Notes under the pieces: generated by a model
What the model was told of the DNA's origin: nothing
The model's input: the letters and a program-made list of their open reading frames with translations, nothing else
Databases searched by the model: none
Source: Candidatus Saccharibacteria bacterium CPR2
GTDB lineage: Bacteria; Patescibacteriota; Saccharimonadia; Saccharimonadales; QWHN01
DNA: 64,000 nucleotides
Assembly: GCA_021404905.1 (NCBI GenBank)
Contig: QWHN01000005.1
Span: forward strand, 16,102-80,101
Direction: 5' to 3'
Made by a program: the position numbers and the translations under genes
Part shown: piece by piece, positions 1-64,000 of the stretch
How the letters are laid out: each line of letters begins with the position of its first letter
Position numbering within the stretch: the stretch's first letter is position 1

Positions 1-36
1 GGTAAATATATATTTTGTGTAAGGGGAAAATCAGTA

Positions 37-2661
37 GTGAAAAAAGTTCTAGCTAAAATATTCGGTGACTTGCAAAGTAAAACTATAAAAAGATTGCGCA
101 AAAAAGTTGAACAAATTAACCATTTAAGCGAAAAATACTCTAAGTTCAGCGATGACGAATTAAAGGAAGAAATATCAAAATTAAAAGAAGCGATTCAGAG
201 CAAGAAAAAAACACTTGATGATTGCTTGGTAGATGTTTTCGCAATAGTAAGGGAAGCTGGAGAAAGGTCAACAGGTTTAAGGCCATTTGACGTTCAGTTG
301 ATTGGCGGCATGGTTCTTCATGAAGGCAATGTTGCTGAAATGAGAACTGGAGAAGGTAAAACGCTGGTTGCGACATTACCTGTTACCCTAAATGCTTTGG
401 AAAACAAAGGTGTTCATGTTGTTACGGTCAATGACTATCTTGCTCAGCGCGATGCCGGATGGATGGGTGGAATTTATAATATGCTGGGTTTAAGTGTCGG
501 CGTGATTATACCGGACGCGTCATTTATATACGACGTTGAATATCGCAATGAGGATCATGATGATGAGAGGTTTTTGCATTTAAGACCGTGTTCACGCCAG
601 GAAGCATATCAGGCAGATATTACCTATGGCACAAATAATGAATTTGGCTTTGATTATTTAAGAGACAATATGGTACGCGATGTCTCGCAGCTCAGGCAAA
701 GAAGCTTGAATTTTGCAATTGTCGACGAGGTTGATTCAATTCTTATCGATGAAGCACGAACACCTTTAATTATTTCCGCGCCAGCCATGAATAGCGGCAG
801 TAAATATGCTCAATTTGCTCAAATTGCCAGGAAACTTACGGAGGAAGATTATGAACTAGACGAGAAACGGCGAGCAGTCAGCATTAACGACGATGGAATT
901 GCCAAAGTTCAAAAAATGCTCAATGTTGATAATTTATATGCTCCTGAAAATGTTCAACTAATCTATCATTTAGATCAGGCTTTAAGAGCGCAAACTCTGT
1001 TTAAAAGGGACAGAGACTATATAGTTTCTGATGATGGCGAGGTAATAATTGTCGATGAATTTACCGGTAGGTTAATGCATGGCCGAAGATACAATGAAGG
1101 GCTTCATCAGGCAATCGAAGCAAAAGAGGGAGTTGAGGTTTTGCAGGAATCTATGACGCTTGCGACAATCAGCTTTCAAAACTATTTTCGTCTTTATAAA
1201 AAACTTGCTGGAATGACTGGAACCGCTAAAACCGAGGAAGAGGAATTTCACCAAATATATAAACTTGATGTTATTGAGATCCCAACAAACAAGTCTAGCG
1301 TCAGAACAGACAAGCCCGATAGGATTTATAAAAACGAAAAAGGAAAATTCAGCGCGCTGGTTAAAGATGTGAAAGCTCTGCATGAAAAAGGGCAGCCGGT
1401 TTTGATCGGTACAGTCTCGATTGAAAAAAACGAAAAATTATCATATCTCTTGAGAAAATCAGGCATACCGCATCAGGTTTTAAACGCAAAGAACAATGAA
1501 GGCGAAGCAGCGATAATCGCCAAAGCAGGTCGGATAGGTGCTGTAACTCTAGCGACCAATATTGCCGGGCGTGGAACAGACATTGTGCTGGAAGAAGGAG
1601 TTACGAAACTGGGCGGACTTATGGTACTTGGTTCGGAGAGGCACGAGTCGAGAAGAATAGATAATCAGCTAAGAGGTAGATGCGGCCGACAGGGTGACCC
1701 AGGCGTAACTCAGTTTTATGTTTCCGCTGAGGATGAGTTAATGCGTATATTCGGCGGAGAAAGAGTTGCTTCATTAATGGAAAGGCTGGGAGTTGATGAC
1801 GAGACTCCAATAGAAAACAGGGCTGTCAGTAAAGCGCTAGAGAATGCACAGAAGAAAGTCGAGAGCTTTAACTTTGACAGCCGAAAGCACGTGGTCCAAT
1901 TTGACGATGTAATGAACCGCCACCGCAAGGCAATATATACACTAAGAAGAACTGTTCTTGAGAACAAAGAAATCGAGACAAATATAAAAGAGATGATTAA
2001 CGGAGAGATTGAATCTCTAAGCGTCGACCAAACACAATCAGAACAAGAATTCATTACCCAAATAAATTCTGTGTTTCCACTTGAAGAAAAGTACGCCAGA
2101 AAGTTAAGAAAAGCACAACCAGCAAAAAGAGCTAACGAACTCGAAAAAGTCGTGGCTGAAATGTATAAAGATAAAAAAGAGATTTTTTCATCAGAAATTT
2201 TCCATGCCATAGAAAGAGAAATTTATTTGCAGGTTCTTGATACTCATTGGATGGGGCATCTTGAAAATATGGATCATTTGAGAGAAGGAATCAACTTGAG
2301 GTCAATTGGGCAAAAGGATCCTTTGGTTGAATATAGACGTGAAGGTCAAAGAATGTTTGAGATAATGCAGGCAAATATTAGGAATGAGGCTGTAAAGCTA
2401 TTATTTCACGCTGTGCCAAGAGTTGAAGAACCTGTTGAGGGTCCGATTGAGACTGAACTAACCAAAGCAGCCCGTCACTCTACAGAATTGGGCGCAGGTA
2501 AAGCGACGAGCGGGGTTAAGGAATTAACTAAAAAAGACCAAACAACCCGATTACCAGAAGATAATAAAGATAATATTGAACAAAAGAAAAAATCCGGTAA
2601 AAAGCAACAGCTTAGAAAAAAACGAAAACAGCAACGTCAGAATAGAAAAAAGAGAAAGTAA
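37..2661 (+). CDS. secA: Preprotein translocase ATPase SecA
   Basis: 874-aa ORF with GTG start. SecA motor motifs MRTGEGKTLVATLP (Walker A), DEVDSILIDEARTPLIIS (Walker B) and TNIAGRGTDI. The C-terminus is a Lys/Arg-rich tail. Confidence 0.95.
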   Translation: MKKVLAKIFGDLQSKTIKRLRKKVEQINHLSEKYSKFSDDELKEEISKLKEAIQSKKKTLDDCLVDVFAIVREAGERSTGLRPFDVQLIGGMVLHEGNVAEMRTGEGKTLVATLPVTLNALENKGVHVVTVNDYLAQRDAGWMGGIYNMLGLSVGVIIPDASFIYDVEYRNEDHDDERFLHLRPCSRQEAYQADITYGTNNEFGFDYLRDNMVRDVSQLRQRSLNFAIVDEVDSILIDEARTPLIISAPAMNSGSKYAQFAQIARKLTEEDYELDEKRRAVSINDDGIAKVQKMLNVDNLYAPENVQLIYHLDQALRAQTLFKRDRDYIVSDDGEVIIVDEFTGRLMHGRRYNEGLHQAIEAKEGVEVLQESMTLATISFQNYFRLYKKLAGMTGTAKTEEEEFHQIYKLDVIEIPTNKSSVRTDKPDRIYKNEKGKFSALVKDVKALHEKGQPVLIGTVSIEKNEKLSYLLRKSGIPHQVLNAKNNEGEAAIIAKAGRIGAVTLATNIAGRGTDIVLEEGVTKLGGLMVLGSERHESRRIDNQLRGRCGRQGDPGVTQFYVSAEDELMRIFGGERVASLMERLGVDDETPIENRAVSKALENAQKKVESFNFDSRKHVVQFDDVMNRHRKAIYTLRRTVLENKEIETNIKEMINGEIESLSVDQTQSEQEFITQINSVFPLEEKYARKLRKAQPAKRANELEKVVAEMYKDKKEIFSSEIFHAIEREIYLQVLDTHWMGHLENMDHLREGINLRSIGQKDPLVEYRREGQRMFEIMQANIRNEAVKLLFHAVPRVEEPVEGPIETELTKAARHSTELGAGKATSGVKELTKKDQTTRLPEDNKDNIEQKKKSGKKQQLRKKRKQQRQNRKKRK

Positions 2662-2679
2662 CCTGGCAGGAATAACATA

Positions 2680-3963
2680 GTGAAGCACACAGTTAATGAA
2701 CTAAAATTAGTAAACGGGACCAGAGGTTTATTGATTAACGTGCCAGATGCTTCGGTAATGTCGTTTGATTTTCAGTTTCGAGCCGGATATTATCTCGTCC
2801 CGAAAGTGAAATGGGAAGCGCCGCACATTATGGAACACATGATGTTTGGGGCTAATGCGCGCTACGAAAAGGCACGGACATTCCAGGCAGAATTTGAAAA
2901 AAACGGCGCTTATGCTAATGCGTCTACGAGTACATATTCTGTTCATTATTTAGCAGAATGCGCCGATTTTGAATGGGATAGGATACTAGAGTTAATTGGT
3001 CTTGCTCTTGGTACGCCAAAGTTTGTTGAACACGAATTTAAATCTGAATATGGCAACGTAAAAGATGAACTTGCCGGATATCTTACTAATTATTTCAGAG
3101 AGCTTAACCTCAAGCTTCAAAAACAAATGGGATTGCTTATTGAAACAGATCAGGAAAGACTGCAATTAATGAGTTCCGTAAAGCCTCTCGACATCAGAAG
3201 CCATTATAAAACTACACATTTTAGTGACAATATGAGGTTTGTAATCGCTGGCCAGGTTAAAAAAAGAGAAAACGAAATTAAAAAAGTAGTAGAAGATAGT
3301 TTCAAACTTAAGCGGGGCGAGCGCAAGGAATTGCCATTTGAAACACCAGTTTGTCTAGAAAAAGTGTTTTATATTCCTAACAAAACTGTCGACAGCATAC
3401 ATTTTATCCTTGAGATAATGACACCCAAGAGGCTTGGTATCGAGCAAAGAGACGCTCTTCATCTATTGAATACTATGCTAACGGCGACTCTGCACTCTTT
3501 GATTTTAGGTGAAGCACGAGAGAGAGGATTAGTCTATAATATGGGCTCAAATTATTCGCTGGCTAATAATTTTAGTAGCTGGTGGTTTGGCGGCAAAGTC
3601 ATGAAACAAAATAGCGAAGCACTCTTTAATATTATGATTAAGGAATTACAAAAAGTTTTGCGTGGAGAGATCAAAAATAGCGACATTGAGGCAGCGAAAC
3701 AATATTCGCTTGGGAGGTTTCAACGCGGCACCCAGACGGTAGGTGCTTTAGCGGGCAGTTATAGTGGCGAATACTTTTTTAATGAAACAATAGAAGATTA
3801 TTTTAAAATTCCGGAGCGAATAAAATCTGTAACTAAAGCATCAATCATCAGTGTTGCCAGGGAAATATTTGCACAAAATATTTGGGGGCTAGGAATTTTG
3901 GGAAATTGCGGGCAGACTCACGTAGAAAAACTGCATAAAGAGATAAGCGTACTTTGGAAATAG
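2680..3963 (+). CDS. M16 family (pitrilysin/insulinase-like) zinc peptidase
   Basis: 427-aa ORF with GTG start. Inverted zinc motif HxxEH is present as HIMEH near the N-terminus. Two-lobed length is typical of M16. Confidence 0.75.
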   Translation: MKHTVNELKLVNGTRGLLINVPDASVMSFDFQFRAGYYLVPKVKWEAPHIMEHMMFGANARYEKARTFQAEFEKNGAYANASTSTYSVHYLAECADFEWDRILELIGLALGTPKFVEHEFKSEYGNVKDELAGYLTNYFRELNLKLQKQMGLLIETDQERLQLMSSVKPLDIRSHYKTTHFSDNMRFVIAGQVKKRENEIKKVVEDSFKLKRGERKELPFETPVCLEKVFYIPNKTVDSIHFILEIMTPKRLGIEQRDALHLLNTMLTATLHSLILGEARERGLVYNMGSNYSLANNFSSWWFGGKVMKQNSEALFNIMIKELQKVLRGEIKNSDIEAAKQYSLGRFQRGTQTVGALAGSYSGEYFFNETIEDYFKIPERIKSVTKASIISVAREIFAQNIWGLGILGNCGQTHVEKLHKEISVLWK

Positions 3964-3966
3964 ATT

Positions 3967-5265
3967 ATGTGGAATGATAAACATGTAGCTATAGCGGGGT
4001 TTGGGATCGAAGGCCAGTCTGTTTTAAAATTCCTCCGGCGAAGCGGTGTGAAAAAAGTAACCATACTTGATGAGTCTGGCAAAGTTAATATAACAGGAAT
4101 AAGCGACGTCGATACTATTACTGGTCAAAATGCTTTTAGTAATTTATCTGAATTTGATGTTGTATTCCGTTCACCGAGCATCAATCCGCGAAGATTGGAC
4201 CATAAAAACGTCACTTCTTCTACTCAAGTTTTTTTTCAGTATGCCAACGCTAAAATAATTGGTGTAACCGGCAGTAAGGGTAAGGGGACTACGGCAACTT
4301 TGATCTATGAAATACTAAAAGCAAGCAGCATCACCGCACATTTGATTGGCAACATTGGTATACCCGCGCTTGATGTTTTGCAGGACATTAACCAGCAGGA
4401 TGTGGTTGTATTTGAGCTATCCAGCTTCCAACTATGGGATCTTGAAAACAGCCCGGAGATTGCTGTTGTATTGATGGTAGAGCCGGAACATTTGGATATC
4501 CATGACAACTTAGATGATTATATAGCTGCGAAATCAAATATAACGGCTCATCAAAGAAATGAAGATTTTGTGACTTATCATCCAGGCAATAAATATAGTC
4601 AAGAAATTGCCTTAAAAAGTTCTGGCAGGAAAGTTAAATACCTTACACCCCAAGGAGCATATGTCGAAAACGGCGTAATTAAAATAGATCAACAAGAAAT
4701 TTTGAATGTAAATCAGCTAAGACTAATAGGAACTCATAACTTGGAAAATATTTGTGCGGCAGTTACGGCTTCATGGCAAATTACAAAAGATATTAATGCC
4801 ATAAGAAAAGTGCTATCTAACTTTTCCGGCCTAAAACACAGGCTGGAATATATTGCCAGCACCGATGGCGTGAAGTATTACAATGATTCGATCGGCACAA
4901 CGCCGACCTCTGCCATTGCGGCCATAAGTGCTTTTAGCGCGCCAGTCATAGCAATAATGGGTGGTTCTAGCAAAGGCCATGATTATAGTCTGATGGCAGA
5001 AAAAATGGCTCACCTCAATAATTTAAAAAGAGTGATTTTGATCGGCCAAACGGCAGATAGTATTGCCAGGAATTTAAGAAAATCTGGTTTTGATCAAGGC
5101 AAAATTAGCCGAGTTGACTCTTTACAAGAGGCAGTTAACTTAGCGCGAGACTGCGCGGATAGCGGAGAGATTGTGGTACTGGCGCCAGCAGCAGCGAGTT
5201 TCGATATGTTTAAAAATTACCAAGATAGAGGAGAACAATTTATAAAGGCTGTACAAAATTTATGA
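3967..5265 (+). CDS. murD: UDP-N-acetylmuramoylalanine--D-glutamate ligase
   Basis: 432 aa. N-terminal Rossmann-like VAIAGFGIEGQS and Mur-ligase P-loop GVTGSKGKGTT. Length and layout are typical of MurD. Confidence 0.85.
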   Translation: MWNDKHVAIAGFGIEGQSVLKFLRRSGVKKVTILDESGKVNITGISDVDTITGQNAFSNLSEFDVVFRSPSINPRRLDHKNVTSSTQVFFQYANAKIIGVTGSKGKGTTATLIYEILKASSITAHLIGNIGIPALDVLQDINQQDVVVFELSSFQLWDLENSPEIAVVLMVEPEHLDIHDNLDDYIAAKSNITAHQRNEDFVTYHPGNKYSQEIALKSSGRKVKYLTPQGAYVENGVIKIDQQEILNVNQLRLIGTHNLENICAAVTASWQITKDINAIRKVLSNFSGLKHRLEYIASTDGVKYYNDSIGTTPTSAIAAISAFSAPVIAIMGGSSKGHDYSLMAEKMAHLNNLKRVILIGQTADSIARNLRKSGFDQGKISRVDSLQEAVNLARDCADSGEIVVLAPAAASFDMFKNYQDRGEQFIKAVQNL

Positions 5266-6110
5266 ACGACGGAATTCATTATAAAGATGGGGATTGGCTT
5301 AGAGCAAAGGATATGAATCTTTCGGTGTTTGATTTATCTGTAACCAGAGGAATTGCAGTTTTTGATTACCTTCGCACATACAACAAAAAACCATTTATGC
5401 TAAGGCAGCATTATCAAAGGCTAATAAACTCCGCCGGAGTTTTAAATATTGATATTGATTTTAAATTTGAAGAAATAACCTCAATTATTAATAAAGGCAT
5501 AAAGAAAAATAGCACCTACGACGAGTTTGGCATTAGGATGATTATTACTGCCGGCACTAGCCCGAAACAAGGTTCATTGTTGCCAGGTAAACCTGTGTTA
5601 ATAATACTTTTTGAGGAGTTTGAAGATCCGCCACAAGCTTGGTATGAGAATGGTTTAAGACTAAAAACTATTAATTCAGTTCGTATTTTGCCCAGCGCTA
5701 AAACGGCGGATTACAAGCTGGCATTTATTGGAATGAATAAAGCCAGGGAAAGCGGGATGGACGACGTCCTTTATGTAGATGAAAATAATTGCATTTTGGA
5801 ATCGTCAACCAGTAATATCTTCTGTGTTAAAAATAGTGTTTTGTTTACACCAAAGCTTGATGTGCTTGGCGGGATAACAAGAGGCTTGGTTATAGAAATT
5901 GCTAAGCAAATTAATGTTAAAGTTGAGGAAAATTGTATCAGCCTAGATAATGCTCTGGAGTCTGAGGAAATTTTTGCGACGGCAACCAACAAGGAAATTG
6001 TGCCAGTAGGCTATATTAATAATAGTAAAATAGGTGATCGTATGCCCGGTGGAATTACACAAAAATTACATAGTGAGCTAAAGAAATATATCGATAAAGT
6101 CTCTAGTTAG
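5262..6110 (+). CDS. Fold-type IV PLP aminotransferase (D-amino-acid / branched-chain aminotransferase family)
   Basis: 282 aa. Class IV aminotransferase pattern (SAKTADYKLAF, ESSTSNIFCVKNSVLFTP, GITRG). The start overlaps the murD stop (ATGA). Confidence 0.7.
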   Translation: MNDGIHYKDGDWLRAKDMNLSVFDLSVTRGIAVFDYLRTYNKKPFMLRQHYQRLINSAGVLNIDIDFKFEEITSIINKGIKKNSTYDEFGIRMIITAGTSPKQGSLLPGKPVLIILFEEFEDPPQAWYENGLRLKTINSVRILPSAKTADYKLAFIGMNKARESGMDDVLYVDENNCILESSTSNIFCVKNSVLFTPKLDVLGGITRGLVIEIAKQINVKVEENCISLDNALESEEIFATATNKEIVPVGYINNSKIGDRMPGGITQKLHSELKKYIDKVSS

Positions 6111-6121
6111 GTCATATAGTT

Positions 6122-7213
6122 ATGCTGGAAGAAATCAAAAAAAGAATAGATGCACTCATTGGAAAAATAGAAAGCGCTTGGGATAAACTGAATGTAAATC
6201 AAAAAATTGAGAATTCCGCGCAGATCTCTAATTTAATGCAAGAAAGTGATTTTTGGAATGACAGCGTAGAAGCTCAAAAAGTAGCTAAAAAACAAGCCCA
6301 AATCGAAAATCAAATCAAACCCTGGATAGAAATACGCGAAAAAATAAACGAAATAAGAGAATTGGCAAAGCTTAACGATTCCTCACTGGCTGTTGAGATA
6401 GAAGGTCAGGTTAAAATCCTGGAAGATGAATTTGAAAAACTTGAGTACAATCTTCTTCTGAGGGGCAAATACGACGAGAATGATGCCATAATTTCAATTC
6501 ATGCTGGTGCCGGTGGAACGGACGCCCAAGACTGGTCACAGATGCTGGAGCGTATGTATATTCGCTGGGCTGAAGCGCAGAAAAATGAGGTAAAAATAAT
6601 TGACGAGTCGCCAGGCGAAGAAGCGGGAATTAAGAGTGCAACAATGAGTATTTCCGGCCCGTATGCGTATGGAAAATTAAAAGGGGAGCGTGGGGTACAC
6701 CGTCTGGTACGCTTGAGTCCATTTAATGCCGATCATCTGAGGCAGACTTCATTTGCTTTAGTAGAAATATTGCCTCAAATCGAAGAACCAGACGAAGTTA
6801 AAATTGATGAAAAAGATTTAAAAATTGACGTATTTAGAGCTGGCGGGCACGGTGGTCAATCAGTTAATACGACGGATTCAGCAGTTCGCATCACACACAT
6901 ACCAACTAGCATCAACGTATCAATACAAAACGAGCGTTCCCAACTTCAAAACAAAGAAACCGCTCTTAAAGTATTGCGTTCCAAATTAGCTCAACTTGCT
7001 GAAGAACAGCACAAAGAAACGATTGCCGAGCTCAAAGGCCCAACAAAAGAAGCTGCGTGGGGCAACCAGATACGAAACTACGTTATGCATCCCTATACTT
7101 TAGTGAAAGACACACGCATAAAATACGAGGAAAAAGACGTACAAAAAGTACTTGACGGAAAAATCGACGGCTTTATCGAGGCTTTCTTAAGAGCACAGAT
7201 AGGCAAAGATTAA
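6122..7213 (+). CDS. prfB: Peptide chain release factor 2
   Basis: 363 aa. SPF tripeptide (LSPFNAD) specific to RF2 and GGQ motif (RAGGHGGQSVNTTDSAVRITHIPT). Single uninterrupted frame. Confidence 0.9.
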   Translation: MLEEIKKRIDALIGKIESAWDKLNVNQKIENSAQISNLMQESDFWNDSVEAQKVAKKQAQIENQIKPWIEIREKINEIRELAKLNDSSLAVEIEGQVKILEDEFEKLEYNLLLRGKYDENDAIISIHAGAGGTDAQDWSQMLERMYIRWAEAQKNEVKIIDESPGEEAGIKSATMSISGPYAYGKLKGERGVHRLVRLSPFNADHLRQTSFALVEILPQIEEPDEVKIDEKDLKIDVFRAGGHGGQSVNTTDSAVRITHIPTSINVSIQNERSQLQNKETALKVLRSKLAQLAEEQHKETIAELKGPTKEAAWGNQIRNYVMHPYTLVKDTRIKYEEKDVQKVLDGKIDGFIEAFLRAQIGKD

Positions 7214-7251
7214 CATTATATCTAAACTAGTTATGTTAAAATAGTCTGCGT

Positions 7252-7935
7252 ATGATATTGCTTGATAGGGTTACTAAAAAGTACTCGAAGAAATCCCCGG
7301 ATGCGTTAACGAGTGTTAGCCTTCATGTAGAGCCAAAAGAGTTTGTTATAGTGGTAGGAACCAGCGGGGCAGGGAAATCTACTCTAATGAAACTATTAAC
7401 GAGAGAAGAAAAACCCACTTCAGGAAAAATAATAGTTGGCGGGATCGACTATGACCGACTCAAGGATCGCGACATTCCGCGTCTGCGACGTAAAATTGGC
7501 GTGGTCTTTCAAGATTTCAAATTATTGCCAAACAGAACTGTTTTTGAAAATGTTGCTTTTGCCCTTGAAATTGTGGGAATGAGCAAAGCCGAAATAAACC
7601 ATACGGTTCCCAAAGTACTTGATTTAGTGGGGTTAAAAGGAAAAGAAAAGCAATTTCCTGATGAACTTTCTGGCGGTGAAAGACAAAGAGTTGCTATTGC
7701 CCGGGCAGTTGTGCGCCAGCCAAAAATACTTATTGCCGACGAACCAACGGGCAATCTTGACCCAAAGCACGCTTGGGATATTGTGAACTTACTTCTAAAA
7801 ATAAATCGTTACGGAACAACGGTGTTGCTCACCACTCACAACCAGGAAATTGTCAATAAATTAAAACGCCGCGTTATTACCATCAAGGACGGAACTATTG
7901 TACAGGATCGTGCAAAGGGCGGGTATAAAGAATGA
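7252..7935 (+). CDS. ftsE: Cell division ABC ATPase FtsE
   Basis: 227 aa. Walker A GTSGAGKST, ABC signature LSGGERQR, Walker B ILIADEPTGNLD. Immediately followed by ftsX. Confidence 0.9.
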   Translation: MILLDRVTKKYSKKSPDALTSVSLHVEPKEFVIVVGTSGAGKSTLMKLLTREEKPTSGKIIVGGIDYDRLKDRDIPRLRRKIGVVFQDFKLLPNRTVFENVAFALEIVGMSKAEINHTVPKVLDLVGLKGKEKQFPDELSGGERQRVAIARAVVRQPKILIADEPTGNLDPKHAWDIVNLLLKINRYGTTVLLTTHNQEIVNKLKRRVITIKDGTIVQDRAKGGYKE

Positions 7936-8864
7936 AACACAAATTTATATCTTTAATGCGAATTTTACACGCAGGGGCGCGAAATTTTATACGTAATGCT
8001 TGGCTTTCTACCGCAGCGACGGCTGTTATGGTAGTAACTCTGACAGTTTTGCTCGGAGCAATTGCGATCAACATGGCCCTCAATGACACAATTGATGACA
8101 TTGCTTCGAATATAACCCTCTCAGTTTATCTTAAAGATAACACCGATTCATCAAGCCGCGATAAACTGCAAGAAAAGTTAGAGGGGGACGCAAATGTCAA
8201 AGGAGTTGAATATGTTTCCAAACAGCGAGCTCTTGATTTGTTTCGCGAATGGAATAAAGATAATCCCGAACTGCTTGAAGGTTTGTCTATAACGGATAAT
8301 GCCTTGCCGGCGTCTTTAGAGGTTAAAGTTCATGACTTATCAAGAATTGAAAACGTGGGCACAATTGCTAAAAGTGATGAATTTTCAGATATTGTCGAAA
8401 GTACGAGCATCGAAAAAGAACGGCATCAAAAATCAATTGACACTTTTGCCGGCGCACAGAATTTTATTACAATCTCAAGTCTTATAACCGCTGGAGTTTT
8501 CGCGGCGATCTCAGTATTAATAATATTTAACACGATTCGTATGGCAGTATTTACTCGTTCTCAAGAAATCGAAATCATGAAATTAATTGGTGCTACGCCC
8601 GGTTATATTCGCGGGCCGTTTCTGTTTGAATCATCTCTTTATGGCGCTATTGCCGGGATTTTAAGTTTTGTGGCGGTTTACAGCGCATTGCTCGCCCTTG
8701 GCCCCAAAGCCGATTCACAAAAACTATTATTTGGCCCAACGGTAAGTTTCTTTGCTCATAACTGGCTCTTAGTACTGCTCGGGACGGTGTCTGCGGGTGT
8801 AATTGTCGGATATATTTCCAGCTCTTTGGCGCTATTTAGGTATTTGCGCCTTAAGAAGTGGTAG
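7932..8864 (+). CDS. ftsX: Cell division permease-like protein FtsX
   Basis: 310 aa. N-terminal TM, a large extracytoplasmic loop, then three C-terminal TM helices. 4-nt overlap with ftsE. Confidence 0.85.
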   Translation: MKHKFISLMRILHAGARNFIRNAWLSTAATAVMVVTLTVLLGAIAINMALNDTIDDIASNITLSVYLKDNTDSSSRDKLQEKLEGDANVKGVEYVSKQRALDLFREWNKDNPELLEGLSITDNALPASLEVKVHDLSRIENVGTIAKSDEFSDIVESTSIEKERHQKSIDTFAGAQNFITISSLITAGVFAAISVLIIFNTIRMAVFTRSQEIEIMKLIGATPGYIRGPFLFESSLYGAIAGILSFVAVYSALLALGPKADSQKLLFGPTVSFFAHNWLLVLLGTVSAGVIVGYISSSLALFRYLRLKKW

Positions 8865-8902
8865 CCTCTGTTGACTAGCTTAAGCGCATAGGAGTATATT
8901 AG

Positions 8903-10042
8903 ATGTTGGTAATGTCTAATTTTATAAAACAAAAATACTGTAAATTTTTACTATTGTCTCTGGCCGTCGTGATCAGCCTGGTATTTAGCGTCGTGCCTTT
9001 CTTAAGTGTGAGAGCTGTAACCATTGATGAGCTCAATGCTCAGGCTCGTGAAATAGAAAATAAGATTAAGGTGAACGAAGAACACCTTGGTGTCTTGGCC
9101 GAAAGAGCAAGCACCCTGGAAGAAAAACTAAATCAATTAAGGGCACAAATAGCCGAGATTAATACCCAAATAGAAAATACAACCAACAAGATAAATGTTT
9201 TGGAGGAAGAGCTGGCAAAAACTGAGAAGGAGTTGAATCGTCAGAAAGATATTCTGAAAAATAACATCAGGACACTTTACAAGCAGGGCAATATATCAAC
9301 CGTGCAGTTGCTTGCCTCAACGGACAGTTACGCCGATTTTGTTAATGAGCAAGAATATCTTGAGAGGCTAAAACTTGGTGTACAGGAATCGGCAGATAAA
9401 GTTGCCAAACTAAAGAAAGAAATAGAAGCCAAAAAGACTGAGCAGGAAGAACTGCGAGAGCAGCAAAAAGCTCAGCGGGAATTAGCACAGCGCAACAAAG
9501 ACGAACAAGATACATTACTGGCACAAACAAGAGGAGAGGAAGTCGAATATAAACGAGTTACCGAAGAACTTCAAAATCAACAAGCCGCAGTCTATGCCCA
9601 AATTGTAGCCAGGAGCCGTGTTTTAACTGGTGTTGGTACAGGCAATTATCCTTGGGCAGATTATCGAGAAGGAAGCTGGACTCATGCTGGATCATGCACT
9701 TATGGAGACGATATAGATCCTTGGAAATATTGCTACAGACAATGCACTTCATTCGCTGCATGGAGATTATACGCGTCTGGCAGGCAGGCACCTGTGGGTT
9801 ATGGCAACGCTAATAATTGGGGGTATATTGCTGCTGCCAATGGGATCCCTACGGGCGGCACGCCCAAAGTAGGTGCCATAGCGGTTTGGGGCGGGGCTGA
9901 AGGACACGTTGCGTATGTTGAGGAGGTTTACGGAGATGGACAGGCAAGAATTAGCGAGTATAACGCCGTTCCGGCTTTGCAAGGACGATATTCTGAGAGG
10001 ATAATTTCTCCAGGTGATCCATACATTTATATTTATTTTTAG
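8903..10042 (+). CDS. Secreted coiled-coil + CHAP-domain peptidoglycan hydrolase (PcsB-like)
   Basis: 379 aa. Signal/anchor helix, about 200 aa of heptad-rich E/K/Q/L coiled coil, and a C-terminal CHAP domain with catalytic Cys (QCTSFAAWRL) and His (GHVAYVEEV). GGAG lies 8 nt upstream of the ATG. Confidence 0.75.
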   Translation: MLVMSNFIKQKYCKFLLLSLAVVISLVFSVVPFLSVRAVTIDELNAQAREIENKIKVNEEHLGVLAERASTLEEKLNQLRAQIAEINTQIENTTNKINVLEEELAKTEKELNRQKDILKNNIRTLYKQGNISTVQLLASTDSYADFVNEQEYLERLKLGVQESADKVAKLKKEIEAKKTEQEELREQQKAQRELAQRNKDEQDTLLAQTRGEEVEYKRVTEELQNQQAAVYAQIVARSRVLTGVGTGNYPWADYREGSWTHAGSCTYGDDIDPWKYCYRQCTSFAAWRLYASGRQAPVGYGNANNWGYIAAANGIPTGGTPKVGAIAVWGGAEGHVAYVEEVYGDGQARISEYNAVPALQGRYSERIISPGDPYIYIYF

Positions 10043-10070
10043 TTTAGAATAGTTTAGAGGAGAAATTTAT

Positions 10071-11276
10071 TTGAGATCTAAAAACAGTAGTTTTTTTAGT
10101 ATAAAAAGCAACATTATTTTTTCGTTGGTATTAGTTGCTGTTATTAGTTTTTCTCTCGGAACTCGGTTTGATGAGATTAAAGCCAAAGTGCTTCATCAGT
10201 CTAGTAAGCAAAATTCAAGTCTTCCAAGTGAGCTTGACTATAGTTCAGTTAGCGAGCTGTACCAAATTTTAAAAAGTAAATTTGACGGGGAACTTAGCGA
10301 AGAAAAATTACTTGATGGTCTGAAGCATGGGCTGGCTGAAGCGTCAGGTGATCCGTACACTGTTTTCTTAAATCAAGACGAGGCGAAAGAATTTAGCAAT
10401 GAATTAAACGGTGAATTTACAGGAATCGGTGCAGAGCTGGGTAAGCGCAACGACCAGATAGTTATAATTGCACCGCTTGATGGTTATCCAGCTCAAAAAG
10501 CAGATTTAAGACCAAATGATGCCATAATCGGCATTAACGGCGAAGCAACGGTGGGAATGTCTATTGAAGAAGCGGTGTCTAAAATAAGAGGCGAAAAAGG
10601 CACGGACGTTACGCTCAATATTCAGCGCGCTGGAAATCGCTTTGATGTAACAATCACCAGAGATGTAATTGTTGTTCCCAGTGTCAGGCACGAAATTATC
10701 AGTGGGAAAATAGGATATTTAAGAATTACCAGATTTGCCGAAGACACAACAAGTTTGGCGAGTAAAGCCGTTAGTGATATGAAATCTCAGGGCATTAACT
10801 CTGTAATTTTGGATCTGCGCAATAATGGCGGAGGATATCTGGAGGGAGCGGTAGACATTGCAGGGCTTTGGTTGAACAACAAAGTTGTTGTAGAGCAACG
10901 TCAAGGAGATAAAGTTACAGATACGCTCAAATCGGGGAATTCAGCTCCGCTAGAAGGAGTAAACACGGTAGTTCTGATAAATGAAGGAAGTGCCAGCGCA
11001 AGCGAAATTGTTGCCGGTGCATTGCAAGATTATGGTGCTGCGAAACTGGTTGGTGTTACCAGTTTTGGTAAAGGCAGCGTTCAATCTCTTGAGTCACTAA
11101 GTAATGGCGGAAAATTAAAGGTCACTATTGCACGTTGGTTTACGCCCAACGGACGCAATATCGATGATGAAGGCATAAAGCCCGATACTGAAGTAAAACT
11201 TGAAGAGAAAGATTATGAAGCTGATCGCGACCCCCAAAAAGACAAAGCGATAGAAATGCTCGGAACTAGCAATTAG
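10071..11276 (+). CDS. S41 carboxy-terminal processing peptidase with PDZ domain
   Basis: 401 aa with TTG start. N-terminal TM, PDZ-like segment (GIGAELG...PLDGYPAQKADLRPNDAIIGING) and S41 catalytic region (NEGSASASEIVAGAL, FGKGSVQ). Confidence 0.85.
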   Translation: MRSKNSSFFSIKSNIIFSLVLVAVISFSLGTRFDEIKAKVLHQSSKQNSSLPSELDYSSVSELYQILKSKFDGELSEEKLLDGLKHGLAEASGDPYTVFLNQDEAKEFSNELNGEFTGIGAELGKRNDQIVIIAPLDGYPAQKADLRPNDAIIGINGEATVGMSIEEAVSKIRGEKGTDVTLNIQRAGNRFDVTITRDVIVVPSVRHEIISGKIGYLRITRFAEDTTSLASKAVSDMKSQGINSVILDLRNNGGGYLEGAVDIAGLWLNNKVVVEQRQGDKVTDTLKSGNSAPLEGVNTVVLINEGSASASEIVAGALQDYGAAKLVGVTSFGKGSVQSLESLSNGGKLKVTIARWFTPNGRNIDDEGIKPDTEVKLEEKDYEADRDPQKDKAIEMLGTSN

Positions 11277-11311
11277 GAACTAGGAAATAGAAAATAGAAA
11301 TTAGGAGATAG
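11270..11311. repeat. Heptamer array, TAG-arm only (caattag gaactag gaaatag aaaatag aaattag gagatag)
   Basis: Six phased 7-bp units ending in TAG. The first unit contains the stop codon of the S41 protease gene. The word family matches the arrays at 46.3, 51.1, 53.9, 59.5 and 61.2 kb. Confidence 0.7.
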
Positions 11312-11487
11312 TTAAAAGTCATCAAGTTTATAAGGTTATAAAGTGTTTTCTGAAGTTTATTAATTTGAGATTTGTTTGAAATTTGAGATTTGTATTTTGG
11401 AATTTATGTCCCACATCTATACTTCCATATTGCCTTTTAGCCCTGTCTTGATTAATATATACCTCATAGTATTGTGATTGGGAGGTT

Positions 11488-13092
11488 ATGGCTCGCAAAG
11501 AAACTCGGTTTATATTTGTAACCGGAGGAGTTCTCTCTGGTTTAGGAAAGGGGATTACAGCCGCATCTATCGGTACCATCCTTAAATCACGCGGCCTCTC
11601 AGTAAACATTCAGAAATTAGATCCGTATTTAAATGTAGACGCCGGAACGCTAAATCCGACAGAACATGGTGAATGCTTTGTAACTAAAGACGGGGCAGAA
11701 ACTGATCTTGATCTGGGCCATTACGAGAGATTTTTGGATATTGAACTTACTCAAAAAAGTTCAGTCATGAGCGGACGAATTTTGCGTGATCTCATTCAAG
11801 ATGAGCGCGAAGGCAAATACCTTGGGAAGACTGTTCAACTAGTACCACATTTTACTAATGCCATCCAGGAGAGAATTGTAGATGCGGCAGAGGATTTTGA
11901 TGTACATATAGTAGAAATTGGCGGTACAGTGGGAGATTATGAAAGCCCGCCTTTTTTTGAGGCAATTAGACAACTGGCAAACAAAGTCGGTAGAAACAAA
12001 TGCGCTTTCGTTCATGTTGTGTATTTGCCATATTTAGGAACAAGCAAAGAAATAAAAACCAAGCCAGCTCAAAATGCAACCCGTGATTTACGCGCAGTAG
12101 GAATAGTTCCGGATATTTTAGTGGCAAGAAGCGAGGAAAAACCAGGCAACGGAAATCTTATTCGTAAATTAAGCATATTCTGCGGTGTTGATGAAGAAGC
12201 TATAGCCTTACTGCCAAACGCTAAGTCGGTCTATGAGGTGCCACTGACACTCGAGCATACGGGCATAGGCAATGTCATACTAAAAAAACTTGGGCTTAAG
12301 CAAAAGAAACCAAACTTAAAAGAGTGGACGGAATTTATTAATAGCCTGAAAGAGCTGCACGAGCGCAAATTGAAAATTGGGGTCATTGCTAAGTATATGG
12401 ATAATGACGACACTTATCGCTCTGTATTTGAAGCTTTAATTAGCGCCGGGTATAAACACGGAGTAGACGTAGATATCAAATGGATAGATTCAGAAGAACT
12501 AGAATCGGAATCTCCCAGTAAGCTTCTTGGCCACCTGGACGGGATTCTCGTCCCAGGAGGTTTTGGCAGCCGAGGGCTAGAAGGAAAAATTAAAGCCGCG
12601 ACCTATGCTTTGAAGAAACAAATTCCTTATTTGGGTTTATGTTTAGGGATGCAAGTTGGCGCTGTGGCATTTGCCAGGGAAATCGGCTTAAAAGACGCTC
12701 ATACTCTCGAAGCAGAGCCAAACACAAAGGATCCTATCATTTACATAATGGAGGGCCAGGAAGCACTGGCCGGCACAGGTGGGACTATGAGACTTGGAGA
12801 TTATGAATGCGTATTAGTAAAAGGCACCAAAGTGCAAAAATTATATAAGACAAAGAAAGTGCTTGAAAGGCACAGACACAGGTATGAGTTTAATAATGAA
12901 TATAGAAATAGGTTTGAAAAAAACGGCATGATAGTTGCCGGCCATTCTCCAGATGGAAATCTGGTTGAGATAATAGAGCATAAAAATCATCCGTTTTTTG
13001 TTGGCTGTCAGTTCCATCCGGAATTTAAATCCCGACCTCAACGTCCGCACCCATTATTTGAAGGATTCATAGCTCGTTGCAAATCGGGCTAA
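11488..13092 (+). CDS. pyrG: CTP synthase
   Basis: 534 aa. N-terminal synthetase domain (FVTGGVLSGLGKGI) and C-terminal glutamine amidotransferase with GLCLGMQ and HRHRYE motifs. Confidence 0.95.
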   Translation: MARKETRFIFVTGGVLSGLGKGITAASIGTILKSRGLSVNIQKLDPYLNVDAGTLNPTEHGECFVTKDGAETDLDLGHYERFLDIELTQKSSVMSGRILRDLIQDEREGKYLGKTVQLVPHFTNAIQERIVDAAEDFDVHIVEIGGTVGDYESPPFFEAIRQLANKVGRNKCAFVHVVYLPYLGTSKEIKTKPAQNATRDLRAVGIVPDILVARSEEKPGNGNLIRKLSIFCGVDEEAIALLPNAKSVYEVPLTLEHTGIGNVILKKLGLKQKKPNLKEWTEFINSLKELHERKLKIGVIAKYMDNDDTYRSVFEALISAGYKHGVDVDIKWIDSEELESESPSKLLGHLDGILVPGGFGSRGLEGKIKAATYALKKQIPYLGLCLGMQVGAVAFAREIGLKDAHTLEAEPNTKDPIIYIMEGQEALAGTGGTMRLGDYECVLVKGTKVQKLYKTKKVLERHRHRYEFNNEYRNRFEKNGMIVAGHSPDGNLVEIIEHKNHPFFVGCQFHPEFKSRPQRPHPLFEGFIARCKSG

Positions 13093-13112
13093 GATCATGT
13101 AGCATAAGTGCT

Positions 13113-13508
13113 ATGAGCGATCAGGCTAAGAGAAGAATATTGTTGGTTGAAGATGACAGGGGACTTGCGAGTGTTTACACTACACGTTTGGAAGCAGAAG
13201 GTTTTGATGTTCGTCACGTAGCAGATGGTGAGAATGCTCTCTCAGAAGCATTAGATTATAAACCAGATTTAATTCTTCTTGATATCATGATGCCTAAAAT
13301 TAGCGGATTTGATGTATTGGATATTATGAGAAATACGCCTGAAACTTCGAAAATAAAGGTTATCATGCTCACAGCTTTGTCTCAGGCGAAAGATAAAGAA
13401 AAAGCAGAAAAATTAGGCGTGGACGATTATTTAGTGAAATCTCAAGTTGTTATCGCAGATGTTATCGAACGTGTTAAATATCATCTTGGAATTACAACAA
13501 ATAATTAA
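13113..13508 (+). CDS. Stand-alone receiver-domain response regulator (CheY-like)
   Basis: The ATG at 13113 gives MSDQAKRRILLVEDD. The track's TTG at 13077 would overlap pyrG. REC motifs LLVEDD, LILLDIMMP and MLTA...K are present, with no output domain. Paralogous to the N-terminus of the 47134-48609 gene. Confidence 0.85.
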   Translation: MSDQAKRRILLVEDDRGLASVYTTRLEAEGFDVRHVADGENALSEALDYKPDLILLDIMMPKISGFDVLDIMRNTPETSKIKVIMLTALSQAKDKEKAEKLGVDDYLVKSQVVIADVIERVKYHLGITTNN

Positions 13509-13715
13509 ACCTCTTAAAATAAAACAGTAATTATATTTTTATAATCCCCTGGTTTATTAGAGTTTTAGCCTACTTAGAATAAAAGTTTGCTATATATCAA
13601 ATTTTATTACTTTAATGCAACTATATTTATATGAAACAATTTATATTGACAGGAGGCAACAATAGTGCTAGTGTTTAAGATGTGTATATAACGTTAAATT
13701 AAAATAAAAATAAAC

Positions 13716-14324
13716 ATGGAAACATTATCAGTCGAGTCACAAGAAAATAGTCATAGGGATAGAATAAAAATTAGAGAAGAAATCTTTGCTCCGCCTGCCA
13801 TGAGCCCACCCGAATCTGCTTGGGGTGGGAAGGGCAGAGAGGCGATAGATGAGGGTACTATCCGCTCAGCCATGCATACTATGGCAGAGGTGTTAGGAAA
13901 CGATGCTTCACCGATTTCTAAAATATTACGAGAACATGCAAATAAAATTAGCGGGGGTATAGAACCTAGCCCAAACTTGTTGATGGGGAATATGGTTGAA
14001 GATGTGCGTACAAATCCAGATCTGAGAATAGAAATAGCAAGAGCGACTCTTGAGAGCATAGAAGAGCATATATCCCTGTTCCCAGACAGAATTAGGAGAA
14101 ATACTGAAAAGCTGCCCGGTTTAACAGGCTATCCTGAAAGAGTAACAAGTCGAGAGTATGTAGCTCTTTTATGTTTATCAATGCTTGATGGTACATTTCA
14201 AAACGATAGAGTTCCTAAGTCAGATAATATTCAATACGATCAAGAGTATGGTAGTGTTGAATCAGGCCAACATCGTGCTTCAGCTGAAATGCTATTGTTT
14301 GGGCGCTTAGATTTAGATAATTAA
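13716..14324 (+). CDS. Hypothetical protein (orphan)
   Basis: 202-aa ORF after a 207-bp AT-rich spacer. No motif recognised and no obvious SD sequence. Coding status rests on ORF length and composition only. Confidence 0.45.
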   Translation: METLSVESQENSHRDRIKIREEIFAPPAMSPPESAWGGKGREAIDEGTIRSAMHTMAEVLGNDASPISKILREHANKISGGIEPSPNLLMGNMVEDVRTNPDLRIEIARATLESIEEHISLFPDRIRRNTEKLPGLTGYPERVTSREYVALLCLSMLDGTFQNDRVPKSDNIQYDQEYGSVESGQHRASAEMLLFGRLDLDN

Positions 14325-14593
14325 ATGACACTGACTTCAGTGCGGGGTTCTGTTTTACCGGTAAAACGGCGGATTTTGGTTTTACGGAAAGCAACTTCGC
14401 CAGCTTTAGTGGCATAAATGGTATAATCGCGGCCCATTTTTGTACCTGGTCCTGAAATTTTTGTGCGTCCAACCTGGCGGACAATAACTGATCCGGCAGT
14501 TACTTTTTCACCGCCAAAAGCTTTAACGCCCAGCCGTTGTCCGGGGGAGTCATGTACGTTTTTACTGGAGCCACCTGCTTTAGTTTTTGACAT
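14321..14593 (-). CDS. rpmA: 50S ribosomal protein L27
   Basis: 90 aa. MSKTKAGGSSKNVHDSPGQRLGVK...GSVIVRQVG matches the conserved bL27 N-terminus. Confidence 0.95.
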   Translation of the reverse strand: MSKTKAGGSSKNVHDSPGQRLGVKAFGGEKVTAGSVIVRQVGRTKISGPGTKMGRDYTIYATKAGEVAFRKTKIRRFTGKTEPRTEVSVI

Positions 14594-15775
14594 TTACTTC
14601 CTTTTCATAACCAAAAGCTCTCGTCCAACAACTTGATTAAATCTTCTATAAATTAGGTCGTTGTTGTTAGCGTGAGAAAAACTCAGACGAGTATATCCTA
14701 AACTCTCGAGGCGGTCAACTGTTTTAAGGTGTAATAGCTTATTTTTTGACCACCAAACCGGCACCGCCAAGCATAGTCGCGCGCCAGATTTTAACTGATC
14801 ACAGACGTTAAGCAGAAATTTCTCTAAAATTTCATCTACTTGCGTCTTAATTATTTCAATTTCTTTTTCTCCCGGAAAAACTCGTAATGGCGGCCCAAGA
14901 TATATTTCGCTGGCTATATGTTGAATTGGTGATTTATGTTCGGGTTCTAACTTGAGTTTAGTCGCGTCTGCTACTGAAAGCGAATATTGCATGCTACGAT
15001 TGTGTCCATAATTTTTTTTCAGCCAATTAAGATTAACATTGGCATACTCAACCATGCGTGGATCGATATCACTTCCATAAACGTCAATGTTCATTAAAAG
15101 TGCTTCTTGAAGTAACACGCCGGTGCCACAAAACGGATCCCAAAGAATGCCAAATTCTTTTACGCCGGAGAGATTAATCATAATTTGTGCTAATTTTGGG
15201 GGCAGCATGCCAACTCTGGCGTCGCGTTTTGGCCGGCCATGGTCTCGTTTGCTGTAAAAATTAATATTTTGAATTGCCACTGTTTGACATAAAACTAATT
15301 GATTACGGTTAAATGCTGCGATAATTTCGAGATTCGGCGATTGGTCCAGATTGTTGTGAAGCACCTGGGCGCTGCTAAGCTGAGATTTGCCTGACCCAAC
15401 AATGCGGATATTCGTTTTATAAGATTTGCGAAAATTGTGTTTGAATTCAATCATTTTATTTTGGAGGATTTTTGCAGAAACTTTTACCCCATAAACACTT
15501 ATCCCGACATTACATTTGGCATCTACATTCTTTACCTTTTCTGTAAAAATCTTTTCAATTATTGGCCAAGCTTCCTCAAAATTTTTTACCGAAGCCTGTT
15601 TTAAAACCAATGCGATTTTTTGACTGCCGCCAAGCCTGGTGATACTAGGCTCAGTATCTAAATCAACGAGTGCAATGTCTTTACCAAAGCTGGCTAAACT
15701 ATTAGCTCCATAAACACTTTCAAGTTCCGCCAAAGACAACTTAGGCTGCCTGCCCAAAACAAACGCGTATTTCAT
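14594..15775 (-). CDS. SAM-dependent RNA methyltransferase, Trm11/Trm14/RlmL-like (putative)
   Basis: 393 aa. Class I methyltransferase motif I region LWDPFCGTGVLLQEA followed by GSDIDP. The N-terminal half could be a THUMP-like RNA-binding module. Abuts rpmA with no spacer. Confidence 0.55.
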   Translation of the reverse strand: MKYAFVLGRQPKLSLAELESVYGANSLASFGKDIALVDLDTEPSITRLGGSQKIALVLKQASVKNFEEAWPIIEKIFTEKVKNVDAKCNVGISVYGVKVSAKILQNKMIEFKHNFRKSYKTNIRIVGSGKSQLSSAQVLHNNLDQSPNLEIIAAFNRNQLVLCQTVAIQNINFYSKRDHGRPKRDARVGMLPPKLAQIMINLSGVKEFGILWDPFCGTGVLLQEALLMNIDVYGSDIDPRMVEYANVNLNWLKKNYGHNRSMQYSLSVADATKLKLEPEHKSPIQHIASEIYLGPPLRVFPGEKEIEIIKTQVDEILEKFLLNVCDQLKSGARLCLAVPVWWSKNKLLHLKTVDRLESLGYTRLSFSHANNNDLIYRRFNQVVGRELLVMKRK

Positions 15776-15853
15776 TAATTTTAATTATACTGATTTAACT
15801 TAAAAATACTGCATCCATCTGGAATTTAATTGAAGTAGGGTATACTAAAAGCG

Positions 15854-16864
15854 ATGAAATGGAAGGTAATCTTTAACATCGGTGCCTTGTTCGCGCTTGG
15901 AGTTGTAATTTATGTTGCCCGGGATGATATTTCATCAGCACTGGCTAATTTGAAGAACGTGAATATAGCAATAGTTCTACTCATGATACCAATCCAATTG
16001 TTTAGCTATCACGCTGTCGCAAAATTTTATTTGGAGTATTTTAGAGCGCTTGGCCACAACGCAAGCTACAAAGGTTTGTATCGAATTTGTCTGGAGTTAA
16101 ATTTTGTGAATCAAGCGTTTCCGAGCGGGGGAATATCCGGCGTCTCTTATTTGTCTTATAGATTGAAACATCATGGAATATCTTACGCTAAATCTACGTT
16201 GGCGCAGATTGCGCGCTTCGGACTCATTTTTGTCTCATACCAATTTTTATTAATTTTTGGATGGCTTGTACTATTTTTTCGAGGTAAAGCATCTGATTTA
16301 ACTTTATTTATAACATTTGCAATTGGATTCGGGCTTATTTCGATAACACTGCTTGGCATATTTATTATCAGCGATAAAAAGCGAATTAATAACTTTACCA
16401 CTTGGCTTGCAAGGGTTGTAAATAGAATTTTGTATATTTTTAGGCCCAGGCACCCCGAAACAATCAGAATTACAAAGGTAAAAGAAGTTTTTAGCGAACT
16501 TCATGAAGACTATGTGAAGCTACGCAATAATAAGGAAAAACTATATACTCCGATTTATTACGCTTTTTTGGCGAATGTTGCTGAAGTGGCCACTATTTAT
16601 GTTGTATATGTGGCGTTTGGGCAATGGGTAAATGTAGGCGCAGTCATAATTGCTTATGCTCTAGCGAATCTGGCTGGCGCCATTGCCATTTTGCCAGGCG
16701 GGATAGGCGTGTATGAAAGTATGATGGCTATAGTTATGGTTAGCGCCGGTGTCCCTGCGGGAATTAGCGTGTCAGTGACTATCATGTACCGAATCCTTAA
16801 TATGGTATTTTTCCTGCCGGTAGGTTATGTGCTCTACGCCAACGCACTTAGAAAAAATACTTGA
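15854..16864 (+). CDS. Polytopic membrane protein, UPF0104 / lysyl-PG-synthase-TM-like (flippase-like) family
   Basis: 336 aa with about 8 hydrophobic helices. The N-terminus and spacing resemble the UPF0104 family. Family assignment is from memory, not from a search. Confidence 0.5.
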   Translation: MKWKVIFNIGALFALGVVIYVARDDISSALANLKNVNIAIVLLMIPIQLFSYHAVAKFYLEYFRALGHNASYKGLYRICLELNFVNQAFPSGGISGVSYLSYRLKHHGISYAKSTLAQIARFGLIFVSYQFLLIFGWLVLFFRGKASDLTLFITFAIGFGLISITLLGIFIISDKKRINNFTTWLARVVNRILYIFRPRHPETIRITKVKEVFSELHEDYVKLRNNKEKLYTPIYYAFLANVAEVATIYVVYVAFGQWVNVGAVIIAYALANLAGAIAILPGGIGVYESMMAIVMVSAGVPAGISVSVTIMYRILNMVFFLPVGYVLYANALRKNT

Positions 16865-16873
16865 CTTAGTGAA

Positions 16874-18046
16874 ATGGAAAACCTTGTACTTAGCGTAACC
16901 GAATTTATAACGTTAATTAATCAGACTCTCGAGTATGCCTACCCTGTAGTGTATGTAGAGGGCGAGGTTTCTGAATTTCGTATCAGCAAAAATAAATGGG
17001 TTTATTTTAATCTAAAGGATGACGAGTCTAAGGTTCAGTGTTTTGCGTCTGTATACAGCCTATCTACGGTTGTTGAAGATGGAATGAAATTACGGGTAAA
17101 GGGCTTGCCAAAACTTCACAATAAATATGGGTTTAGCATAAATGTTTCCGGTCTAAAGCCAGTTGGGGAGGGGAGTTTAAAAAAAGCTTTTGAGCTTCTT
17201 AAAAATAAACTTGAAAAAGAAGGTTTGTTTGCCCCTGAACGCAAAAGACCTCTGCCAACATATCCAGAAACTGTTGGCATAATAAGCTCCGAGCAGGCAG
17301 CAGGCTACGCGGATTTCATTAAAATTGTTAACAAAAGGTGGATAGGTGTTGACTTTAAGTTTATTGATGTGCAGGTTCAAGGGGAGCCAGCCGTCAGTGA
17401 CATTGTATCTGCCATAGAAACTTTCAATCGATTGCCCCAGTTGCCTCAAGTTTTGGTAATAATTCGCGGCGGTGGGAGTCTTGATGATTTGCAGGCTTTT
17501 AATACAGAGCCGGTTGCGAGGTCAATATCTTCCAGCAGAGTTCCGATATTAACGGGCGTGGGGCATGAAGTTGACGTAACACTTGCAGATTTGGCAGCTG
17601 ATGTGAGAGCGTCAACACCTAGCAATGCCGCGGAAATTCTTGTTCCGGATATGAGAGATGTATCAATACAGGTTAATAGTTCTTTTGCCGGCATTAGAGC
17701 GAAATTTGACCATCGTATAAAGGAATTAAATTTTAAAATCGAGCATTTAGAAAATACCTTGTTGCGTTATATCAATAATCCTCTTGAGAGAATTAATGAA
17801 TTAAATTCTCGTTTAACTTCTGGACATGAGAGAATGATTAAGTACATTTCCGATCAACTTCAAAATTTTGGTAATCTTTTAAATACTTTTAACCCAAGAG
17901 CGGTACTAAAACGCGGGTATAGTATAGTTCGGTCAAATAACTCTCTGATCAGAAGTGGTAATAATGTGAAAGTGGGCGATGAACTCGTGGTAGAATTAAT
18001 CGACGCGATAATAAAATCAGGAGTCATTAGTGTCACAAAAAAATAA
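16874..18046 (+). CDS. xseA: Exodeoxyribonuclease VII large subunit
   Basis: 390 aa. N-terminal OB-fold segment (VYVEGEVSEFRISKNKWVYFNLKD), central catalytic region (IRGGGSLDDLQAFN, GVGHEVD), and xseB immediately downstream. Confidence 0.85.
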   Translation: MENLVLSVTEFITLINQTLEYAYPVVYVEGEVSEFRISKNKWVYFNLKDDESKVQCFASVYSLSTVVEDGMKLRVKGLPKLHNKYGFSINVSGLKPVGEGSLKKAFELLKNKLEKEGLFAPERKRPLPTYPETVGIISSEQAAGYADFIKIVNKRWIGVDFKFIDVQVQGEPAVSDIVSAIETFNRLPQLPQVLVIIRGGGSLDDLQAFNTEPVARSISSSRVPILTGVGHEVDVTLADLAADVRASTPSNAAEILVPDMRDVSIQVNSSFAGIRAKFDHRIKELNFKIEHLENTLLRYINNPLERINELNSRLTSGHERMIKYISDQLQNFGNLLNTFNPRAVLKRGYSIVRSNNSLIRSGNNVKVGDELVVELIDAIIKSGVISVTKK

Positions 18047-18251
18047 AGTTTCAAATTTTTCTGAGCTGATGAATGAGCTTGAAGAAATAGTTTCCTGGTT
18101 TGAAGAATCAGATGTAGATTTAGATGAAGGCTTGAAAAAGTTCGAGAGAGGTGCTCAAATAGTTGACGTGCTAAAAAAACGCCTAAAAGAAGCATCAAAC
18201 AAAGTAACCAAAATTCAGGCAAAATATAATTCAAGCTCAGAAACAGAATAA
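18030..18251 (+). CDS. xseB: Exodeoxyribonuclease VII small subunit
   Basis: 73 aa with GTG start overlapping the xseA end. FSELMNELEEIV...DVDLDEGLKKFERG is typical of XseB. Confidence 0.8.
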   Translation: MSQKNKVSNFSELMNELEEIVSWFEESDVDLDEGLKKFERGAQIVDVLKKRLKEASNKVTKIQAKYNSSSETE

Positions 18252-18275
18252 TAAATGAGAATTAGTATATAAATT

Positions 18276-18779
18276 ATGACCCCGACTATATTACTTTTGG
18301 TGGCCTTGATTTTACCTTTCTTTATTGTGATAGTAAGCGGCGCGCCTTATCTTCCTACACGCAGGCGGCAAGTAGAGCAGGCGCTGGATATGCTTAAACT
18401 CAAACCTGGCCAAACATTACTTGAACTTGGTTGTGGCGACGGCATAGTAATTGTGATTGCGGCAAAGAGAGGAATTAAAGTTATAGGATATGAAGTTAAT
18501 CCGTTCTTGTGGTTTATTGCCTGGGTTAGGACAAGAAAATACAGGAAACAAGTACAGGTTTATTGGGGAGACTTCTGGAGCAAACCTTTTCCGAGCAGCA
18601 CAGACGCTGTCTATGTATTTTTAATAGATCATTTCATGGGTCGACTTCATAAAAAATTACTTAGCGAAATAAAAAAATGTAAGAAATGTATTAAGGTTGC
18701 CAGCTATACATTCAGTATTCCAGATAAAAAACCCGAGGAGCAAAAGGGAGCAATATATCTCTACAAATATTCACCGTAG
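18276..18779 (+). CDS. Small class I SAM-dependent methyltransferase with N-terminal membrane helix
   Basis: 167 aa. Motif I LLELGCGDGIV. The N-terminal 20 aa are hydrophobic. Confidence 0.6.
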   Translation: MTPTILLLVALILPFFIVIVSGAPYLPTRRRQVEQALDMLKLKPGQTLLELGCGDGIVIVIAAKRGIKVIGYEVNPFLWFIAWVRTRKYRKQVQVYWGDFWSKPFPSSTDAVYVFLIDHFMGRLHKKLLSEIKKCKKCIKVASYTFSIPDKKPEEQKGAIYLYKYSP

Positions 18780-18819
18780 TCAGTTTGCATATTACTTATG
18801 CTTTAGATAACATTTAACT

Positions 18820-19536
18820 ATGCCTCCGCAAACGAATTCAAATTCATCTCCTATGCAGCCGCCTATAGGAACACCCCATATGGGGCCTAAAATAAAAAAA
18901 TCTCGATCAATGAATCTGCTGCTAATCCCGGTTGTTGTACTTCTTGTGTTGACCCTGGCTTTAGCTGGTTTTGGCTTTTGGGCTTATGCAAATTATGTTG
19001 ATCATAAAAATAACGTTCAGGAAAAAGTCGAGGCTGCGGTTAAAGAGTCCAATGACGCTTTGCAAAAAAAACTGGAAAATGAATTTCTCGAAAAAGAGAA
19101 AGAACCATATAAGGTTTATGAGTCTCCCGGCGAGCTTGGTAGCGTGAGAATTACATATCCTAAAACCTGGAGCGCTTTTATGGATGAAAAAATAAGGGGG
19201 ACTGTTGCCCTTGACGGGTATTTGCATCCCGGCACGGTTAAGTCAGATAATTCCGGCTTAAAATATGCTCTGAGAGTTGAAATATTGAACAGAGAATACA
19301 GCAAAGAAGTCTCTGATTATCAAAAGAAGGCAGATAAAGGAGAGGTAAAAGCTTCAAACATACAGGTATCAGGAGTGGCAGGAGTTCGTTTTGACGGAAC
19401 AATAGAAAAAGATGTGCAAGGAGCAATAATTTTAATTCCGACTAGGGACAAAGTATTAAAGGTTTGGACTGAATCAACTGAATATCTGTCTGATTATAAC
19501 GAAGTAATTTTGAAAAATCTTAGTTTCACGCCTTAG
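18820..19536 (+). CDS. Hypothetical membrane-anchored protein
   Basis: 238 aa. Pro/Ser-rich N-terminus, one TM (LLLIPVVVLLVLTLALAGFGFWAY), then a soluble domain with no motif recognised. Confidence 0.5.
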   Translation: MPPQTNSNSSPMQPPIGTPHMGPKIKKSRSMNLLLIPVVVLLVLTLALAGFGFWAYANYVDHKNNVQEKVEAAVKESNDALQKKLENEFLEKEKEPYKVYESPGELGSVRITYPKTWSAFMDEKIRGTVALDGYLHPGTVKSDNSGLKYALRVEILNREYSKEVSDYQKKADKGEVKASNIQVSGVAGVRFDGTIEKDVQGAIILIPTRDKVLKVWTESTEYLSDYNEVILKNLSFTP

Positions 19537-19612
19537 TTTATTAATTTTTTAGCTTTCTTCATAAATGTTTTCTTTAACTCCCTTATTTAGTGGAGTAAAA
19601 TTGTAACTATAT

Positions 19613-20344
19613 ATGAAGAAGAGGGTAGATGGTTCTTATTTGATGCGCGATCAGCATTCCTTGCGGCTAGTTGTAGCTGCGGCACATGAATTAAAAACAC
19701 CGTTAACGTTAATCAGCAACCTTGCGTCTGTTATTAGCAAGCAAAATAATGGTGGAGCGATAAATCAGGACCATATTGATAGAATTGAAATGTCTAGTGA
19801 TCGGCTCCTGAGGCTGATTGACTCAATATTACTGGGCGGTGAAGTGGGGCAAGGTCAGAGCGAGCTAACACTTGAGCCTATCTGTGTACCAAAAATAATA
19901 GAAGATGTTGTGCATGAAATAAGTCCTTTGGCCCGAGCATATGATCATAAAATTGAAATCACATCGCACAAACCTTCTTATTTGGCAGTAGCTAATAAAG
20001 AAGCGCTATTTCAAGTTTTATATAACCTGTTTGATAACGCCATAAAATACTCACATTCAAAAACTATAGTTAAAATTGAAACCAGAAATTATCAGGAAAA
20101 AATTCGTATTAACGTAAGTGATGAGGGGGCGAGCATAGGATCAAGAGAACTTAAAAGAATGTTCCGTATGTTTGGCAGAGTGCGTCAGCCTATCAATAAC
20201 TATGCCGGCAGTAGTGGGCTTGGACTTTATATATCCAGTCAACTGGTTGATTCGATGAATGGTCAAATGGGAGTAAATAAGTTGGAAAACGGCAGCTGTT
20301 TTTTCGTATCTTTACCGCGTAGCATGCAAACACAATTACTGTAA
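19613..20344 (+). CDS. Minimal soluble histidine kinase (DHp + HATPase only)
   Basis: 243 aa. H-box AAAHELKTPLT, N-box LFDNAIKY and G-boxes DEGASI / GSSGLGL. No TM or sensor domain. Confidence 0.8.
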   Translation: MKKRVDGSYLMRDQHSLRLVVAAAHELKTPLTLISNLASVISKQNNGGAINQDHIDRIEMSSDRLLRLIDSILLGGEVGQGQSELTLEPICVPKIIEDVVHEISPLARAYDHKIEITSHKPSYLAVANKEALFQVLYNLFDNAIKYSHSKTIVKIETRNYQEKIRINVSDEGASIGSRELKRMFRMFGRVRQPINNYAGSSGLGLYISSQLVDSMNGQMGVNKLENGSCFFVSLPRSMQTQLL

Positions 20345-20358
20345 TAAAAGCGTTGTTT

Positions 20359-20739
20359 ATGGCAAAAATTTTATTAATTGAAGATGATATGTGGCTTGCG
20401 GAGCTTTACATTAGCGAGCTAAAAAATTCCGGGCATGAAATTTTCCATGCGCGTACAGCCCAGGAAAGCATGGATCTTTTAGATGAAAATAACGCAGAAA
20501 TTATACTACTAGACATAATGTTGCCAGAGCACAACGGCATAGAAGTTTTGCATGAGTTACAGTCGTATGAAGATTGGAATGACATTCCGGTTGTGTTGCT
20601 AAGTACTATATCGCCTCAACAATTTCGGCTCTCTCAAAAACAATGGGAAGAATACGGAGTTGTTAAATATCTGTATAAACCTCAGGTGAAACCAAATGAT
20701 TTGGCGCTGATAATCGAAGGCCTAGTAGCTGATGAATAA
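20359..20739 (+). CDS. Stand-alone receiver-domain response regulator
   Basis: The ATG at 20359 gives MAKILLIEDD. REC fold only (ILLDIMLP, VLLST...YLYKP), no output domain. Confidence 0.8.
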   Translation: MAKILLIEDDMWLAELYISELKNSGHEIFHARTAQESMDLLDENNAEIILLDIMLPEHNGIEVLHELQSYEDWNDIPVVLLSTISPQQFRLSQKQWEEYGVVKYLYKPQVKPNDLALIIEGLVADE

Positions 20740-21418
20740 ATATCAGACCAAAGCAATAATAGTTCGCAGAATTGATTATGGAGAGGCAGACCGTATTGTT
20801 ACTTTCGTGACAGAGGGTAACGGCATGGTTAGTGCATTGGCTAAAGGAGTTCGTAAGTTATCAAGCAAGCTTGCCGGAGGACTGGAACTGTTTTCTATAA
20901 GCAACGTAACTTTTTTAAAAGGCAGGGGAGAACTTGAGAGAGTTATATCTACGCGTCTTGAGAAACATTTTGGAGAAATCATTAAAGATTATGACAGGAC
21001 AAAATTGGCCTATGATATTTTAAAAAAAACGGCTAAGCGTTTTGAGCATGACAAAACTGATGACGGCTATAAATTGTTGGAACTTAGTCTGAACCAGCTA
21101 AATGATCGCGATATAAATTTACATGTAATTGAACTATGGTTTTATCTAAATCTATTAAAAATTTATGGCCATCAGCCAAATGTTGATCGTGATGGTTCGG
21201 GTAATCCACTAAAAGAAAAAGGGACATACGATTTTGACATAGAACACGGAGCTTTTGTCGCCAAAAGTAATGGTTACTACGAGGCTAATCACATAAAAAC
21301 CGTGCGGTTATTACTAGACAGACTTCCGGTTCAGATAACTAGCATCAATGGTATTAGTGAAAAATCTGGAGAAATTCTGCCAGTTATCAGAAGATTTTCA
21401 GATTTTTGGTTGCATTAA
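20732..21418 (+). CDS. recO: DNA repair protein RecO
   Basis: 228 aa. N-terminal OB-fold pattern (KAIIVRRIDYGEADRIVTFVTEGNG...ALAKGVRK) is typical of RecO. Confidence 0.8.
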   Translation: MNKYQTKAIIVRRIDYGEADRIVTFVTEGNGMVSALAKGVRKLSSKLAGGLELFSISNVTFLKGRGELERVISTRLEKHFGEIIKDYDRTKLAYDILKKTAKRFEHDKTDDGYKLLELSLNQLNDRDINLHVIELWFYLNLLKIYGHQPNVDRDGSGNPLKEKGTYDFDIEHGAFVAKSNGYYEANHIKTVRLLLDRLPVQITSINGISEKSGEILPVIRRFSDFWLH

Positions 21419-21468
21419 TTCAAAATCATTTTTTGCATTTTTAATCTGTTAACATTACACTTAAATTC

Positions 21469-22803
21469 ATGAATAATAAAAAGCCTTCTTTGGAAGATAT
21501 TGTTTCGCTTTGTAAAAGGCGGGGGTTTATATATCAGGGTTCGGAAATATATGGAGGTTTAGCCGGAACGTGGGATTATGGTCCGCTTGGGGTACAGCTA
21601 AAAAGAAACATTACAAATCTTTGGTGGAAAACATTTGTTGAGGATCGCGAAGATATGTATGGCGTCGATGCGTCAATTTTAATGAACCAAAAAGTTTGGC
21701 AGGCTAGTGGCCACACGGAAACATTTGCTGATCCAATGATAGTTTGTAAAGAGTGTGGGCAGGCTTACCGCGAAGATCATTTAGACTACGCAAAACCATG
21801 TATAAAATGTGGCAGTAAAGATTCTTACGGTGCCGCTCGTCCGTTCAACATGATGTTCAAAACCAACGTTGGCCCAATTGAAAACGAAAGCTCTATAAGT
21901 TATTTAAGACCAGAAACAGCTCAGGGTATTTTTACTAATTATAAAAACATCGTTGATAATTTTTATCCGGATATTCCTTTTGGCATTGCACAAATTGGCA
22001 AGGCATTTCGTAATGAAATATCTCCCCGTGACTTTGTGTTTCGTTCGCGCGAATTCGAACAGATGGAAATTGAATTTTTCGTGCATCCAGACAATTGGCA
22101 AGAATGGTTTGAACGTTGGTTGGAATTAATTCGTGGATTTTTGGCTATGCTTTCGATTCCTTCACGCAGCTACCATGAGGTTGAAGTTGAAGAAAAAGAA
22201 AGAGCGCACTATAGCAAGAGGACTGTGGATTTCGATTTTGATTACCCTCATAAGAGTGATGAGTTATTAGGATTGGCATATCGCACAGATTTTGATTTGA
22301 CCAACATCCAAAAAGCAACTGGAAAAAGTATGGAGTATCGCCCTAAAGATAATAGTAGGCCATTTGTGCCTCATGTAATAGAACCAAGCTTTGGAGTTGA
22401 AAGGTTAATAATGGCGGTTCTAACCAGTGCTTACGCAGAAGATGAAGTGGGAGGTGAAAAACGTGTGTTCCTGAGACTGCCGGAAAATATAGCGCCAGTC
22501 AAGATTGCAGTTTTTCCACTACTTAAAAACAAACCGGAATTAATCGAAAAAGCTAGGGAAGTATACAAAATGTTGAAGAAAAACGTTGCTGTTATGCCTG
22601 GGCTTCAAAGCCTTGGCGAAGTAGCCTGGGATGATAACGGCAACATTGGCAAACGCTACCGTCGCCAAGATGAAATCGGCACGCCAAAGTGCGTTACTAT
22701 CGATTTTGACACTTTAGAAAACGATACCGTAACCGTAAGAGATCGCGATACGACCAAACAAGCCAGAGTCAAAATAGACGAATTAATAACTTCACTAGAA
22801 TAG
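21469..22803 (+). CDS. glyQS: Glycine--tRNA ligase (homodimeric class II type)
   Basis: 444 aa. RRGFIYQGSEIYGGLAGTWDYGPLG, FRNEISPR and GVERL motifs, plus a C-terminal anticodon-binding domain. Confidence 0.9.
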   Translation: MNNKKPSLEDIVSLCKRRGFIYQGSEIYGGLAGTWDYGPLGVQLKRNITNLWWKTFVEDREDMYGVDASILMNQKVWQASGHTETFADPMIVCKECGQAYREDHLDYAKPCIKCGSKDSYGAARPFNMMFKTNVGPIENESSISYLRPETAQGIFTNYKNIVDNFYPDIPFGIAQIGKAFRNEISPRDFVFRSREFEQMEIEFFVHPDNWQEWFERWLELIRGFLAMLSIPSRSYHEVEVEEKERAHYSKRTVDFDFDYPHKSDELLGLAYRTDFDLTNIQKATGKSMEYRPKDNSRPFVPHVIEPSFGVERLIMAVLTSAYAEDEVGGEKRVFLRLPENIAPVKIAVFPLLKNKPELIEKAREVYKMLKKNVAVMPGLQSLGEVAWDDNGNIGKRYRRQDEIGTPKCVTIDFDTLENDTVTVRDRDTTKQARVKIDELITSLE

Positions 22804-22811
22804 GCTCGGCT

Positions 22812-23285
22812 CTATAAGTAATTAAATATTTTTGTTTTCTTGGAATTTATATCATTTTCGATGTTGGTTTCGGATAGGAACTTAGGCAAGATGAAATTAT
22901 TCTTTGGATCTATAAAATCAATATTAGCAATCTCAGTTTCCCCATGAGTTGTTTTTGATAAATCAATTTTTCGGTAGTCTTCGGGGTTTTCTACATTAAA
23001 GAAAAATTCAATATATTCGTAAGTTCCGTCATTGTATTGTTGAACGTAAAGAAGATCCCCAACAGTTGGTTCTATGCCTGTTTCTTCTACCATCTCGCGT
23101 TTTATACAACTGAGTATATCTTCTTCGGGATCAAGTTTGCCCCCCGGAGTACTCCAAAACTCGTTTATTTTTCCGTTTTGTTCACTATGTATTTGTCTGG
23201 CGCACAACAATCTACCATTAAGGAAGCACACTCCTCTTGCGGTAACGAGCCTTTTTACTTGCATAGGTAGAATGATACCACACAA
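22812..23285 (-). CDS. NUDIX hydrolase
   Basis: 157 aa. Nudix box GGKLDPEEDILSCIKREMVEETGI. The true start may be the internal Met (MQVKRL). Confidence 0.8.
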   Translation of the reverse strand: MCGIILPMQVKRLVTARGVCFLNGRLLCARQIHSEQNGKINEFWSTPGGKLDPEEDILSCIKREMVEETGIEPTVGDLLYVQQYNDGTYEYIEFFFNVENPEDYRKIDLSKTTHGETEIANIDFIDPKNNFILPKFLSETNIENDINSKKTKIFNYL

Positions 23286-23329
23286 TAAAACTTACAAGAT
23301 GTTATTATTTAAGCGTTATAATTTTCATA

Positions 23330-24120
23330 TTGATGAATATATTTTTAAAAATAAAAAATTGGTTAAATAAAATACCTCCTAAGTATCAAGTGCATATCAG
23401 CGTAGTTTTTATCTGTGGGTTTTTCCTGATATTTGGGGCAGTAGGGATCAAATATGCCGGCGGTAATATAATGCGTAACCTGGTTCCGTATGAAGAACCA
23501 GAAGGTTATAGTCAAATTGATATTCCTCCGGAAAAAAGTAGAGCGACTGAAGAGAACCAAAGCTCTGAGAATGAAGAAAACAGTGGCGGGCAGAATCAGA
23601 AAAAAAATACATCTACTAATTCGTCAGGACTTTCCGGATCCTCTGGCGCTGGCACATATAATGGGTCAAACGAAAGCAGTCAGACTCAGAATCAAAACAT
23701 TAGTACTGATCCTATTATTCACAGTAATAGCTCAAGCATTGCCTATGTTAATAATTTAAGATCCCAAGTTGGAGCCGGCACTTTAACAGAAGATAGTGTT
23801 TTAAATCAAAATGCGAAAAATTACGCGCTTTATTTAGCAAACAATTGTTTAGACTTGACCCATCAAGATTTAAAAACCCTTTTCTCGGGTCAAAGCTTGG
23901 AAACGGAGCCGCTATTACGGCATATGCTGAAAATTTGGCTACCGCTTGGGGGTATAGCGACAACATTAGCCAGATGCTAAATATGCTAAAAGATTCCCCA
24001 AGCCACTATGCGAATATGGTCAGTTCACAGATGCAGTATATCGGTATTTCAATAGTTGAATCTGGCAACGTAAACTGCAAAGATCACTTTTATATGGTTC
24101 AGCATTTTGCTCGTGGTTAA
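23330..24120 (+). pseudogene. Secreted CAP/SCP (YkwD-like) domain protein split by a frameshift
   Basis: Two overlapping ORFs (23330-23980 and 23845-24120). The first carries a TM anchor, a Ser/Asn/Gln-rich linker and the N-terminal half of a CAP domain (NNLRSQVGAGTL...AKNYALYLA...LTH). The second carries the C-terminal half (AYAENLA...SPSHYANMV...YIGISIVES...YMVQHFA). The frame change maps near the A5-C3-T4 run at 23872-23883. Confidence 0.6.
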
Positions 24121-24207
24121 GAGGTATCGCTATATATCTCAGAATATTGTATAATCATATTATCAAATATAATATACACTTAAAAAATACGTCGGAAGCA
24201 AAATATA

Positions 24208-24846
24208 ATGAGACAAACTCCGCCAGACATAACTCCAAAAGCTGAAAGAGAAGCTTGCGGCGAAATAATTGACCTCATTCCGAAATCAGTCGATGTTTCT
24301 TTTTTCAATAATTATTTGGAGCATGTTTTAAACGGAAAGCGCATGGCTAGAGCCACACAATTAAATCCTGCCAAACAGGGCGGTATTAGAGTTTCTCGTC
24401 GTGATATCGTAATTCAAAATGATACACGTACAGAGGAAAGTTGTGCGGCTTATGAACAACAATTTACAGTTGTTTTACGCGAATTGATTATTTATGGTGG
24501 GCATAAACATGAGTTAACCCGTGCCATCCAAAGTGATAAAAGCGGTAATATAATGGGCAGGATTGAACTGGCAGAGCTGTCTGACGACGGATACGCAAGA
24601 CCCAAACGTCCGAGTGATTTGGCAATCAGGAAAATACTTGGAAAGCGGTATTCTGATAATACGCAACGTCGAAATGAACTAATAGAGGGTTTTGGCCTTG
24701 AGGAAATGTTTTCCCCGTATGATATAGATAATGGGCCGGTCGGGATAACAAACGACCCTAACAGCGCCGAAATTTCAGAAGTATTAAAAATCATAGCGTG
24801 TCTTAACAGGGAAGGTACGTTTCAACAAACACAATTAACGGCTTAA
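24208..24846 (+). CDS. Hypothetical protein (orphan)
   Basis: 212-aa ORF. No motif recognised. Confidence 0.45.
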   Translation: MRQTPPDITPKAEREACGEIIDLIPKSVDVSFFNNYLEHVLNGKRMARATQLNPAKQGGIRVSRRDIVIQNDTRTEESCAAYEQQFTVVLRELIIYGGHKHELTRAIQSDKSGNIMGRIELAELSDDGYARPKRPSDLAIRKILGKRYSDNTQRRNELIEGFGLEEMFSPYDIDNGPVGITNDPNSAEISEVLKIIACLNREGTFQQTQLTA

Positions 24847-24873
24847 AATAATTATTAAAATTTTTAAGATGAT

Positions 24874-25434
24874 ATGATTAAGATAATGAACAAAAACGGA
24901 AGCAAAAATAAAAATAACAACTACGCTTTCATTGATGGGCAAAATTTGCATTCAGGTGTGTCGAGTCTTGGGTGGAAAGTCGATTATAAAAAATTCCGTG
25001 AGTATCTTCGTGATGAATTTGGCGTAGTAAAAGCATTTTTATTTATTGGTTTCATGGAGGAAAATCAGGATTTATATAATGCGCTTCAGGACGCGGGCTT
25101 TATACTGTTTTTCAAACCAATTCTTAGACACCACGATGATGCTGTAAAAGGCAATATTGATACTGAATTAGTGCTGCATGTAATGATCGAACTAGGCAAT
25201 TATAACCAGGCAGTAATTGTTAGCGGGGACGGTGACTTCGTGAGTTTAGTCAGGCATCTCATTAGTATAAATAAATTACGAGCGCTAATAATCCCGAATA
25301 AAGAGGGGATGTCGTCTTTATACAAGAGGATCCCGGAAAACGAACAAAATAAATATTTTGTTTATGTTAATGAAGTGCGCGGAAAAATTGGCTTCAAAAA
25401 CAAAAAAATATTTGGCAAAAACCATAAAAATTGA
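24874..25434 (+). CDS. NYN/LabA-like (PIN-related) domain protein, putative ribonuclease
   Basis: 186 aa. YAFIDGQNL near the N-terminus and VSGDGDF later are characteristic acidic motifs of the NYN/LabA (DUF88) fold. Confidence 0.7.
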   Translation: MIKIMNKNGSKNKNNNYAFIDGQNLHSGVSSLGWKVDYKKFREYLRDEFGVVKAFLFIGFMEENQDLYNALQDAGFILFFKPILRHHDDAVKGNIDTELVLHVMIELGNYNQAVIVSGDGDFVSLVRHLISINKLRALIIPNKEGMSSLYKRIPENEQNKYFVYVNEVRGKIGFKNKKIFGKNHKN

Positions 25435-25503
25435 CAAACTAAAATCCTTATGCTAACGTAGGGATCAGCGTTAAGCTTAAATTAAAATAAAAAAGGAGAG
25501 GTT

Positions 25504-25746
25504 ATGGATTTTGATAACAACAATCCTGTAACTAATGACGATGACCAGCAAGACGTGCAAGGTCAACAGGGTGTTCCAGCTGAAGGTGGAGACTCTAGCG
25601 TCCCAACTGAACCATCTCAAGATGCTGGTGGTGACGTAGGTGGTGGAGATTCAGCTCCAGTATCCGAAGATGGTGACGATCAGGGATCTGACGTCGGTGC
25701 TGAGCCATCTAGTGACAACGAAAACGACCAGTCTCAACAAGTTTGA
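25504..25746 (+). CDS. Extremely acidic small protein (80 aa, no basic residues)
   Basis: ATG preceded by AAAGGAGAGG and followed by a strong intrinsic terminator. 16 Asp + 5 Glu and no Lys/Arg/His. Low-complexity D/G/Q/S/P composition. Confidence 0.6.
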   Translation: MDFDNNNPVTNDDDQQDVQGQQGVPAEGGDSSVPTEPSQDAGGDVGGGDSAPVSEDGDDQGSDVGAEPSSDNENDQSQQV

Positions 25747-25770
25747 TCACACAACTCATAACAACAAATA

Positions 25771-25806
25771 AAAGCCCTCTTTAAAGAGGGCTTTTATTAT
25801 TTTTTA
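25771..25806 (+). terminator. Rho-independent terminator
   Basis: Perfect palindrome gccctctttaaagagggc (25774-25791) followed by ttttattatttttt. Confidence 0.8.
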
Positions 25807-25874
25807 TTACGGTTATCTATTTGTTTTTCTTTGGGGAAAGGTAAAAAAGCTTAAAATCTAGTACACTACTACGT

Positions 25875-27125
25875 ATGAGTTTAAAAAAAATAAAATACTG
25901 GGGGGCTAGTACCTCTGCTCATCAAGTTGAAGGAAATAATCACAATCAATGGTCAATATGGGAGCTTGCAAGTGCTAATGAGCTGTCAAAATCTGCGCCA
26001 AAACGTTATGGCTGGTTAGAGAATTGGGCAGAGATAAGCAAAGAAGCTCAAGATCCAAACAATTACGTCTCTGGCGTCTCGGCGGATCATTATCGTTTAT
26101 ATAAAGAAGACTTTGATTTAGCAAAAAAATTAAATTTCAATGCATTTCGTTTTAGTATTGAGTGGTCACGTATAGAGCCTGAAGAAGGTAAGTGGGACGA
26201 ATCTGCAATTGAATATTACAAAAATTATGTAAGAGAACTTCGGGCAAGAAACTTTGAACCATTCGTGACTCTTTTTCATTTTACTCTTCCAGATTGGTTT
26301 GCCGAAAAAGGAGGTTTCTTATATTCAAAAAATATTGTGTATTTTACCAGGTTTGTAGAAAAAATTATTTCAGAAGTAAAAGACGTTACCTATATTACAA
26401 CTATAAACGAGCCTGGGGTCTATACTTTTATGAGCTATATGAATGGCAAATGGCCTCCTCAGGAAAAATCAAGAATAAAAACCTTATCCTTGATAATTAA
26501 CCTGGCATCAGCACACAAAAAAGCGTACAAGATCATTAAAAAGATTAATCCAAATTGCAAAATTGGAATTAGTAAAAACTATTCTTACTTTTATACTCAT
26601 AACAACAGCCTGGAAGAAAAAATTATGGTCAAAGCGTTAGATTATCTCAGTAACTTGTGGTTTTTGAATAGAGTAAAGAAACACGAAGATTTTATCGGTA
26701 TAAATTTTTACTTTAGCAATCGCATTTCTGGGTTCAGGGTAAGAAACCCAAACAGCAAAGTCAATGACTTGGGCTGGGATATGAAACCACAAAATTTATA
26801 CCAAATTCTAGTTCGTCTACATTCAAAATATGCAAAACCTATTTTTATTACCGAAAGTGGTGTTGCAGATAGAAAAGACGTACACAGAAAATGGTGGATT
26901 CAACAATCATTAAAAGCCATTGATAAAGCCATTGCTCAGGGAGTGGAGGTGGGTGGATATTTGCATTGGAGTTTGCTAGATAATTTCGAGTGGGCGGACG
27001 GTTTTTGGCCAAGATTCGGTTTGATAGAAGTTGATTATAAAACCCTTCAAAGAAAACCGCGCCCAAGCGCACTATGGTATGGTGAATTTATAAGTAAAAT
27101 TGTAAATACCAAAGAGTTAAAGTAG
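25875..27125 (+). CDS. Glycoside hydrolase family 1 (beta-glucosidase-like)
   Basis: 416 aa. GH1 acid/base TINEPG and nucleophile ITESG motifs. N-terminal WGASTSAHQVEG. Confidence 0.9.
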   Translation: MSLKKIKYWGASTSAHQVEGNNHNQWSIWELASANELSKSAPKRYGWLENWAEISKEAQDPNNYVSGVSADHYRLYKEDFDLAKKLNFNAFRFSIEWSRIEPEEGKWDESAIEYYKNYVRELRARNFEPFVTLFHFTLPDWFAEKGGFLYSKNIVYFTRFVEKIISEVKDVTYITTINEPGVYTFMSYMNGKWPPQEKSRIKTLSLIINLASAHKKAYKIIKKINPNCKIGISKNYSYFYTHNNSLEEKIMVKALDYLSNLWFLNRVKKHEDFIGINFYFSNRISGFRVRNPNSKVNDLGWDMKPQNLYQILVRLHSKYAKPIFITESGVADRKDVHRKWWIQQSLKAIDKAIAQGVEVGGYLHWSLLDNFEWADGFWPRFGLIEVDYKTLQRKPRPSALWYGEFISKIVNTKELK

Positions 27126-27683
27126 CTGGAATGTATGAACAATTTCATAAGTTCGAGGGGCTTTGTTTAAGAACATGTGGATTTGTTGAAAATTTACCTT
27201 AAGTGGCAAATCAAAATAATTTTGCGTATTTCTGATGAGCCTCTTAAGGCTTTGATCGGCAAACTGCTTATAAGGCTTTGTTTGTATTAAAGTTATGTGA
27301 GGTGTAAATTCCTGCTTAATATGCCCGTCAACCGTAGATTGAATATCTAAATTGTCTATTAGAGATTCGTGTGTCGTCCTTAAAACCCCGACTTTATCGC
27401 TAAGGGCAATATGCAAAACACGATTATTAAAGTGATTAATAGTGTTTAATGTTGCTGAAAATGATTTTAATTTTGAGTTGATATCTTTTAGCCTTTGCAA
27501 TGATTCAGATAAACTCAGTTCGTTGAGTACATTTGGCGGCACTAGCGTAATGTGAGGAATAATAGGCCGCATGTATATGTCTTTATCTATAAACTGTGTT
27601 TGATATCTGCTGATTAGGCTTGAGATTGGCTCAGGAATACTTAGCCCTATAAAGTATCTGTTTTTTTCTTGATATTTATTCAT
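27117..27683 (-). CDS. 2H phosphoesterase family protein (2'-5' RNA ligase / LigT-ThpR-like)
   Basis: 188 aa with two H-x-T-x motifs (PHITLVPP and PHITLIQT) at the expected spacing. Confidence 0.75.
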   Translation of the reverse strand: MNKYQEKNRYFIGLSIPEPISSLISRYQTQFIDKDIYMRPIIPHITLVPPNVLNELSLSESLQRLKDINSKLKSFSATLNTINHFNNRVLHIALSDKVGVLRTTHESLIDNLDIQSTVDGHIKQEFTPHITLIQTKPYKQFADQSLKRLIRNTQNYFDLPLKVNFQQIHMFLNKAPRTYEIVHTFQLL

Positions 27684-27900
27684 CTCTCATACGTTTCCAG
27701 TCTTAGATATCAGTATACTCCAATCAAAAATGCGTGGAACCTTTGGCTACAAGACCACTAAATACAATCAGCAGTTGTGTTACGTACGACAAATGAAACA
27801 CTAGATGTCGTGTTAAGTTTTTTGGGATGACATGGAATTCCACATTTGTGTGGAAAACTAAGCATAAAATTGTTATGACAAATACTAAATTACTATAGAC

Positions 27901-27950
27901 GTGGGTAGTTGTGGGTAGTAATATAGTTCTCAGTGGGTAGCCGTGGGTAG
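27901..27950 (+). promoter_or_regulatory. Probable MraZ operator: four GTGGGTAG direct repeats
   Basis: GTGGGTAG at 27901, 27911, 27933 and 27943 (spacings 10, 22, 10 bp), 66-115 bp upstream of the mraZ ATG. Confidence 0.7.
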
Positions 27951-28015
27951 CCCAACAAACAAAAGGCCACCACACGCGAAAACAAAAATAACCACTAACT
28001 TAACAAATAACACCT

Positions 28016-28381
28016 ATGACCACTATAGATTATTTTGAACGCAAGCTTGATGAAAAGCGCAGACTGACAATTCCAGCTGAGCTTCGTCATGAATTTGCGG
28101 GCAGAGAGGTGGTCTTAACGCGTGGCTTCAAAAACTATCTACATCTCTACACCCAAGAAACCTGGGAGCAGAAAGTAGAACCTCGCTTAAAAGGAGATGT
28201 CCTGAGCGAGGAAGTTGCCGACCTCAATGTACAATTTCGTTTGGGAAAAGTTACAGCCCAGATGGATGATAAGCAGGGAAGGGTAACTATTGAGCAGCAT
28301 TTACTGGATTATGCCGGAATCGACAAATCCGTAATTGCTGTACGCGTAGGTGATTACTGGCGCCTTATGCCGGGTTCTTAG
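28016..28381 (+). CDS. mraZ: Transcriptional regulator MraZ
   Basis: 121 aa. Duplicated SpoVT/AbrB-like halves with LDEKRRLTIP and MDDKQGRVTI. First gene of the dcw cluster. Confidence 0.85.
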   Translation: MTTIDYFERKLDEKRRLTIPAELRHEFAGREVVLTRGFKNYLHLYTQETWEQKVEPRLKGDVLSEEVADLNVQFRLGKVTAQMDDKQGRVTIEQHLLDYAGIDKSVIAVRVGDYWRLMPGS

Positions 28382-28690
28382 AAAAAAGACCTCTTAGCTT
28401 AAGGCTTTAGTAGAAGCACATTAACATTTTACATAACAAAAAGAACGAACAGTTCGAGGTCAGCTAACTGGCAATCAGCAGGTGGCAATTAGGGATAACC
28501 ACCTCACAAACCCTTGTACATTCTTTAGAAAAAACATCTCCCAAAAAAACTCCACCTCACACATAAGTCTCTCATGGATCTATCTAATGGACTTTAGAGA
28601 ATTTCTTCGCAAATTCTTTACACCACAACAATTCCATTAGTTTTTAAAACAAAAACACTACAAAAAAACAAACAGCTGATTGCTGGTTAG

Positions 28691-29599
28691 GTGACCTTAA
28701 ACAAATATCCACCACACCAACTCCATAAACCGGTACTTTTAAAGCAGGCTACAATTCTACTAAAGCCGATCAAGGGCGAAAAATATCTCGACCTAACGGC
28801 AGGTTTTGGCGGCCATGCCAAAGAAGTACTGGAAAAAGTCGGCAATGGGAAAAATCTAACCCTAGTCGACCGTGATCTGGTAGCTATATCAGCTCTTGAT
28901 TCTTTTAGAAAGCTGGGAGCAGAAGTTATCCATGATAGTTTTTATGCTGCTGTAACAAAGCTGCGAAAAGAGAATAGAACATTCGATATGGTTATGCTGG
29001 ATCTGGGTGTGTCGTCACCGCAACTAGATAGTCCCGAGCGCGGATTTAGTTTCAGCCGGAATAGCAAGCTGGACATGCGCATGGACGCGTCGCAGAAACT
29101 TTCTGCGCTGGAAATAGTTAACGAATGGCCTGTCGATAAAATTGCCAGTATCATTCAAAACTATAGCGAAGATCCTTTTGCCCGCGCCATTGCCCGTGCC
29201 ATTGTCGATTCACGGCCGCACGAATCTACGAAGCGACTCGCGGATGTCATTTCAAGAGCTGTTCGGAGCAGGGTAGGGGGTTCAAGATCTAGGATCCATC
29301 CTGCAACGCGTACCTTTCAAGCACTAAGAATCGCTGTCAACGATGAGCTTGGGCAACTTGAAAAAACATTGCCGATGTTGCCTGATCTTATGAAAATTGG
29401 CGGAAGGCTGGTAATTATTAGCTTTCATTCCTTGGAAGATAGAATTGCGAAAAATTTTCTTCAGGAGGAATCCAGTTCCGGATACGAAAGCAGATTAAAA
29501 TTACTCGCTAAACGTCCAATTAGCGGTTCAGAATACGACGCATCAAATCCGCGGGCGCGAAGTGCAAAGCTTCGCGGCGCAGTGAAAATAAAAACGTAA
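28691..29599 (+). CDS. rsmH: 16S rRNA (cytosine1402-N4)-methyltransferase
   Basis: 302 aa with GTG start. HKPVLL, DLTAGFGGH, DLGVSSPQLD and SFHSLEDR motifs. Confidence 0.9.
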   Translation: MTLNKYPPHQLHKPVLLKQATILLKPIKGEKYLDLTAGFGGHAKEVLEKVGNGKNLTLVDRDLVAISALDSFRKLGAEVIHDSFYAAVTKLRKENRTFDMVMLDLGVSSPQLDSPERGFSFSRNSKLDMRMDASQKLSALEIVNEWPVDKIASIIQNYSEDPFARAIARAIVDSRPHESTKRLADVISRAVRSRVGGSRSRIHPATRTFQALRIAVNDELGQLEKTLPMLPDLMKIGGRLVIISFHSLEDRIAKNFLQEESSSGYESRLKLLAKRPISGSEYDASNPRARSAKLRGAVKIKT

Positions 29600-29700
29600 A
29601 AAAAGAAAGGAGCACTTAAAAACTATGCCTATCAAAGTTAGAAGTAGCTCCCGAACGTACAAAGTTCAGGTTCGCGTAACCTAGACTTTTGTAGCAAAGA

Positions 29701-29732
29701 GAGATCGGTCTATAAAAATTTAGACCGATCTC
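29701..29732. other. Perfect 12-bp stem-loop in the rsmH-ftsL spacer
   Basis: gagatcggtcta / taaaaatt / tagaccgatctc. No U-tract on either strand, so it is not a canonical terminator. Confidence 0.6.
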
Positions 29733-29771
29733 ATCGGGCGAAAAATAAAAACAAAAAAGGTAAAAACATTT

Positions 29772-30113
29772 ATGTCATTCCAAACAGTAGCTATTAGACA
29801 ACGCTCATGGCGCCGCAATCAAAACACAGAGAGATTCCAAAGTTATGAAAAAAAATTTGGTCCCGTATCAAACGCTTTGATGATGGCGATATTAATTTGT
29901 GTACTGGGCTTGCTTTATTTAACCCAGGTAACAAAAACCAGCAGCTATGGTTATAAAATAAATGAGTTGACAACTAAAAAAGCTCAGCTGGAAGATGAGA
30001 ATCGGGCACTGCAGGTTGAAGCAGCAAGACTACAAGCGCTAGACAGAGTTAAAAATAGTGATGTTGCAAAAAACTTAGTAACACCTTCAGGTGTTACTTA
30101 CACAAACCCGTAA
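29772..30113 (+). CDS. ftsL: FtsL-like cell division protein
   Basis: 113 aa. Basic N-terminus, single TM (ALMMAILICVLGLLYL), then a short coiled coil. Sits at the position between rsmH and ftsI. Confidence 0.6.
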   Translation: MSFQTVAIRQRSWRRNQNTERFQSYEKKFGPVSNALMMAILICVLGLLYLTQVTKTSSYGYKINELTTKKAQLEDENRALQVEAARLQALDRVKNSDVAKNLVTPSGVTYTNP

Positions 30114-30125
30114 AAATATCTATCG

Positions 30126-31880
30126 ATGGTTCCCAGTTCTCAAACACCAACTATTTATTGGCGTAGCCGCATTTTATATGTTGTCTTGGCTTTATTTGGC
30201 GCAATCTTTTTTCTGAGACTTGGATACATACAAATACTACAAAATAAACACTACCAAGTTATAGCCCAGGAAGAACATGAGAAAAAATTTGCTGTTCCTT
30301 CAGAGAGAGGGGAGATATATTTAAAGGATGGCGACAAACAAGTGCCACTTGTATTGAATGAAACTGTGTTTACAGTTTTTGCAGACCCTCGGTTTATTGA
30401 GAACGTTGATTCTACCGCTGCGAGTATTGCGGAAGTCATTGGCGGTAATATTAGCGACTATAAAGCGAAATTATCAGATAAGGACACTGCTTATACGGTT
30501 CTTGGAAGACGAATTTCGCGGGAAAAAGCGCTAATCCTGGAGGAAAAACAACTAAAAGGGGTTGGTTTACAAGAGGGTTCACAAAGAGTGTATCCCGAGG
30601 GTAATCTTGCGAATCAGATTTTAGGATTTGTAAATGACGAAGGCAATGGCCAATATGGTATTGAGGAGTATTTAAACACAGAGTTGAAAGGCAAGGACGG
30701 ACTTTTGAAAGCAATAACTGACGTTCGGGGAGTTCCTTTGCCAACTGGTGAAGATAATATTGTCAGGCCCCCAGAAAAAGGAGCTGATATTATACTTACA
30801 ATTGACCGCAACATCCAAAGAGCCGTTCAGGATGCTTTGAAAAAAGGCGTTGAAAACAGCAAAGGAGACTCTGGCAGCGCAATTGTAATGGACCCAAACA
30901 CAGGAGCAATAAAAGCTATGGCTAACTATCCAGACTATGAACCGGCAAAATATGGTGATGTTCCTCAAGATAAATATAGCGTATTTCAAAATGCCACCGT
31001 GAATGAAAGTTATGAAGCAGGCTCTGTAGTGAAGGTGTTTACAATGGCCTCAGGGCTGAATGAAAGGGCAGTCACCAAAGATATGACTTACTATGATTCT
31101 GGTTCAGTTGAAGTTGATGGTTGGAAGATAGAAAATGCTGGCGGTTCTGGTGGAAAAACTCGAACTATGCTTGACGTAATATCGCATTCTGTGAACACTG
31201 GGGTTGTATTTGTCTTAAAGCAATTGGGCGGCGGGGAAATAAATGAAAAATCGAGGAATATTTTATACGATTATTTCACAAGAAAATTTGGATTGGGCTC
31301 AAATACTGGAATTGAACAGGCGGATGAAGATCCCGGCGTAATCAATGGACCAAATACTGGAGAAGGGGATAATATACGCTATGCCAATATGACATTCGGG
31401 CAAGGTATGCGAACGACGATGGTTCAAATGGCAGCGGCGTTTTCATCCTTAATAAACGGGGGAACTTATTACAAACCCTATTTGGTAGAAAGTAAAACGA
31501 TTAACGATAAAACTAACTATATTGAACCGCAGTCTCTTAGACCAGATTTAATATCAGCAGATGCTCAAAATCAGCTAAAGGATATGATGCGCGAAGTTAT
31601 GGTCGTTGGAGGCGGCTATAAAGCCAGAAGGGCCGGATATATTTTGGGAGGTAAAACTGGCACTGCTCAAATACCGGATGAAAACGGCCAGTATACTAAA
31701 AAGGAAGAAATCGGATCATTTATTGGCTATGGCGCCGGCAAGACTCCGCAGTATGTAATTATGACGCGCGTCAACAAACCTAAAATTGCCGGTTATGCTG
31801 GTACGGAGGCTGCATCGCCGATATTTGCCGATATTTCTGATTATTTAATTGGATATTATAAGATAGCTCCGGTTGAGTAG
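30126..31880 (+). CDS. ftsI: Class B penicillin-binding protein / peptidoglycan D,D-transpeptidase
   Basis: 584 aa. N-terminal TM, PBP dimer domain, and transpeptidase motifs SxxK (SVVK), SxN (SVN) and KTG (KTGTA). Confidence 0.85.
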   Translation: MVPSSQTPTIYWRSRILYVVLALFGAIFFLRLGYIQILQNKHYQVIAQEEHEKKFAVPSERGEIYLKDGDKQVPLVLNETVFTVFADPRFIENVDSTAASIAEVIGGNISDYKAKLSDKDTAYTVLGRRISREKALILEEKQLKGVGLQEGSQRVYPEGNLANQILGFVNDEGNGQYGIEEYLNTELKGKDGLLKAITDVRGVPLPTGEDNIVRPPEKGADIILTIDRNIQRAVQDALKKGVENSKGDSGSAIVMDPNTGAIKAMANYPDYEPAKYGDVPQDKYSVFQNATVNESYEAGSVVKVFTMASGLNERAVTKDMTYYDSGSVEVDGWKIENAGGSGGKTRTMLDVISHSVNTGVVFVLKQLGGGEINEKSRNILYDYFTRKFGLGSNTGIEQADEDPGVINGPNTGEGDNIRYANMTFGQGMRTTMVQMAAAFSSLINGGTYYKPYLVESKTINDKTNYIEPQSLRPDLISADAQNQLKDMMREVMVVGGGYKARRAGYILGGKTGTAQIPDENGQYTKKEEIGSFIGYGAGKTPQYVIMTRVNKPKIAGYAGTEAASPIFADISDYLIGYYKIAPVE

Positions 31881-31919
31881 GATATGGAATATAGGTGATA
31901 CAATAAGGGGTAGCGAATT

Positions 31920-32957
31920 ATGGATATTTTTAACATTAAATACTTTAGCAATGAAGCTGTTAACACCATAATGTTGGGAACTTTAGCATTCTCTTTATCT
32001 ATGTTAATAACGCCGATTTACACAACCTTTGCTTATCGTTATAAGCTATGGAAAAAACCGCGCCAAAGTACTTTAACAGGTGAGGCAGCTAAGGTTTTTA
32101 CTAAACTGCACAAAGCCAAGCATCGCCGGCACATTCCAACTATGGCGGGTTTAATATTCTTACTTTCAATTGTAATCGTAACCGTATTTTATAACTTTAA
32201 CCGTCAGCAGACTTGGTTGCCTCTAGCGGCGACTATAGGCGCCGGGATGATTGGATTTGTAGATGATATTATCAATCTTCGAGGTGTAGGGAAGGGGATC
32301 GCTGGACTCAATTCGAAGATAAAATTTCTGTCCATACTAATAGTTGCCGGTATAGGTGGGTGGTATTTTTACTTTAAGCTCGGATATGATACGTTCAATA
32401 TTCCATTTGCAGGCGAGGTAAATATAGGTTGGCTATTAATTCCGCTGTTTATGCTAGTAGTAGTATCAACTGCTAATGCCGTAAATATCACTGACGGGTT
32501 AGACGGGCTCGCTGGTGGATTATTAACAAGCGCGTTTTTGGTTTATGCATTAATTGCATTTTTACAAGGCAACTATGGAATAGCCGGGTTTTGCGTGACA
32601 ATTGTGGGAGCATTACTATCTTATGTTTGGTTTAACATATATCCAGCAAGATTTTTTATGGGAGACATTGGGTCTTTTGCGCTTGGCACAGCACTGGGAG
32701 TAGTCGCTATGCTAACTGATACGCTGGTTTTATTGCCAGTTATTGGAATAGTATTTGTCATAGAAGCTGGCTCAAGCTTGATCCAGGTTCTTTCCAAAAA
32801 AATATTAGGCCGAAAAATTTTTCAAAGCGCCCCGATTCATCATCATTTTGAGGCTATAGGATGGCCAGAGACTAAGGTCACAATGAGATTCTGGCTGATT
32901 GGCCAAATGGCCGGTGTTCTTGGCTTAATTATCGCCTTAATTGGGGGGCTGGTATGA
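31920..32957 (+). CDS. mraY: Phospho-N-acetylmuramoyl-pentapeptide transferase
   Basis: 345 aa polytopic protein. NAVNITDGLDGLA, MGDIGS and PIHHHFE motifs. Confidence 0.9.
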   Translation: MDIFNIKYFSNEAVNTIMLGTLAFSLSMLITPIYTTFAYRYKLWKKPRQSTLTGEAAKVFTKLHKAKHRRHIPTMAGLIFLLSIVIVTVFYNFNRQQTWLPLAATIGAGMIGFVDDIINLRGVGKGIAGLNSKIKFLSILIVAGIGGWYFYFKLGYDTFNIPFAGEVNIGWLLIPLFMLVVVSTANAVNITDGLDGLAGGLLTSAFLVYALIAFLQGNYGIAGFCVTIVGALLSYVWFNIYPARFFMGDIGSFALGTALGVVAMLTDTLVLLPVIGIVFVIEAGSSLIQVLSKKILGRKIFQSAPIHHHFEAIGWPETKVTMRFWLIGQMAGVLGLIIALIGGLV

Positions 32958-34171
32958 GTTATTCGCAGCGAGGGTCGCTGAGTTTGCCTTTCAGGCGGCA
33001 TCGTCCTGATTACGGCATTATTTTAATTACAGGAATTCTTATATTGCTGGGGCTAATATTAATCTATTCTATAAGTCCCGCGCTTCAGCAGAGGTCGCAG
33101 GAACCAATTAGTGAATATCATTTTATTTATCGCCAGCTTGCGTTTATAGGAATAGGGTTGGTTGTGTTTATGCTAAGCGCTAAACTTCCGTTAAGAGTGT
33201 GGCGTGATTTATTACCGGTGTTGGTAATATTATCTATTTTATCTTTGCTGCTGTTGCCAATAATAGGCACAGAAGCTAATGGCGCCAAACGCTGGATTGA
33301 TATTGGCTGGTTCTGGTTTCAGCCGGCTGAGCTTGTAAAATTTACCATGATAATATATTTGGCGAATTTTTTAAGCGAAAGAACCAGATTGGAGAAAATT
33401 AACGATCGCAGCCATACTATTTGGCCGTTTTTGTTTGTGTTGCTGGGGGTAGGTTTATTCGTGGTAATACTGCAAAAAGACTTAGGAACGATGATCTCAA
33501 TAGTTTTTATCGCACTTACTATGCTTTATATGAGCGGAGTAAAAGTGCGCGATTTCCTGACCATTTGCGCGGCGCTTGTTGGTTTAGGAATTGGCGCAGT
33601 GATAATGTTTCCGCATCGCCTCAGTAGAATAACAGCATTTTTACACCCGGAGGATAATACCGAAAGTACAAGTTATCACATAAACCAAGCATTGATTGCT
33701 ATCGGCAGCGGCGGATGGTTGGGTAGGGGACTGGGCAAAAGCGTGCAGGTTTTTGGATATTTGCCAGAACCTGCCAACGACTCAATTTTCGCGATACTGG
33801 CAGAAAAATTTGGGTTTATCGGATCCGTATTCGTTTTATTTTTATACGGCGCTTTATTCGTAAAAATATTAAGAATTATTCCGCGCTCGCCAAATCAATT
33901 TACATGTTTAATTACTAGTGGTGTTTTTGCCTGGCTCTTTGGCCATGTTGTTATAAATATCGGGGCAATGATCGGAATATTGCCTTTAACTGGTATAACA
34001 CTGCCATTTATTAGTTTGGGCGGTTCCAGTATGGTATTTATCTTAGGCGGCTTAGGTATCGTATTTAATATCTCGAGATTTACTGATCTAAGTCCTGTTG
34101 TAAAAGGAGGCAAGTCATATGAGAGTACTGCTCTGCGGGGGAGGCACGGGCGGCCACGTTATGCCGCTTAG
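32954..34171 (+). CDS. ftsW: SEDS-family peptidoglycan glycosyltransferase FtsW/RodA
   Basis: 405 aa with about 10 TM helices. QPAELVKF, NDSIFA and TGITLPFISLGGSS motifs. Confidence 0.85.
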   Translation: MSYSQRGSLSLPFRRHRPDYGIILITGILILLGLILIYSISPALQQRSQEPISEYHFIYRQLAFIGIGLVVFMLSAKLPLRVWRDLLPVLVILSILSLLLLPIIGTEANGAKRWIDIGWFWFQPAELVKFTMIIYLANFLSERTRLEKINDRSHTIWPFLFVLLGVGLFVVILQKDLGTMISIVFIALTMLYMSGVKVRDFLTICAALVGLGIGAVIMFPHRLSRITAFLHPEDNTESTSYHINQALIAIGSGGWLGRGLGKSVQVFGYLPEPANDSIFAILAEKFGFIGSVFVLFLYGALFVKILRIIPRSPNQFTCLITSGVFAWLFGHVVINIGAMIGILPLTGITLPFISLGGSSMVFILGGLGIVFNISRFTDLSPVVKGGKSYESTALRGRHGRPRYAA

Positions 34172-35315
34172 TGCTATAGCCGATGAATTAAAAGAACATG
34201 ACTCTGACAATAAACTAATATTTGTCGGCCAGCGTGGAGATAAATTTGCCAGTAATTTAGCCGGTAATCCGAGTATCGACAGAGCTAAAATGATAATGGC
34301 AGGCAAATTTCGACGTTATGCCGGTGTCCCCTGGTGGCGACAAATCCTGGATATACCAACGTTATTACTCAATATTCGTGATGCCTTGCTGGTAATTATC
34401 GGTTTTTTCCAATCTTTAGTCATAGTTGCGTCAGAAAAACCAGACATTGTTTTTATAAAAGGGGGTTTTGTAGGCGTACCTGTTGGTTTTGCTGCCGGCT
34501 TACTTGGCAAGAAAATTATTACGCATGACTCTGATGCATACCCAGGGCTTGCCAACAGAATTATCGGACATTGGGTTTCTATCCACACAGTCGGCATGCC
34601 TCCTGAATATTATAATTATGATAAGAGTAAAACTGTAAGAGTCGGCATTCCCGTTGCGGATGTTTTTCAAAAAGTTGACGCCAGGCAACAGCATGAGTTA
34701 AAGAGAAAACTAGGCTTTAACGAAAATATGACCCTACTGCTTGTTACTGGAGGGTCTCAGGGTGCCAAAAACGTAAATGATATAATTACAAACTCAGCCA
34801 AAGAGATACTGAGTTTAGATAATATCGAGATCGCTCATGTAGCTGGGAGTTCAAATTATGATGAGGTCATCGATAAAATAGACAATACACTGGATAAAAA
34901 CGAACGCGGTAATTACCACATATTTCCTTACATAAAGGGGAATATGCACGAATATAGTGGGGCTGCCGACATTATTATTTCAAGAGGCGGCTCAGCAATA
35001 GCAGAATTTGCCGCTCAGCAAAAACCGGTGATAATTATTCCTAATCCTATGTTAGCGGGGGATCATCAGTCGATAAATGCTAAAATTTATAATGAAGCCA
35101 AAGCTACTATGGTGGTTGATGAAGAAAAAGCTAAAAAACAACCTCAACTGGTTGTAGGAAAAATAAAAGAATTACTGGACTCACCTCAACTTCGCCAAAG
35201 GCTTGCAGGTAATTTATGTAAATTTTTTAAAACTGATGCCACTAAAGAAATAGTTAAAATTATCGAAAATACAAATAATAGAAAAGAAAACAATGAAGAT
35301 CCAAAGACCCCGTAA
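34119..35315 (+). CDS. murG: UDP-GlcNAc:lipid I N-acetylglucosaminyltransferase
   Basis: 398 aa. N-terminal G-loop CGGGTGGHVMP, plus TGGSQGA and SRGGSAIAE. The 5' end overlaps the ftsW 3' end by 53 nt. Confidence 0.85.
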   Translation: MRVLLCGGGTGGHVMPLSAIADELKEHDSDNKLIFVGQRGDKFASNLAGNPSIDRAKMIMAGKFRRYAGVPWWRQILDIPTLLLNIRDALLVIIGFFQSLVIVASEKPDIVFIKGGFVGVPVGFAAGLLGKKIITHDSDAYPGLANRIIGHWVSIHTVGMPPEYYNYDKSKTVRVGIPVADVFQKVDARQQHELKRKLGFNENMTLLLVTGGSQGAKNVNDIITNSAKEILSLDNIEIAHVAGSSNYDEVIDKIDNTLDKNERGNYHIFPYIKGNMHEYSGAADIIISRGGSAIAEFAAQQKPVIIIPNPMLAGDHQSINAKIYNEAKATMVVDEEKAKKQPQLVVGKIKELLDSPQLRQRLAGNLCKFFKTDATKEIVKIIENTNNRKENNEDPKTP

Positions 35316-36186
35316 CCCTTTGTTAAAACAGAAACGCTTTTCTGAATATGACTATTCAAAAGTAGTTAATAAGCACGACAAATCTTTTAAGTCATCTCGT
35401 CCAGAAAATAACATTGCTCGCCATAAAAGGAAACCGGTCTTTGGTTTTATAACGCGTTCTTTATTGCTGATAATATTTTTATTTGTAATTTATATGGCAA
35501 CCACAGTAAAAAATATTGATATTGCAATAATAGAAGAAGGGCCTAACAATACTGCCAGCGTAAAAAACGATTCTGGCCAACAGATGTCTGACTATCTTGG
35601 TTGGTTTGAAAAACGGCTTAATTCTAAAATTTGGGGCAAAAACATACTTTTTATGAACGAAGCCGAGATGTTAGAGGATTTTACCGCTGATAACTTATTA
35701 GTTAAAAGCGCTTCATTTGGCTTTAATTATGCAAGTGGCAGTCTCAAAGTAAATGTTCAACCAAGAGAACCAATGGCAAGATATTCCACTAGCGATAAAA
35801 TCCTGATTCTAGATAATGAAGGATTTGCATTCTCAGATAATGCCAATAATTATAACAACTTGCCATTAATAAAAGATGAAGCTCAATTTGGAGGAATACT
35901 TGGCAAACAAGCAATCGATACTAATACGGCTTTGTATATAAACCAATTTAGCAGTTTATCTAGTGAGCGTTCTTTAAATGTTGAATACTTTGTCATACCT
36001 CAAGCAATACGTGAGGTGTATATTAAATTTTCAAGCAATAAATACATAATAAAAACTCACATGGACATGGGGCCGGAAGCTTCTCTTAATGCCTATGAGA
36101 AGGCACTAGGCTATGTTGCTTCATCCGGGATTAATGTTAGTGAATATATTGACCTAAGAGTAGAAGGAAAAGCAATATATAAATAA
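35293..36186 (+). CDS. FtsQ/DivIB-like cell division protein (putative)
   Basis: 297 aa. Basic cytoplasmic N-terminus, one TM (LLLIIFLFVIYMATT), then an extracytoplasmic domain. Call is based on position after murG and topology, not on a recognised motif. Confidence 0.5.
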   Translation: MKIQRPRNPLLKQKRFSEYDYSKVVNKHDKSFKSSRPENNIARHKRKPVFGFITRSLLLIIFLFVIYMATTVKNIDIAIIEEGPNNTASVKNDSGQQMSDYLGWFEKRLNSKIWGKNILFMNEAEMLEDFTADNLLVKSASFGFNYASGSLKVNVQPREPMARYSTSDKILILDNEGFAFSDNANNYNNLPLIKDEAQFGGILGKQAIDTNTALYINQFSSLSSERSLNVEYFVIPQAIREVYIKFSSNKYIIKTHMDMGPEASLNAYEKALGYVASSGINVSEYIDLRVEGKAIYK

Positions 36187-36867
36187 GAAGAACAGGCAGT
36201 GGGGCAGTGCAATTTAAGAGCTTGGCATTTAGTGGGCTTGTTAATATTTATTTAAAAAATGCACACTGTATGTTTATTTATAAGACTAATAAAAATTTGT
36301 GAGAAATCTAACAATCCTGCTCTCTTCCAAAGTTCGCATTTTGTTCTCTCTGAATGTTTGGATACTGAATAAACTATATAAATACATAATAAAATATCTA
36401 TGTCAAATTGTAAGAGAATAGTGAAGTGGGGTAATAATCAACGTGCCATGTCAAATGCAAAAAATGCAACAACTGTGGATAAACCATAGGCACTTTATGT
36501 ATTTAGACAATGTGCACTCAATACCAATGCAATAAATAAAAATATATTTAATTAGTGGCAACGAAAGCTTAAAATAGTAAATTTTATGTTGGTATATCAG
36601 TCTAGCCCCCTACTACAAAGGTATGAGACTTCATAAACAGGACGCATATAACAAGACGTAAAATATACATTGTGCGACATGCTGTCGATGTGTATTTATA
36701 CCCTCTACAGTCCATATTGTCTGGTTAAATTTACTTATGAATTTTGTATTTTTAATAATTTTTATACCGCTACTTTCTTTTTGTTGGTCTAAAAGATTTT
36801 TATGTTGCTGGTATTTCTTATTAATTATTTACAACAGCCTATAATTAAAAGTACGAGAAATGTACGA

Positions 36868-39342
36868 TTAACGTAATTTTATTTCTGTTTCTTGGATTAT
36901 TGTGCCACTTTTCTTTATTTGAGTTGTATTCTCGCGTATTTTATTATTTTTGTGAGGGTTTCTGTGTTGGTCCGCTTTTCTTTTAGGTATTGACGAAGAA
37001 TCCCCTACTTTATTGTGTGTACTGAGTGTTGTGCGCTTAATGTGTTCTTCCACCTCGCTGCGAGATCTTGCAAACTTTTTTCTGGAATGCTCAATAATAT
37101 TCTGGCTATGGTCTATTTGGGGGGACGGTATGTCTAAAGTAGTAGCTGAGAAGGCAGGAGTTTTTTCCCCGCTAATAGATAGCGCTGCTACAAGATGTCG
37201 ATTGTGAAGCTGGATCAAGTCTTGAGCGTCAAATTGAGGCTCAAAGTATTTTTGCAGTATTGTCGCATCATCTGCTCCGACCCTAAAGGACACCAGGGAA
37301 CCGACATTGCCAAATACGGCATCTCTAACAATTGGGGTCATCTGAGCAACGTATTGATTAGCTATGGTTAGGTTTAGCCCATACTTCCTAGCTTCAGAAA
37401 GGATCACCGCAAATGAATCAGTCGCAAAATTTTGGAACTCATCGACATATAAATAAAAAGGTCTTCTTTCTTCTAGTCTTGCTATGTTTGCCCGGCTCAT
37501 TGCGGCGAGTTGGATCTTTGTTACCATGAGTGCACCTAAAATAGCTGCGTTATCCTCGCCTACAAGTCCTCTTGAGAGGTTTACAATTAAAATTTTACCC
37601 TCATCCATAATTTTTCTAATATTGAAGCTGGATTTTGATTGACCAACAATATTTCTAATCATGGGGTTGGCTGTAAATGCTCCAACTTTATTTAATACCG
37701 GAGCTACAGCTTCAGCGGCAAATTTATCGTTCCAACTAGCAAATTCTGTAACCCAGAAATTGCGTACAACGGGATCATCTATAGTTCTAATAACCTTTGC
37801 GCGGAAATCTTTTTCCGTAAGCATTCTGGTTATGTCAAGCATTGTGGTGTTAGGATGATCCAGCAGGGCTAAAATAGTGTATCGCAAAATGTATTCCAAT
37901 CTTGGCCCCCAAGATTCGAACATTCGTTTTAAAACACCAACTAACTCTGAAGAAATGTGGTTCTTGAGTGATTCATCAGTTATTTCAAGCGGATTAAATC
38001 CTATAGGATAAGCCGTATCTGCCGGGTTGAAATATAAAACGTCGTTAATTCTATGTGCCGGGATATATTTGAGAATATCGGTCGCGTAATCTCCATGAGG
38101 ATCAATGACGGCAAACCCCTGATTATGAAATACGTCAGATAGTGTTAGGAGTTCGAGCAACCCGGACTTACCTACTCCAGTTTGCCCAATAATGTACAAA
38201 TGCCTGCCTCTGTCGTTCCTCCTTAGACCAAATTGCGCATTTGACCCCCTAAAATTGGTAACTCCAAACGGAGATATCTCCTCATCAGATGCACCACTTA
38301 AAATCGGAAGGGTTGCCGGCGGTTCCGCAGTCTTGCTTGTTGCCCATATAATATTCGGTGTTTCAACTGATGTGTGCGGTAAGTGATAAAGACTGGCTAG
38401 CTCTTCAATATTTAGTATCCTGCCGTCGTTTAAGAAAAATCTTGCCTGATATTCACTAAGTTTGTTCGGAGAAAATGATCTGGATTTCTCAACAATACGA
38501 TTTAAGTTGGTTGAGTTAAACTGCTTAAAACTTCCAATCATGGCCTGCATACGAAGTTTAGCGGTACGTTCGTCATTACCCAAGTAAACAATCCGTATTT
38601 TAACTTGGTAACCTAATTTTGTAGTTTTTTCTTGAACTGCTTGGATTCTACTCCTGTCTCTTTCTGAAAGTTCAGGCGCAGCGGATTTTGCCGAAGCTTC
38701 AGTGGGTGCTCGCCAAAGAGCCAGCAGCCCGTGTGTTAGGGCTCCAACAAAATTGCTGGAACCGTTACCCAAAAATCCCCCGCCATTTTTAATTAAGTTT
38801 ATAAATCTTTGTCCCTTTTTATGCCAACTATCATCAACTGGTCGGGCTAGTATTTGTATCCATAGTTCTTCGTCCTCTTGTTCTAATTTTGCCAGGGTGG
38901 CGGTAATTCCCGCCAACGGGTCCACTTCAAAGTTTGGGAAAGTTTTTATAGGCAAAACCTCATTATCTCCTAGAGTGAGTTCTGTGGTATAAGCTACTGA
39001 TTGGTTGATGTTTCTTGCCGCGTAGTCATCTTTTATTTCATATATTTGTACAGTCGGGTATTGAGCGTATATTTGGCCTTCAACAAAGTTTTGTAAATGT
39101 TGAGGCGTCCAGACATAAAAGTGGATTCTGTGTCCAATTGAAACTATCTCGAAAGAAATATGCTCCTGCAAGGTCCCTTCTTGGATTAATTCTCGCTTTG
39201 GCCTTAAAATTCCATGCAGCGCTGCAAACATTTGTTCCGCAGCTAACTCTTTTTTATCATTGGTACGGGGTACCTCAAGCATGAGTAAGGTGTAATCCGT
39301 TTCTTTTATATGCCGGCTGCGCCGACTGTTTTGCCAGGTCAT
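36868..39342 (-). CDS. Soluble TraD/VirD4/TraG-like (type IV coupling protein-like) P-loop ATPase with a large N-terminal domain of unknown function
   Basis: 824 aa. Walker A IIGQTGVGKSG and Walker B FYLYVDEFQNF, with C-terminal region similarity to FtsK/HerA-clade T4CP ATPases. No N-terminal hydrophobic helices. Confidence 0.65.
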   Translation of the reverse strand: MTWQNSRRSRHIKETDYTLLMLEVPRTNDKKELAAEQMFAALHGILRPKRELIQEGTLQEHISFEIVSIGHRIHFYVWTPQHLQNFVEGQIYAQYPTVQIYEIKDDYAARNINQSVAYTTELTLGDNEVLPIKTFPNFEVDPLAGITATLAKLEQEDEELWIQILARPVDDSWHKKGQRFINLIKNGGGFLGNGSSNFVGALTHGLLALWRAPTEASAKSAAPELSERDRSRIQAVQEKTTKLGYQVKIRIVYLGNDERTAKLRMQAMIGSFKQFNSTNLNRIVEKSRSFSPNKLSEYQARFFLNDGRILNIEELASLYHLPHTSVETPNIIWATSKTAEPPATLPILSGASDEEISPFGVTNFRGSNAQFGLRRNDRGRHLYIIGQTGVGKSGLLELLTLSDVFHNQGFAVIDPHGDYATDILKYIPAHRINDVLYFNPADTAYPIGFNPLEITDESLKNHISSELVGVLKRMFESWGPRLEYILRYTILALLDHPNTTMLDITRMLTEKDFRAKVIRTIDDPVVRNFWVTEFASWNDKFAAEAVAPVLNKVGAFTANPMIRNIVGQSKSSFNIRKIMDEGKILIVNLSRGLVGEDNAAILGALMVTKIQLAAMSRANIARLEERRPFYLYVDEFQNFATDSFAVILSEARKYGLNLTIANQYVAQMTPIVRDAVFGNVGSLVSFRVGADDATILQKYFEPQFDAQDLIQLHNRHLVAALSISGEKTPAFSATTLDIPSPQIDHSQNIIEHSRKKFARSRSEVEEHIKRTTLSTHNKVGDSSSIPKRKADQHRNPHKNNKIRENTTQIKKSGTIIQETEIKLR

Positions 39343-39393
39343 GTAAATTCGCTTATGCGTCAGGAATTTTGAAATAAGTTCCGAAGGCTTAAT

Positions 39394-40440
39394 TTAAGAT
39401 TGATTAGCCAAATCGTAAGTCGCTTTAGCTGTACGTTTAAACTGAGGTTTACCTTGAAGATTTAATAAAATAGTAGTTTCTTTAACCTGGCGATGTTTTA
39501 ACACTCTTTTAACAATTTCGTCTCTGTGTAAGGGCCCTTTTTCTTTGCGCAGTACATCAGAAATAATATCGGCCACTGTGCCTCTTTTATAACCCCATTC
39601 ATCAAGAGCATATATGCCTCTTCCAATCAGCACGAAACGCTTGTCTTTTATCAATTCGTTATGAATGGCTTGAGTTGTCACATCCTTTCGTCTGAAATTT
39701 GATTCCTGGATTTTCTTTGATATCTCGCTAAAGTGTAGTGGTTTGCCGGCTTGCTGTAAGACTACGTAAATTTTATCCCTTATATTTTTAGGGTTTACAG
39801 TTGGCCATTTGACAAGACCCCATTGTCCTTGCAGGCTTGCAAGCTTTTTTGACAACGATGCAAGAGCTTGTATGTGACTGGGATGTTCATATGAAAGTTG
39901 TTGATATAACTCCTCAACCGTACAGGGCTTACCGTTTTTTGAAACTGCTTCAACGATCTCTTCAACCTTCTTTTTAAGTTCTTCCTCTTCAAAATATTCG
40001 GTTATTGCTACACCCTGATAATAATTATCATTTTCCTCAAGTAGCGTAAGATGAGGCGCTAAAGTCGCAAGTAAAGTTACGTGTGCCTGTTCTCTGCCGG
40101 TATTTTCGCTGCTGACTCGCGCAGTTAGATCTTCGATGCGCGCAACGCGTCCAAGTTCGTGTAAGTGCATAATAAACTGTTTTTCAACTTTACTAATGTG
40201 TGGAAGCTTATCTTCATCGGCAAATGCTTTGAGTCGTGCCAAAATTGCTTTCTCAAGCTGTCTTACTCTTTCTCGGGTAATTCCCAGCAATTCGCCAATT
40301 TGTTCTAGGGTTTCTCGTCTATCATATAAACCAAAGCGGCGCGCAATAATCTCACGCTCACGCTCACGATCAATGGTATCTAGAATGTCTTTAACTGCGC
40401 TTTTAATATCCATATTACTTTGGTTTTCTGTCTTATTCAT
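39394..40440 (-). CDS. Sigma-70 region-4-like HTH protein with C-terminal winged-helix (HARE-HTH-like) repeats
   Basis: The ATG at 40440 is preceded by GAAGGAAGG (the track's upstream start is less likely). RRFGLYDRRETLEQIGELLGITRERVRQLEKAILARLK is a sigma70_r4-type HTH. C-terminal segments (LHFSEISKKI...RFVLIGRGIYALDEWGY) resemble HARE-HTH. Confidence 0.6.
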   Translation of the reverse strand: MNKTENQSNMDIKSAVKDILDTIDREREREIIARRFGLYDRRETLEQIGELLGITRERVRQLEKAILARLKAFADEDKLPHISKVEKQFIMHLHELGRVARIEDLTARVSSENTGREQAHVTLLATLAPHLTLLEENDNYYQGVAITEYFEEEELKKKVEEIVEAVSKNGKPCTVEELYQQLSYEHPSHIQALASLSKKLASLQGQWGLVKWPTVNPKNIRDKIYVVLQQAGKPLHFSEISKKIQESNFRRKDVTTQAIHNELIKDKRFVLIGRGIYALDEWGYKRGTVADIISDVLRKEKGPLHRDEIVKRVLKHRQVKETTILLNLQGKPQFKRTAKATYDLANQS

Positions 40441-40569
40441 ACAACCTTCCTTCGAAGTTCTAGGCCCTAAGAAATTATATGATAACACAATATAAGAATA
40501 GAGTCAAACTTCTTGTATTGATGTAGCAATTATAGCATTTAATGGACGCAGAATGAAATAGGTTGTGGA

Positions 40570-42882
40570 TTATTTTCCGACTGTTTTTTGGTTTTTTAGA
40601 GCTCTTTTTTCTGTTTTTAATTGCGCTTTAGTTAATAAATTTTTTGCCTGTTCTAAATTAATATCTCTTGGGGTGATTTCTTTAGGGATACGCGCGTTAG
40701 TTGTCCCATCTGTAACATATGGTCCATAACGCCCATGTTTTACTTGTATAGAGTCTTCCTTAAACTCCTTAATGACACCGCTTTTAGTAGAACTCGCTCC
40801 ATGTTTTATTTTGTCAATGGCTTGTTCTCGCGTGATTTTAAATAATTCATCCGAGCCTATTGATACATAAGAAGCGCCATGTTTTATGTATGGCCCGTAT
40901 GGCCCAACATCTACTAGTACTTGCTCCCCTGAGTCGGTTTTGCCTAACTTTCTTGGTAAGGTAAACATTTTTAGCGCTTCTTCCAACTCGACCTCTTCGA
41001 GTGAACTTCCTGGCGGCATAGGTGCAAATTCTGGCTTTGAATCGTCATCACCTCCATTACCTCTTTGCAGTACTGGCCCAAAACGTCCAAATTTGGCAAA
41101 TACCGGCAGTTTACTTTTGGGGTCTACTCCCAATTCCCTTGCTCCAGACACTTCTGCTCGAGGCACTTTCTCTGATTTAACTACAGTGCTATGGAACGGT
41201 TTATAAAATAACTTGATAGTGTTTTGCCATTCCTTTTTCCCCATGGCTATATCGTCAAATTCTTCCTCTATTTGAGCTGTGAAATCATAATCTACTATGT
41301 CGGAGAAATGTTTTGACAGAAAGTCATTTACAATTTTTCCAATATCTGTCGGAATGATTTTACCTCTGTTACTGCCTGTATTAATTTCTTCTATTTTTTC
41401 TGATATTTTATTGCCCTTTAAGGTTATAACTGATATCTCAGTTGACTTGCCTTCAAATTCTCCTTTTTGTACGTAACCACGCGTGTGAATCGTAGATATT
41501 GTTGGCGCATAAGTACTTGGACGGCCGATTCCAAGCTCTTCAAGTTTTTTAACTAGAGACGCTTCTGTGTATCTTGCTGGAGGCTTGGTTTGAGTTTCTG
41601 TAGCGACCGATTCATGCAGTTTTAAATTGTCCCCTATGCTCACGCTTGGCAATAGAAATTCTTTCAGAGTACTTTTATCGTAGATTCTCAGAAAACCGTC
41701 AAATATAATTACTTCGCCTTTAGCGATGAACATATATTCCTTGCTACCGCAGTCTATATCTATTTGAGTTTTTTGAACCTTTGCTGGAGCCATTTGAGAA
41801 GCTACTGTGCGTTGATAAATCAACCGGTAAAGTTTCTTTTGTTTTTCATCTGTTCCCGCATCTGTAACATTAAATCTGGTCGGCCTAATTGCTTCGTGTG
41901 CTTCCTGGGCAAGTTGATTCTTGGTCTTAAAAGTTCTTACTTGAACATAATTACTGCCAAACTCCGATTCTATGTGTTTCTTTATGGCTGCAAGGGCGCT
42001 TTTTGCAAGATTAAGCGAATCTGTTCGCATATAAGTTATATGACCATTTTCGTATAACTTTTGTGCCAAGGTCATGGTTTGTTTTACGGAATAACCGAGC
42101 TTTCGACTGGCTTCCTGCTGCAGAGTTGAGGTTATAAATGGAGGCGACGGATTTCTGACCCCTGGTTTTTGCTCGATGTTTTTTATGGTGACATGCGCTC
42201 TCTTAATGTCATTGAATAGATCTTTAACTGATTTGAGGCTGTCGATTTTCTTGTTAAGTTCTGAGGGTATAGCTTGGTTACTATTTGTTTTAAACTCAGC
42301 CGTTACCTTGTAAGCAGTTTCGGGTTTAAAATTTTCGATTTCCCTTTCCCGCTCAACAATTAACCTAACTGCTACAGATTGGACTCTGCCCGCGGAGAGC
42401 TTTGGCCTGACCTTTTTCCACAGTAGGGGCGACAATTCGTACCCTACCAAACGGTCTAAAACCCTTCGTGCTTGCTGGGCATTTACTAGATTTGAATCAA
42501 GTTTACGAGGCTTTTTTATGGCTTTTAATATTGCGTCTTTCGTAATTTCATGAAATACAATTCTCTTTGCCTCTGAACTTTTAAGACCTAATACTTTCAA
42601 TATGTGCCAGGCAATTGCTTCTCCTTCGCGGTCTTCATCGGTAGCTAGCCATATATTTGGGGATTTTTTTGCTGATTTAACCAGTTTTTCTGCCACTTTA
42701 GCTTTGTCGAGCGGAATGGCGTAATCTGGTTTGAAATCATTTTTTATATCTATGGACATGCCCTTTTTTGGCAAATCACGGATATGCCCATAGCTTGAAA
42801 CAACTTCGTAATCCGGGCCGAGAAATTTGGATATTGTTTTTGCTTTTGCAGGAGACTCTACTATTACTAAATTTTGGCTCAT
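40570..42882 (-). CDS. topA: DNA topoisomerase I
   Basis: The ATG at 42882 gives MSQNLVIVESPAKAKTI (Toprim) and avoids overlap with dprA. ATDEDREGEAI and catalytic Tyr region ITYMRTDS. C-terminal repeats lack Cys4 zinc ribbons. Confidence 0.9.
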   Translation of the reverse strand: MSQNLVIVESPAKAKTISKFLGPDYEVVSSYGHIRDLPKKGMSIDIKNDFKPDYAIPLDKAKVAEKLVKSAKKSPNIWLATDEDREGEAIAWHILKVLGLKSSEAKRIVFHEITKDAILKAIKKPRKLDSNLVNAQQARRVLDRLVGYELSPLLWKKVRPKLSAGRVQSVAVRLIVEREREIENFKPETAYKVTAEFKTNSNQAIPSELNKKIDSLKSVKDLFNDIKRAHVTIKNIEQKPGVRNPSPPFITSTLQQEASRKLGYSVKQTMTLAQKLYENGHITYMRTDSLNLAKSALAAIKKHIESEFGSNYVQVRTFKTKNQLAQEAHEAIRPTRFNVTDAGTDEKQKKLYRLIYQRTVASQMAPAKVQKTQIDIDCGSKEYMFIAKGEVIIFDGFLRIYDKSTLKEFLLPSVSIGDNLKLHESVATETQTKPPARYTEASLVKKLEELGIGRPSTYAPTISTIHTRGYVQKGEFEGKSTEISVITLKGNKISEKIEEINTGSNRGKIIPTDIGKIVNDFLSKHFSDIVDYDFTAQIEEEFDDIAMGKKEWQNTIKLFYKPFHSTVVKSEKVPRAEVSGARELGVDPKSKLPVFAKFGRFGPVLQRGNGGDDDSKPEFAPMPPGSSLEEVELEEALKMFTLPRKLGKTDSGEQVLVDVGPYGPYIKHGASYVSIGSDELFKITREQAIDKIKHGASSTKSGVIKEFKEDSIQVKHGRYGPYVTDGTTNARIPKEITPRDINLEQAKNLLTKAQLKTEKRALKNQKTVGK

Positions 42883-42925
42883 GGCAAAAAGCTTACTGGT
42901 ATGAACAAAATATAGCAAGTGGTTG

Positions 42926-43783
42926 TTATCGTAATGCCCATTTTCCTCCACCTATGCACGACACTACACCCTTAATTTCAAGCATTGTCAAAATATTGTT
43001 CACTAAAGTTATATCAGATTCTAACAATTGGGATAGTTCGTCTACATCTCTTGCTTGGTCAATAAGCAATTTTATTACCATTGCTTCTTCCGGGTTGTCT
43101 GCCATGGCTCTTTCTTTTGATATGTTTGCAACAGAAAACCCAAGTGTCTGAGTGACATCTTCCGAGTTACTAACTAGTGTTGCGCCGATTCTGATTAAAT
43201 TATTTGTACCGGCACTTAGCGGACTTGTAATATTCCCCGGGACTGACATAACGGCGCGGTTTTGCTCTAAAGCAAACCTGGCTGTCGTAAGCGAACCACT
43301 TTTTTGAGCAGCTTCAGTCACTATTATTCCAACTGCCAAGCCAGAGATTATTCGATTACGCGCGAGAAAATGATGCTTTAGTGTTTGAGTGCCTTTAGGA
43401 TTTTCGCTAACAATAGCTCCACCTTGATTAATGATTTCTTTCGCGAGCTGCGTATGGCATGCGGGATAAATTCTATCAAGTCCATTTGCTAGTACGGCAA
43501 TAGTCTTTCCTCCTGCATCGATAGCTCCTTTGTGAGCCATACTGTCTATTCCAAGAGCAAGACCGCTAATTATGGTACATCCCGCTTTAGCTAAATCATA
43601 AGCCAATTGATATGTAATATCCCTGCCGTATTTGGTAGCTTTGCGCGCGCCTACTATAGCGACAGGATTGGTAACATCAGTCAAGCCACGGCCTACACCG
43701 TACAGAATTTTGGGAGGATCAGGAATCTCTGTTAATAATTTTGAATAATCTGGATATTTATATTCGAGGATATTGTAATTCAT
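42926..43783 (-). CDS. dprA: DNA processing protein DprA (Smf)
   Basis: 285 aa. Rossmann-like DprA core (VAIVGARKAT.YG, SGLALGIDSMAHKGA) and a C-terminal winged-helix-like tail. Confidence 0.9.
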   Translation of the reverse strand: MNYNILEYKYPDYSKLLTEIPDPPKILYGVGRGLTDVTNPVAIVGARKATKYGRDITYQLAYDLAKAGCTIISGLALGIDSMAHKGAIDAGGKTIAVLANGLDRIYPACHTQLAKEIINQGGAIVSENPKGTQTLKHHFLARNRIISGLAVGIIVTEAAQKSGSLTTARFALEQNRAVMSVPGNITSPLSAGTNNLIRIGATLVSNSEDVTQTLGFSVANISKERAMADNPEEAMVIKLLIDQARDVDELSQLLESDITLVNNILTMLEIKGVVSCIGGGKWALR

Positions 43784-43804
43784 TAAAAAAGATTATAAAA
43801 AGTA

Positions 43805-43833
43805 TTGACACTAAACATATTTCGTGTTAGATT
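43805..43833 (+). promoter_or_regulatory. Sigma-70-type promoter candidate (TTGACA-17 nt-TAGATT)
   Basis: Consensus -35 TTGACA at 43805-43810, a 17-nt spacer, and -10-like TAGATT at 43828-43833. Points into an ORF-poor structured region. Confidence 0.45.
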
Positions 43834-43839
43834 ACTTGA

Positions 43840-44205
43840 CTGGTAAGCATTATCATTGCTTACGCACATTTTACACCAATACCCCCATTTTAACAGATTT
43901 CTCTTTCTCTGAAAGAGGAACTGTTAGGTTGCTTGCAACGTGCGTCATCGTGAAGTATCTACCCTCCACTTTACAATCAACGCGTATTTGTTCTTTAAAG
44001 AGTAAATAAAGTTGTTGCAAGTAAACTAACCCCTTTAATCTCCCCCGACGGGGATTATCCCTTGTTATCAAGAGTAAGTCCTTTATTGGATGGCCTTTGG
44101 CCGGCTCCACACACACCTAGAGTGGTCGCTTTACTCTCGGGTGGGTGATTAAAGGGTTTTATCAAGGCTCAGTGGTGCCCACCCCCGCTGAGCCTTGATT
44201 TTTTT
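43840..44205 (+). ncRNA. Candidate structured ncRNA of unknown class (about 365 nt)
   Basis: Bounded by the promoter candidate and a strong intrinsic terminator. Local hairpins at 43843-43863 and 43901-43917. Nested long-range helices 44031-44040:44147-44156 (10 bp) and 44071-44077:44131-44137 (7 bp). No convincing ORF. Confidence 0.45.
44161..44205 (+). terminator. Rho-independent terminator
   Basis: 12-bp stem atcaaggctcag / ctgagccttgat (44161-44172 : 44188-44199) followed by a T7 run. Confidence 0.8.
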
Positions 44206-44211
44206 GAATAA

Positions 44212-44361
44212 TTTTCAGCGCTATATAACGTCGCCCTGTCTACTGGCAAAAGCCAGCAGCTCTGGCGACTCTTCGTCAGGAGCTGCGTTACTCTTTCGCA
44301 GTACTTCTGTGTACAGCTTCAGTCCGTTACTCGCTCCTTCCTTGTATATAGCTGCTGAAAA
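44212..44361. ncRNA. Candidate structured RNA element closed by a 16-bp helix (strand undetermined)
   Basis: ttttcagcgctatata (44212-44227) pairs with tatatagctgctgaaaa (44345-44361) with one bulge. Internal hairpins include ctggc-aaaa-gccag, ctgcg-ttactcttt-cgcag and gtac-ttctgt-gtac. Confidence 0.3.
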
Positions 44362-44455
44362 TCACCCAAAAACGATTAAAAAGCTAAATTACCCCCTTCT
44401 CTTATACAACACCTACATCTATCACAAAACACAAAGTATTCAAGATAAATTTTTC

Positions 44456-45019
44456 TTAGACTGTAATTTTTGCTTCTAAAGGAAAATCGTTGTTGATAAA
44501 ATTCCCTATAAGTTTATAGCTTGCCGAAATGACTTTGTGTAAATTTTCTTCCTCGGCTTTCGTAAATCGGGAGAGCACGAAATCACTGCTCTCGCGTTTT
44601 TCTGTCTCGGCATTTCGGATGCCAACTCTGATTCTGTAAAAATCATCTCCTATCGTACTGATTATAGACTCAATACCATTATGGCCTGCGCTTCCTCCCG
44701 AAAATTTGGTCTTAACAATACCAAATGGAATATCCAATTCATCATGTATCACTAGGACATTTTTATTTTCTATTTTGAAAAATTGTTTCACGGCAAGCAC
44801 CGATTCCCCGCTGAGATTCATAAAAGTCATTGGTTTTATGAAAATTATTTTCTCGTTATTTACATTTTGCTCAGTGTAAGCGGCCTTTAGTTTTGGTTTC
44901 TCCTTGAATTCATCCAGAGAATTTTGCTTGGCAAAATAATCGATAGCCATAAACCCGGTGTTGTGGCGAGTATGTTCGTATTCTTTGCCAGGATTTCCGA
45001 GACCGACAATAAGCTTCAC
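44456..45019 (-). CDS. pth: Peptidyl-tRNA hydrolase
   Basis: 187 aa. MKLIVGLGNPGKEYEHTRHNTGF and GHNG motifs. Confidence 0.9.
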   Translation of the reverse strand: MKLIVGLGNPGKEYEHTRHNTGFMAIDYFAKQNSLDEFKEKPKLKAAYTEQNVNNEKIIFIKPMTFMNLSGESVLAVKQFFKIENKNVLVIHDELDIPFGIVKTKFSGGSAGHNGIESIISTIGDDFYRIRVGIRNAETEKRESSDFVLSRFTKAEEENLHKVISASYKLIGNFINNDFPLEAKITV

Positions 45020-46326
45020 TGTTTATCTCCTTCTCTAAAAGAAAACATTACCGGCGTGCCTTCATAACCAAATTCTTCCCGAAAAGTTCGCTCTAAATAT
45101 CTTTTATATGACCAATGAAGCAGTTTTAAATTTGACCCATAAATTACAAACCATGGCGGATTTGTGTCGGTTTGTACTGCATATCGCAACTTTGGGTAAG
45201 TATTTTTTAACCCTGCGGGCGGATGTTTGGATACTGCCGAAGACAACCATTTGTTCAGCTTAACTGTTTTTACTTTTTGAGCTCGGGTTTTAACGATATC
45301 CAGCGCAACATCATAGAGTGAAGTGACATTTTGACCAGTTACCGAACTTGTAAAAACAAGCGATGCCCAAGGTACAAAATCGAATTCGTATTTTATTTGT
45401 TTTGCCATTTCATCTCTAGTAAAAGCGTCCTTCTCTACTAGATCCCATTTGCTGATGACGAGCGCCAAACCCCTGCCCGATTCTTTTACCATGCCGGCGA
45501 TTTTTTGATCCAGGTGAGTGCCGAGTTCGACCGCATCGATTAAAAGTAGACAAACATCCGATGATTCTATAGCTTCTAGCGTACGAATTACGCTAAAATG
45601 CTCTACTCCTCTATCAATTTTGCTGCTTCTTCTAATACCGGCTGTGTCGCGCAGACGTATGTTTTGTCCATGATAACGTACCGTAGCTTCATTTACATCT
45701 CTAGTTGTGCCAGAAATGCTCGATACAATAGCCTGCTGTTTTTTCGCAAGCGTATTGAAAAGGAATGATTTCCCTACATTTGGCCTGCCCACAAGAGATA
45801 TGGTTATTACATCTTCTTTTTTGGGAATATGCTTCGGAATAACTTCTATCAATGAATTAAGCACATCTTCTATGCCTTTGTTGTGCAAGGCCGAAACCGG
45901 CACTATATTCTTGATGCCAAATTTTACCAAGTGATCCAGACTACTGCCACCCAGTTTATCAATTTTATTGGCTATTAAAATGACCGGCTTTTTAGTTTTT
46001 AGGGCGCTTCTTGAAATTGCGCGATCTTCTTCATTCATACCAGAGGTAGCTTCAACAACCACCAAAATAACGTCTGCCGATGATTCGGCTTGGGCAATTT
46101 GTTCTTGGATTGTTGCCTCAAACTCATCTTCAGGCTCTTTAAGGCCAGCGGTGTCAACAACCCAAAATTCGTGGTTTTCCCAGCTGGTTTTGCGGTATAT
46201 GGCATCTCTTGTGGTACCGGGTTCTTTTGCAACAATGGCATCACGCCGGGCAACGAAACGATTAAATAGACTCGACTTGCCAACATTTGCCCGCCCCACA
46301 ATAGCCACAATTGGTAATTTGCTCAT
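45016..46326 (-). CDS. der: Ribosome-associated GTPase Der (EngA)
   Basis: 436 aa with tandem GTPase domains (GRANVGKSSLFN / DTAG; GRPNVGKSFLFN / DTAG) and a KH-like C-terminus. Confidence 0.9.
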   Translation of the reverse strand: MSKLPIVAIVGRANVGKSSLFNRFVARRDAIVAKEPGTTRDAIYRKTSWENHEFWVVDTAGLKEPEDEFEATIQEQIAQAESSADVILVVVEATSGMNEEDRAISRSALKTKKPVILIANKIDKLGGSSLDHLVKFGIKNIVPVSALHNKGIEDVLNSLIEVIPKHIPKKEDVITISLVGRPNVGKSFLFNTLAKKQQAIVSSISGTTRDVNEATVRYHGQNIRLRDTAGIRRSSKIDRGVEHFSVIRTLEAIESSDVCLLLIDAVELGTHLDQKIAGMVKESGRGLALVISKWDLVEKDAFTRDEMAKQIKYEFDFVPWASLVFTSSVTGQNVTSLYDVALDIVKTRAQKVKTVKLNKWLSSAVSKHPPAGLKNTYPKLRYAVQTDTNPPWFVIYGSNLKLLHWSYKRYLERTFREEFGYEGTPVMFSFREGDKQ

Positions 46327-46342
46327 GAGAACAGTATAGCGT

Positions 46343-46444
46343 ACAGAAATTAGAAAACAGCAATTAGGAAACAGAAAATAGTATATTTTTAAAAACTAAT
46401 TCCTATTTTCTAATTGCCAATTCCTATTTCCCAATTGCTATCTC
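46343..46444. repeat. Heptamer-array palindromic element (copy A)
   Basis: Left arm acagaaa ttagaaa acagcaa ttaggaa acagaaa. AT-rich centre containing the 32-nt core (46373-46404). Right arm ctaattc ctatttt ctaattg ccaattc ctatttc ccaattg ctatctc. The last three units lie inside the 3' end of the pseudouridine synthase CDS. Confidence 0.8.
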
Positions 46445-47110
46445 TCTGTGCTCTCCGCTTTCCAGGCCATTTATCTTATATGGTCCGAATTGGATGCGAT
46501 GCAACTTAACAACCTCATATCCCAGGGCAGAAAAAGTTCTTCTAATTTGACGATTGCGGCCTTCGCGCATGTATACGAGAAATTTGGTGTTTTTGATTTT
46601 TTCGCTAAAATTTTTTGACGCTTTAAGTTTAAATCTGCTCAAACCATCTCCAATTTCCACACCATCTTCGATTTCATCTTTGTGTGTTGTGGACAGTGGT
46701 TTATCAAGCTCAACTTCATACACTTTTTCTTTTGCGAATTTTGGGTGTGTTAATTGGTACGCTAAATCTCCATCATCAGTAAGAAGTATCAAGCCGGTAG
46801 AATTTTTGTCGAGTCTTCCAACGGTTTTTAGTCTTTTATACTTATCTGGCAGAAGTTTATAGACTGTAGGAGTGTCTCCTTGGGTGTTTCTACTGCAAAC
46901 ATAACCTTCTGGCTTGTTGAACAATAAATATGTGTGTTTCTTTAGGGGTTTGACAGTTCCCCCGTCGACTTCTACTGGTTGATTAATATTTACTTGCGCC
47001 CCAAGTTTGACAACATTTCCATCAATAATAACCCTGCCTTTTTCAATCAGATTATCTGCTTCGCGTCTGGATATTCCTAGTGAATTTGCTAAAAATTTGT
47101 TTAATCTCAT
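46424..47110 (-). CDS. Pseudouridine synthase, RsuA/RluB family, with N-terminal S4 domain
   Basis: 228 aa. S4 domain MRLNKFLANSLGISRREADNLIEKGRV. Catalytic motif GRLDKNSTGLILLTDDG. Confidence 0.85.
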   Translation of the reverse strand: MRLNKFLANSLGISRREADNLIEKGRVIIDGNVVKLGAQVNINQPVEVDGGTVKPLKKHTYLLFNKPEGYVCSRNTQGDTPTVYKLLPDKYKRLKTVGRLDKNSTGLILLTDDGDLAYQLTHPKFAKEKVYEVELDKPLSTTHKDEIEDGVEIGDGLSRFKLKASKNFSEKIKNTKFLVYMREGRNRQIRRTFSALGYEVVKLHRIQFGPYKINGLESGEHREIAIGK

Positions 47111-47133
47111 TATCTGAAATAATACCAGACGGC

Positions 47134-48609
47134 TTAAAGAGCAATGTCTTCAGGTCGTACCTGATCGTTCTGTGTGGAATTGTTTGATTGAGCCGTATTT
47201 TCATCTGATTGATCAGAAACGGGAGAGCCAGGTGTAATAGTTTGACCCGGTGTCATTTGTTGCTGTCTCTCCTGGTAGCTGTCGCCGCCATCAGCCATAT
47301 ATGAATGTATTTGATTCTCAACCTCAGATTTTTCCTGAGCCGCAGGTTCGCTTAGACCGCCATCTATGGCTTGATGTGATTCGTCAGCTTGCTGTTGTTT
47401 TTCCAATTCTCTGCGAGCCAGTTCTTTAAGATCTGGTTTTTGAGTCGGGTCATTAATTGGTTGAATAACTTTCTTTTTTCGTGATGGTGAATCTGGAATG
47501 TCAAAATTCAACTCTGTTGAACTTCTATCCTCATCTTCATCATTAGTAGTATCCATACCATTTTGTGCTACATTGCTATCCGTATCTTCGACTTGAATTT
47601 GCAACCTTCCGGGCTGCTCAGTAGGAGTTATTACTGCAGAATCAGTTGTAGAGCCACTTTGAATATTCGCATCACCTTGACTGGCAGCGTTAATATTAGG
47701 CGCATCACTTGCTTTATTAACTTGTGTTGATTGAACGTCATTTGATGACGAGCTAGAAGTGACTGTATTTTGGTTTGGTTCCGGTCTTGGCGGAGGTGGT
47801 GGGGGCACATGTAGTCGCTCCCCCACTGGCTCCGTCGGAGCCTTTCTGACGGATACCGTTGCTCGTGCGGGGGGCGGGGTTATGTCAATCCCCGCCTCAG
47901 GTTTTGGGCTGGAGTACCCTCCTGGAGCAGTTTCATTTGTTGGGGGTTGTGGCTTTTGAGGAGTAGTTAACTGTGATTGTGAAGTTGGATCGACTTGGGG
48001 TTGAGCCGGCGGCTGAGTATTATCTACCTGAACTGTTTGAGTTGTATTTGCAATGTCAGGTTGAACTACACTCGCTGCTGGTACTGCTTGAGTTGTTTCA
48101 GTAGTAGCTTGCGAGGCAGGACCAGCAGGTGTAGTGCTTGGCTGTGAAGTTGCAACACTTGGGCTGGGCGTAGATACAGGAACTGTGGGTTGTTCTGCTG
48201 CTACTGGCTGAGGAACGGCCGCGGGTGTTTGAGCCGAATTGCTACCTTCAAGAACCTCATGGACTGTATTAACTACATCTTCTAAAGTGACCTGTGATTT
48301 TACTAAATATTTGTTTGCACCTAAATTCTCGCCGCGCTGTCTGTCTGATTCTTGGCTAAGGGCTGTCATCATAATAACTTTAGTGTCTTTGGTCTCTGGG
48401 GTGGTGCGTAATATATCCAAAACATCAAAGCCACTAATTTTAGGCATCATTACATCGAGAATTATTAGGTCTGGTTCTTCTTTAACAACTGATGCCAGTG
48501 CTTGTTCGCCGTCTGATACAGATACTATTTCGTAGCCTTCTGCCTGAAGTCGAGCTCCGTAAATTTCCCGCAGGTTTTCGTCGTCTTCAACCAGCATTAT
48601 TTTCGTCAT
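47134..48609 (-). CDS. Receiver-domain protein with a C-terminal low-complexity Pro/Thr/Gln/Ser-rich extension of about 370 aa
   Basis: 491 aa. Residues 1-120 form a REC domain (IMLVEDD, LIILDVMMPKISGFDVLD, MMTA...KYLVK). The remainder has no recognisable fold (for example PPPPPPRPEP and runs of T/S/Q/P/A/V). Confidence 0.8.
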   Translation of the reverse strand: MTKIMLVEDDENLREIYGARLQAEGYEIVSVSDGEQALASVVKEEPDLIILDVMMPKISGFDVLDILRTTPETKDTKVIMMTALSQESDRQRGENLGANKYLVKSQVTLEDVVNTVHEVLEGSNSAQTPAAVPQPVAAEQPTVPVSTPSPSVATSQPSTTPAGPASQATTETTQAVPAASVVQPDIANTTQTVQVDNTQPPAQPQVDPTSQSQLTTPQKPQPPTNETAPGGYSSPKPEAGIDITPPPARATVSVRKAPTEPVGERLHVPPPPPPRPEPNQNTVTSSSSSNDVQSTQVNKASDAPNINAASQGDANIQSGSTTDSAVITPTEQPGRLQIQVEDTDSNVAQNGMDTTNDEDEDRSSTELNFDIPDSPSRKKKVIQPINDPTQKPDLKELARRELEKQQQADESHQAIDGGLSEPAAQEKSEVENQIHSYMADGGDSYQERQQQMTPGQTITPGSPVSDQSDENTAQSNNSTQNDQVRPEDIAL

Positions 48610-48668
48610 AGTACCTCCATTCTATCGGGAAATATAATTTTTTACCATAACCTTATTTTTACTACATA

Positions 48669-50366
48669 TTACACGCTTTGTTCAATATCTGAAAGTGGGC
48701 TCATAGAGGCAGCTTCTCGTTTCATTAGGTCTTGAGCTTTTTGAGTGCTTAGTCTGGGCAGAGAAACATAAAACTTACTGCCCTTGCCCAATCTAGAGTC
48801 TACCCAGATTTTCCCACCAAAAAGCTCGACAATTTTACGACAGATAAATAGGCCAAGCCCCGTTCCGCCAATTTGTCTGGTTGCGGAGTTGTCAACTCTA
48901 TAGAACTTCTCAAAAAGATGCGGAATATCTTCTGCTGGGATTCCTGGCCCGGTATCTTCTACCGTAACAAGAACGTTTTGCTCATCTGCCCTCAAACCAA
49001 TAACTATCTTTCCTTCCTCGGTGTATTTAACGGCGTTATCAAACAGATTAGTTATGATTTCACGCAGGCGATCAGGGTCTACGTGCGCATAATAAACCGG
49101 CATGAGGGCTTGTTGGGAAGTAGCCATGTTATCATCGCCAAATTGATATTCAACTTTCAGCCCTTTCTTTTCGGCTGTGAACCGCACATCTTGGGTAACT
49201 TGTTCGAGGAAAGCACTTATGTCAGTAACCTTTGGATGGCTGATTAGTCGTCCGTCTTCTGATTTGGCCGCTGTCAACAGGTCCTGGAACAGTTTGCCAA
49301 GATGCTGAGTTGATGAATGAGCTTTTTCAAGATATTCTCTGGCTTTGGTATCAATATTCACGACATTTGGGTTCATAGCAAGGGAGAGATAACCTTCAAT
49401 CGCGGCTACTGGAGTACGCATTTCATGAGATGCGGTAGAAATAAACTCGGCTCTTTGTTGTTGCTCGGATTTTTCCTGGCTTATGTCTCGAAAAACAACT
49501 ATAACGGCGTTGGCTTCATTGTCAAAATTCTGGATTGGTGAAATTGTTATAGAAAGCGAAACAATTTTGTTTGAGCGCGAGTTTAGATTAAATTTATTGC
49601 TGGATACAGGTTGCTTCTGTTGAAACACTTCAATCAGAGGATCTACTTGAAGCGGTTTGTTTTTATCATCAACAAACTTCATTATCGACCGATAATCCAG
49701 CCCCAAAGCCTCCTCGACTTTCCAACCAGTTATTTCCTGGGCGGCTGGATTAAACAGTTTAATTTTATAGTCAGTGTCTACAACGATCACGCCGTCCGCC
49801 ATGGCGCTAATTAAAATATCGGCTTTGCTTTTTTCATGCGCCAAAGAACTCATCAAGCCTTCAACTGATCCTTTTTCTGTTTTCTTTTGACCCTGATTAC
49901 TCCAAATTATTAAACTGGCAATAAATGTAATCTGAACCATAATCACTCTGATAATGTTGTCTCTTAAATCTCCATGAGCGGTGAAAATACCAAGAACAAA
50001 TAGTAAATAATACGCATCCGTGCCAACTATTAAAGGGACTAATACTGCCCAACCGAACATTCCCGTTAGCATGATTATCAAATACCATAACCCTATATAG
50101 GGCGATCCTACGCCGCCAGTAGCATATATTTGCCAGGAAACCATGGAAAACAGAAGCGAGTAACTAATAATTGCGCCAACCCAGAATCTCAGGCGTACCG
50201 CATATTTGTAGAGAAAGAGGCCAAATATCGCGGTTATTAACCCCAAGATTGCCGTCCCCGGGGTAACACCAAAATTTAGTTGGTCCTGCAAGCCAGGGAA
50301 AACAAATTGCAGCAGTAAATATGATACAAAAAATACACTGCCCACCACTGTAGTAATGGTGTTCAA
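48669..50366 (-). CDS. Membrane sensor histidine kinase (multi-TM + PAS + HisKA + HATPase)
   Basis: 565 aa with TTG start. About 5-6 N-terminal TM helices, a PAS-like segment, H-box STASHEMRTPV, N-box LFDNAVKY, and G-boxes DTGPGI / GTGLGL. Confidence 0.85.
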   Translation of the reverse strand: MNTITTVVGSVFFVSYLLLQFVFPGLQDQLNFGVTPGTAILGLITAIFGLFLYKYAVRLRFWVGAIISYSLLFSMVSWQIYATGGVGSPYIGLWYLIIMLTGMFGWAVLVPLIVGTDAYYLLFVLGIFTAHGDLRDNIIRVIMVQITFIASLIIWSNQGQKKTEKGSVEGLMSSLAHEKSKADILISAMADGVIVVDTDYKIKLFNPAAQEITGWKVEEALGLDYRSIMKFVDDKNKPLQVDPLIEVFQQKQPVSSNKFNLNSRSNKIVSLSITISPIQNFDNEANAVIVVFRDISQEKSEQQQRAEFISTASHEMRTPVAAIEGYLSLAMNPNVVNIDTKAREYLEKAHSSTQHLGKLFQDLLTAAKSEDGRLISHPKVTDISAFLEQVTQDVRFTAEKKGLKVEYQFGDDNMATSQQALMPVYYAHVDPDRLREIITNLFDNAVKYTEEGKIVIGLRADEQNVLVTVEDTGPGIPAEDIPHLFEKFYRVDNSATRQIGGTGLGLFICRKIVELFGGKIWVDSRLGKGSKFYVSLPRLSTQKAQDLMKREAASMSPLSDIEQSV

Positions 50367-50509
50367 ACGGCTATACCACTTTGGAGATACTTCGAGAAAT
50401 AGCTTAATAGACTTAATCCGTTTCTTTTTTCAACCATTACCATTATGGCGCCATTATATTTGTTTTTCAATTTAATAAATGTCTGTTTCACGAAACGCGG
50501 GCATTCACG

Positions 50510-50584
50510 TGGTGACCCCTAGGAGAGTCGAACTCCTGTTTTCAGGATGAGAACCTGATGTCCTAACCACTAGACGAAGGGGCC
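50510..50584 (-). tRNA. tRNA-Glu (anticodon CTC), CCA encoded
   Basis: Manual cloverleaf: acceptor GGCCCCT/AGGGGTC, D arm GTCT-AGTGGTTA-GGAC, anticodon arm TCAGG-TTCTCAT-CCTGA, T arm AGGAG-TTCGACT-CTCCT, discriminator A + CCA. 75 nt. Confidence 0.9.
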
Positions 50585-50634
50585 CCTTGTCGGAGGAATT
50601 TGCTTAGGAATTCTAACACAGCCTCTGTTAACCC

Positions 50635-51018
50635 TCAACTAGTGGCGGGACTCATTTGGCCAATGATTTCCACCAGCATGCGCGGGGTGAGATCTGCCTT
50701 AATTAAGTAGCCATCGGCCAAGCGTTCCATGGCTGTACGGCTATCTTCATCCTGGTCAAAATTGGTCAGCACTAATATTTTGCTGTTCGGGAGTTTATTC
50801 CCCTCTTTACCGCGCAGCTCCTGTAGGATTTCTACGCCAGTTTTTTCCGGCAACATTAAGTCAAGTAAAACGTAATCGTATATTCCAGTTTGAGCTTTCT
50901 TTAAACCTTCCGGCCCGTTCGGTACGACTTCTATGTCATAACCCGCTTTTACCAATGAGCGTTGGTACATCTCGCCTATAAAACGGTCGTCCTCGATACA
51001 TAAGATCTTGTGTGCCAT
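50635..51018 (-). CDS. Stand-alone receiver-domain response regulator
   Basis: The ATG at 51018 gives MAHKILCIEDD. The track's upstream extension reads through the heptamer array and is unlikely. REC motifs VLLDLMLP and VLTN...YLIK are present, with no output domain. Confidence 0.8.
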   Translation of the reverse strand: MAHKILCIEDDRFIGEMYQRSLVKAGYDIEVVPNGPEGLKKAQTGIYDYVLLDLMLPEKTGVEILQELRGKEGNKLPNSKILVLTNFDQDEDSRTAMERLADGYLIKADLTPRMLVEIIGQMSPATS

Positions 51019-51044
51019 GCTGGTATCAAGTATACAGGAAACGG

Positions 51045-51192
51045 GAAATAGCAAATAGCAATTGGGAAATAGAGATTGGAAACTAGAAACTAGCAATTAG
51101 AAAATAGAAATTAGGAATAAGTAGAAAGAGCGCATCGTTTTTCAAATCCTATTTTCCAGTTCCCAGTTCCCAATTCCTAATTTCTATTCTCT
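51045..51192. repeat. Heptamer-array palindromic element (copy C)
   Basis: Left arm of 12 phased units (caaatag caattgg gaaatag agattgg aaactag aaactag caattag aaaatag aaattag gaataag ...). A 15-nt centre. Right arm aaatcct attttcc agttccc agttccc aattcct aatttct attctct. Fills the HK-stop to RR-start spacer. Confidence 0.8.
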
Positions 51193-52717
51193 ACTTGCGG
51201 TACATCGCATGGTTTTTAATCCAGCCATGCGAGCTGCGGACTATACCCTTTTCTGGTTGTTCCAGTTTATTGGCTACCGAAGCAAACGTCGGTACTAAAA
51301 ATCCAAAAGTTGAGCCCTCCCCTTCCTTAGAACTCACATATATTTGGCCGCCATGCGCATCAATAATGGCTTTTGATAAATACAGCCCAAGACCAGTGCC
51401 GCCTACGGCTCCTTTGGTACGGTGAGACCGGTAAAATTTCTTGAATAAATTACCAATTACGGATGATGGAATACCAATGCCACGATCTTGAACAATTACC
51501 TCTACCTGGTCGCCTCGTTGTCTTAGCTCAACGACAATTTCGCCGCCTTCATAACTGTATTTGATCGCGTTGTCTACTAAATTATTTAGCACCTCGGTAA
51601 TTCCTACTTTGTCTATGGCTACGGTGGGCAGATTTTGCGGACTTTTTAAGATAATCTTACGATTTAGGGCAGTTGCTCTTAAGCCAATTTCGTCTACAGT
51701 TTCTTTGGTAGTTGAGATAATATCTTCTTCCTTAATAAAAAGCTTTAACTCGTTTTGGTCCACACGGGACACATTTAATATGTTGTTGACATAAGTAGCC
51801 AGTTGATTAGCCGAGAGGACTACCTTGGAAAGAAGCCCTTTTTGTTCATCATTAGCTACACTATTCAGCTCATCGCTAAGCACATCTAGATACCCGCGTA
51901 TCACTGTAATCGGACCTCTGAGCTCATGTGCTGCCAAAGCAACAAAGCTAAGCTGATTTTCATCTTCACTATATGAACCGGTTTTATCTGTGAATACCAA
52001 AACGACTTCTTGATTCAGACTGTCATTTTTACTGTAATGCGCTACTAAATCTATATAACGCACCTGATTTTTTGAGCTTAACTTTACACGGTTCCAAATG
52101 CGTTTGTCGTGCACCTTATTTTGTCTGGAAGATTCGAGCCAACTTTTATAATCACCTTCACCCTGAAAATCCAAATTCACTATTCTTTCAAAAGGCACCC
52201 CAATTGATTCGGATTGCTCGCTGCCGATAAATTCAAGAGCTTCTTTATTAGCAAAAGCCAGACTTTGGTTGTTATCAAGAATCATTACTGCAACTGGCAG
52301 TTTGTTAAGGATAGACTCAATATATCTGGCATTGCTATTACTTGTTTGCGATTCAGCTTCCTTGCTTTTGACAAGTTTATAAATATTATCAGTAAGTTTT
52401 TCTATTAATTCACGGCCAAGCAACGTGCCCTTGATTGTTAGTGTCTGCGCGCTTTCTTCGGGCGCCAGGATATTGGCTATAACTTTAGTCAGAACATCTA
52501 TTGGTTCGATGATAAAGGTTTGTAAAAAATAGACCAGGATTGAACCAACAAATGTTGAAACGCCAAAAGCTATGATTGAGGTGATTTCTATTGAAATGTC
52601 GAAATATATATTTAGTAATAACCACGTTAATGTCCCTGATGCAGCCACAATTCCGTACGACAAGAACATCACCCATGAGATGTGTGCTCTAAGTTGGCGA
52701 ATTAAATCTTTCTGCAT
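51191..52717 (-). CDS. Membrane sensor histidine kinase (2 TM + PAS-like + HisKA + HATPase)
   Basis: 508 aa. H-box LAAHELRGPIT, N-box LVDNAIKY, and G-boxes DRGIGI / GTGLGL. Confidence 0.85.
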   Translation of the reverse strand: MQKDLIRQLRAHISWVMFLSYGIVAASGTLTWLLLNIYFDISIEITSIIAFGVSTFVGSILVYFLQTFIIEPIDVLTKVIANILAPEESAQTLTIKGTLLGRELIEKLTDNIYKLVKSKEAESQTSNSNARYIESILNKLPVAVMILDNNQSLAFANKEALEFIGSEQSESIGVPFERIVNLDFQGEGDYKSWLESSRQNKVHDKRIWNRVKLSSKNQVRYIDLVAHYSKNDSLNQEVVLVFTDKTGSYSEDENQLSFVALAAHELRGPITVIRGYLDVLSDELNSVANDEQKGLLSKVVLSANQLATYVNNILNVSRVDQNELKLFIKEEDIISTTKETVDEIGLRATALNRKIILKSPQNLPTVAIDKVGITEVLNNLVDNAIKYSYEGGEIVVELRQRGDQVEVIVQDRGIGIPSSVIGNLFKKFYRSHRTKGAVGGTGLGLYLSKAIIDAHGGQIYVSSKEGEGSTFGFLVPTFASVANKLEQPEKGIVRSSHGWIKNHAMYRK

Positions 52718-53781
52718 TAGTTATATGTAACTGACTTCTCTGGCGGAAGTGCTACAACCCAGGCTTGACCGGCATTGAGAGATATCTCCGCGCCGGCAGC
52801 ATCTAAGAACTTATACTGTTCAAAAGCGCCGGGTTTTTGCCATGTGCCAGTGGTGAGAGTGCCGTCCTGAAAGATAAGTAATTCGCCTGAACCTGCTGTT
52901 GGCATCTTTAAATGTCCATCTGCCATAACACTTTGTGGGATCTTCATGACTATAACAACTTTAGGGTTTATTTGTTTGCCGGACTCTCTGTCCTTATGCG
53001 CATTGCCGGCCAAGCTGCGCAGATAACTGTTCGAAGCCTGGTCGTAAGTATAGCTTGATGCGTAATACTGGCTGGAGATATTAATCGAGATGTTCGAAGC
53101 GTTTGGCGCCGGTGAAGGCGTATCAGCTTTTCGTGTCCAAGGTGTAAATTTGCTTTCCTGAAAACCCAGTTCATTCATTAAAGCATCCAGGAGGTCGCTA
53201 GTCGTATACATATTGTGCGGTGCGTATCTGTCGCTGGCACGATAGAATGATCCGGCGTGAGAGAATTGGTCGAGATCTTTCATGCTGGCGCTACGAGCAT
53301 ACTGCAAAGCTTCCGGACTTCCACCTACGTGTGCAACGGCCGCGTCAAATGTTTTTCCCCACTCCAGAAAATATGGCCTTAATGATCTAACTGGCCCAAA
53401 CAACGCGGGTCTTGCTTCTTGGTAAAGGGCTAAATGGCGCGTGATTCCACCCTCGGCGATTGCTTCAAACACTACCCCGGCTTCTTGAAGGCCAGATTGC
53501 GGCCTGGCGTCAGGACTATTTTCGATTACAATCCCTTTAACGGGGCGTTTTGCTAAGTCGGGAGACACTTCAACTCCCGTCAGGGGAGATTTTTCCAGTT
53601 TTATAGTAGGCTCGCTAGTGCTGGTCGCATTTGGGTCTGTGCGGCTGACTTCTTTACTGTTTTTTAACCATATAGCGGTAATTAAAATACCCAAAAAAAC
53701 TACCAGGATGGTGCTCGATACTAACAAAACTTTTTTGTTTTTCTTGGCCCAGTCAAAAAAACGGGCTAAGCGTTTTTTCAT
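52717..53781 (-). CDS. DUF3048-family secreted/anchored protein (YerB-like)
   Basis: 354 aa. N-terminal TM, then VIENSPDARPQSGLQEAGVVFEAIAEGGITRHLALY, which resembles the DUF3048 signature. Assignment is from memory. Confidence 0.6.
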   Translation of the reverse strand: MKKRLARFFDWAKKNKKVLLVSSTILVVFLGILITAIWLKNSKEVSRTDPNATSTSEPTIKLEKSPLTGVEVSPDLAKRPVKGIVIENSPDARPQSGLQEAGVVFEAIAEGGITRHLALYQEARPALFGPVRSLRPYFLEWGKTFDAAVAHVGGSPEALQYARSASMKDLDQFSHAGSFYRASDRYAPHNMYTTSDLLDALMNELGFQESKFTPWTRKADTPSPAPNASNISINISSQYYASSYTYDQASNSYLRSLAGNAHKDRESGKQINPKVVIVMKIPQSVMADGHLKMPTAGSGELLIFQDGTLTTGTWQKPGAFEQYKFLDAAGAEISLNAGQAWVVALPPEKSVTYN

Positions 53782-53832
53782 ACATATGAGTATCTCGAAT
53801 TAACCCGTTTTTATCAAGAGGCTTACGGTTGT

Positions 53833-54045
53833 ATAACTTTTAACTATTTCCCAATTCCTAGTTTTCATTTGCCATTTACCAATTACCAATCATTGTCTCA
53901 ATAAAGCATTTATCATTGATAAAAATATCTCATTAGTTAACTGACTAAATGAATGGCAACTGGTAAATGATAAGTGGTAAGTCTTTATACGAGCTTGATA
54001 GCTTTTAACTAATTCCTAGTTGCTGATTCCCAATTGCTAATCGCT
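53833..54045. repeat. Heptamer-array palindromic element (copy D, variant word set)
   Basis: Left arm ctatttc ccaattc ctagttt tcatttg ccattta ccaatta ccaatca. Right arm gaatggc aactggt aaatgat aagtggt. A 21-nt module gagcttgatagcttttaacta follows, then aattcct agttgct gattccc aattgct aatcgct, which lies inside the gltX 3' end. Confidence 0.75.
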
Positions 54046-55511
54046 ATATTCAGGCGCCTTATGGTCGTTTCTTTACCTAAAACGGCCAGGGTCTCAGCTA
54101 GAGGAGGGCTAAAGGGTGCCCAAGTGGTAGCGATTCGAACGAGGCTAAATAAAACACCCGGTTTTTGAGAAGTTTGTTGCAATAAATTATTTAAGCTATC
54201 AGTTAGACCCGCAATGCTAAAGTCACTTTGTTCCAAAGCGTCAATGGTTTGTTTCAACAGGGCTTTTATCTCGTCCATAGAAAATCGGCTAAGCTGTTTA
54301 TTATTTTTGATAAGTTCCAAATCTATGGGCTGATCCTCAAAAAAGAACTTAGTCAATTGGGGAAGTTCGTCAAAATGCTTTAGTCGTTCTTGAACCAGCT
54401 TTAAAACCTGGGTTTTATAGGCGTTGTCAAATTTGCCTGCTGCTTCCGGCCAAAACTTGGCACCGGTTTCTAATCCCTGATTTTTAATTGTCTCGAAAAG
54501 TTGCTCGATACTTTTAGAACGAATGTGGTGCCCGTTTAGCCAACTAAGTTTTTCCGGCTCGAACCTGGCGGGAGATTTTTGGATTCTCTCTATAGAAAAT
54601 GCATTTAAGATTTCATCAATGCTATAAACTTCCTGATTTGTGCCGTCATTCCAACCGAGTGATGACAGGAAATTAAACACGGCTTCCTTTAGGTAACCTT
54701 GGTCACGATATTCCAACACCGACATTGCCCCTTCGCGCTTTGATAACTTTTTCCCGCCGTTCTTCCCAAGTACTGGCGGTAGTGTGATAAATTTTGGCGG
54801 TTGCCAGCCAAGGGCGTCATAAACCGATAAAAATTTTGGCATTGAAGATATAAACTCCTCGCCTCTTATAACATGAGTGATTTTCATTTCGTAGTCGTCC
54901 ACAATGTGAGCGAAGTTGTAAGTCGGAAAACCGTCAGCTTTGATTAGGATAAAATCATCCAATGCCTCCGGGCCGGCAGAAAGCTTGCCCCGGACTTCAT
55001 CCTGCCATGAGTAAGGTTTAACCTCAGGGACTTTAAGGCGCAATGGTTTTGTCTCGTCCCATTCAATACTTTTATCTGAAAATTCAGGGCGATAATCCCT
55101 AAATAAAAAAGGCTTGTTGCTATTTTTTGATTGCCCCCGAAACTCTTCTAACTGTTCTTGGGTGTATGGATCAGGATAAGCATGCCCGGCTTCAAGTAAT
55201 TGTCTGGCATATTTTTTATATATGTCTAGTCTTTGAGATTGAAAATATGGGCTATTTTCACCGCCGACATCCGGACCTTCATGCCATTCAAGCCCAAGCC
55301 ACTTCAGCGACTCTTTAATTTGCTCAACCGCGCCTTTAACCTCGCGTTTTTTATCTGTGTCTTCGATTCTTAAAATAAAATCGCCATTATTTTGCTTGGC
55401 TATAATCCAGGCAAAGAGCGCTGTTCTAATCGCGCCGACATGAAGCATGCCGGTAGGACTGGGCGCAAAACGGGTTCGGACACTCATTACCAACATAGTA
55501 TCTTCTAACAT
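54009..55511 (-). CDS. gltX: Glutamate--tRNA ligase
   Basis: About 490-500 aa. HIGH-type motif PSPTGMLHVG and KMSKS-type KLSKR. The start may be the Met of MSVRTRFAPSP (55487). Confidence 0.9.
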   Translation of the reverse strand: MLEDTMLVMSVRTRFAPSPTGMLHVGAIRTALFAWIIAKQNNGDFILRIEDTDKKREVKGAVEQIKESLKWLGLEWHEGPDVGGENSPYFQSQRLDIYKKYARQLLEAGHAYPDPYTQEQLEEFRGQSKNSNKPFLFRDYRPEFSDKSIEWDETKPLRLKVPEVKPYSWQDEVRGKLSAGPEALDDFILIKADGFPTYNFAHIVDDYEMKITHVIRGEEFISSMPKFLSVYDALGWQPPKFITLPPVLGKNGGKKLSKREGAMSVLEYRDQGYLKEAVFNFLSSLGWNDGTNQEVYSIDEILNAFSIERIQKSPARFEPEKLSWLNGHHIRSKSIEQLFETIKNQGLETGAKFWPEAAGKFDNAYKTQVLKLVQERLKHFDELPQLTKFFFEDQPIDLELIKNNKQLSRFSMDEIKALLKQTIDALEQSDFSIAGLTDSLNNLLQQTSQKPGVLFSLVRIATTWAPFSPPLAETLAVLGKETTIRRLNIAISNWESATRN

Positions 55512-55556
55512 GAATTGCTATTCAAGTTAAATTTGATTACAATACTTGATCAGAGA

Positions 55557-56288
55557 ATGTCTATGCCTCCAAAAATTGTTTACCCTCAAAAAGATAATAA
55601 TACCGACCATCCAACCCCTAATGAAATATATGACAACGCGAATAGAAACAGTCCTCAAGATTATTCTGAGATTACTGAACCGGGTAAGATTACCAAATTT
55701 TTGACAAAATCTATTTTTGTGAAATTGTATTATTTCAATTTTTTTGGACTTTTGTTCTGGGTTTTATTATTAATCTTTACACTTATTCTTACAGTCATAA
55801 TTAATTCCACTCAAACTCTTACGGAAAATGCAATTAATGCAATTCATGGTTTGCTATGGGGAGGTCAATTTTTTTGGTTAGCTCTGGAGCTTTCATTAAT
55901 GCTATCCGGGGTATTAATATTTAAAAACAATATTAAATTATTACAATCAAATCGAAAATGTGTACCTAAAGTGGTTAAATTTGTTGGTGCGCTTTGGGGG
56001 CTTACACTTTTGGTCGGGATATTTATTACTGGGCATGTATTGTTCTCGAATACAGATTTTATTAATTCTGTATTAGCACTGGGTATCGTGTCTGTAGTAT
56101 TTTTTATGTTTTGGCTTTATGCCGTAAATGTGCTAATTAACCGCATACTTAAGCGAATAGACAGTCAGCGCCCTTTTAATTTAATAACAACAATGCTTAC
56201 ACTAATTTTTGAAACTTTAATAATATTTTTTGGTTATATAATTATTACCATCACCGCTACAATTGTGGATCCACCTGATTCAGGCTAA
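55557..56288 (+). CDS. Hypothetical polytopic membrane protein
   Basis: The ATG at 55557 gives MSMPPKIVYPQ. About 6 hydrophobic helices. No motif recognised. Confidence 0.5.
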   Translation: MSMPPKIVYPQKDNNTDHPTPNEIYDNANRNSPQDYSEITEPGKITKFLTKSIFVKLYYFNFFGLLFWVLLLIFTLILTVIINSTQTLTENAINAIHGLLWGGQFFWLALELSLMLSGVLIFKNNIKLLQSNRKCVPKVVKFVGALWGLTLLVGIFITGHVLFSNTDFINSVLALGIVSVVFFMFWLYAVNVLINRILKRIDSQRPFNLITTMLTLIFETLIIFFGYIIITITATIVDPPDSG

Positions 56289-56304
56289 AAAATCCAACAT
56301 TACT

Positions 56305-57150
56305 ATGAGTGCAATTTCAATCACATCGAGATATGCAAAAATCAATTCACTTGTAAAAATGACCCGACCGCAAAACATGCGATTCACAGTAGCCGTCTAT
56401 ATAGTAAGCGGAGCGGTTTTTGGTTTATCTACAATAGCTATAATCCTTGGTTCGTTAATTTATTTTCTGCTTTATGGTTTGGCCACCATTATTAATAACA
56501 TAAGAGATGTTGAAGTCGATAAGCTAAATAAAACGAACAATCCCTTAGCAAAAGGCAATGTAAGCATACAAGAGGTAAAAGTTCTTTTTTCAATTTACCT
56601 TTTGGGTTTAATTATCATCCAGTTACTTCTTCCACAACCTGAAACATTGATATTTGCGCTTACTTTACTGTTTTTTAGTTTAATATATTCTTGGAAAGTA
56701 ACAGATATTCAATCAAGGGGTTTGATTGCGACGATATTACTCTCGCTTATGTATTCAGGTTCTCCCGTATTATTAGCAGGTATATATTCTGGGTATTTTC
56801 CTCTATTTCAAGCATGTGTCTTGGGTCTTCTAACCACTGCCGGTCTACTCGCTAAGGATTATAAAGACATAAAAGGTGATAAGTTGCATGGCAAGCTTAC
56901 CCCATTGGTTCGATATGGTGAAAAAACAGTTAGAACAATTGCTTATACCGTAGGAATAATAGCTTTAATTTTTGTATTTTACTCAAATTCTATGAATTTA
57001 GCAGTATATATTACTTTATCCACTTTTTATTTAAGTAGTGCCTACTGGCTACATAAAAATAAAGCGCATAATAATCTAATTAAGATATTGCATCAGACAT
57101 CTGTGGTATTTTTGGTAGTTTTTTATCTTCAAGGTGAATTTTTAAAATAA
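56305..57150 (+). CDS. UbiA-family prenyltransferase
   Basis: The ATG at 56305 gives MSAISITSRY. Polytopic, with first Asp-rich motif NNIRDVEVD (NxxxDxxxD) and second KDYKDIKGD. Confidence 0.75.
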   Translation: MSAISITSRYAKINSLVKMTRPQNMRFTVAVYIVSGAVFGLSTIAIILGSLIYFLLYGLATIINNIRDVEVDKLNKTNNPLAKGNVSIQEVKVLFSIYLLGLIIIQLLLPQPETLIFALTLLFFSLIYSWKVTDIQSRGLIATILLSLMYSGSPVLLAGIYSGYFPLFQACVLGLLTTAGLLAKDYKDIKGDKLHGKLTPLVRYGEKTVRTIAYTVGIIALIFVFYSNSMNLAVYITLSTFYLSSAYWLHKNKAHNNLIKILHQTSVVFLVVFYLQGEFLK

Positions 57151-57157
57151 ACTAAGA

Positions 57158-58255
57158 TTATAGGCTGGCGGCGATTTTTACGATTTGCTCACTGTTTAAG
57201 CTTGAGTCTCCCTCTATCGTGTACCACACGCCACCATTCACCCATGTTGCGCTTGAACCGTTATAAACGTAAATTGTCAGCCCTCGTTCTTTATAGGTCT
57301 GGTAGAGCTGATGCTCTTTGGCTACAAAATTGTCAAATAAACTCCTTGAGTCCCAGCCGCTGGATTTTTGGATAATCGAATATTTGCGTTCATCTGTGTT
57401 TGTATTAAACCCGATTGTAATTTGCCCAGCGCTATAAGATATGGGTCCGCTAAAAGCAAATCCGGTAGGCGTATATCCGGGCATCTTGGCATTAAATCCC
57501 GCCCTGGAGGCGGCTACTCTCATGGATAAATTAGGGATATTCAGATAAGTTATATAACCCGCCAACAAAACTACGCTTGTAAAAGTAGCCAAACCTGTAA
57601 CCAACTTTGGCCGGGAGCGCAATTTTTTAAAAATTTTTGGCTGCTTTTTTGAAGTATTTTTTTGTGTTTTTGAACTAATACGAGCTGGCTTAGCTTTGCT
57701 CATTTGCTCTTTAATAAGCTCGTTTTTTAGTACTTTTGCTGGCTTGGATGTGGTGGCAGTGCTTTGTTGTTGCGGGGTAATATTCTGAACGGTTTGGCTG
57801 TGCTTTGCGAAACCAATTAGGGAGAGATCTTGGCCAAATTTTGAAATGGCATTACTCAGACTATATTTTTTAGCTCGTCTTTCTCTGAGTTTTGCTTCGT
57901 GTGAGTTGATCACCAAACCAGAATGTTTTTCGGGTTGGATGATTGATCTTGAAACACTCTTTGATTCTACGCGAGGATGCGCCTGGGGTTTTTTTAGAAT
58001 TTGTCTTTGCAGCGTCTCGGAACGTTTGGTTTTTTTATGAACTTTACTTGCAAGTGGTGTGGGGTGGCTTCTTTGTTTTGTTTTTACTGGTCCAGAGTTT
58101 TTAGGGCGCACAAAACCATCAATTGTTTTTTTATGTTGGTTATGTGATTGTTTTGCGTGCGTTTTGATATCTTGATTATTTACCAACTCTCCGGTGTTGG
58201 CATCATAAACCCGACCGTTGATAACGACTGTATTGTGTTTTTTTGAGCGATCCAT
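57158..58255 (-). CDS. Hypothetical bitopic protein: basic K/Q/S-rich cytoplasmic region, one TM, C-terminal DUF4367-like domain
   Basis: 365 aa. TM helix LVTGLATFTSVVLLAGYITYL. The C-terminal beta-rich domain assignment is tentative. Confidence 0.45.
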   Translation of the reverse strand: MDRSKKHNTVVINGRVYDANTGELVNNQDIKTHAKQSHNQHKKTIDGFVRPKNSGPVKTKQRSHPTPLASKVHKKTKRSETLQRQILKKPQAHPRVESKSVSRSIIQPEKHSGLVINSHEAKLRERRAKKYSLSNAISKFGQDLSLIGFAKHSQTVQNITPQQQSTATTSKPAKVLKNELIKEQMSKAKPARISSKTQKNTSKKQPKIFKKLRSRPKLVTGLATFTSVVLLAGYITYLNIPNLSMRVAASRAGFNAKMPGYTPTGFAFSGPISYSAGQITIGFNTNTDERKYSIIQKSSGWDSRSLFDNFVAKEHQLYQTYKERGLTIYVYNGSSATWVNGGVWYTIEGDSSLNSEQIVKIAASL

Positions 58256-58351
58256 AGACCTAACTTAACGCCCCCGTAAGATGCTTATGTGTATTTATCT
58301 TAGCAATTGTTTTGCTGGTTCACAACCTGTATTAATGGTTAAAAATTTAGT

Positions 58352-59362
58352 TTATAGCCCCAGCAAACTACGTTTATATTCATCCAGATGGCTCAAGGCG
58401 TAGTATGTTCCTTTGGCGTTGCAAAGCAAAGGGTCTTGGGCCATAAAGCACGGTGTGTTTAGTTTTCTGGACAAATATTCTTCAATGCCATTGAGCTGCG
58501 CCACTCCTCCGCTGAGTACAATACCTTGACCGACAATGTCGCTGACTACATCAGGCGGGGTTCTTTCAATCGCGTTGCGCACAGCAAGAATTATTCTGTC
58601 AAAGACGCCTTCAAGGTGTGGCCTTAAATCTCTACCTTTAACATCGACGCTTTTTGGCAACGAGTCAGACAAATTACGGCCGCGAACTGTCATTTTTTGG
58701 TCATCAAATTCATCGTGAACCGCGCCAATCTTTAGTTTGGTTTCTTCGGCTGTATTCAAACCTATATGCATATTATGGGTCCGTCGAAAATATCTGGTTA
58801 TTGCCTCGTCCATTGCTTTGCCGCCAACCCTCACAGCCTCTTTGGTGACTATTCCTCCTAAAGACAGGACTGCTATTTCAGTCGTACCACTGCCTATATC
58901 GACAATCATATGGCCCTTTGGCTCAATAACGGGAATAGATGCGCCTAAAGCTGCCGCTACCGGTGAATAGATTAGAAATACGTTTTGGATTCCTGCTTCA
59001 TGTCCAACGTCTAGAACAGCCCGCTGCTCCGTAGAAGTTGCACTAACAGAGACGGTGATCATGGCTTCAGGCTTCTGAATATGAAAGCGCCCAATAGCCT
59101 TTTGCACAAAATTTCGAAGCATTTGTTCGGCTGCGCCAAAATCCGCGATGACACCGTTTTGCAAAGGATAATATGCCTCAAGTTGCTCCGGTGTGCGTCC
59201 CAGCATGTCTATCGCGTCAAGCCCAACGGCAACAATTTTGTCATTCTCAGTATTTTTGGCCACAACGCTAGGTTCATCAACAATTATCCCTTTACGAGGT
59301 ATGTAAATTCGAGTTCTGGATGTTCCCAGATCTATACCAATTTTTTTACTGAAGATTGCCAT
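58352..59362 (-). CDS. mreB: Rod shape-determining actin homologue MreB
   Basis: 336 aa. IGIDLGTSRT, VDIGSGTTEIAV and LSGGVAQLNG actin-fold motifs. Confidence 0.9.
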   Translation of the reverse strand: MAIFSKKIGIDLGTSRTRIYIPRKGIIVDEPSVVAKNTENDKIVAVGLDAIDMLGRTPEQLEAYYPLQNGVIADFGAAEQMLRNFVQKAIGRFHIQKPEAMITVSVSATSTEQRAVLDVGHEAGIQNVFLIYSPVAAALGASIPVIEPKGHMIVDIGSGTTEIAVLSLGGIVTKEAVRVGGKAMDEAITRYFRRTHNMHIGLNTAEETKLKIGAVHDEFDDQKMTVRGRNLSDSLPKSVDVKGRDLRPHLEGVFDRIILAVRNAIERTPPDVVSDIVGQGIVLSGGVAQLNGIEEYLSRKLNTPCFMAQDPLLCNAKGTYYALSHLDEYKRSLLGL

Positions 59363-59402
59363 TTGTAATACCTTAGCACAGGTTAGCCATGAGGCACCAC
59401 AA

Positions 59403-59705
59403 GAATTGGGAAATGGGAACTAGCAATTGGGAATTAGGAACTAGAAACTGGAAATTAGAAAATAGTATATTTTTAAAAAACTAATTCCTAGTTTCTAACT
59501 CCTAATTCCTATTTTTAACTTTATGAACTTGATAACTTTTAACTAGATTCCAGATTCCAGATTCCAGATTCCAGATTCCAGCTTCTAGATTCTAGCTTCT
59601 ATTTCCCAATTCCCAATTTCTATTTCCTAATTGCTGTTTCCTAATTTCTATACTCTATACGTCATACTGCATACTTCATACTCTATTTCCTAATTCCCGT
59701 TTCAT
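59403..59705. repeat. Heptamer-array element (copy E): hairpin part plus a 23-unit one-sided array including (AGATTCC)x5
   Basis: Nine purine-arm units at 59403-59465 (gaattgg gaaatgg gaactag caattgg gaattag gaactag aaactgg aaattag aaaatag). Core at 59457-59489. Five pyrimidine-arm units at 59481-59515. Module gaacttgataacttttaacta at 59525-59545. 23 phased heptamers at 59545-59705. Confidence 0.85.
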
Positions 59706-61162
59706 TGTTTTTCAACAACAAGATTAACCCTTTGAATTATTGTTTCTGTTGCGCTTGCGGGAGGAGCGACTGTATATATATTTTCAAAATCGTGGTCAAA
59801 GAAAACATCAAACCTTGGGTCGATTGGCACAATCTCCACTAAATTTGCCCCGTCAAATTCAAAGATCAACAGCTTGTTTGATTGGTCTTGGAGCATCAAT
59901 CGGTGCCCATCCATCCACTCGGCAAGTACGTTTTCCGCTAAAGGACGGTCAACTGCGAATTGGTAAGTTTTGTCATACTCGATGTCATAAACCGTAAACT
60001 TAGACCCATTTTGCAAACTAACAAACTGAGAATTATTAGAAAATGATGCCATTTGCGGTTTCTCGCTCGAAATAGTTCTAAACGGCTTTGGCTTTTCGCC
60101 TTCCTTGGTATCAAATGGGTTTTTGTAGATATAAGTCATATTAGTTGGAGAGTCTGTGATCGCCAGATATTCGTCACCGTCATATTTTTCCATTCTCATA
60201 AAATATTTTTCATTAGGGGCAACATCTCTTATCTCCATGGTTTTACCGTCTTTTAGAATACTAGCCCGAATCGTACCACTGTCTTTGAGTTCATGAATCA
60301 ATAAAACGGCTTTGTCTCCATAAACTCTGTAATACAGAACATGCTCCATTAGGGAGCTGGATATGGTTTTTTTATCAAGGTCAATGAGCCTTAGAGATTT
60401 ATCAACGAGGGCATATAATTGATTATTCGAACCTCCCAGAAACTGGATGTTATCAAGGGGCAAGCCAAACTCACGGGAAATGTTGCGGCTTGTCTCGGGT
60501 TTGGTGCGATCAAATACGATAAATTCGTTAATATCCCCGTTTTTATGGTTTAGCAAAATAACTTTATTATCCTGTGCCCATTCGATAATTTTTAGGTCGC
60601 CCAGCTTGCCGTCTTTTTTAGTAAACACTTCTTCGGGCAAGACAACGTTTTTTATAGGTCTTTCGATTTTATCTACTTCAATTTGATCATAAATTGGTTT
60701 ATCGGAAGAATTACGCACCAAGAGCCAAAATTTATCTAAACTTTGGCTGGCATCATTTACTTTTGGATATGTAAATTGCGTGGCAGCAAGAATCTGCTCT
60801 GGGAATAACTTTGGATAGTACACCCACATCACTTCTTCACCCTTTAATTCGACATTTTTTGACCAGGAACGGTAACCATCTCGCTTTAATTCGAGTTTGT
60901 ATTCGCCGGCCGGCAGGGCCAGTTTCCCTGGGGTCGTGTCGTTCTCGGCTTTATCGTTAATAAAAATCTGCGCTGGTTTTGGTCCCGCATCAACAAGTAT
61001 TAATCCGTTTTGTATCAATGTGCCGGTATTCCTATCAATATCGTAGCCTTTAGCGGCAAACACGATAAAAATGGTTGCGATAGCTGCTAACGCACCGCCG
61101 AGCGCATATAATAGTAAACGAATGGTTGAGCGCACTCTTTCAGATTGAAAGTCTATAAACAT
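59702..61162 (-). CDS. PEGA-domain membrane-anchored protein
   Basis: 486 aa. N-terminal TM and a PEGA-type beta-sandwich (PKPAQIFINDKAENDTTPGKLALPAGEYKLELKRDGYRSWSKNVEL). The long C-terminal region is not assigned. Confidence 0.6.
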   Translation of the reverse strand: MFIDFQSERVRSTIRLLLYALGGALAAIATIFIVFAAKGYDIDRNTGTLIQNGLILVDAGPKPAQIFINDKAENDTTPGKLALPAGEYKLELKRDGYRSWSKNVELKGEEVMWVYYPKLFPEQILAATQFTYPKVNDASQSLDKFWLLVRNSSDKPIYDQIEVDKIERPIKNVVLPEEVFTKKDGKLGDLKIIEWAQDNKVILLNHKNGDINEFIVFDRTKPETSRNISREFGLPLDNIQFLGGSNNQLYALVDKSLRLIDLDKKTISSSLMEHVLYYRVYGDKAVLLIHELKDSGTIRASILKDGKTMEIRDVAPNEKYFMRMEKYDGDEYLAITDSPTNMTYIYKNPFDTKEGEKPKPFRTISSEKPQMASFSNNSQFVSLQNGSKFTVYDIEYDKTYQFAVDRPLAENVLAEWMDGHRLMLQDQSNKLLIFEFDGANLVEIVPIDPRFDVFFDHDFENIYTVAPPASATETIIQRVNLVVEKQ

Positions 61163-61207
61163 ATGAAAATAATAAAATTGTTACGCATATAGTATAGCTG
61201 ATAGATA

Positions 61208-61346
61208 CTGGGAAATGGTAATTAGCAATTAGCAATTAGGAACTAGGAATTAGTTTTTAAAAATATACTATTTTCTATTTCCTAATTGCTGTTTCCTAAT
61301 TTCTATACTCTATTTCCCAATTCCAAATTGCTAGTTCCTATTTCCC
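61208..61346. repeat. Heptamer-array palindromic element (copy F)
   Basis: Purine arm actggga aatggta attagca attagca attagga actagga. Core at 61245-61276 is the exact reverse complement of 46373-46404. Pyrimidine arm has 11 units (ctatttt ctatttc ctaattg ctgtttc ctaattt ctatact ctatttc ccaattc caaattg ctagttc ctatttc). Confidence 0.85.
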
Positions 61347-61360
61347 GGAAGCTGGGCTTC

Positions 61361-62425
61361 CTAAAAGATTCCATCCCAAATTCGTTGCCATAAACTTGGT
61401 GCGCTGCCTGGAACTTGGGAATCAATTTCTTTGGGCAGTTGTGTTTCTGTTGCGGTTGCGCTTAGCGGATCGGGTACGATTTGCTCTGCTTGAACAACCA
61501 GTCTTCTCCAGCTTGTACCGGGAGGCGTGCATGTAATTAGCGATGTGATAGGCCTGTCGGCAGTTTGAATTAAGGAAAAATCATTTGGAGCAACAATTTG
61601 TTTATTAAATACCTTATAGATGTATCGTTTACTGCCATAATGAATTACAAATGTGTCTCCTACTTCCAGTCTATCAAGTAAAACAAAGGCAAATTTATAC
61701 TTTCCGGAGTTGAAGAAGTTGTTACTTGAATGGCCGACTATGACGTTATTGCCAATTTGGCCGGGGAGCGCGCTTTCTCCGTAATGGACTACACCGCCCT
61801 CCAAAGCCTTTTGGATTTTACCTTCATCATAAGACTTTTCATCATAAACAACCGGCACATCCACATTTATTTTAGGAATGACAATCTTGGGCGCGCTGCT
61901 AACTGGAATTTCGGCATTTGGATCTAAAATTACAGGAGTGTTGAATTCTTTACCAGGGCTGATGTAGGACTTAACTTGCCCGATAACAATATGATTATAG
62001 TTAAGTGTTAAGAAGATAAAACCCACTACTCCGGCAATTAGTAAAGGTTTACCGTGTTTTTTCCTAAACGACTTTGTTTGGGGACCCAGTTTTGAAACAA
62101 TATGTTTTTTTGCTTGGGCAACTGACGTTAGTCTAGTTTTATGGCTTTTATGATGGGTTGGGTGGGCATAACCAACTTGTTTTGAATGCAATCCTTCATG
62201 TTGGCTGGTTGCGGCTTGCGAAGCGCGGTGATAACGTTGCCATTCGGCATGCTTTTGCTCATCAGTTAAGCTATGGTACCATCTCTCGTATGCTGCACGA
62301 TCAACTTTGGGGTCTGGTCTATCATTTGGAAATGCGCCATGGTGTTCTTGAAAATTCGCATCATGATGCCCAGAAGATGGTAAATGGAATTGATTATGTT
62401 TTGAATTCATAAAAAATCTAAGCAA
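61361..62425 (-). CDS. Sortase-family transpeptidase with His-rich N-terminal extension
   Basis: 354 aa. TM helix (LLIAGVVGFIFLTL), catalytic His region NVIVGHSS, catalytic Cys motif LITCTPPG and downstream Arg (RRLVV). 16 His in the first 108 residues. Confidence 0.75.
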   Translation of the reverse strand: MLRFFMNSKHNQFHLPSSGHHDANFQEHHGAFPNDRPDPKVDRAAYERWYHSLTDEQKHAEWQRYHRASQAATSQHEGLHSKQVGYAHPTHHKSHKTRLTSVAQAKKHIVSKLGPQTKSFRKKHGKPLLIAGVVGFIFLTLNYNHIVIGQVKSYISPGKEFNTPVILDPNAEIPVSSAPKIVIPKINVDVPVVYDEKSYDEGKIQKALEGGVVHYGESALPGQIGNNVIVGHSSNNFFNSGKYKFAFVLLDRLEVGDTFVIHYGSKRYIYKVFNKQIVAPNDFSLIQTADRPITSLITCTPPGTSWRRLVVQAEQIVPDPLSATATETQLPKEIDSQVPGSAPSLWQRIWDGIF

Positions 62426-62528
62426 CTTAATGCCCTTTAAACAGTATTATAGTACAATTATCTGTAGTCTTCGTACAGATAGGCTTAAGTAGTGTATGGT
62501 TGCTTAAATAGCTAACATGGGTATATCC

Positions 62529-62606
62529 GGGCGAGTGGCGGAATTGGCAGACGCGCTGGACTCCCACCTACGTTGCAAAACTACGGTGGGCAGGCAAAAT
62601 CCGTGG
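62529..62606 (+). pseudogene. Degenerate partial copy of tRNA-Leu (5' half) with a 32-nt insert at the anticodon position
   Basis: 29 nt at 62535-62563 are identical to 62634-62662 of the intact tRNA-Leu (D arm to anticodon-loop CTC). A 32-nt insert follows at 62564-62595, then AAAATCC matching the 3' side of the anticodon loop and stem. No T arm or 3' acceptor. Confidence 0.55.
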
Positions 62607-62627
62607 TATATTACAGCAAAAAGTATT

Positions 62628-62716
62628 GCCGAGGTGGCGGAATTGGCAGACGCGCTGGACTCAAAATCCAGTGAGAGTAAAATCTCGTGTGGGTTCGACT
62701 CCCACTCTCGGCACCA
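62628..62716 (+). tRNA. tRNA-Leu (anticodon CAA), CCA encoded
   Basis: Manual cloverleaf: acceptor GCCGAGG/TCTCGGC, anticodon arm CTGGA-CTCAAAA-TCCAG, long variable arm TGAGAGTAAAATCTCGT, T arm GTGGG-TTCGACT-CCCAC, A + CCA. 89 nt. Confidence 0.9.
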
Positions 62717-62721
62717 AAATT

Positions 62722-63516
62722 TTAATACTCGTTGTTTGATGCGCAAAATATGCCTGTTGTAATCGCCTCGAAGGGTTTGCCAGGGTTTTGGAGCCAGAAG
62801 ACTGAAGAGAGGGTTGCTGTTTTTACCTGCCAGTCATCTAATTGGGTCGAATGTTTTGTTGCGCTCACCTTGCCGCCCCGGGCAACCAACACTTGATTGT
62901 TGTGTTTAGTAACGATAATTATTGAGTTTAACGATGTAAACTCGGCCAGAATATCCGCTAATGCTTGAACCGGCATAGTCGAAATAACCGGCTTTGGATA
63001 TCTTATCTGTTTAAATAATTGCTGAAGTTGAGAAAAATTTGGCACCAAGCAGGTATTATTACGAGTTACAATAAAATCGACCTCTGTAGATATTAGCTGC
63101 AGACTATCACCGCTTAAAGTTATTTGTTGATTTAATTGCTTCAAAATATCCAGGACTAAAGTGCTGGTTTCGCTGTTTTTACCTATATCTCCTGGCAGTA
63201 AAATCCCATTAGCATCGTTCGCCAGGCTGATTATTTCTTGCGTCGCTTCGCGGGAAATTTCACTGGTTTTGGTGGAAGGAACAAAAACCTGGCCTTTAAA
63301 ACTATCCTGCAGTAAAGGTTTCAGGCTATCGGGCAGTACAACCCTAGCTTCGCCAACTCCAGCCTGATTAACATTAGCGAATGCCGTTGAAATAAGATTA
63401 AAAGAATTTTTATTACCGCCAATGAGTAAAATTTTTCCAGCTAATTTTTTGTTTTCGGGTCGAGACCACAAAATATCAGGAAAGAGCGGTTCTTTATTTT
63501 GCCAGGTCAAGCTCAT
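62722..63516 (-). CDS. YjeF C-terminal / carbohydrate-kinase-like protein (possible NAD(P)HX dehydratase family), divergent
   Basis: 264 aa. GKILLIGGNKNSF...AGVGEARVVLPDS resembles the YjeF_C N-terminal pattern, but the C-terminal Gly-rich motif is not evident. Confidence 0.35.
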   Translation of the reverse strand: MSLTWQNKEPLFPDILWSRPENKKLAGKILLIGGNKNSFNLISTAFANVNQAGVGEARVVLPDSLKPLLQDSFKGQVFVPSTKTSEISREATQEIISLANDANGILLPGDIGKNSETSTLVLDILKQLNQQITLSGDSLQLISTEVDFIVTRNNTCLVPNFSQLQQLFKQIRYPKPVISTMPVQALADILAEFTSLNSIIIVTKHNNQVLVARGGKVSATKHSTQLDDWQVKTATLSSVFWLQNPGKPFEAITTGIFCASNNEY

Positions 63517-64000
63517 ATTTACCGTTTTTGTAATTTAGCTCGTAAATAACATTTTTCCGCTCAACGATAACTTTCCATTTTTGGCTCAGGGCGTGTGCGA
63601 ACAGCTCTTTATCTGGGTTAAATGCGATTGGATTTTCAACCATTTCCAGGATCGGTATATCTGATGAGCTATCTCCAATACCATAACTATCTTTAAATTC
63701 CAGATTATGTTTAGTTACAATTTTCCTAAGAATTTTTTCCTTGTAACTGCTTGCCAAAAACCTTTCTCCTGTAAACCGGTTATTGCTGTGTTTGTATTCT
63801 GTGCCAACCCATTCATCAAATTTATACTGCTGGGCAATATGCGAAATTAATTCTTTATGCGAGCCGGAAATTGCTATAAGAAAATAATTTTGCTTTTTAA
63901 GTGCGTATATGAGATCGCGGGTATAAGTGTAAATCTGCTCTTTGTATTCCCCTGCAATCTCGTCAACGATCTGGTGAAATTTGTCGACGGGGATATTCGG
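63494..64000 (-). CDS. HAD-superfamily (subfamily IB-like) hydrolase, 5'-truncated by the window edge
   Basis: The reading frame is open from 64000 down to the stop at 63494. My translation is PNIPVDKFHQIVDEIAGEYKEQ...YFLIAISGSHKELI...GDSSSDIPILEMVENPIAFNP. HAD motif II (ISGS) and motif IV (GDSSSD) are present. The track's Met at 63757 is actually an internal TTG-Leu. Confidence 0.7.
   Translation of the reverse strand, partial: PNIPVDKFHQIVDEIAGEYKEQIYTYTRDLIYALKKQNYFLIAISGSHKELISHIAQQYKFDEWVGTEYKHSNNRFTGERFLASSYKEKILRKIVTKHNLEFKDSYGIGDSSSDIPILEMVENPIAFNPDKELFAHALSQKWKVIVERKNVIYELNYKNGKYELDLAK

Follow-up and report, generated by a model that had tools for sequence, protein, structure and literature searches.

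RNase P RNA, 6S RNA and Ms1, the large RNAs OLE, raiA motif, ROOL and GOLLD, and the riboregulators RNAIII and RsaE/RoxS are the described systems that come closest to the RNA gene considered here. In RNAIII and RsaE/RoxS, C-rich motifs are displayed in apical loops, among which is that of the terminator hairpin; ROOL, GOLLD and OLE reportedly assemble as ribonucleoproteins or RNA-only oligomers. RF00010-type RNase P RNAs have been reported in two circular Saccharimonadia genomes, and the RNase P RNAs of the Candidate Phyla Radiation (CPR) often escape standard Rfam thresholds (PMC8172020). Saccharibacteria have reduced genomes, with about 94% coding sequence in TM7x, and no validated small RNAs (bioRxiv 10.1101/2022.03.25.485537).

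We analyzed a 64-kb stretch of Saccharibacteria DNA (the window) in which a first-pass annotation had proposed a stand-alone, promoter-to-terminator noncoding RNA (ncRNA) of unknown class beside dprA, a proposal that the lack of an Rfam match, conservation in relatives, and covariation now support. This dprA-side RNA resembles RNase P RNA, including the diverged RF00010 forms of the CPR, in size, strong conservation, long-range helices, and a pseudoknot-like contact, but it is without CR-I, CR-IV, CR-V, P1 end pairing, or a model match. With 6S RNA and Ms1 it shares the organization of a promoter-to-terminator, housekeeping-type RNA that is probably abundant and has no target gene nearby, whereas its fold is multibranched with local terminal hairpins rather than a closed rod with a central bubble. 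Like RNAIII and RsaE/RoxS, it is a structured RNA with its own promoter and exposed C-rich apical loops, among them the terminator loop; unlike them, it gives no covariance-model match (neither family is found by Rfam in the window), is conserved far more deeply, has complementary G-rich sites that are not convincingly enriched at start codons, and carries an internal GGGUGGG partner for one of the loops. A parallel in gene organization is offered by OLE, raiA motif, ROOL, and GOLLD, which are likewise stand-alone genes of several hundred nucleotides with many covarying helices and invariant single-stranded blocks, are conserved in a large taxon, and have functions that cannot be deduced from neighboring genes. 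The dprA-side RNA nevertheless matches none of these Rfam families in sequence or structure, is confined to Saccharimonadia, has a different architecture, and lies tightly divergent from dprA.

Results

The first-pass annotation had taken the 672-bp gap between dprA and pth as its frame, and every feature it listed there was found at the position given. Within this gap, the conserved unit comprises positions 43805 to 44205 on the plus strand, while the remaining 250 bp (44206 to 44455) are missing in the closest relative; a second structured stretch in that remainder was excluded as lying outside the conserved region. The unit opens with a sigma-70-type promoter (43805 to 43833, plus strand), in which TTGACA (43805 to 43810) and TAGATT (43828 to 43833) are separated by a 17-nt spacer. 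With 10 of 12 consensus matches and a TG extended -10 element, it is indeed the near-consensus promoter that had been annotated there, and the pattern GTATTGACA-N17-TAnAAT is kept in all 110 of the complete homologues extracted. The predicted transcript (43840 to 44205, plus strand) measures about 365 nt, its start being placed (±3 nt) from the -10 box and its end at the T-run. The GC content of the region was also correctly described as elevated, at 0.49 to 0.53 in positions 44000 to 44300 versus 0.29 to 0.37 in the flanking spacer. The minimum free energy (MFE) of the plus strand is -130.5 kcal/mol, against -87.2 ± 5.2 kcal/mol for shuffled sequences (z = -8.3), and none of 100 shuffles was as stable; the opposite strand folds with a z score of -6.0. 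Since the G·U wobbles of the conserved helices, such as a U·G pair of P6 found in 62 of 77 sequences, are compatible with the plus strand only, we assign the RNA to that strand.

The dprA gene starts back to back with this promoter: its start codon on the minus strand (43783 to 43781) and a 21-nt spacer to the -35 box of the RNA occupy positions 43781 to 43804. Among approximately 100 loci with sufficient room, dprA starts divergently in 89, mostly 12 to 22 nt from the -35 box as judged by tblastn, and ORF calling places the spacer at 19 to 21 nt in 32 of 49 distinct spacers. A minus-strand TATAAT (43797 to 43792) precedes the dprA ATG by 8 nt in the window, and a leaderless -10 box of this kind, sought across the family, is present in only 18 of the 49 spacers. 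The sole conserved neighbor is dprA, whereas the downstream gene varies, lying on the dprA strand in 58 of 87 loci and running codirectionally with the RNA in only 29. A riboswitch, T-box, or other cis-acting leader would have a same-strand gene directly downstream; with pth convergent in the window and varied genes following the RNA over the 87 loci, the earlier dismissal of a T-box for want of such a gene holds.

Wherever a Saccharibacteria dprA locus has usable flanking sequence, a homologue is located upstream of dprA and divergent from it. The unit was recovered upstream of dprA in 11 Saccharibacteria loci by nhmmer, and at least 120 loci were matched when metagenomes were scanned for two invariant blocks, with at least 139 instances in public genomes and metagenomes. 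Among the matches listed, 110 are complete from promoter to terminator, 103 are distinct, and 79 fall below 85% mutual identity; most of these homologues are only 47 to 63% identical to the window. Members of the family measure 250 to 510 nt. A covariance model (R1) matched 21 of 81 dprA-anchored genome loci, all of them divergently upstream of dprA. Its one match in the window (81 bits, E = 6e-12) is partly circular because the window is one of the 45 training sequences. The model gave no match in dprA loci of Chloroflexota, Proteobacteria, Acidobacteriota, or other members of the CPR, and no significant match in those of Berkelbacteria, Moranbacteria, and Harrisonbacteria.

Covariation was assessed in 79 sequences for the 5' half and 77 for the 3' half, with shuffled and slid controls. 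In the 5' half, 88.5% of cells are paired (78.3% when shuffled; 33 to 49% in slid controls) and 195 cells carry double changes versus 58; the corresponding values for the 3' half are 95.6% (82.7%; 38 to 61%) and 331 versus 94. Compensatory changes far above the controls are found in HP1, P3, P6, P7, and the terminator stem, and these include HP1, the 10-bp long-range helix (P6), and its inner helix (P7) as they had been proposed from the letters of the window. A blind mutual-information scan ranks the same helix pairs at the top and, beyond these known helices, yielded no long-range or tertiary pairs but a single hairpin within the variable insert. Insertions and deletions among the homologues are located in hairpins, and the invariant loops persist even where the flanking stems have changed completely.

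The 5' half begins with the terminal hairpin HP1 (43843 to 43863, plus strand, as are all RNA elements below), whose arms GUAAGCA (43843 to 43849) and UGCUUAC (43857 to 43863) had been recognized previously and are maintained with double changes in four of the five outer pairs in 79 sequences. It is followed by a conserved linker (43864 to 43896) that is unpaired in the MFE structure, has the family consensus GCACCUUAUACCCCCAUUCUAAC, and contains CCCCC (43882 to 43886) and a copy of (C/U)UAAC (43890 to 43894). The annotated ctcttt/aaagag pairing does exist, as part of the longer hairpin HP2 (43897 to 43921; arms 43898 to 43907 and 43911 to 43920), but HP2 is an optional, lineage-variable insertion that is missing or of different length in many homologues. 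The longest covarying helix, P3, had been overlooked. This interrupted 17-bp helix, which bears the P4 hairpin, pairs GUUAG-GU-UGCUUGCAAC (43923 to 43939) with GUUGCAAGUAA-A-CUAAC (44014 to 44030); compensatory changes affect 11 of the 17 base pairs, pairing is maintained in 91% of cells, and its pairs are among the top-scoring ones of the blind scan. Equally overlooked was the loop of P4 (43950 to 43974), an 11-nt sequence, AUCUACCCUCC (43957 to 43967), with an invariant ACCCUCC. UACCCUCC does not vary over 79 sequences, the AC behind it is almost as constant (A in at least 90%), and the stem is 92% paired. Divergent members carry (C)ACCCUCC (L004, L007, and L017), ACCUCC (L028), or UCCCUCC (L014) in this loop. 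The P3 junction also holds P5 (43985 to 44008), a hairpin of the MFE structure whose position is occupied in homologues by hairpins of variable sequence and length.

In the 3' half, the long-range helix P6 joins CCCUUUAAUC (44031 to 44040) to GAUUAAAGGG (44147 to 44156). Every cell is paired in 77 sequences, three pairs covary, and further compensatory changes occur in L014 and L028. P6 encloses P7 and an insert of variable size, the variable domain starting with a small, lineage-specific GC hairpin, UCCCCCGACGGGGAU (44041 to 44055). P7, formed by AGAGUAA (44071 to 44077) and UUACUCU (44131 to 44137), corresponds in homologues to a covarying AGCGAG/CUUCGCU helix; to give one example, CG in 32 sequences stands against UA in 23. 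The multibranch insert within P7 (44078 to 44130) includes a GGCC-UUU-GGCC hairpin (44092 to 44102), and the one extra covarying hairpin of the mutual-information scan lies here; the stretch that holds the insert, from the end of the ACUAACCCCUUUAA block to the G-rich block, measures 44 to 146 nt in 75 of 79 representatives. Between P7 and P6 lies the nearly invariant junction GGGUGGG (44139 to 44145).

The transcript ends with a terminator hairpin (44161 to 44205), the existence of which had been claimed and which we measure as a 15-bp stem (44161 to 44175 and 44185 to 44199) with the 9-nt loop UGCCCACCC (44176 to 44184) and T7 (44199 to 44205). A terminator scan missed it because its loop limit was 8 nt. 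Covariation is seen at each of the 12 stem pairs in the alignment, pairing is kept in 98% of cells, the T-run is on one strand only, and the CCCACCC of the loop is conserved from Nanosynbacter to soil lineages. A pseudoknot or alternative fold between GGGUGGG and this CCCACCC (44178 to 44184) had been suggested. The complementarity is real, with 90% of cells paired, and a pseudoknot is plausible from it; covariation, sought across the aligned homologues, was not found and lends no support because both sides are nearly invariant. In three outliers only one partner is present: L186 and L010 are without GGGUGGG at the P7/P6 junction, and L007 is without the C-rich loop.

These features define hallmarks of the proposed family, all of which are present in the window at the coordinates given: the GTATTGACA-N17-TAnAAT promoter, P3 with GUUAG.../...CUAAC, a P4 loop with ACCCUCC, and divergent dprA in the 5' part, and P6 with CCCUUUAA(C/U):...AAGGG, the GGGUGGG junction, and the terminator loop UGCCCACCC in the 3' part.

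No family in Rfam 15 accounted for the RNA at the gathering threshold when the whole window and six homologous loci were searched, the only hits being tRNAs elsewhere. At E ≤ 10, the gap of the window and the two divergent homologues L006 and L015, the latter carried by strain TM7-087, gave only noise (microRNA-like hairpins, a snoRNA, and CRISPR-DR). RF00010 and RF00011 were unmatched at either threshold in these three members, and scanning the window together with 201 loci (1.48 Mb) for motifs did not reveal the RNase P combination of GAGGAAAGUCC with downstream ACAGAA...GGCUUA, as had been concluded for the window. The nearest CR-I-like string, AGAGUAAGUCC (44071 to 44081), lies in the variable insert and is absent from minimal members, and in place of a P1 helix joining the 5' and 3' ends there are local covarying hairpins (HP1 and the terminator). 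The tRNA-like domain and tag of a transfer-messenger RNA (tmRNA) were detected by ARAGORN neither in the window nor in any RNA-bearing locus, and Rfam was also negative; the one odd ARAGORN call came from an unrelated Thermotogae locus (L052). Signal recognition particle (SRP) RNA models (RF00169 and RF01854; domain IV helix 8) had no match at E ≤ 10 in the three members. The earlier rejection of tmRNA and SRP RNA is thus upheld. There was likewise no Rfam match to 6S RNA (RF00013), and the covariation-supported fold is multibranched with terminal hairpins.

Discussion

Taken together, fold stability, conservation, covariation, the absence of an Rfam match, and broken ORFs, along with the fact that no published description of this RNA was found in the literature searched, indicate what looks like a new, class-wide family of structured ncRNA. 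We lean toward a stable, highly structured ncRNA gene of an uncatalogued Saccharimonadia-wide family that probably acts in trans as a scaffold with a conserved partner. In this scenario, the extended -10 promoter would drive a transcript running from the 5'-terminal hairpin to the intrinsic terminator, the helices of which would serve as a scaffold. The near-invariant elements are three C-rich single strands (the CCCCC linker, the ACCCUCC loop of P4, and the UGCCCACCC loop of the terminator) and the GGGUGGG junction; the scaffold would display the former, and the junction and terminator loop may pair as a pseudoknot that compacts the 3' domain or, alternatively, pair in trans to join two molecules. 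A conserved cellular partner, which could be a protein or else a G-rich RNA, might be bound through the ACCCUCC loop and the C-rich linker. The RNA would then function in trans as a housekeeping-type ribonucleoprotein or scaffold instead of regulating locally. Its fixed position beside dprA may reflect the overlap of back-to-back promoter regions.

The three exposed C-rich motifs on one structured RNA also invite comparison with a riboregulator of the RNAIII/RsaE type, whose C-rich loops, including that of the terminator, would pair with G-rich ribosome binding sites (GGAGG, GGGGG) and block translation. The P4 loop of deep-branching members, (C)ACCCUCC(UUU), is indeed close to the anti-Shine-Dalgarno tail of 16S rRNA, and of 43 occurrences of UGGGGGU, the complement of the linker, 14 are positioned 3 to 12 nt ahead of an ORF start, versus 8% in permuted controls. 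This was the only motif enriched, however, and most of the signal traces to a single gene whose orthologues recur in related genomes, the motif itself being Shine-Dalgarno-like; a position ahead of an ORF start was found for just 1 of 51 GGGUGGG occurrences and for 4 of 31 GGAGGGU occurrences, no more than in controls. As only 8 of 54 genes in the window have a Shine-Dalgarno-like motif, and base-pairing small RNAs rarely keep 11 to 16 invariant nucleotides class-wide, we consider such a riboregulator unlikely. An extremely diverged RNase P, 6S, SRP, or tmRNA that current models fail to recognize would fit the size, the strong promoter, and the class-wide conservation, and CPR RNase P RNAs often fall below Rfam thresholds (PMC8172020). 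Yet none of these models gives a hit in three divergent members when the threshold is relaxed to E ≤ 10, neither the GAGGAAAGUCC, ACAGAA, and GGCUUA set nor a tRNA-like domain or tag is present, the ends do not pair with each other, the consensus is multibranched rather than a rod with a central bubble, and the two circular Saccharimonadia genomes of PMC8172020 each yielded RNase P RNA of the RF00010 type, which together make this origin very improbable.

The linkage to dprA raises the different prospect of a cis-coupled control element, wherein the strong promoter or its transcript modulates dprA-topA expression, perhaps by occluding a back-to-back promoter or by acting as antisense to read-through transcripts of pth-dprA, and structure mainly stabilizes the RNA. 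The short, regular distance of the dprA start codon from the -35 box, mostly without a Shine-Dalgarno motif, would agree with this, as would the tight linkage to this one conserved neighbor, the confinement of the terminator T-run to one strand, and the orientation of the downstream gene on the dprA strand in most loci, which makes read-through across the RNA gene possible. Covariation and invariant loops nevertheless extend 400 nt from dprA, and neither antisense pairing nor occlusion requires them; the 29 remaining loci have no read-through partner, and a few loci, including L202, have the RNA without adjacent dprA. We hence regard cis control as distinctly unlikely. That the locus contains no RNA gene at all, and is instead a small protein gene, a mobile-element remnant, or the guide RNA of a transposon-encoded nuclease, seems barely credible. 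ORFs of 81 amino acids (43871 to 44116, minus strand) and 61 amino acids (43824 to 44009, plus strand) exist, and one homologue has genes for RecT, an FtsK-like protein, and a methylase as neighbors on an IMG/VR contig. In the relative L081, which is 86% identical, however, stops and frameshifts disrupt both ORFs, already dismissed as noise in the first-pass annotation, and similarity in several frames on both strands points to conserved DNA rather than a reading frame, so a protein-coding reading was rejected. Moreover, indels fall within hairpins, substitutions are compensatory, the unit is single copy in 64 kb, and its synteny is fixed, with no nuclease or transposase gene nearby.

Returning to the trans-acting scaffold, retention in every sampled lineage, with blocks of 11 to 16 nt unchanged amid the turnover of stems, implies strong selection, and the RNA likely serves a basic cellular process that is missing from current annotation. 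We tentatively put forward the bolder possibility of a Saccharibacteria-specific, probably essential RNA machine that acts on translation or nucleic-acid handling and forms a new class of the rank of 6S or OLE. The ACCCUCC loop resembles the anti-Shine-Dalgarno sequence, and GGGUGGG/CCCACCC pairing might drive assembly into a ribonucleoprotein or RNA-only oligomer, as is said of ROOL, GOLLD, and OLE. If true, such a machine would concern bacteria with reduced genomes that depend on a host.

Few members of the CPR can be cultivated and manipulated genetically, and in these the family provides a defined, testable target. It also joins a small group of large bacterial RNAs whose function is unknown and offers a covariance-model marker for Saccharimonadia contigs. 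DprA is a transformation protein of naturally competent bacteria, and the tight linkage of the RNA to its gene could also reflect a local role. This link may reveal how Saccharibacteria coordinate DNA uptake.

Results

The first-pass annotation had read the 672-bp gap between dprA (42926-43783) and pth (44456-45019), both on the minus strand, as holding on its plus strand a stand-alone RNA gene of unknown class (43805-44205), and every element that it listed was found where it had been placed. A promoter scan returned TTGACA-17-TAGATT (43805-43833), which agrees with the consensus at 10 of 12 positions and has a TG extended -10, and the unit closes with a 15-bp stem (44161-44175/44185-44199), a 9-nt loop, and T7, a terminator that our consensus scan skipped solely because its loop limit was 8 nt. 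Folding of 43838-44205 on the plus strand gave a minimum free energy of -130.5 kcal/mol versus -87.2 +/- 5.2 for dinucleotide shuffles (z = -8.3; opposite strand, z = -6.0), and this fold contains all of the previously proposed hairpins as well as both nested long-range helices. GC content is locally elevated as described (0.49-0.53 in the 3' half versus 0.29-0.37 in neighboring spacer), and the two ORFs dismissed as noise, of 81 aa (minus strand) and 61 aa (plus strand), are interrupted by stops and frameshifts even in the closest relative, L081.

The window derives from the class Saccharimonadia (Saccharibacteria), in which its DprA has its named relatives, the nearest being 70% identical and the rest about 50%. 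With the gap as nhmmer query, 43787-44209 matched upstream of dprA in L081 (E = 2.5e-91; 86% identity by blastn), which shares the gene arrangement rsuA-der-pth-dprA-topA. Ten further Saccharibacteria loci matched as well, that of Nanosynbacter sp. TM7-087 among them, so that the unit is conserved in relatives. The 3' remainder of the gap (44206-44455, 250 bp) lacks conservation and is unique to this genome. This stretch, between the RNA terminator and the pth stop codon, is itself structured (z = -4.9) and carries a long inverted repeat, TTTTCAGCGCTATATA...TATATAGCTGCTGAAAA (about 44211-44362). It is missing from L081, whose gap measures 440 bp versus 672 bp, and no further copy turned up in the window or in the loci fetched. 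It may have arisen as an insertion in this lineage or be what is left of a small mobile element.

Homologue alignments consist of invariant blocks with variable hairpins between them. Scanning metagenomes for two such blocks, TACCCTCCACT and ACTAACCCCTTTAA, separated by 24 to 54 nt, yielded at least 120 loci, and at least 139 instances were extracted in all. Among these, 110 are complete from -35 box to T-run (282 to 544 nt), representing 103 distinct sequences, 79 of them under 85% mutual identity; most of the distinct complete homologues are 47 to 63% identical to the window. A covariance model of the P3-P4-block C segment (R1; 111 positions, 21 pairs), searched against the window and 81 loci gathered by DprA alone, matched once in the 64-kb window and in 21 of the 81 loci, each time directly upstream of a divergent dprA, with no match in the Chloroflexota, Proteobacteria, Acidobacteriota, or other CPR loci of that set. 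With filters off, R1 reached a Nanosyncoccus locus (L028, E = 0.012) and nothing in the Berkelbacteria, Moranbacteria, or Harrisonbacteria loci; L004 and L017 still scored weakly, although by eye they retain the promoter, the CACCCUCC loop, P6, and the C-rich terminator loop.

Compensatory change in the proposed helices was evident in alignments of 79 non-redundant 5' halves (A2) and 77 3' halves (A3). For HP1, P3, and P4 in A2, 88.5% of cells are paired versus 78.3% when shuffled, a level that 0 of 500 shuffles reached, with 195 double-change cells versus 58 and slid partners only 33 to 49% paired. For P6, P7, the terminator, and the candidate pseudoknot in A3, the figures are 95.6% versus 82.7% paired and 331 versus 94 double-change cells, with slid controls at 38 to 61%. 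RNAalifold on A2 delineated P3 as a long helix, GUUAG-AU-UGUUUUAGAGCG with CGCUCUAAAACA-NA-CUAAC, showing compensatory changes at 9 of 14 predicted pairs. In A3, all 12 aligned terminator pairs covary, and P6 is paired in every sequence, covarying at three positions; the divergent L014 (CCUCUUUGAC:GUCGAAGAG) and L028 (CCCUCUAAC:GUUAGAGGG) add further compensatory changes. A blind mutual-information scan of both alignments ranked the same helices at the top, added one hairpin within the variable insert, and returned no other long-range contacts. Since G.U pairs are frequent (e.g., a P6 U.G in 62 of 77 A3 sequences), the transcribed strand is fixed as the plus strand.

From its 5' end, the predicted plus-strand RNA comprises a terminal hairpin (HP1, 43843-43863), a conserved unpaired linker with the family consensus GCACCUUAUACCCCCAUUCUAAC, the optional hairpin HP2, and P3 (43923-43939/44014-44030), which bears a variable P5 and P4 (43950-43974), the latter with an 11-nt loop containing an invariant ACCCUCC. 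P6 (44031-44040/44147-44156) then encloses small lineage-specific hairpins, P7 (44071-44077/44131-44137), and a variable multi-branch insert, the distance from the end of the ACUAACCCCUUUAA block to the G-rich block being 44 to 146 nt in 75 of 79 representatives. GGGUGGG occupies the junction between P7 and P6, and many lineages have one or two extra hairpins before the terminator hairpin. Throughout the main family, the loop of the terminator hairpin reads UGCCCACCC.

In the deep-branching L004, L007, and L017, also upstream of dprA, the P4 loop is CACCCUCCUUU, one nucleotide longer than the general 3' tail of 16S rRNA, CACCUCCUUU (the anti-Shine-Dalgarno region). In most members (e.g., L006 and L045), P3 pairs GAUUGUUUUAGAGCG with CGCUCUAAAACA; the former resembles the start of a Cas9 repeat (GUUUUAGAGC), a likeness that we regard as coincidence because the helix covaries to unrelated sequences (GGUUGCUUGCAAC in the window).

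As the first-pass annotation stated, the GGGUGGG junction is fully complementary to CCCACCC of the terminator loop, and a pseudoknot between them is plausible from this complementarity; because both sides hardly vary, covariation is uninformative on the pairing, and outliers retain one side only (L186 and L010 lack GGGUGGG at the junction, L007 the C-rich loop). Furthermore, (C/U)UAAC occurs in two conserved copies, and one invariant GUUAG (43923-43927) can pair with either of them across the family: pairing with the upstream copy (43890-43894) closes HP2, and pairing with the downstream copy (44026-44030) extends P3. These pairings are mutually exclusive and might constitute a conformational switch, the downstream pairing being better supported since several lineages have lost the upstream copy while GUUAG stays invariant.

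The sole conserved neighbor of the RNA is dprA, and their promoter regions probably overlap. Of about 100 loci whose flanks are long enough, 89 have a divergent dprA that starts beside the RNA -35 hexamer, mostly 12 to 22 nt away (tblastn); by ORF calling, 32 of 49 distinct spacers measure 19 to 21 nt. A Shine-Dalgarno motif is usually absent before dprA in RNA-bearing loci. The dprA ATG of the window is preceded at 8 nt by a minus-strand TATAAT, a box of this kind being found in 18 of 49 spacers and hence not family-wide. Across the window, -10 boxes that match at 5 or more of 6 positions end 5 to 10 nt before the start codon in 10 of 53 genes, and GGAG/GAGG/AGGA motifs precede just 8 of 54 crude gene calls (example starts in this survey: 14594-15775 and 45016-46326 on the minus strand, 15854 and 23330 on the plus strand, and dprA), so leaderless mRNAs may be widespread in this genome. 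On the other side of the RNA the gene varies (pth/der in about one-third of loci) and is co-directional in only 29 of 87 loci; the RNA thus has no downstream gene to regulate, and the earlier exclusion of a T-box on this ground stands.

The sole match in a viral collection, L202 (IMGVR_UViG_3300049064_000004), carries a typical family RNA at about 7930-8400, and tblastn detected no dprA in its 8.4-kb locus. Its upstream genes, RecT-like, a PD-(D/E)XK-FtsK fusion, and two DNA methylases, the nearest ending about 1.3 kb before the RNA, suggest a prophage or integrative element adjoining the RNA gene.

Discussion

The dprA-pth gap holds a conserved, independently transcribable, noncoding, and highly structured unit, a predicted RNA gene whose family is absent from Rfam. 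At gathering thresholds, Rfam 15 found just two distant tRNAs in the whole window and nothing in six homologous loci; at E <= 10, it returned only noise over 43700-44500, in line with the earlier failure to place the RNA, and only miRNA-like hairpin noise in the divergent homologues L006 and L015. ARAGORN found no tmRNA in the window or at any RNA-bearing locus. At an unrelated "Thermotogae" dprA locus (L052, 196-558, minus strand), it called a tmRNA with an odd 27-residue tag, unconnected with this family. CPR RNase P RNAs can score under Rfam cut-offs (Lui et al. 2021, PMC8172020), but RF00010-type RNAs with recognizable conserved features were recovered in all the circular CPR genomes of that study, including two Saccharimonadia (PMC8172020). 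Unlike these, our RNA has none of those features, and its 5' and 3' ends form separate local hairpins instead of a P1 helix. A scan of the window and of 1.4 Mb from related loci returned no CR-I motif with downstream ACAGAA/GGCUUA. Full-text search and targeted look-up found no published description in the literature covered, which included Breaker-lab genome surveys, a Patescibacteria perspective, and a TM7x transcriptome preprint, the last reporting no validated small RNAs in TM7x (bioRxiv 10.1101/2022.03.25.485537). Within the limits of Rfam 15 and this literature, the RNA represents a new family, one with no place in any curated RNA class.

The strong promoter, terminal protective hairpins, and class-wide conservation suggest an RNA that would be abundant, stable, and trans-acting. 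Stem sequences vary freely, but three C-rich single strands and one G-rich junction stay constant; the helices thus probably serve as a scaffold and the single strands as working surfaces. Strands so constant across such divergent lineages suggest a partner that would also be strongly conserved, whether a protein or a segment of G-rich RNA.

Pairing of the single strands with ribosome-binding sites of mRNAs would be one version of this idea, and the 14 of 43 UGGGGGU sites that precede ORF starts looked like an enrichment in its favor. However, the Shine-Dalgarno-like nature of this motif and repeated orthologues explain that excess, and GGGUGGG and GGAGGGU precede starts in only 1 of 51 and 4 of 31 cases, so that this admittedly crude test does not support that version. 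For a role confined to dprA, 250 to 500 nt of covarying structure would be unnecessary, and the rare loci in which the RNA is present without an adjacent dprA contradict such a role. A trans-acting RNA with a conserved partner is the reading that we prefer.

The Saccharimonadia-type arrangement of RNA and dprA also occurs in several genome records labeled Candidatus Parcubacteria, "bacterium," or "uncultured bacterium" (L039, JAHWKM010000009.1; L003; L014; L036). The taxonomy given in these records may be imprecise, and as a lineage marker the RNA could be of use.

Follow-up and report, generated by a model that had tools for sequence, protein, structure and literature searches.

The 64-kb window analysed here, meaning the whole stretch of 64,000 nucleotides from 'Candidatus Saccharibacteria bacterium CPR2', carries a lineage-specific family of mosaic intergenic repeats built on degenerate heptamers. 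This conclusion is well supported, as is the placement of the CPR2 repeats as the Saccharibacteria counterpart of the heptameric LSSRs of Xanthomonas, cyanobacteria, Beggiatoaceae and Bacteroidetes.

The heptamer unit and its arrays

Tandem Repeats Finder was used together with a lag-identity scan (scan width 42 nt, lag-7 identity of at least 0.62), and the results were compared with 200 shuffles preserving local composition. Arrays with periods of 7, 14, 21 and 28 were found at 11262-11311, 46343-46440, 51046-51177, 53866-54038, 59403-59686 and 61220-61346, with nothing comparable elsewhere in the window, and the period-7 arrays contain 3-11 copies each, exceeding the length expected by chance. 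In the lag-7 scan 367 positions pass, every one of them within these six loci (shuffle mean 0.02). Lags 14, 21 and 28 give 244, 178 and 78 positions respectively, and the remaining lags from 2 to 29 give 0-3 each. The six heptamer loci of the original prediction are therefore real, as strong 7-nt periodicity is confined to them and is absent from the shuffles.

The consensus unit is V-A-A-H-T-R-G, with the complement C-Y-A-D-T-T-B in the facing arm. In a logo of 94 units, positions 2, 3, 5 and 7 are conserved at 87-100% and positions 1 and 4 are free; G is fixed only at position 7 and partial at positions 1 and 6. This strong position-specific conservation is explained neither by slippage nor by hairpin selection. 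A strict (VAAHTRG)x3 pattern has 10 matches in the window, none in shuffles, and none among loci of other genomes totalling 1.32 Mb. In the window the unit occupies six spacer loci; one more locus lies in 15 kb of flanking contigs, and a related strain has further copies of the family. Arrays span 3-15 units per arm, the elements measure 100-300 nt at 23-36% G+C, and minor heptamer families (RAGTATR, GGAATCT, NTGGTAA) are intermixed. The elements (E0 to E5) and their linkers (M4 to M7) are as follows:

E0, 11262-11322, plus strand: one-armed purine heptamer array, 7 units at 11262-11311, then linker M4 (TAGTTAAAAGTCAT, 11309-11322)
E0 spacer, 11364-11405, plus strand: second, distinct heptamer family (TTTGARA), upstream of pyrG
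E1, 46343-46444: hairpin; purine arm 46343-46383, centre M5 (AATAGTATATTTTTAAAAA, 46377-46395), pyrimidine arm 46396-46444
E2, 51038-51198: hairpin; purine arm 51038-51122, unique centre 51123-51143, pyrimidine arm 51144-51198
E3, 53833-54047, minus strand: composite, beginning in gene sense with a purine array (54047-54008) and M4 (54011-53998)
E3, inner hairpin, 53976-53866: TTACCAN/NTGGTAA heptamers around centre M6 (53916-53890)
E3, distal part: second purine array (53866-53844), then second M4 (53846-53833)
E4-left, 59403-59520: hairpin upstream of mreB; purine arm 59403-59466, M5 59461-59479, pyrimidine arm 59481-59520
E4-right, 59532-59705, minus strand: one-armed mosaic immediately after the stop of a PEGA gene (59702); in gene sense purine units, (RAGTATR)n (59686-59647), VAAHTRG units with M7 (59658-59617), near-perfect (GGAATCT)7 (59592-59545) and M4 (59545-59532)
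E5, 61208-61346: hairpin between sortase-like and PEGA genes; purine arm 61208-61254, inverted M5 61254-61272, pyrimidine arm 61267-61346, which includes M7 (61272-61313)

The elements had been described as a purine arm facing a pyrimidine arm. This architecture holds for four of them, each a purine array facing its own reverse complement, but E0 is a purine arm alone with no pyrimidine arm opposite it. E3 likewise departs from a purine/pyrimidine palindrome, as it is a composite in which two one-armed arrays flank a pyrimidine-first hairpin of a different heptamer family.

Hairpins at the ends of genes

The arms are 71-92% complementary, and RNA folding bears out the expected long hairpins, with energies of -33 to -49 kcal/mol (z -3 to -9) that are equalled by 0/200 shuffles; for the four purine arrays that face their reverse complement, z is -4 to -9. 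Folds of the sense and antisense strands show no consistent difference. Complementarity of the arms is 0.64-0.73 whichever 7-nt register is used, which equals the in-phase identity of ~0.69 predicted from the logo; pairing is thus a built-in consequence of inverted arrays. Covariation, proposed as a check on the fold, did not exceed that of shuffles among five homologous hairpins, which ranked 66/500 when scored by the percentage of cells paired and 140/500 when scored by covariation.

All six loci in the window lie between co-directional genes, as first described, and whichever strand is read, each element has stop codons in all three frames. The suggestion that the elements fill the gene-to-gene spacers stands for the six spacers that they occupy; it does not extend to every spacer, because these are only 6 of ~24 spacers of at least 50 bp. 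The neighbouring genes share no common function. In 5/6 cases the arrays run over the upstream stop or last codons, and the sixth begins 14 nt past the stop. For example, the E0 array covers the last 15 nt of an S41 peptidase gene (stop 11276), E1 extends over the 3'-terminal 21 nt of rsuA (stop 46424), and the first purine array of E3 codes for the final 12 codons and stop of gltX. E2 separates histidine kinase and response regulator genes, and the TAG stop of the kinase (51191-51193) is itself an array unit. At the distal end, 3/6 cases have a -10-like TATACT unit 6-27 nt before the next ATG. One of these motifs lies on the minus strand at 46333-46338, between E1, which ends 16 nt ahead of the der ATG (46326), and that ATG.

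The statement that the purine arm always comes first in the mRNA is only partly informative, since for palindromes of that polarity it is automatic on both strands. It tells something only about the four one-armed arrays, each of which runs in gene sense. The inner hairpin of E3 is pyrimidine-first.

Such arrays could be phased binding sites for a sequence-specific RNA- or DNA-acting protein that reads AA.TRG as a recognition code, for instance a (U/G)AG- or GGA-binding regulator, a nucleoid protein or a translation/termination factor. Across the 94 units, 5/7 positions are conserved and two are free, a pattern predicted by neither neutral decay nor hairpin selection, and the shared gene sense of the one-armed arrays points the same way. 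The words are also lineage-specific, with other lineages using their own, as would be expected of co-evolving protein-site pairs, and S1, Csp or CsrA-type binders have been suggested for the TAACTGA repeats (MacGregor 2015, PMC4679880). However, this proposal comes without a candidate protein, the hairpin elements would sequester half of the sites in the opposite arm, each transcript carries both orientations, and the adjoining genes have no function in common. Because the copies are homologous, conservation of the unit may equally reflect a small number of founder units. We consider a binding array quite unlikely, and the likening of the units to GGA-motif sponge RNAs found no support.

Several known classes of structured element were also considered. 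An intrinsic (Rho-independent) terminator is rejected, as the consensus scan placed no canonical terminator, with its short G+C-rich stem-loop and trailing U run, at any of the elements (9 hits in 18 kb versus 17.8 expected). CRISPR arrays, with 23-47-nt repeats and unique spacers, do not fit contiguous, spacerless 7-nt units. Among Rfam families, tRNAs alone reach the gathering score in the window; matches to WsnRNA46 (40.8 bits against a cut-off of 65.3) and plant miRNA precursors are sub-threshold, generic long-hairpin matches. G-quadruplexes, which need at least four G3 tracts, are rejected too, as only some units contain GGG and four regularly spaced G3 tracts are present in none of the arrays.

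Copying, strain variation and origin

Different loci contain closely similar sequence. E1 and E5 are 89.8% identical over 98 nt in inverted orientation, E1 and E4 are 91% identical over 58 nt, and E4 and E5 are 100% identical over 42 nt, which is the M7 segment (59617-59658 in E4). Sequence comparison thus indicates common descent of the element copies. Relative to their genes, E1 and E5 have opposite orientations, which speaks against a strand-specific role for the hairpin type. The linkers also recur: there are 4 copies of M4 (0.02 expected), each in gene sense, and 3 of M5 (0.03 expected), and M6 is found again at an unrelated locus of another strain. The organisation is therefore a BIME-like mosaic of heptamer arrays and short conserved linkers.

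Comparison with related loci shows where the elements change. In 5.4 kb aligned with L082, all 5 differences are confined to one 37-nt array of E3, where a ~150-nt module is present in one and absent from the other. Synteny breaks within E4 in L083 and L084, and L084 has a 148-bp heptamer hairpin in place of a two-gene cassette. Overall, strain rearrangements fall at three of the elements. The mreB hairpin, unlike in the window, is flanked by divergent genes in L083 and L084, and so has no upstream gene to terminate there. E2 is identical in length in 6 samples and shows no variation in unit number. Short-read contigs from more than 20 samples terminate within M5 or M7, the behaviour expected where a repeat exceeds the k-mer in length. 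A further Saccharibacterium (L080) and a Flavobacterium (L068) have heptamer hairpins built from other words.

Two neighbourhoods in these strains deserve mention. In L082 an rve-family IS, whose inverted repeats are unrelated, is inserted right beside E3, and in L083 a composite copy adjoins a tRNA gene.

It is very improbable, and already largely contradicted, that the arrays are ordinary functionless microsatellites that arose by independent polymerase slippage at each locus, with coincidental palindromy. Heptamers are the commonest class of long simple-sequence repeats in many bacteria, with slippage reportedly proposed as their source (Mrazek 2007), and the near-perfect (AGATTCC)7 at 59545-59592 does resemble recent slippage. 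Perfect single-unit arrays of the AANTAG type are also common in AT-rich viral contigs; yet 0/126 of those arrays have an inverted partner within 150 nt. Most CPR2 arrays are degenerate, with position-specific conservation, and homology between loci extends up to 98 nt and includes non-repeat linkers. The constancy of E2 across six samples further indicates that the arrays are not hypermutable microsatellites.

REP- or MITE-like dispersal, as first proposed, is borne out insofar as homologous copies (90-100% identical over 42-98 nt) occur at different loci in both orientations. The fuller version is that these are non-autonomous mobile elements (MITE-, REP/REPIN- or SDR-like) copied by a transposase or HUH/Y1 enzyme encoded elsewhere, which would recognise the heptamer arrays or linkers and copy hairpin units into new spacers. 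The conserved non-heptamer linkers, the differences in module presence between strains at 98-99.9% identity and the composite copy beside a tRNA gene would fit, as would the IS beside E3, a situation reported for REPs (Tobes & Pareja 2006). However, that IS carries unrelated inverted repeats, the ends of the elements are not fixed (arms of 3-15 units), and no target-site duplication is visible at three strain-level presence/absence sites, and MITEs are therefore rejected as a class. The REP-typical GTAG tag is avoided, with G at unit position 4 (before TAG/TGG) in 1/94 units, and a scan of ~50 ORFs of the window turned up no transposase, RAYT or reverse transcriptase. On balance we regard enzyme-driven mobility of this kind as unlikely.

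The most likely account, and one that we hold to be somewhat better than an even bet, is that these are mosaic repeats copied at the DNA level which serve as 3'-end punctuation hairpins. Whole modules would be copied from locus to locus in either orientation, an origin to which the homologous copies point, and the arrays may then be remodelled in place by slippage, template switching and recombination. Elements would survive where they are least harmful, namely at a stop codon preceding a co-directional gene. Once transcribed, the purine array could close the upstream ORF with UAG stops in all three frames, and the arms may fold into a long imperfect A/U-rich hairpin, able to pair in any 7-nt register. 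Such a hairpin could act as 3'-end punctuation by stopping translation, ending or protecting the transcript and insulating the next gene.

A more elaborate reading is that some Patescibacteria and other lineages possess dedicated cassettes, for gene punctuation and as recombination joints, that are read by a lineage-specific protein. In each of them an all-frame stop would be joined to a register-free hairpin ending or protecting the upstream transcript and to a -10 (TATACT) unit from which a leaderless downstream transcript would start, and the protein would read the AA.TRG code, recognising and propagating the cassettes. If true, these would be portable recombination joints for the exchange of gene cassettes between strains, although we judge this decidedly unlikely.

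Relation to known repeats

It had been suggested that nothing known explains the elements. This does not stand, as intergenic heptamer arrays have already been described, including convergent inverted pairs at stop codons (PMC4692102, PMC4679880). REPs and BIMEs of enterobacteria and pseudomonads are similar in being intergenic, palindromic, multi-copy mosaics of repeats and linkers that lie downstream of operon stop codons and are hit by IS insertions, and a role as mRNA-stabilising or terminating hairpins has been proposed for them. However, REPs are 20-40 bp long and G+C-rich, with a GTAG or CGTC tag and a RAYT transposase. CPR2 elements are longer, A/T-rich and 7-periodic inside, and are accordingly rejected as REP/BIME palindromes.

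Closer in unit length are the cyanobacterial STRRs, heptamers that reportedly have small dispersed repeats embedded in them. Their tandem arrays are likewise intergenic, occur in genomes of ~40% G+C and are combined with short conserved dispersed sequences, and they are abundant enough for strain fingerprinting; the CPR2 unit words differ, and so does the phylum, the host not being a cyanobacterium. In common with LSSRs and STRRs, CPR2 has tandem 7-nt units at many dispersed non-coding loci, here within a 64-kb window. TAACTGA repeats of Beggiatoaceae, cyanobacteria and Bacteroidetes share with CPR2 an intergenic heptamer with a stop-containing unit, a sporadic lineage-specific distribution, strain indels in 7-nt steps, contigs ending in repeats and a suggested role in rearrangement (MacGregor 2015, PMC4679880). 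They are mostly short direct arrays just upstream of starts, with a single indirect repeat in the Guaymas genome (PMC4679880), whereas those of CPR2 are long inverted arrays at stops.

The GGGAATC/(GGGANTN)n repeats of Xanthomonas and Nostoc, like the STRRs and the TAACTGA repeats, belong to the closest known kind. Xanthomonas has heterogeneous (GGGANTN)n arrays that are transcribed and include 70-75 convergent inverted pairs; they are situated between ORFs that are aligned, and on the coding strand they either overlap the stop or lie no more than 50 bp from it, and Nostoc has few inverted pairs (Rehm 2015, PMC4692102). CPR2 units differ in being A/T-rich, with GGG occurring occasionally at most, and hence lack the G-quadruplex property on which the definition of the Rehm 2015 class rests. 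The free positions are elsewhere in the unit, the arrays form mosaics with conserved non-repeat linkers, and the host belongs to the Patescibacteria/CPR. The Rehm 2015 repeats are found in regions of increased stability (PMC4692102), whereas three CPR2 elements coincide with strain rearrangements. Both groups consist of dispersed, non-coding, degenerate 7-nt units in which some positions are fixed and others free, use similar words (GGGAAT.) and vary in sequence and length among relatives; both are found in excess between aligned ORFs and are under-represented where ORFs diverge. As in the inverted pairs of Xanthomonas, the CPR2 elements have convergent arrays on opposite strands, forming an inverted repeat between aligned ORFs, with the coding strand carrying the purine array over the stop codon or no more than 50 bp away. 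The class of intergenic heptamer repeats is therefore already known, and what CPR2 adds is Saccharibacteria as a host.

Periodicity and anatomy of the elements

The original prediction of 7-bp periodicity at six loci is real and was well described. In sliding 42-nt windows, lag-7 identity reached at least 0.62 at 367 positions, 100% of them within the six loci, and lags between 2 and 29 other than multiples of 7 gave only 0–3 positions each. Composition is not the source of this signal, because 200 shuffles inside 60-nt blocks, which keep the local A+T richness, gave a mean of 0.02 such positions against the 367 observed. Tandem Repeats Finder returned period-7 arrays (with harmonics of 14, 21 and 28) at these loci, and no array of comparable size elsewhere in the window. 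The elements are listed here, with the array coordinates from Tandem Repeats Finder in brackets:

E0, 11262-11322 (array 11262-11311): purine arm only, at 11.3 kb
E1, 46343-46444 (array 46343-46440): purine array and complementary array, at 46.3 kb
E2, 51038-51198 (array 51046-51177): purine array and complementary array, at 51.1 kb
E3, 53833-54047 (array 53866-54038): composite, with a hairpin of another heptamer (TTACCAN / NTGGTAA) between two one-armed purine arrays in gene sense
E4-left, 59403-59520, and E4-right, 59532-59705 (joint array 59403-59686): on the left, at 59.40-59.52 kb, a purine array and complementary array; on the right a chain of families, namely RAGTATR units, VAAHTRG units and a near-perfect (GGAATCT)7
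E5, 61208-61346 (array 61220-61346): purine array and complementary array, at 61.2 kb

A logo built from 94 units from all arms, phased and turned to the purine-rich sense, gave the consensus V-A-A-H-T-R-G. Conservation is high at positions 2 (A, 96%), 3 (A, 87%), 5 (T, 91%) and 7 (G, 100%, a value partly due to the phasing procedure); position 6 is A (73%) or G (26%), and positions 1 and 4 are nearly free, with three bases each. Five fixed and two free positions over 94 units are predicted by none of the cheap explanations. An array of phased protein-binding sites is one reading of such units, although we regard it as distinctly unlikely.

A purine arm facing a pyrimidine arm had been proposed for every locus, and this holds for E1, E2, E4-left and E5, the exceptions being the one-armed E0 and the composite E3. 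In these four the arms lie 12–31 nt apart and are 71–92% complementary, with RNA folds of -33 to -49 kcal/mol (z of -3 to -9). Arms are also 64–73% complementary at every shift by multiples of 7, and a preferred register is seen only in E4-left (0.81) and the inner hairpin of E3. Since any two arrays drawn from the logo are expected to show in-phase identity of about 69%, which equals the complementarity found across registers, the palindrome is the outcome of an array facing an inverted array rather than of site-by-site pairing.

Two minor heptamer families also occur: TTTGARA at 11364-11405, before pyrG, and CATACTN, which reads RAGTATR on the opposite strand, at 59647-59686, after the PEGA gene. 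The latter also borders E1 and the elements of L083 and L084, two matching loci from related strains.

Placement between genes and tests of function

The proteins of the window are carried at NCBI as 'Candidatus Saccharibacteria bacterium CPR2', and the relatives of its GltX among 185,579 species genomes are Saccharibacteria MAGs with identities of at most 58%. A cyanobacterial origin, which the resemblance to STRRs and a G+C content of 40% had seemed to indicate, was rejected on these grounds. Gene content is of a housekeeping kind, including secA, the dcw cluster, topA, dprA, der, gltX, mreB, several two-component systems and a sortase. As originally proposed, all six elements lie between the stop and the start of co-directional genes, occupying six of the approximately 24 spacers that are 50 bp or longer, and the four divergent or convergent spacers of that size contain no element. 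In five of the six, the array runs into the upstream gene and covers its last codons or its stop (by 15, 21, ~8, 37 and 4 nt); it begins 14 nt past the upstream stop in the sixth, and the distance from array end to the next start is 16–51 nt, or 177 nt at E0. The predicted stop codons in all three frames are present in every element, in both senses.

A gene-sense TATACT precedes the ATG of der by 6 nt, that of a response regulator by 11 nt and that of the PEGA gene by 27 nt (window 46333, 51029 and 61191, minus strand), and a divergent PGI-like gene in L083 has one 7 nt ahead of it (L083:4262-4275). When a hexamer scan was read against the gene map, one other window gene (15854) had an upstream TATACT (15841, plus strand). 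This suggests that the distal unit may double as a -10 box for short-leader transcripts, and the spacing of 6–27 nt before starts would be compatible with CPR2 mRNAs that have a very short leader or none.

No match to the elements was found at threshold in Rfam. The sub-threshold matches, to plant miRNA precursors and to the Wolbachia sRNA WsnRNA46 (51046-51204 and 59413-59530; 40.8 and 33.2 bits against a cut-off of 65.3), were rejected as generic similarity between long hairpins. Promoter and terminator scans found neither a canonical intrinsic terminator nor a sigma-70 consensus at the elements, and no enrichment of either; if anything, the region has fewer terminator-like sites than expected. 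Covariation, a check that the original prediction had called for, gave no signal above shuffles: five homologous hairpins had 90.6% paired cells, against 89.1% with partners shuffled among sequences, and of 500 shuffled sets, 66 equalled or exceeded the observed pairing and 140 the observed covariation score. We thus see no evidence for the maintenance of individual pairs. A consistent strand asymmetry of folding was also rejected, as E1 and E2 fold better on the sense strand and E5 on the antisense strand, with no difference between the strands in E4.

Some features of the wider region were recorded alongside. At ~36-38 kb (window 36000-39400) the GC skew, positive until then, turns negative and the genes switch from the plus to the minus strand, which looks like a replication terminus; five of the six elements lie 8–25 kb to one side of this point. 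The convergent spacer here (36187-36867, 681 bp) holds no heptamer arrays and adjoins a gene for an FtsK/HerA/TrwB-like ATPase (36868-39342). An HSP20 gene some 7 kb to the right of the window is preceded by a CIRCE-like operator, TTGGCACTC-N9-GAGTGCTAA (L237:250-300, L238:250-480), which in one strain carries a 184-nt insertion with duplicated operator halves on both sides.

Copying between loci and strain variation

The arrays are joined by conserved non-heptamer linkers. M4 (TAGTTAAAAGNNAT) has four occurrences where 0.02 would be expected, each directly after a purine array and in gene sense, and M5 (AATAGTATATTTTTAAAAA), the centre of E1, E4-left and E5, has three where 0.03 would be expected. 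The E3 inner hairpin is centred on M6, which is found again in another strain at an unrelated locus adjoining a tRNA gene. By pairwise BLAST, E1 and E5 are 89.8% identical over 98 nt in inverted orientation, E4 and E5 100% over 42 nt (module M7, 59617-59658 and 61272-61313), E1 and E4 91% over 58 nt, and E3 and its copy in L083 85% over 62 nt. These values are far above the 69% background, and the elements are therefore copies of one another; the inverted homology of E1 and E5 means that the hairpin type fits either orientation between co-directional genes.

Strain contigs were gathered from public assemblies via exact-protein look-ups. Short-read contigs from more than 20 samples stop inside M5 or M7, with breaks 76 nt upstream of der, 123 nt upstream of mreB and on both sides of the PEGA gene (108 nt before it and 56–78 nt after it), as is expected of repeats longer than the assembly k-mer. 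A practical effect is that the elements fragment CPR2 short-read assemblies in every sample examined. Samples in which the organism is present include SRR8954568, SRR12262943, SRR25316602 and SRR34646259.

The elements also mark points of strain-level rearrangement. The matching locus L082 is 99.9% identical to the window, and all five mismatches in 5,477 nt are confined to a 37-nt array at the gltX end; it is without the inner module of E3 (~150 nt) and carries an rve-family IS with ~20-nt inverted ends directly beside E3 (L082:5478-6505, equivalent to window ~53822). L083 and L084 are 97.5–98.8% identical to the window and keep the mreB hairpin, here between divergent genes, with synteny lost inside E4. 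In L084 (~98% identical) a two-gene cassette (window 55487-57159) is missing and a 148-bp heptamer hairpin stands instead (L084:3351-3498). The cassette is on the opposite strand and encodes a UbiA-family prenyltransferase and a 241-aa protein with no Pfam match; the flanking gene ends at this site differ too. Over 4.6 kb, eight of the 11 differences between L082 and the window fall within 30 nt of the DUF3048 gene (53446-53476), which looks like a small recombination patch.

A MITE- or REPIN-like element mobilised in trans is an unlikely reading of the family, as the roughly 50 window ORFs scanned yielded no transposase, RAYT or reverse transcriptase, and no target-site duplication was seen at the L082, L083 and L084 junctions. 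Plain microsatellites are highly improbable. Six samples share the same length of E2 and differ by one substitution, at a free unit position, so that a hypervariable unit number is not seen at E2; the elements are therefore not hypermutable microsatellites. One more small array was found in 15 kb of flanking contigs, giving, together with the window, about one element per 11 kb.

We lean towards regarding the elements as DNA-level, module-copied repeats remodelled by recombination and slippage, tolerated at 3' ends and probably used there as punctuation. Modules would spread by copying at the DNA level, and recombination and slippage would then reshape the copied arrays. The punctuation would consist of all-frame stops and a register-free hairpin, and the putative -10 unit for the next gene may be part of the same cassette.

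Occurrence elsewhere and comparison with known repeats

A scan of related genomes had been called for; copies are present in related strains, but 1.32 Mb of gltX-neighbourhood loci from 80 other genomes, mostly Saccharibacteria, contain no member of the VAAHTRG family. Another Saccharibacteria MAG (L080) has heptamer families of its own (TCCTAAA/TTTAGGA, AATTTTC and ATTGGGA), including a pyrimidine-first hairpin in two copies, identical over ~70 nt and 890 bp apart (17840-17943, 18727-18830); further heptamer sites lie at L080:1474-1534 and 6381-6434. A Flavobacterium MAG (L068) has TAATTAG ... CTAATCA arrays and others, and its intergenic inverted arrays at 18315-18410, 18758-18869 and 20753-20874 (e.g. 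GACTAGTAATTAGTAATTAGTAAATAG ... CTAATCACTAATCACTAATTAC) have the architecture seen in CPR2. Chitinophagaceae loci hold single heptamer arrays. Two sets of database matches were set aside: viral contigs with five AANTAG units (more than 120 matches) are perfect single-unit microsatellites, none with an inverted partner, and are not the same thing; all nine metagenome matches to the 22-nt M5 centre GAAAATAGTATATTTTTAAAAA are due to chance, in AT-rich contigs without heptamer context.

To our knowledge, intergenic heptamer arrays were noted in cyanobacteria over 30 years ago and since then in Xanthomonas, Beggiatoaceae and Bacteroidetes, with no function or generating mechanism assigned. The CPR2 mosaic resembles the small dispersed repeats set within heptamer arrays that Elhai is said to have described in Nostoc in 2008. 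It is also like the BIMEs of E. coli in being a mosaic of repeats and linkers, but the CPR2 elements lack the size, composition and tag that define REPs (20–40 bp, G+C-rich, GTAG), and a RAYT, the other defining feature, was not found among about 50 window ORFs. In the account given by MacGregor, heptamers outnumber other long simple-sequence repeats in many bacteria, and polymerase slippage was proposed as their origin (Mrazek et al., 2007, via MacGregor, PMC4679880). TAACTGA arrays occur in Beggiatoaceae, cyanobacteria and Bacteroidetes, with 7-nt-step indels, contigs ending in repeats and a possible part in rearrangement (MacGregor, 2015; PMC4679880); these are mostly upstream of starts, whereas the CPR2 arrays are at stops.

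The existence of this repeat class overturns the earlier view that nothing known explains the elements. Xanthomonas has 183–186 arrays of GGGAATC or heterogeneous (GGGANTN)n, in convergent inverted pairs in 70–75 cases, which are over-represented between aligned ORFs and seldom lie between divergent ORFs, with the G-rich array on the coding strand and overlapping the stop codon or at most 50 bp away (Rehm et al., 2015; PMC4692102). Most are transcribed, their length and sequence differ among species, and their function was not identified (Rehm et al., 2015; PMC4692102). The G-quadruplex property emphasised for Xanthomonas is absent from the CPR2 elements, but the words are similar (GGGAAT.) and the grammar is the same: inverted arrays lie between co-directional genes, with the coding-strand purine arm at the stop codon. 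The heptamer-array phenomenon thereby extends to reduced CPR genomes, which contain little non-coding DNA and for which such DNA is presumably a burden, and a ~1-Mb episymbiotic Saccharibacterium offers a small system in which to seek a binding or copying factor. Our literature search found no published account of such repeats in Saccharibacteria or Patescibacteria, and the CPR2 family is a new, lineage-specific case of the intergenic heptamer-repeat class, with a clear mosaic organisation of copied modules.

Follow-up and report, generated by a model that had tools for sequence, protein, structure and literature searches.

The window, by which we mean the whole 64-kb stretch of DNA that was analysed, is a piece of ordinary core chromosome that carries secA, the dcw cluster, topA, dprA, recO, der, mreB and gltX. 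The relatives of its GltX protein belong to Candidatus Saccharimonadales, with one sister strain at 99% identity, the nearest non-self sequence at 69% and the remainder at about 60%. Together with a HIP1 count of 0 in the window, these relatives rule out a cyanobacterial origin, which had been the first impression from STRR/SDR repeats. Domains of transposases, integrases and invertases or other recombinases were not found among the ORFs of the window, and neither was a RAYT or IS200-like gene. No RHH domain was present in the window ORFs scanned, a set that covers small ORFs incompletely.

The genes next to the elements described here are the following:

45016-46326, minus strand: der
46424-47110, minus strand: rsuA-like pseudouridine synthase gene
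58352-59362, minus strand: mreB
59702-61162, minus strand: PEGA-domain gene
61361-62410, minus strand: sortase gene

Gene orientation in the window flips from plus to minus at about 36186-36868, where the genes are convergent, and the first minus-strand gene (36868-39342) encodes an 824-aa HerA/TrwB-like ATPase. At the other end a 29-nt exact direct repeat (62535-62563 and 62634-62662) was found; the 5' part of tRNA-Leu(CAA) (62628-62716) is duplicated 99 nt upstream. This repeat could have been left behind by an old integration, or it could be a partial duplication of the tRNA.

Heptad hairpins and the core common to some of them

The initial annotation had reported a 32-mer which recurs exactly in both orientations, and its three positions were borne out:

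46373-46404, plus strand: core copy A, 32 nt, A5 variant; occupies the loop and the upper stem of the predicted hairpin A
59457-59489, plus strand: core copy B, 33 nt, A6 variant; found without change in 11 contigs of other strains
61245-61276, minus strand: core copy C, 32 nt, A5 variant; exact on the minus strand and inverted with respect to A and B

The 32-mer AGAAAATAGTATATTTTTAAAAACTAATTCCT is exact in copies A and C, and copy B has one extra A in the A-run, so that B and C differ by one indel. In 100 dinucleotide-preserving shuffles it had 0 matches, even with 3 mismatches allowed. The coordinates of der, the rsuA-like gene, mreB, the PEGA gene and the sortase gene confirm that the flanking genes all lie on the minus strand and that the core therefore occurs in both orientations relative to transcription. 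The claim that the core is only quasi-palindromic and has a real orientation also holds. Its centre is a perfect palindrome, TAGTTTTTAAAAACTA, broken by ATA, and this interruption makes the orientation readable. Moreover, hairpins A (46336-46436) and C (61213-61313) are 89% identical over 101 nt when compared as an inverted pair and 70% when compared directly; since the flanks agree better in the inverted comparison, the orientation is real. A promoter within the core was considered and not adopted: the sequence TATACT faces the downstream gene in A and B and points away from it in C.

A search in related assemblies, as the initial annotation had proposed, revealed that the 32-mer is not confined to the three sites of the window. 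Outside of it there are copy P beside a PGI gene, copy Q in strain L022 and a diverged fifth copy D in strain L021 (28/32, inverted relative to B). Aligned with each other, all core-bearing elements have an exact block at the centre and a similarity that decays on both sides. Between A and C the similarity reaches well past the 32 nt, and long exact matches are not peculiar to the core, as a 39-nt module is common to 61274-61313 and 59619-59658.

Each core copy forms the apex of an intergenic hairpin of 100-150 bp, the arms of which are opposed arrays of a degenerate heptad, T-A/G-G-N-A-A-N. Over 71 units the positions are T1 (92%), A/G2, G3 (100%, 71/71), N4, A5 (92%), A6 (93%) and N7. A scan for period 7 gave 13 runs of at least four units, compared to 0.4 expected in shuffles. 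All of them are intergenic and are distributed over seven loci between 46 and 62 kb and one locus at 11.3 kb; Tandem Repeats Finder independently reported periods of 7, 14, 21 and 28. All heptad arrays but one lie on the minus-strand side of the window, from 46 to 62 kb. The members and their parts are:

46337-46440, unstranded: hairpin A, the whole rsuA-der spacer, with 7 TAG-type heptads on the left and 7 CTA-type heptads on the right; fold z -6.4 (minus strand) and -5.1 (plus strand)
59407-59511, unstranded: hairpin B, upstream of mreB, with arms Bl (59407-59456) and Br (59490-59511); from period-7 scan and fold
61195-61346, unstranded: hairpin C, from the sortase stop to the PEGA start, with arms Cl (61195-61244) and Cr (61277-61346); from period-7 scan and fold
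59543-59701, unstranded: array X, some 25 heptads in phase that follow the PEGA stop downstream, with (AGATTCC)x6.9 at 59545-59592 and a copy of module M
61274-61313, unstranded: module M, 39-40 nt, in arm Cr; further copies are a direct one at 59619-59658 (39 nt, exact) and, with 91%, an inverted one at 46336-46377
51049-51193, unstranded: family member with a different centre, in the histidine-kinase/response-regulator spacer; the kinase stop is a heptad TAG
53847-54046, unstranded: heptad arrays and a hairpin module of about 165 nt in the gltX-DUF3048 spacer; module absent from sister strain L006
11267-11327, plus strand: half element at the 3' end of an S41 peptidase gene, with 7 TAG-type heptads and then the cap motif TAGTTAAAAGTCATCAAGT
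59527-59545, minus strand: cap motif TAGTTAAAAGTTATCAAGT after array X; also at 53993-54011 (minus), 53828-53846 (minus) and 11309-11327 (plus)

Four times a TAG-type heptad array is closed by the cap motif, TAGTTAAAAGYYATCAAGYT, which in each case has the same sense as the gene upstream. Since TAG recurs every 7 nt, each hairpin closes all three reading frames on both strands. A heptad TAG is the stop codon of four genes, namely those for the S41 peptidase, RsuA (in hairpin A), the histidine kinase and GltX, and the last ten or so codons of gltX are array sequence.

For hairpins A, B and C stems of 40-50 bp are predicted, with fold z values of -5 to -6.4 on either strand. The arms of one element pair with each other no better than chimeric combinations of arms do, which indicates that the hairpin potential comes from opposed arrays of one heptad and not from co-evolution of the arms. 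A reciprocal exchange between A and C, considered because of the very stable chimera of A-left and C-right, was dismissed as trivial, since A and C are paralogues in inverted orientation. Arms of the family, compared in pairs, have a best 28-nt identity of 0.71-0.93. The arms of A, B and C fall within this range except for module M, for which X and C_R reach 1.00 and A_L and C_R 0.93. The view of A, B and C as one element in three copies thus holds for the common centre; the arms, apart from that one module, are only as similar as those of the family in general, and the picture is rather that of an older resident family.

The earlier statement that independently evolved terminators do not fit agrees with our results. 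The terminator scan calls none at any hairpin, and the AT-rich stems of 40-50 bp are not followed by a T-run or U-tract. No Rfam family was found at the gathering thresholds, only sub-threshold matches to generic long hairpins. The best of them (59413-59530) is to Wolbachia sRNA 46, with 33 bits against a gathering threshold of 65, and it is probably a generic likeness between AU-rich hairpins. A small GC-rich hairpin, GGAAGC-CCA-GCTTCC in minus-strand sense, is located at 61347-61361 directly after the sortase stop and before hairpin C. A -10-like box, GCTATACT, was noted at 46327-46343 (minus strand), at 61170-61200 and at about 1299-1330 of contig L023. The box precedes the ATG by 6-7 nt in the case of der and the PGI gene and by 31 nt in that of PEGA, where it is kept in the sister species (L007). 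This placement suggests leaderless mRNAs or mRNAs with a very short leader.

Gene orders joined at the core

The orthologous spacers of related strains and species were compared, as had been recommended. The sister species, at about 70-73% nucleotide identity, is represented by contigs L007 and L067 from ERR4450749. The sortase and PEGA genes converge in three independent relatives (L007, L018/L019 and L020), whereas they are co-oriented in the window. By blastn, L007 6029-7565 aligns with window positions 59706-61244 on the same strand and the neighbouring genes align on the opposite strand. The homology reaches exactly as far as the edge of core C (61244/61245). The segment concerned is:

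59706-61244, unstranded: inverted segment, the PEGA gene with its upstream arm, lying between core C at one end and array X with hairpin B at the other

The PEGA gene is thus flanked by inverted repeats, core B (plus) and core C (minus), and these are the expected ends of an inversion. The orientation of C opposite to B goes along with the inversion of the PEGA gene between them. L007 has a single hairpin between its divergent PEGA and mreB genes, and the arms of this hairpin match by position Cl of hairpin C (PEGA side) and Bl of hairpin B (mreB side). Judged from this match, a hairpin of the L007 type appears to be effectively split in the window lineage, each half now being part of a complete core-bearing hairpin. 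The spacer between sortase and PEGA gene measures 7 nt in L007 and, with hairpin C, 198 nt in the window, a difference that is confounded by the inversion.

The strains also differ in the arms and genes that are joined to the core. Contigs of other samples that encode a 100% identical MreB agree exactly with the window in arm Bl and in the 33-nt core. From the base that follows CTAATTCCT onwards, the window, the contigs L068, L021 and L023-L027, and the contig L022 part into three paralogous arms. What follows the core is array X and the PEGA gene in the window, the PGI gene, a divergent phosphoglucose-isomerase-like gene, in L021, L023-L027 and L068, and a gene for a protein of 522 aa in L022. 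On the sortase side and the rsuA side the contigs of other strains all stop inside repeats.

Sample SRR12262943 contains both a window-type contig (L006) and a PGI contig (L069). Each of them ends 30 nt inside the same 34-nt repeat; L069 starts 30 nt inside the A6 core and runs on into its own arm. The Logan assemblies presumably use k=31, and contig ends of 30 nt within a 34-nt repeat are accounted for by two copies in one genome assembled at this k. The occurrence of both contigs in one sample indicates that, outside the window, the window-type genome has P as a fourth copy. An exchange between B and P within the core would then be expected to give the PGI-mreB arrangement. A breakpoint between the window and this second arrangement at the outer edge of hairpin B, where Br and the P arm differ at 3/29 positions, was ruled out, as both arms coexist in the window-type sample.

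A ubiA-family gene and a gene for about 241-257 aa (55515-57150, plus strand) lie on the strand opposite to all their neighbours. The pair is absent from L021, L007, L018 and L020; in L021 a heptad hairpin with the diverged core D is found in its place.

Strain-level turnover and distribution

Sequence turnover between close strains was found in the arms. All 8 differences between L013 and the window in 1625 nt fall within 34 nt of arm Cl, the PEGA gene and the core being unchanged. L006 has 16 differences to the window in 12.9 kb, 5 of them in the gltX-terminal array. The hairpin module of about 165 nt that is present in the window is absent from L006, although these strains are 99.9% identical. 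It is flanked by 14-nt direct repeats, TAGTTAAAAGYTAT, which fit a deletion.

Differences between strains were also seen inside genes (53446-53476 and 60596-60611) as short patches with substitutions 3 nt apart, at third positions. These patches suggest that sequence from diverged lineages has frequently been imported by recombination; the window also has dprA and recO. Furthermore, L006 carries an rve-family IS in its gltX-DUF3048 spacer (L006 5478-6505, corresponding to window position ~53822/53823) that is absent from the window. It encodes a transposase of 298 aa and has imperfect terminal inverted repeats of about 28 bp and a CCTC duplication. As a parent of the hairpins this IS was ruled out, because its ends, CGGAAAATTCTCAC... 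and ...GTGAGACTTTGCGG, are unrelated to the arrays and it is an ordinary insertion with a CCTC duplication.

In L007 heptad hairpins are found at three orthologous spacers, PEGA-mreB, DUF4367-gltX and gltX-DUF3048, with centres that are unrelated to the core. A half-core match in L007 (AAAAACTAAACTCTAGTTCC...) is insignificant after the vocabulary of the arms is discounted (E = 2.8). As hairpins with other centres occupy orthologous spacers of the sister species, the hairpin family predates the species, and the centre described here is species-specific. A further 15 kb of the sister species (L067) and the relatives with about 59% GltX identity (L018-L020) contain no heptad arrays. The core has no match in the species-representative genomes, the JGI metagenomes or the viral contigs of IMG/VR. 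A relaxed core pattern gave 28 matches, all of them chance hits in unrelated contexts, and a genome scan guided by MreB found nothing. In a literature search no description of dispersed repeat families in Saccharibacteria or other CPR bacteria was found.

Probable recombination at the core, its alternatives and known repeat systems

We favour, with a probability of roughly 0.6, a resident, non-autonomous and lineage-restricted family of heptad palindromes, one subfamily of which has a centre of 32-34 nt, with copies that recombine at this core. The core would be the apex, loop and stem top, of non-coding palindromes in which two opposed heptad arrays surround a non-heptad centre. As the longest perfect identity between copies, the centre would be the place where recombination resolves. 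A reciprocal crossover between inverted copies would invert the DNA between them, so that C would come to lie inverted to B and the PEGA gene would be flipped. Exchange at the core would likewise place different genes beside the same half-hairpin in sister strains. Gene conversion may homogenise the centre and hold it identical while the arms drift, slip and get patched. We infer homologous recombination of the RecA type as the agent. An identity of 33-34 nt speaks against it, being near the lower limit for efficient RecA-type recombination, and at least three independent exchanges in one species could point to a dedicated enzyme instead. The position-specific conservation of the heptad, with its invariant G3, suggests a sequence-specific constraint such as protein binding, for which recombination at the core does not account; the hairpins may also have a role in the cell.

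Such a constraint is the starting point of another explanation, according to which the core is a functional cis-element under purifying selection. It could be the dyad centre of operator-like or centromere-like arrays, or an intercistronic RNA hairpin which stabilises, processes or insulates transcripts. The heptad resembles a binding motif (G3 in 71/71 units, positions 4 and 7 variable), the predicted hairpins are very stable, the elements sit between a stop codon and the next promoter-like box, and the core is invariant in all strains sampled while the adjacent arm varies. The divergence of these strains is, however, too low for an invariance over 33 nt to signify, as about 0.8 substitutions would be expected even in L021. 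The core occurs in both orientations relative to transcription, other members have unrelated centres, the two arms of an element do not co-vary, and no U-tract, terminator call or Rfam family is associated with the hairpins. Selection alone would also leave unexplained why different arms and genes are joined at the core, and we regard it as unlikely to be the explanation. Unlikely as well is a non-autonomous element like a MITE, REPIN or ERIC, a hairpin of about 100 nt that is copied by a transposase encoded elsewhere, its identical core then being due to recent transposition. The intergenic copies A, B, C, D, P and Q in both orientations, the sortase-PEGA spacer that is longer by a hairpin in the window, the module present or absent between near-identical strains and the restriction of the family to one lineage would all fit. 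Yet the elements lack defined ends and terminal inverted repeats, and their arms grade into gene ends and supply stops. The target-site duplications that the initial annotation wished to see tabulated were looked for and none flanks A, B or C, the fuzzy boundaries limiting the power of this result. The arms of A, B and C are at the background similarity of the family and full-length near-identical copies were not found; the window has no transposase, and the sole IS, that of L006, has unrelated ends. Hairpins at orthologous spacers of the sister species argue for residence and not for fresh insertion, and the direct repeats around the module fit deletion. Of the earlier proposal of copying, mobility or gene conversion, copying or exchange between sites is therefore supported by the additional copies P, Q and D and by the strain-variable joins; mobility of the transposon type is not.

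The core could also be the crossover site of a dedicated site-specific recombinase with the heptad arrays as accessory binding sites or scaffolds to which proteins bind. Inversion and shuffling would then be reversible and would include the gene of the PEGA surface protein as programmed variation. If such a system were real, the PEGA gene beside the sortase would be switched, which would mean programmed variation of the surface or the genome in an epibiotic CPR bacterium. Inverted cores B and C do lie on either side of one inverted gene, the exchange products, at least three in number, are all joined at the same 33 nt, the core has dyad symmetry with an asymmetric centre, and the breaks that contigs of many samples have at the core would be compatible with mixed orientations. 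On the other hand, a repeat longer than k-1 accounts for these breaks in full, and among the contigs, which at k=31 break at the core, no sample shows both orientations of one segment. A recombinase or invertase gene is missing from the window, the diverged copy D indicates that the centre is not strictly constrained, and homologous recombination would likewise resolve in the longest identical stretch. This makes a dedicated recombinase quite improbable. An assembly artefact, with copies or orientations created by mis-joins at low-complexity sequence, is highly improbable. It is true that short-read assemblies break here and that no independent contig spans core B or C in the window configuration (the Logan contigs break), so that the junctions of the window rest on its own assembly. 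But each half-junction of gene, arm and core entry is exactly reproduced in many independent samples, the indel between B (A6) and C (A5) keeps the two from being interchanged at k > 33, and the contigs end exactly 30 nt into the repeats, as real repeats would give.

With respect to known systems, the heptad palindromes appear closest in layout and behaviour to ERIC-type palindromes and, more generally, to repeat-mediated inversions. ERIC elements are not protein-coding, their central region is conserved, and they can face either way with respect to transcription. The ERIC or IRU sequences of Enterobacteriaceae are imperfect palindromes of 127 bp (PMC6066780). The hairpins share with them the imperfect palindrome of about 100-130 bp, the intergenic position, probable transcription and the occurrence in either orientation, which supports a similar way of working and not membership. 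They differ by being in another phylum, by heptad arms that vary freely so that only an apex of about 32 nt is common, and by their tie to rearrangement junctions. Given the taxonomic distance, homology to ERIC is unlikely. In repeat-mediated inversions between IS, rrn or REP copies, too, inverted copies flip a segment and lead to strain-specific gene orders; the usual substrates are far longer, whereas the identity here is only 33-34 nt within homeologous arms of about 80-85%.

The family resembles REP sequences and REPINs in that its members are short, lineage-specific repeats in extragenic DNA which form hairpins and are non-autonomous (PMC3116915). REPINs have two conserved inverted REP ends around a variable spacer and are found near a RAYT gene (PMC3116915). 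The layout here is the opposite, an exact centre with variable arms, and the window has no RAYT or IS200-like gene. With invertons and the Hin, Gin and shufflon systems the locus has in common that inverted cores B and C flank a PEGA segment which is inverted relative to three relatives; in contrast to them, no invertase, integrase or transposase domain is encoded in the 64-kb window. The STRR and SDR sequences of cyanobacteria comprise tandem intergenic units of 7 nt and dispersed sequences of 21-27 nt in repeat or hairpin contexts. The likeness to the tandem 7-nt intergenic units is one of form only. The units there are different (e.g. CCCCAGT), HIP1 is 0 here, the host belongs to Saccharimonadales, and the arrays form opposed palindrome arms around the dispersed sequence. 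The omega repressor of pSM19035 binds contiguous 7-bp units, direct and inverted, upstream of promoters. Contiguous direct and inverted 7-bp units are also found here, a likeness to omega operators and parS in layout only: the unit is WATCACW there and TAGNAAN here, and a cognate ribbon-helix-helix protein was not among the window ORFs scanned, small ORFs being incompletely covered.

The kind of bacterial repeat is already known; notable are the unusual construction, the host lineage and the direct tie to strain-level rearrangement. The sharp heptad motif may reflect a binder or process that is sequence-specific. In this lineage such repeats of 30-40 nt interrupt assemblies or may lead to false joins, which should be kept in mind when the assemblies are used. 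The genomes of Saccharibacteria and other CPR bacteria are small and tightly packed, and here one species has heptad palindromes that overlap the ends of genes and supply their stop codons. Strains that are nearly identical differ in this family, and at least three gene orders have their junctions at its members. If recombination at the core is borne out, these palindromes would be a concrete driver of rearrangement in a reduced genome.
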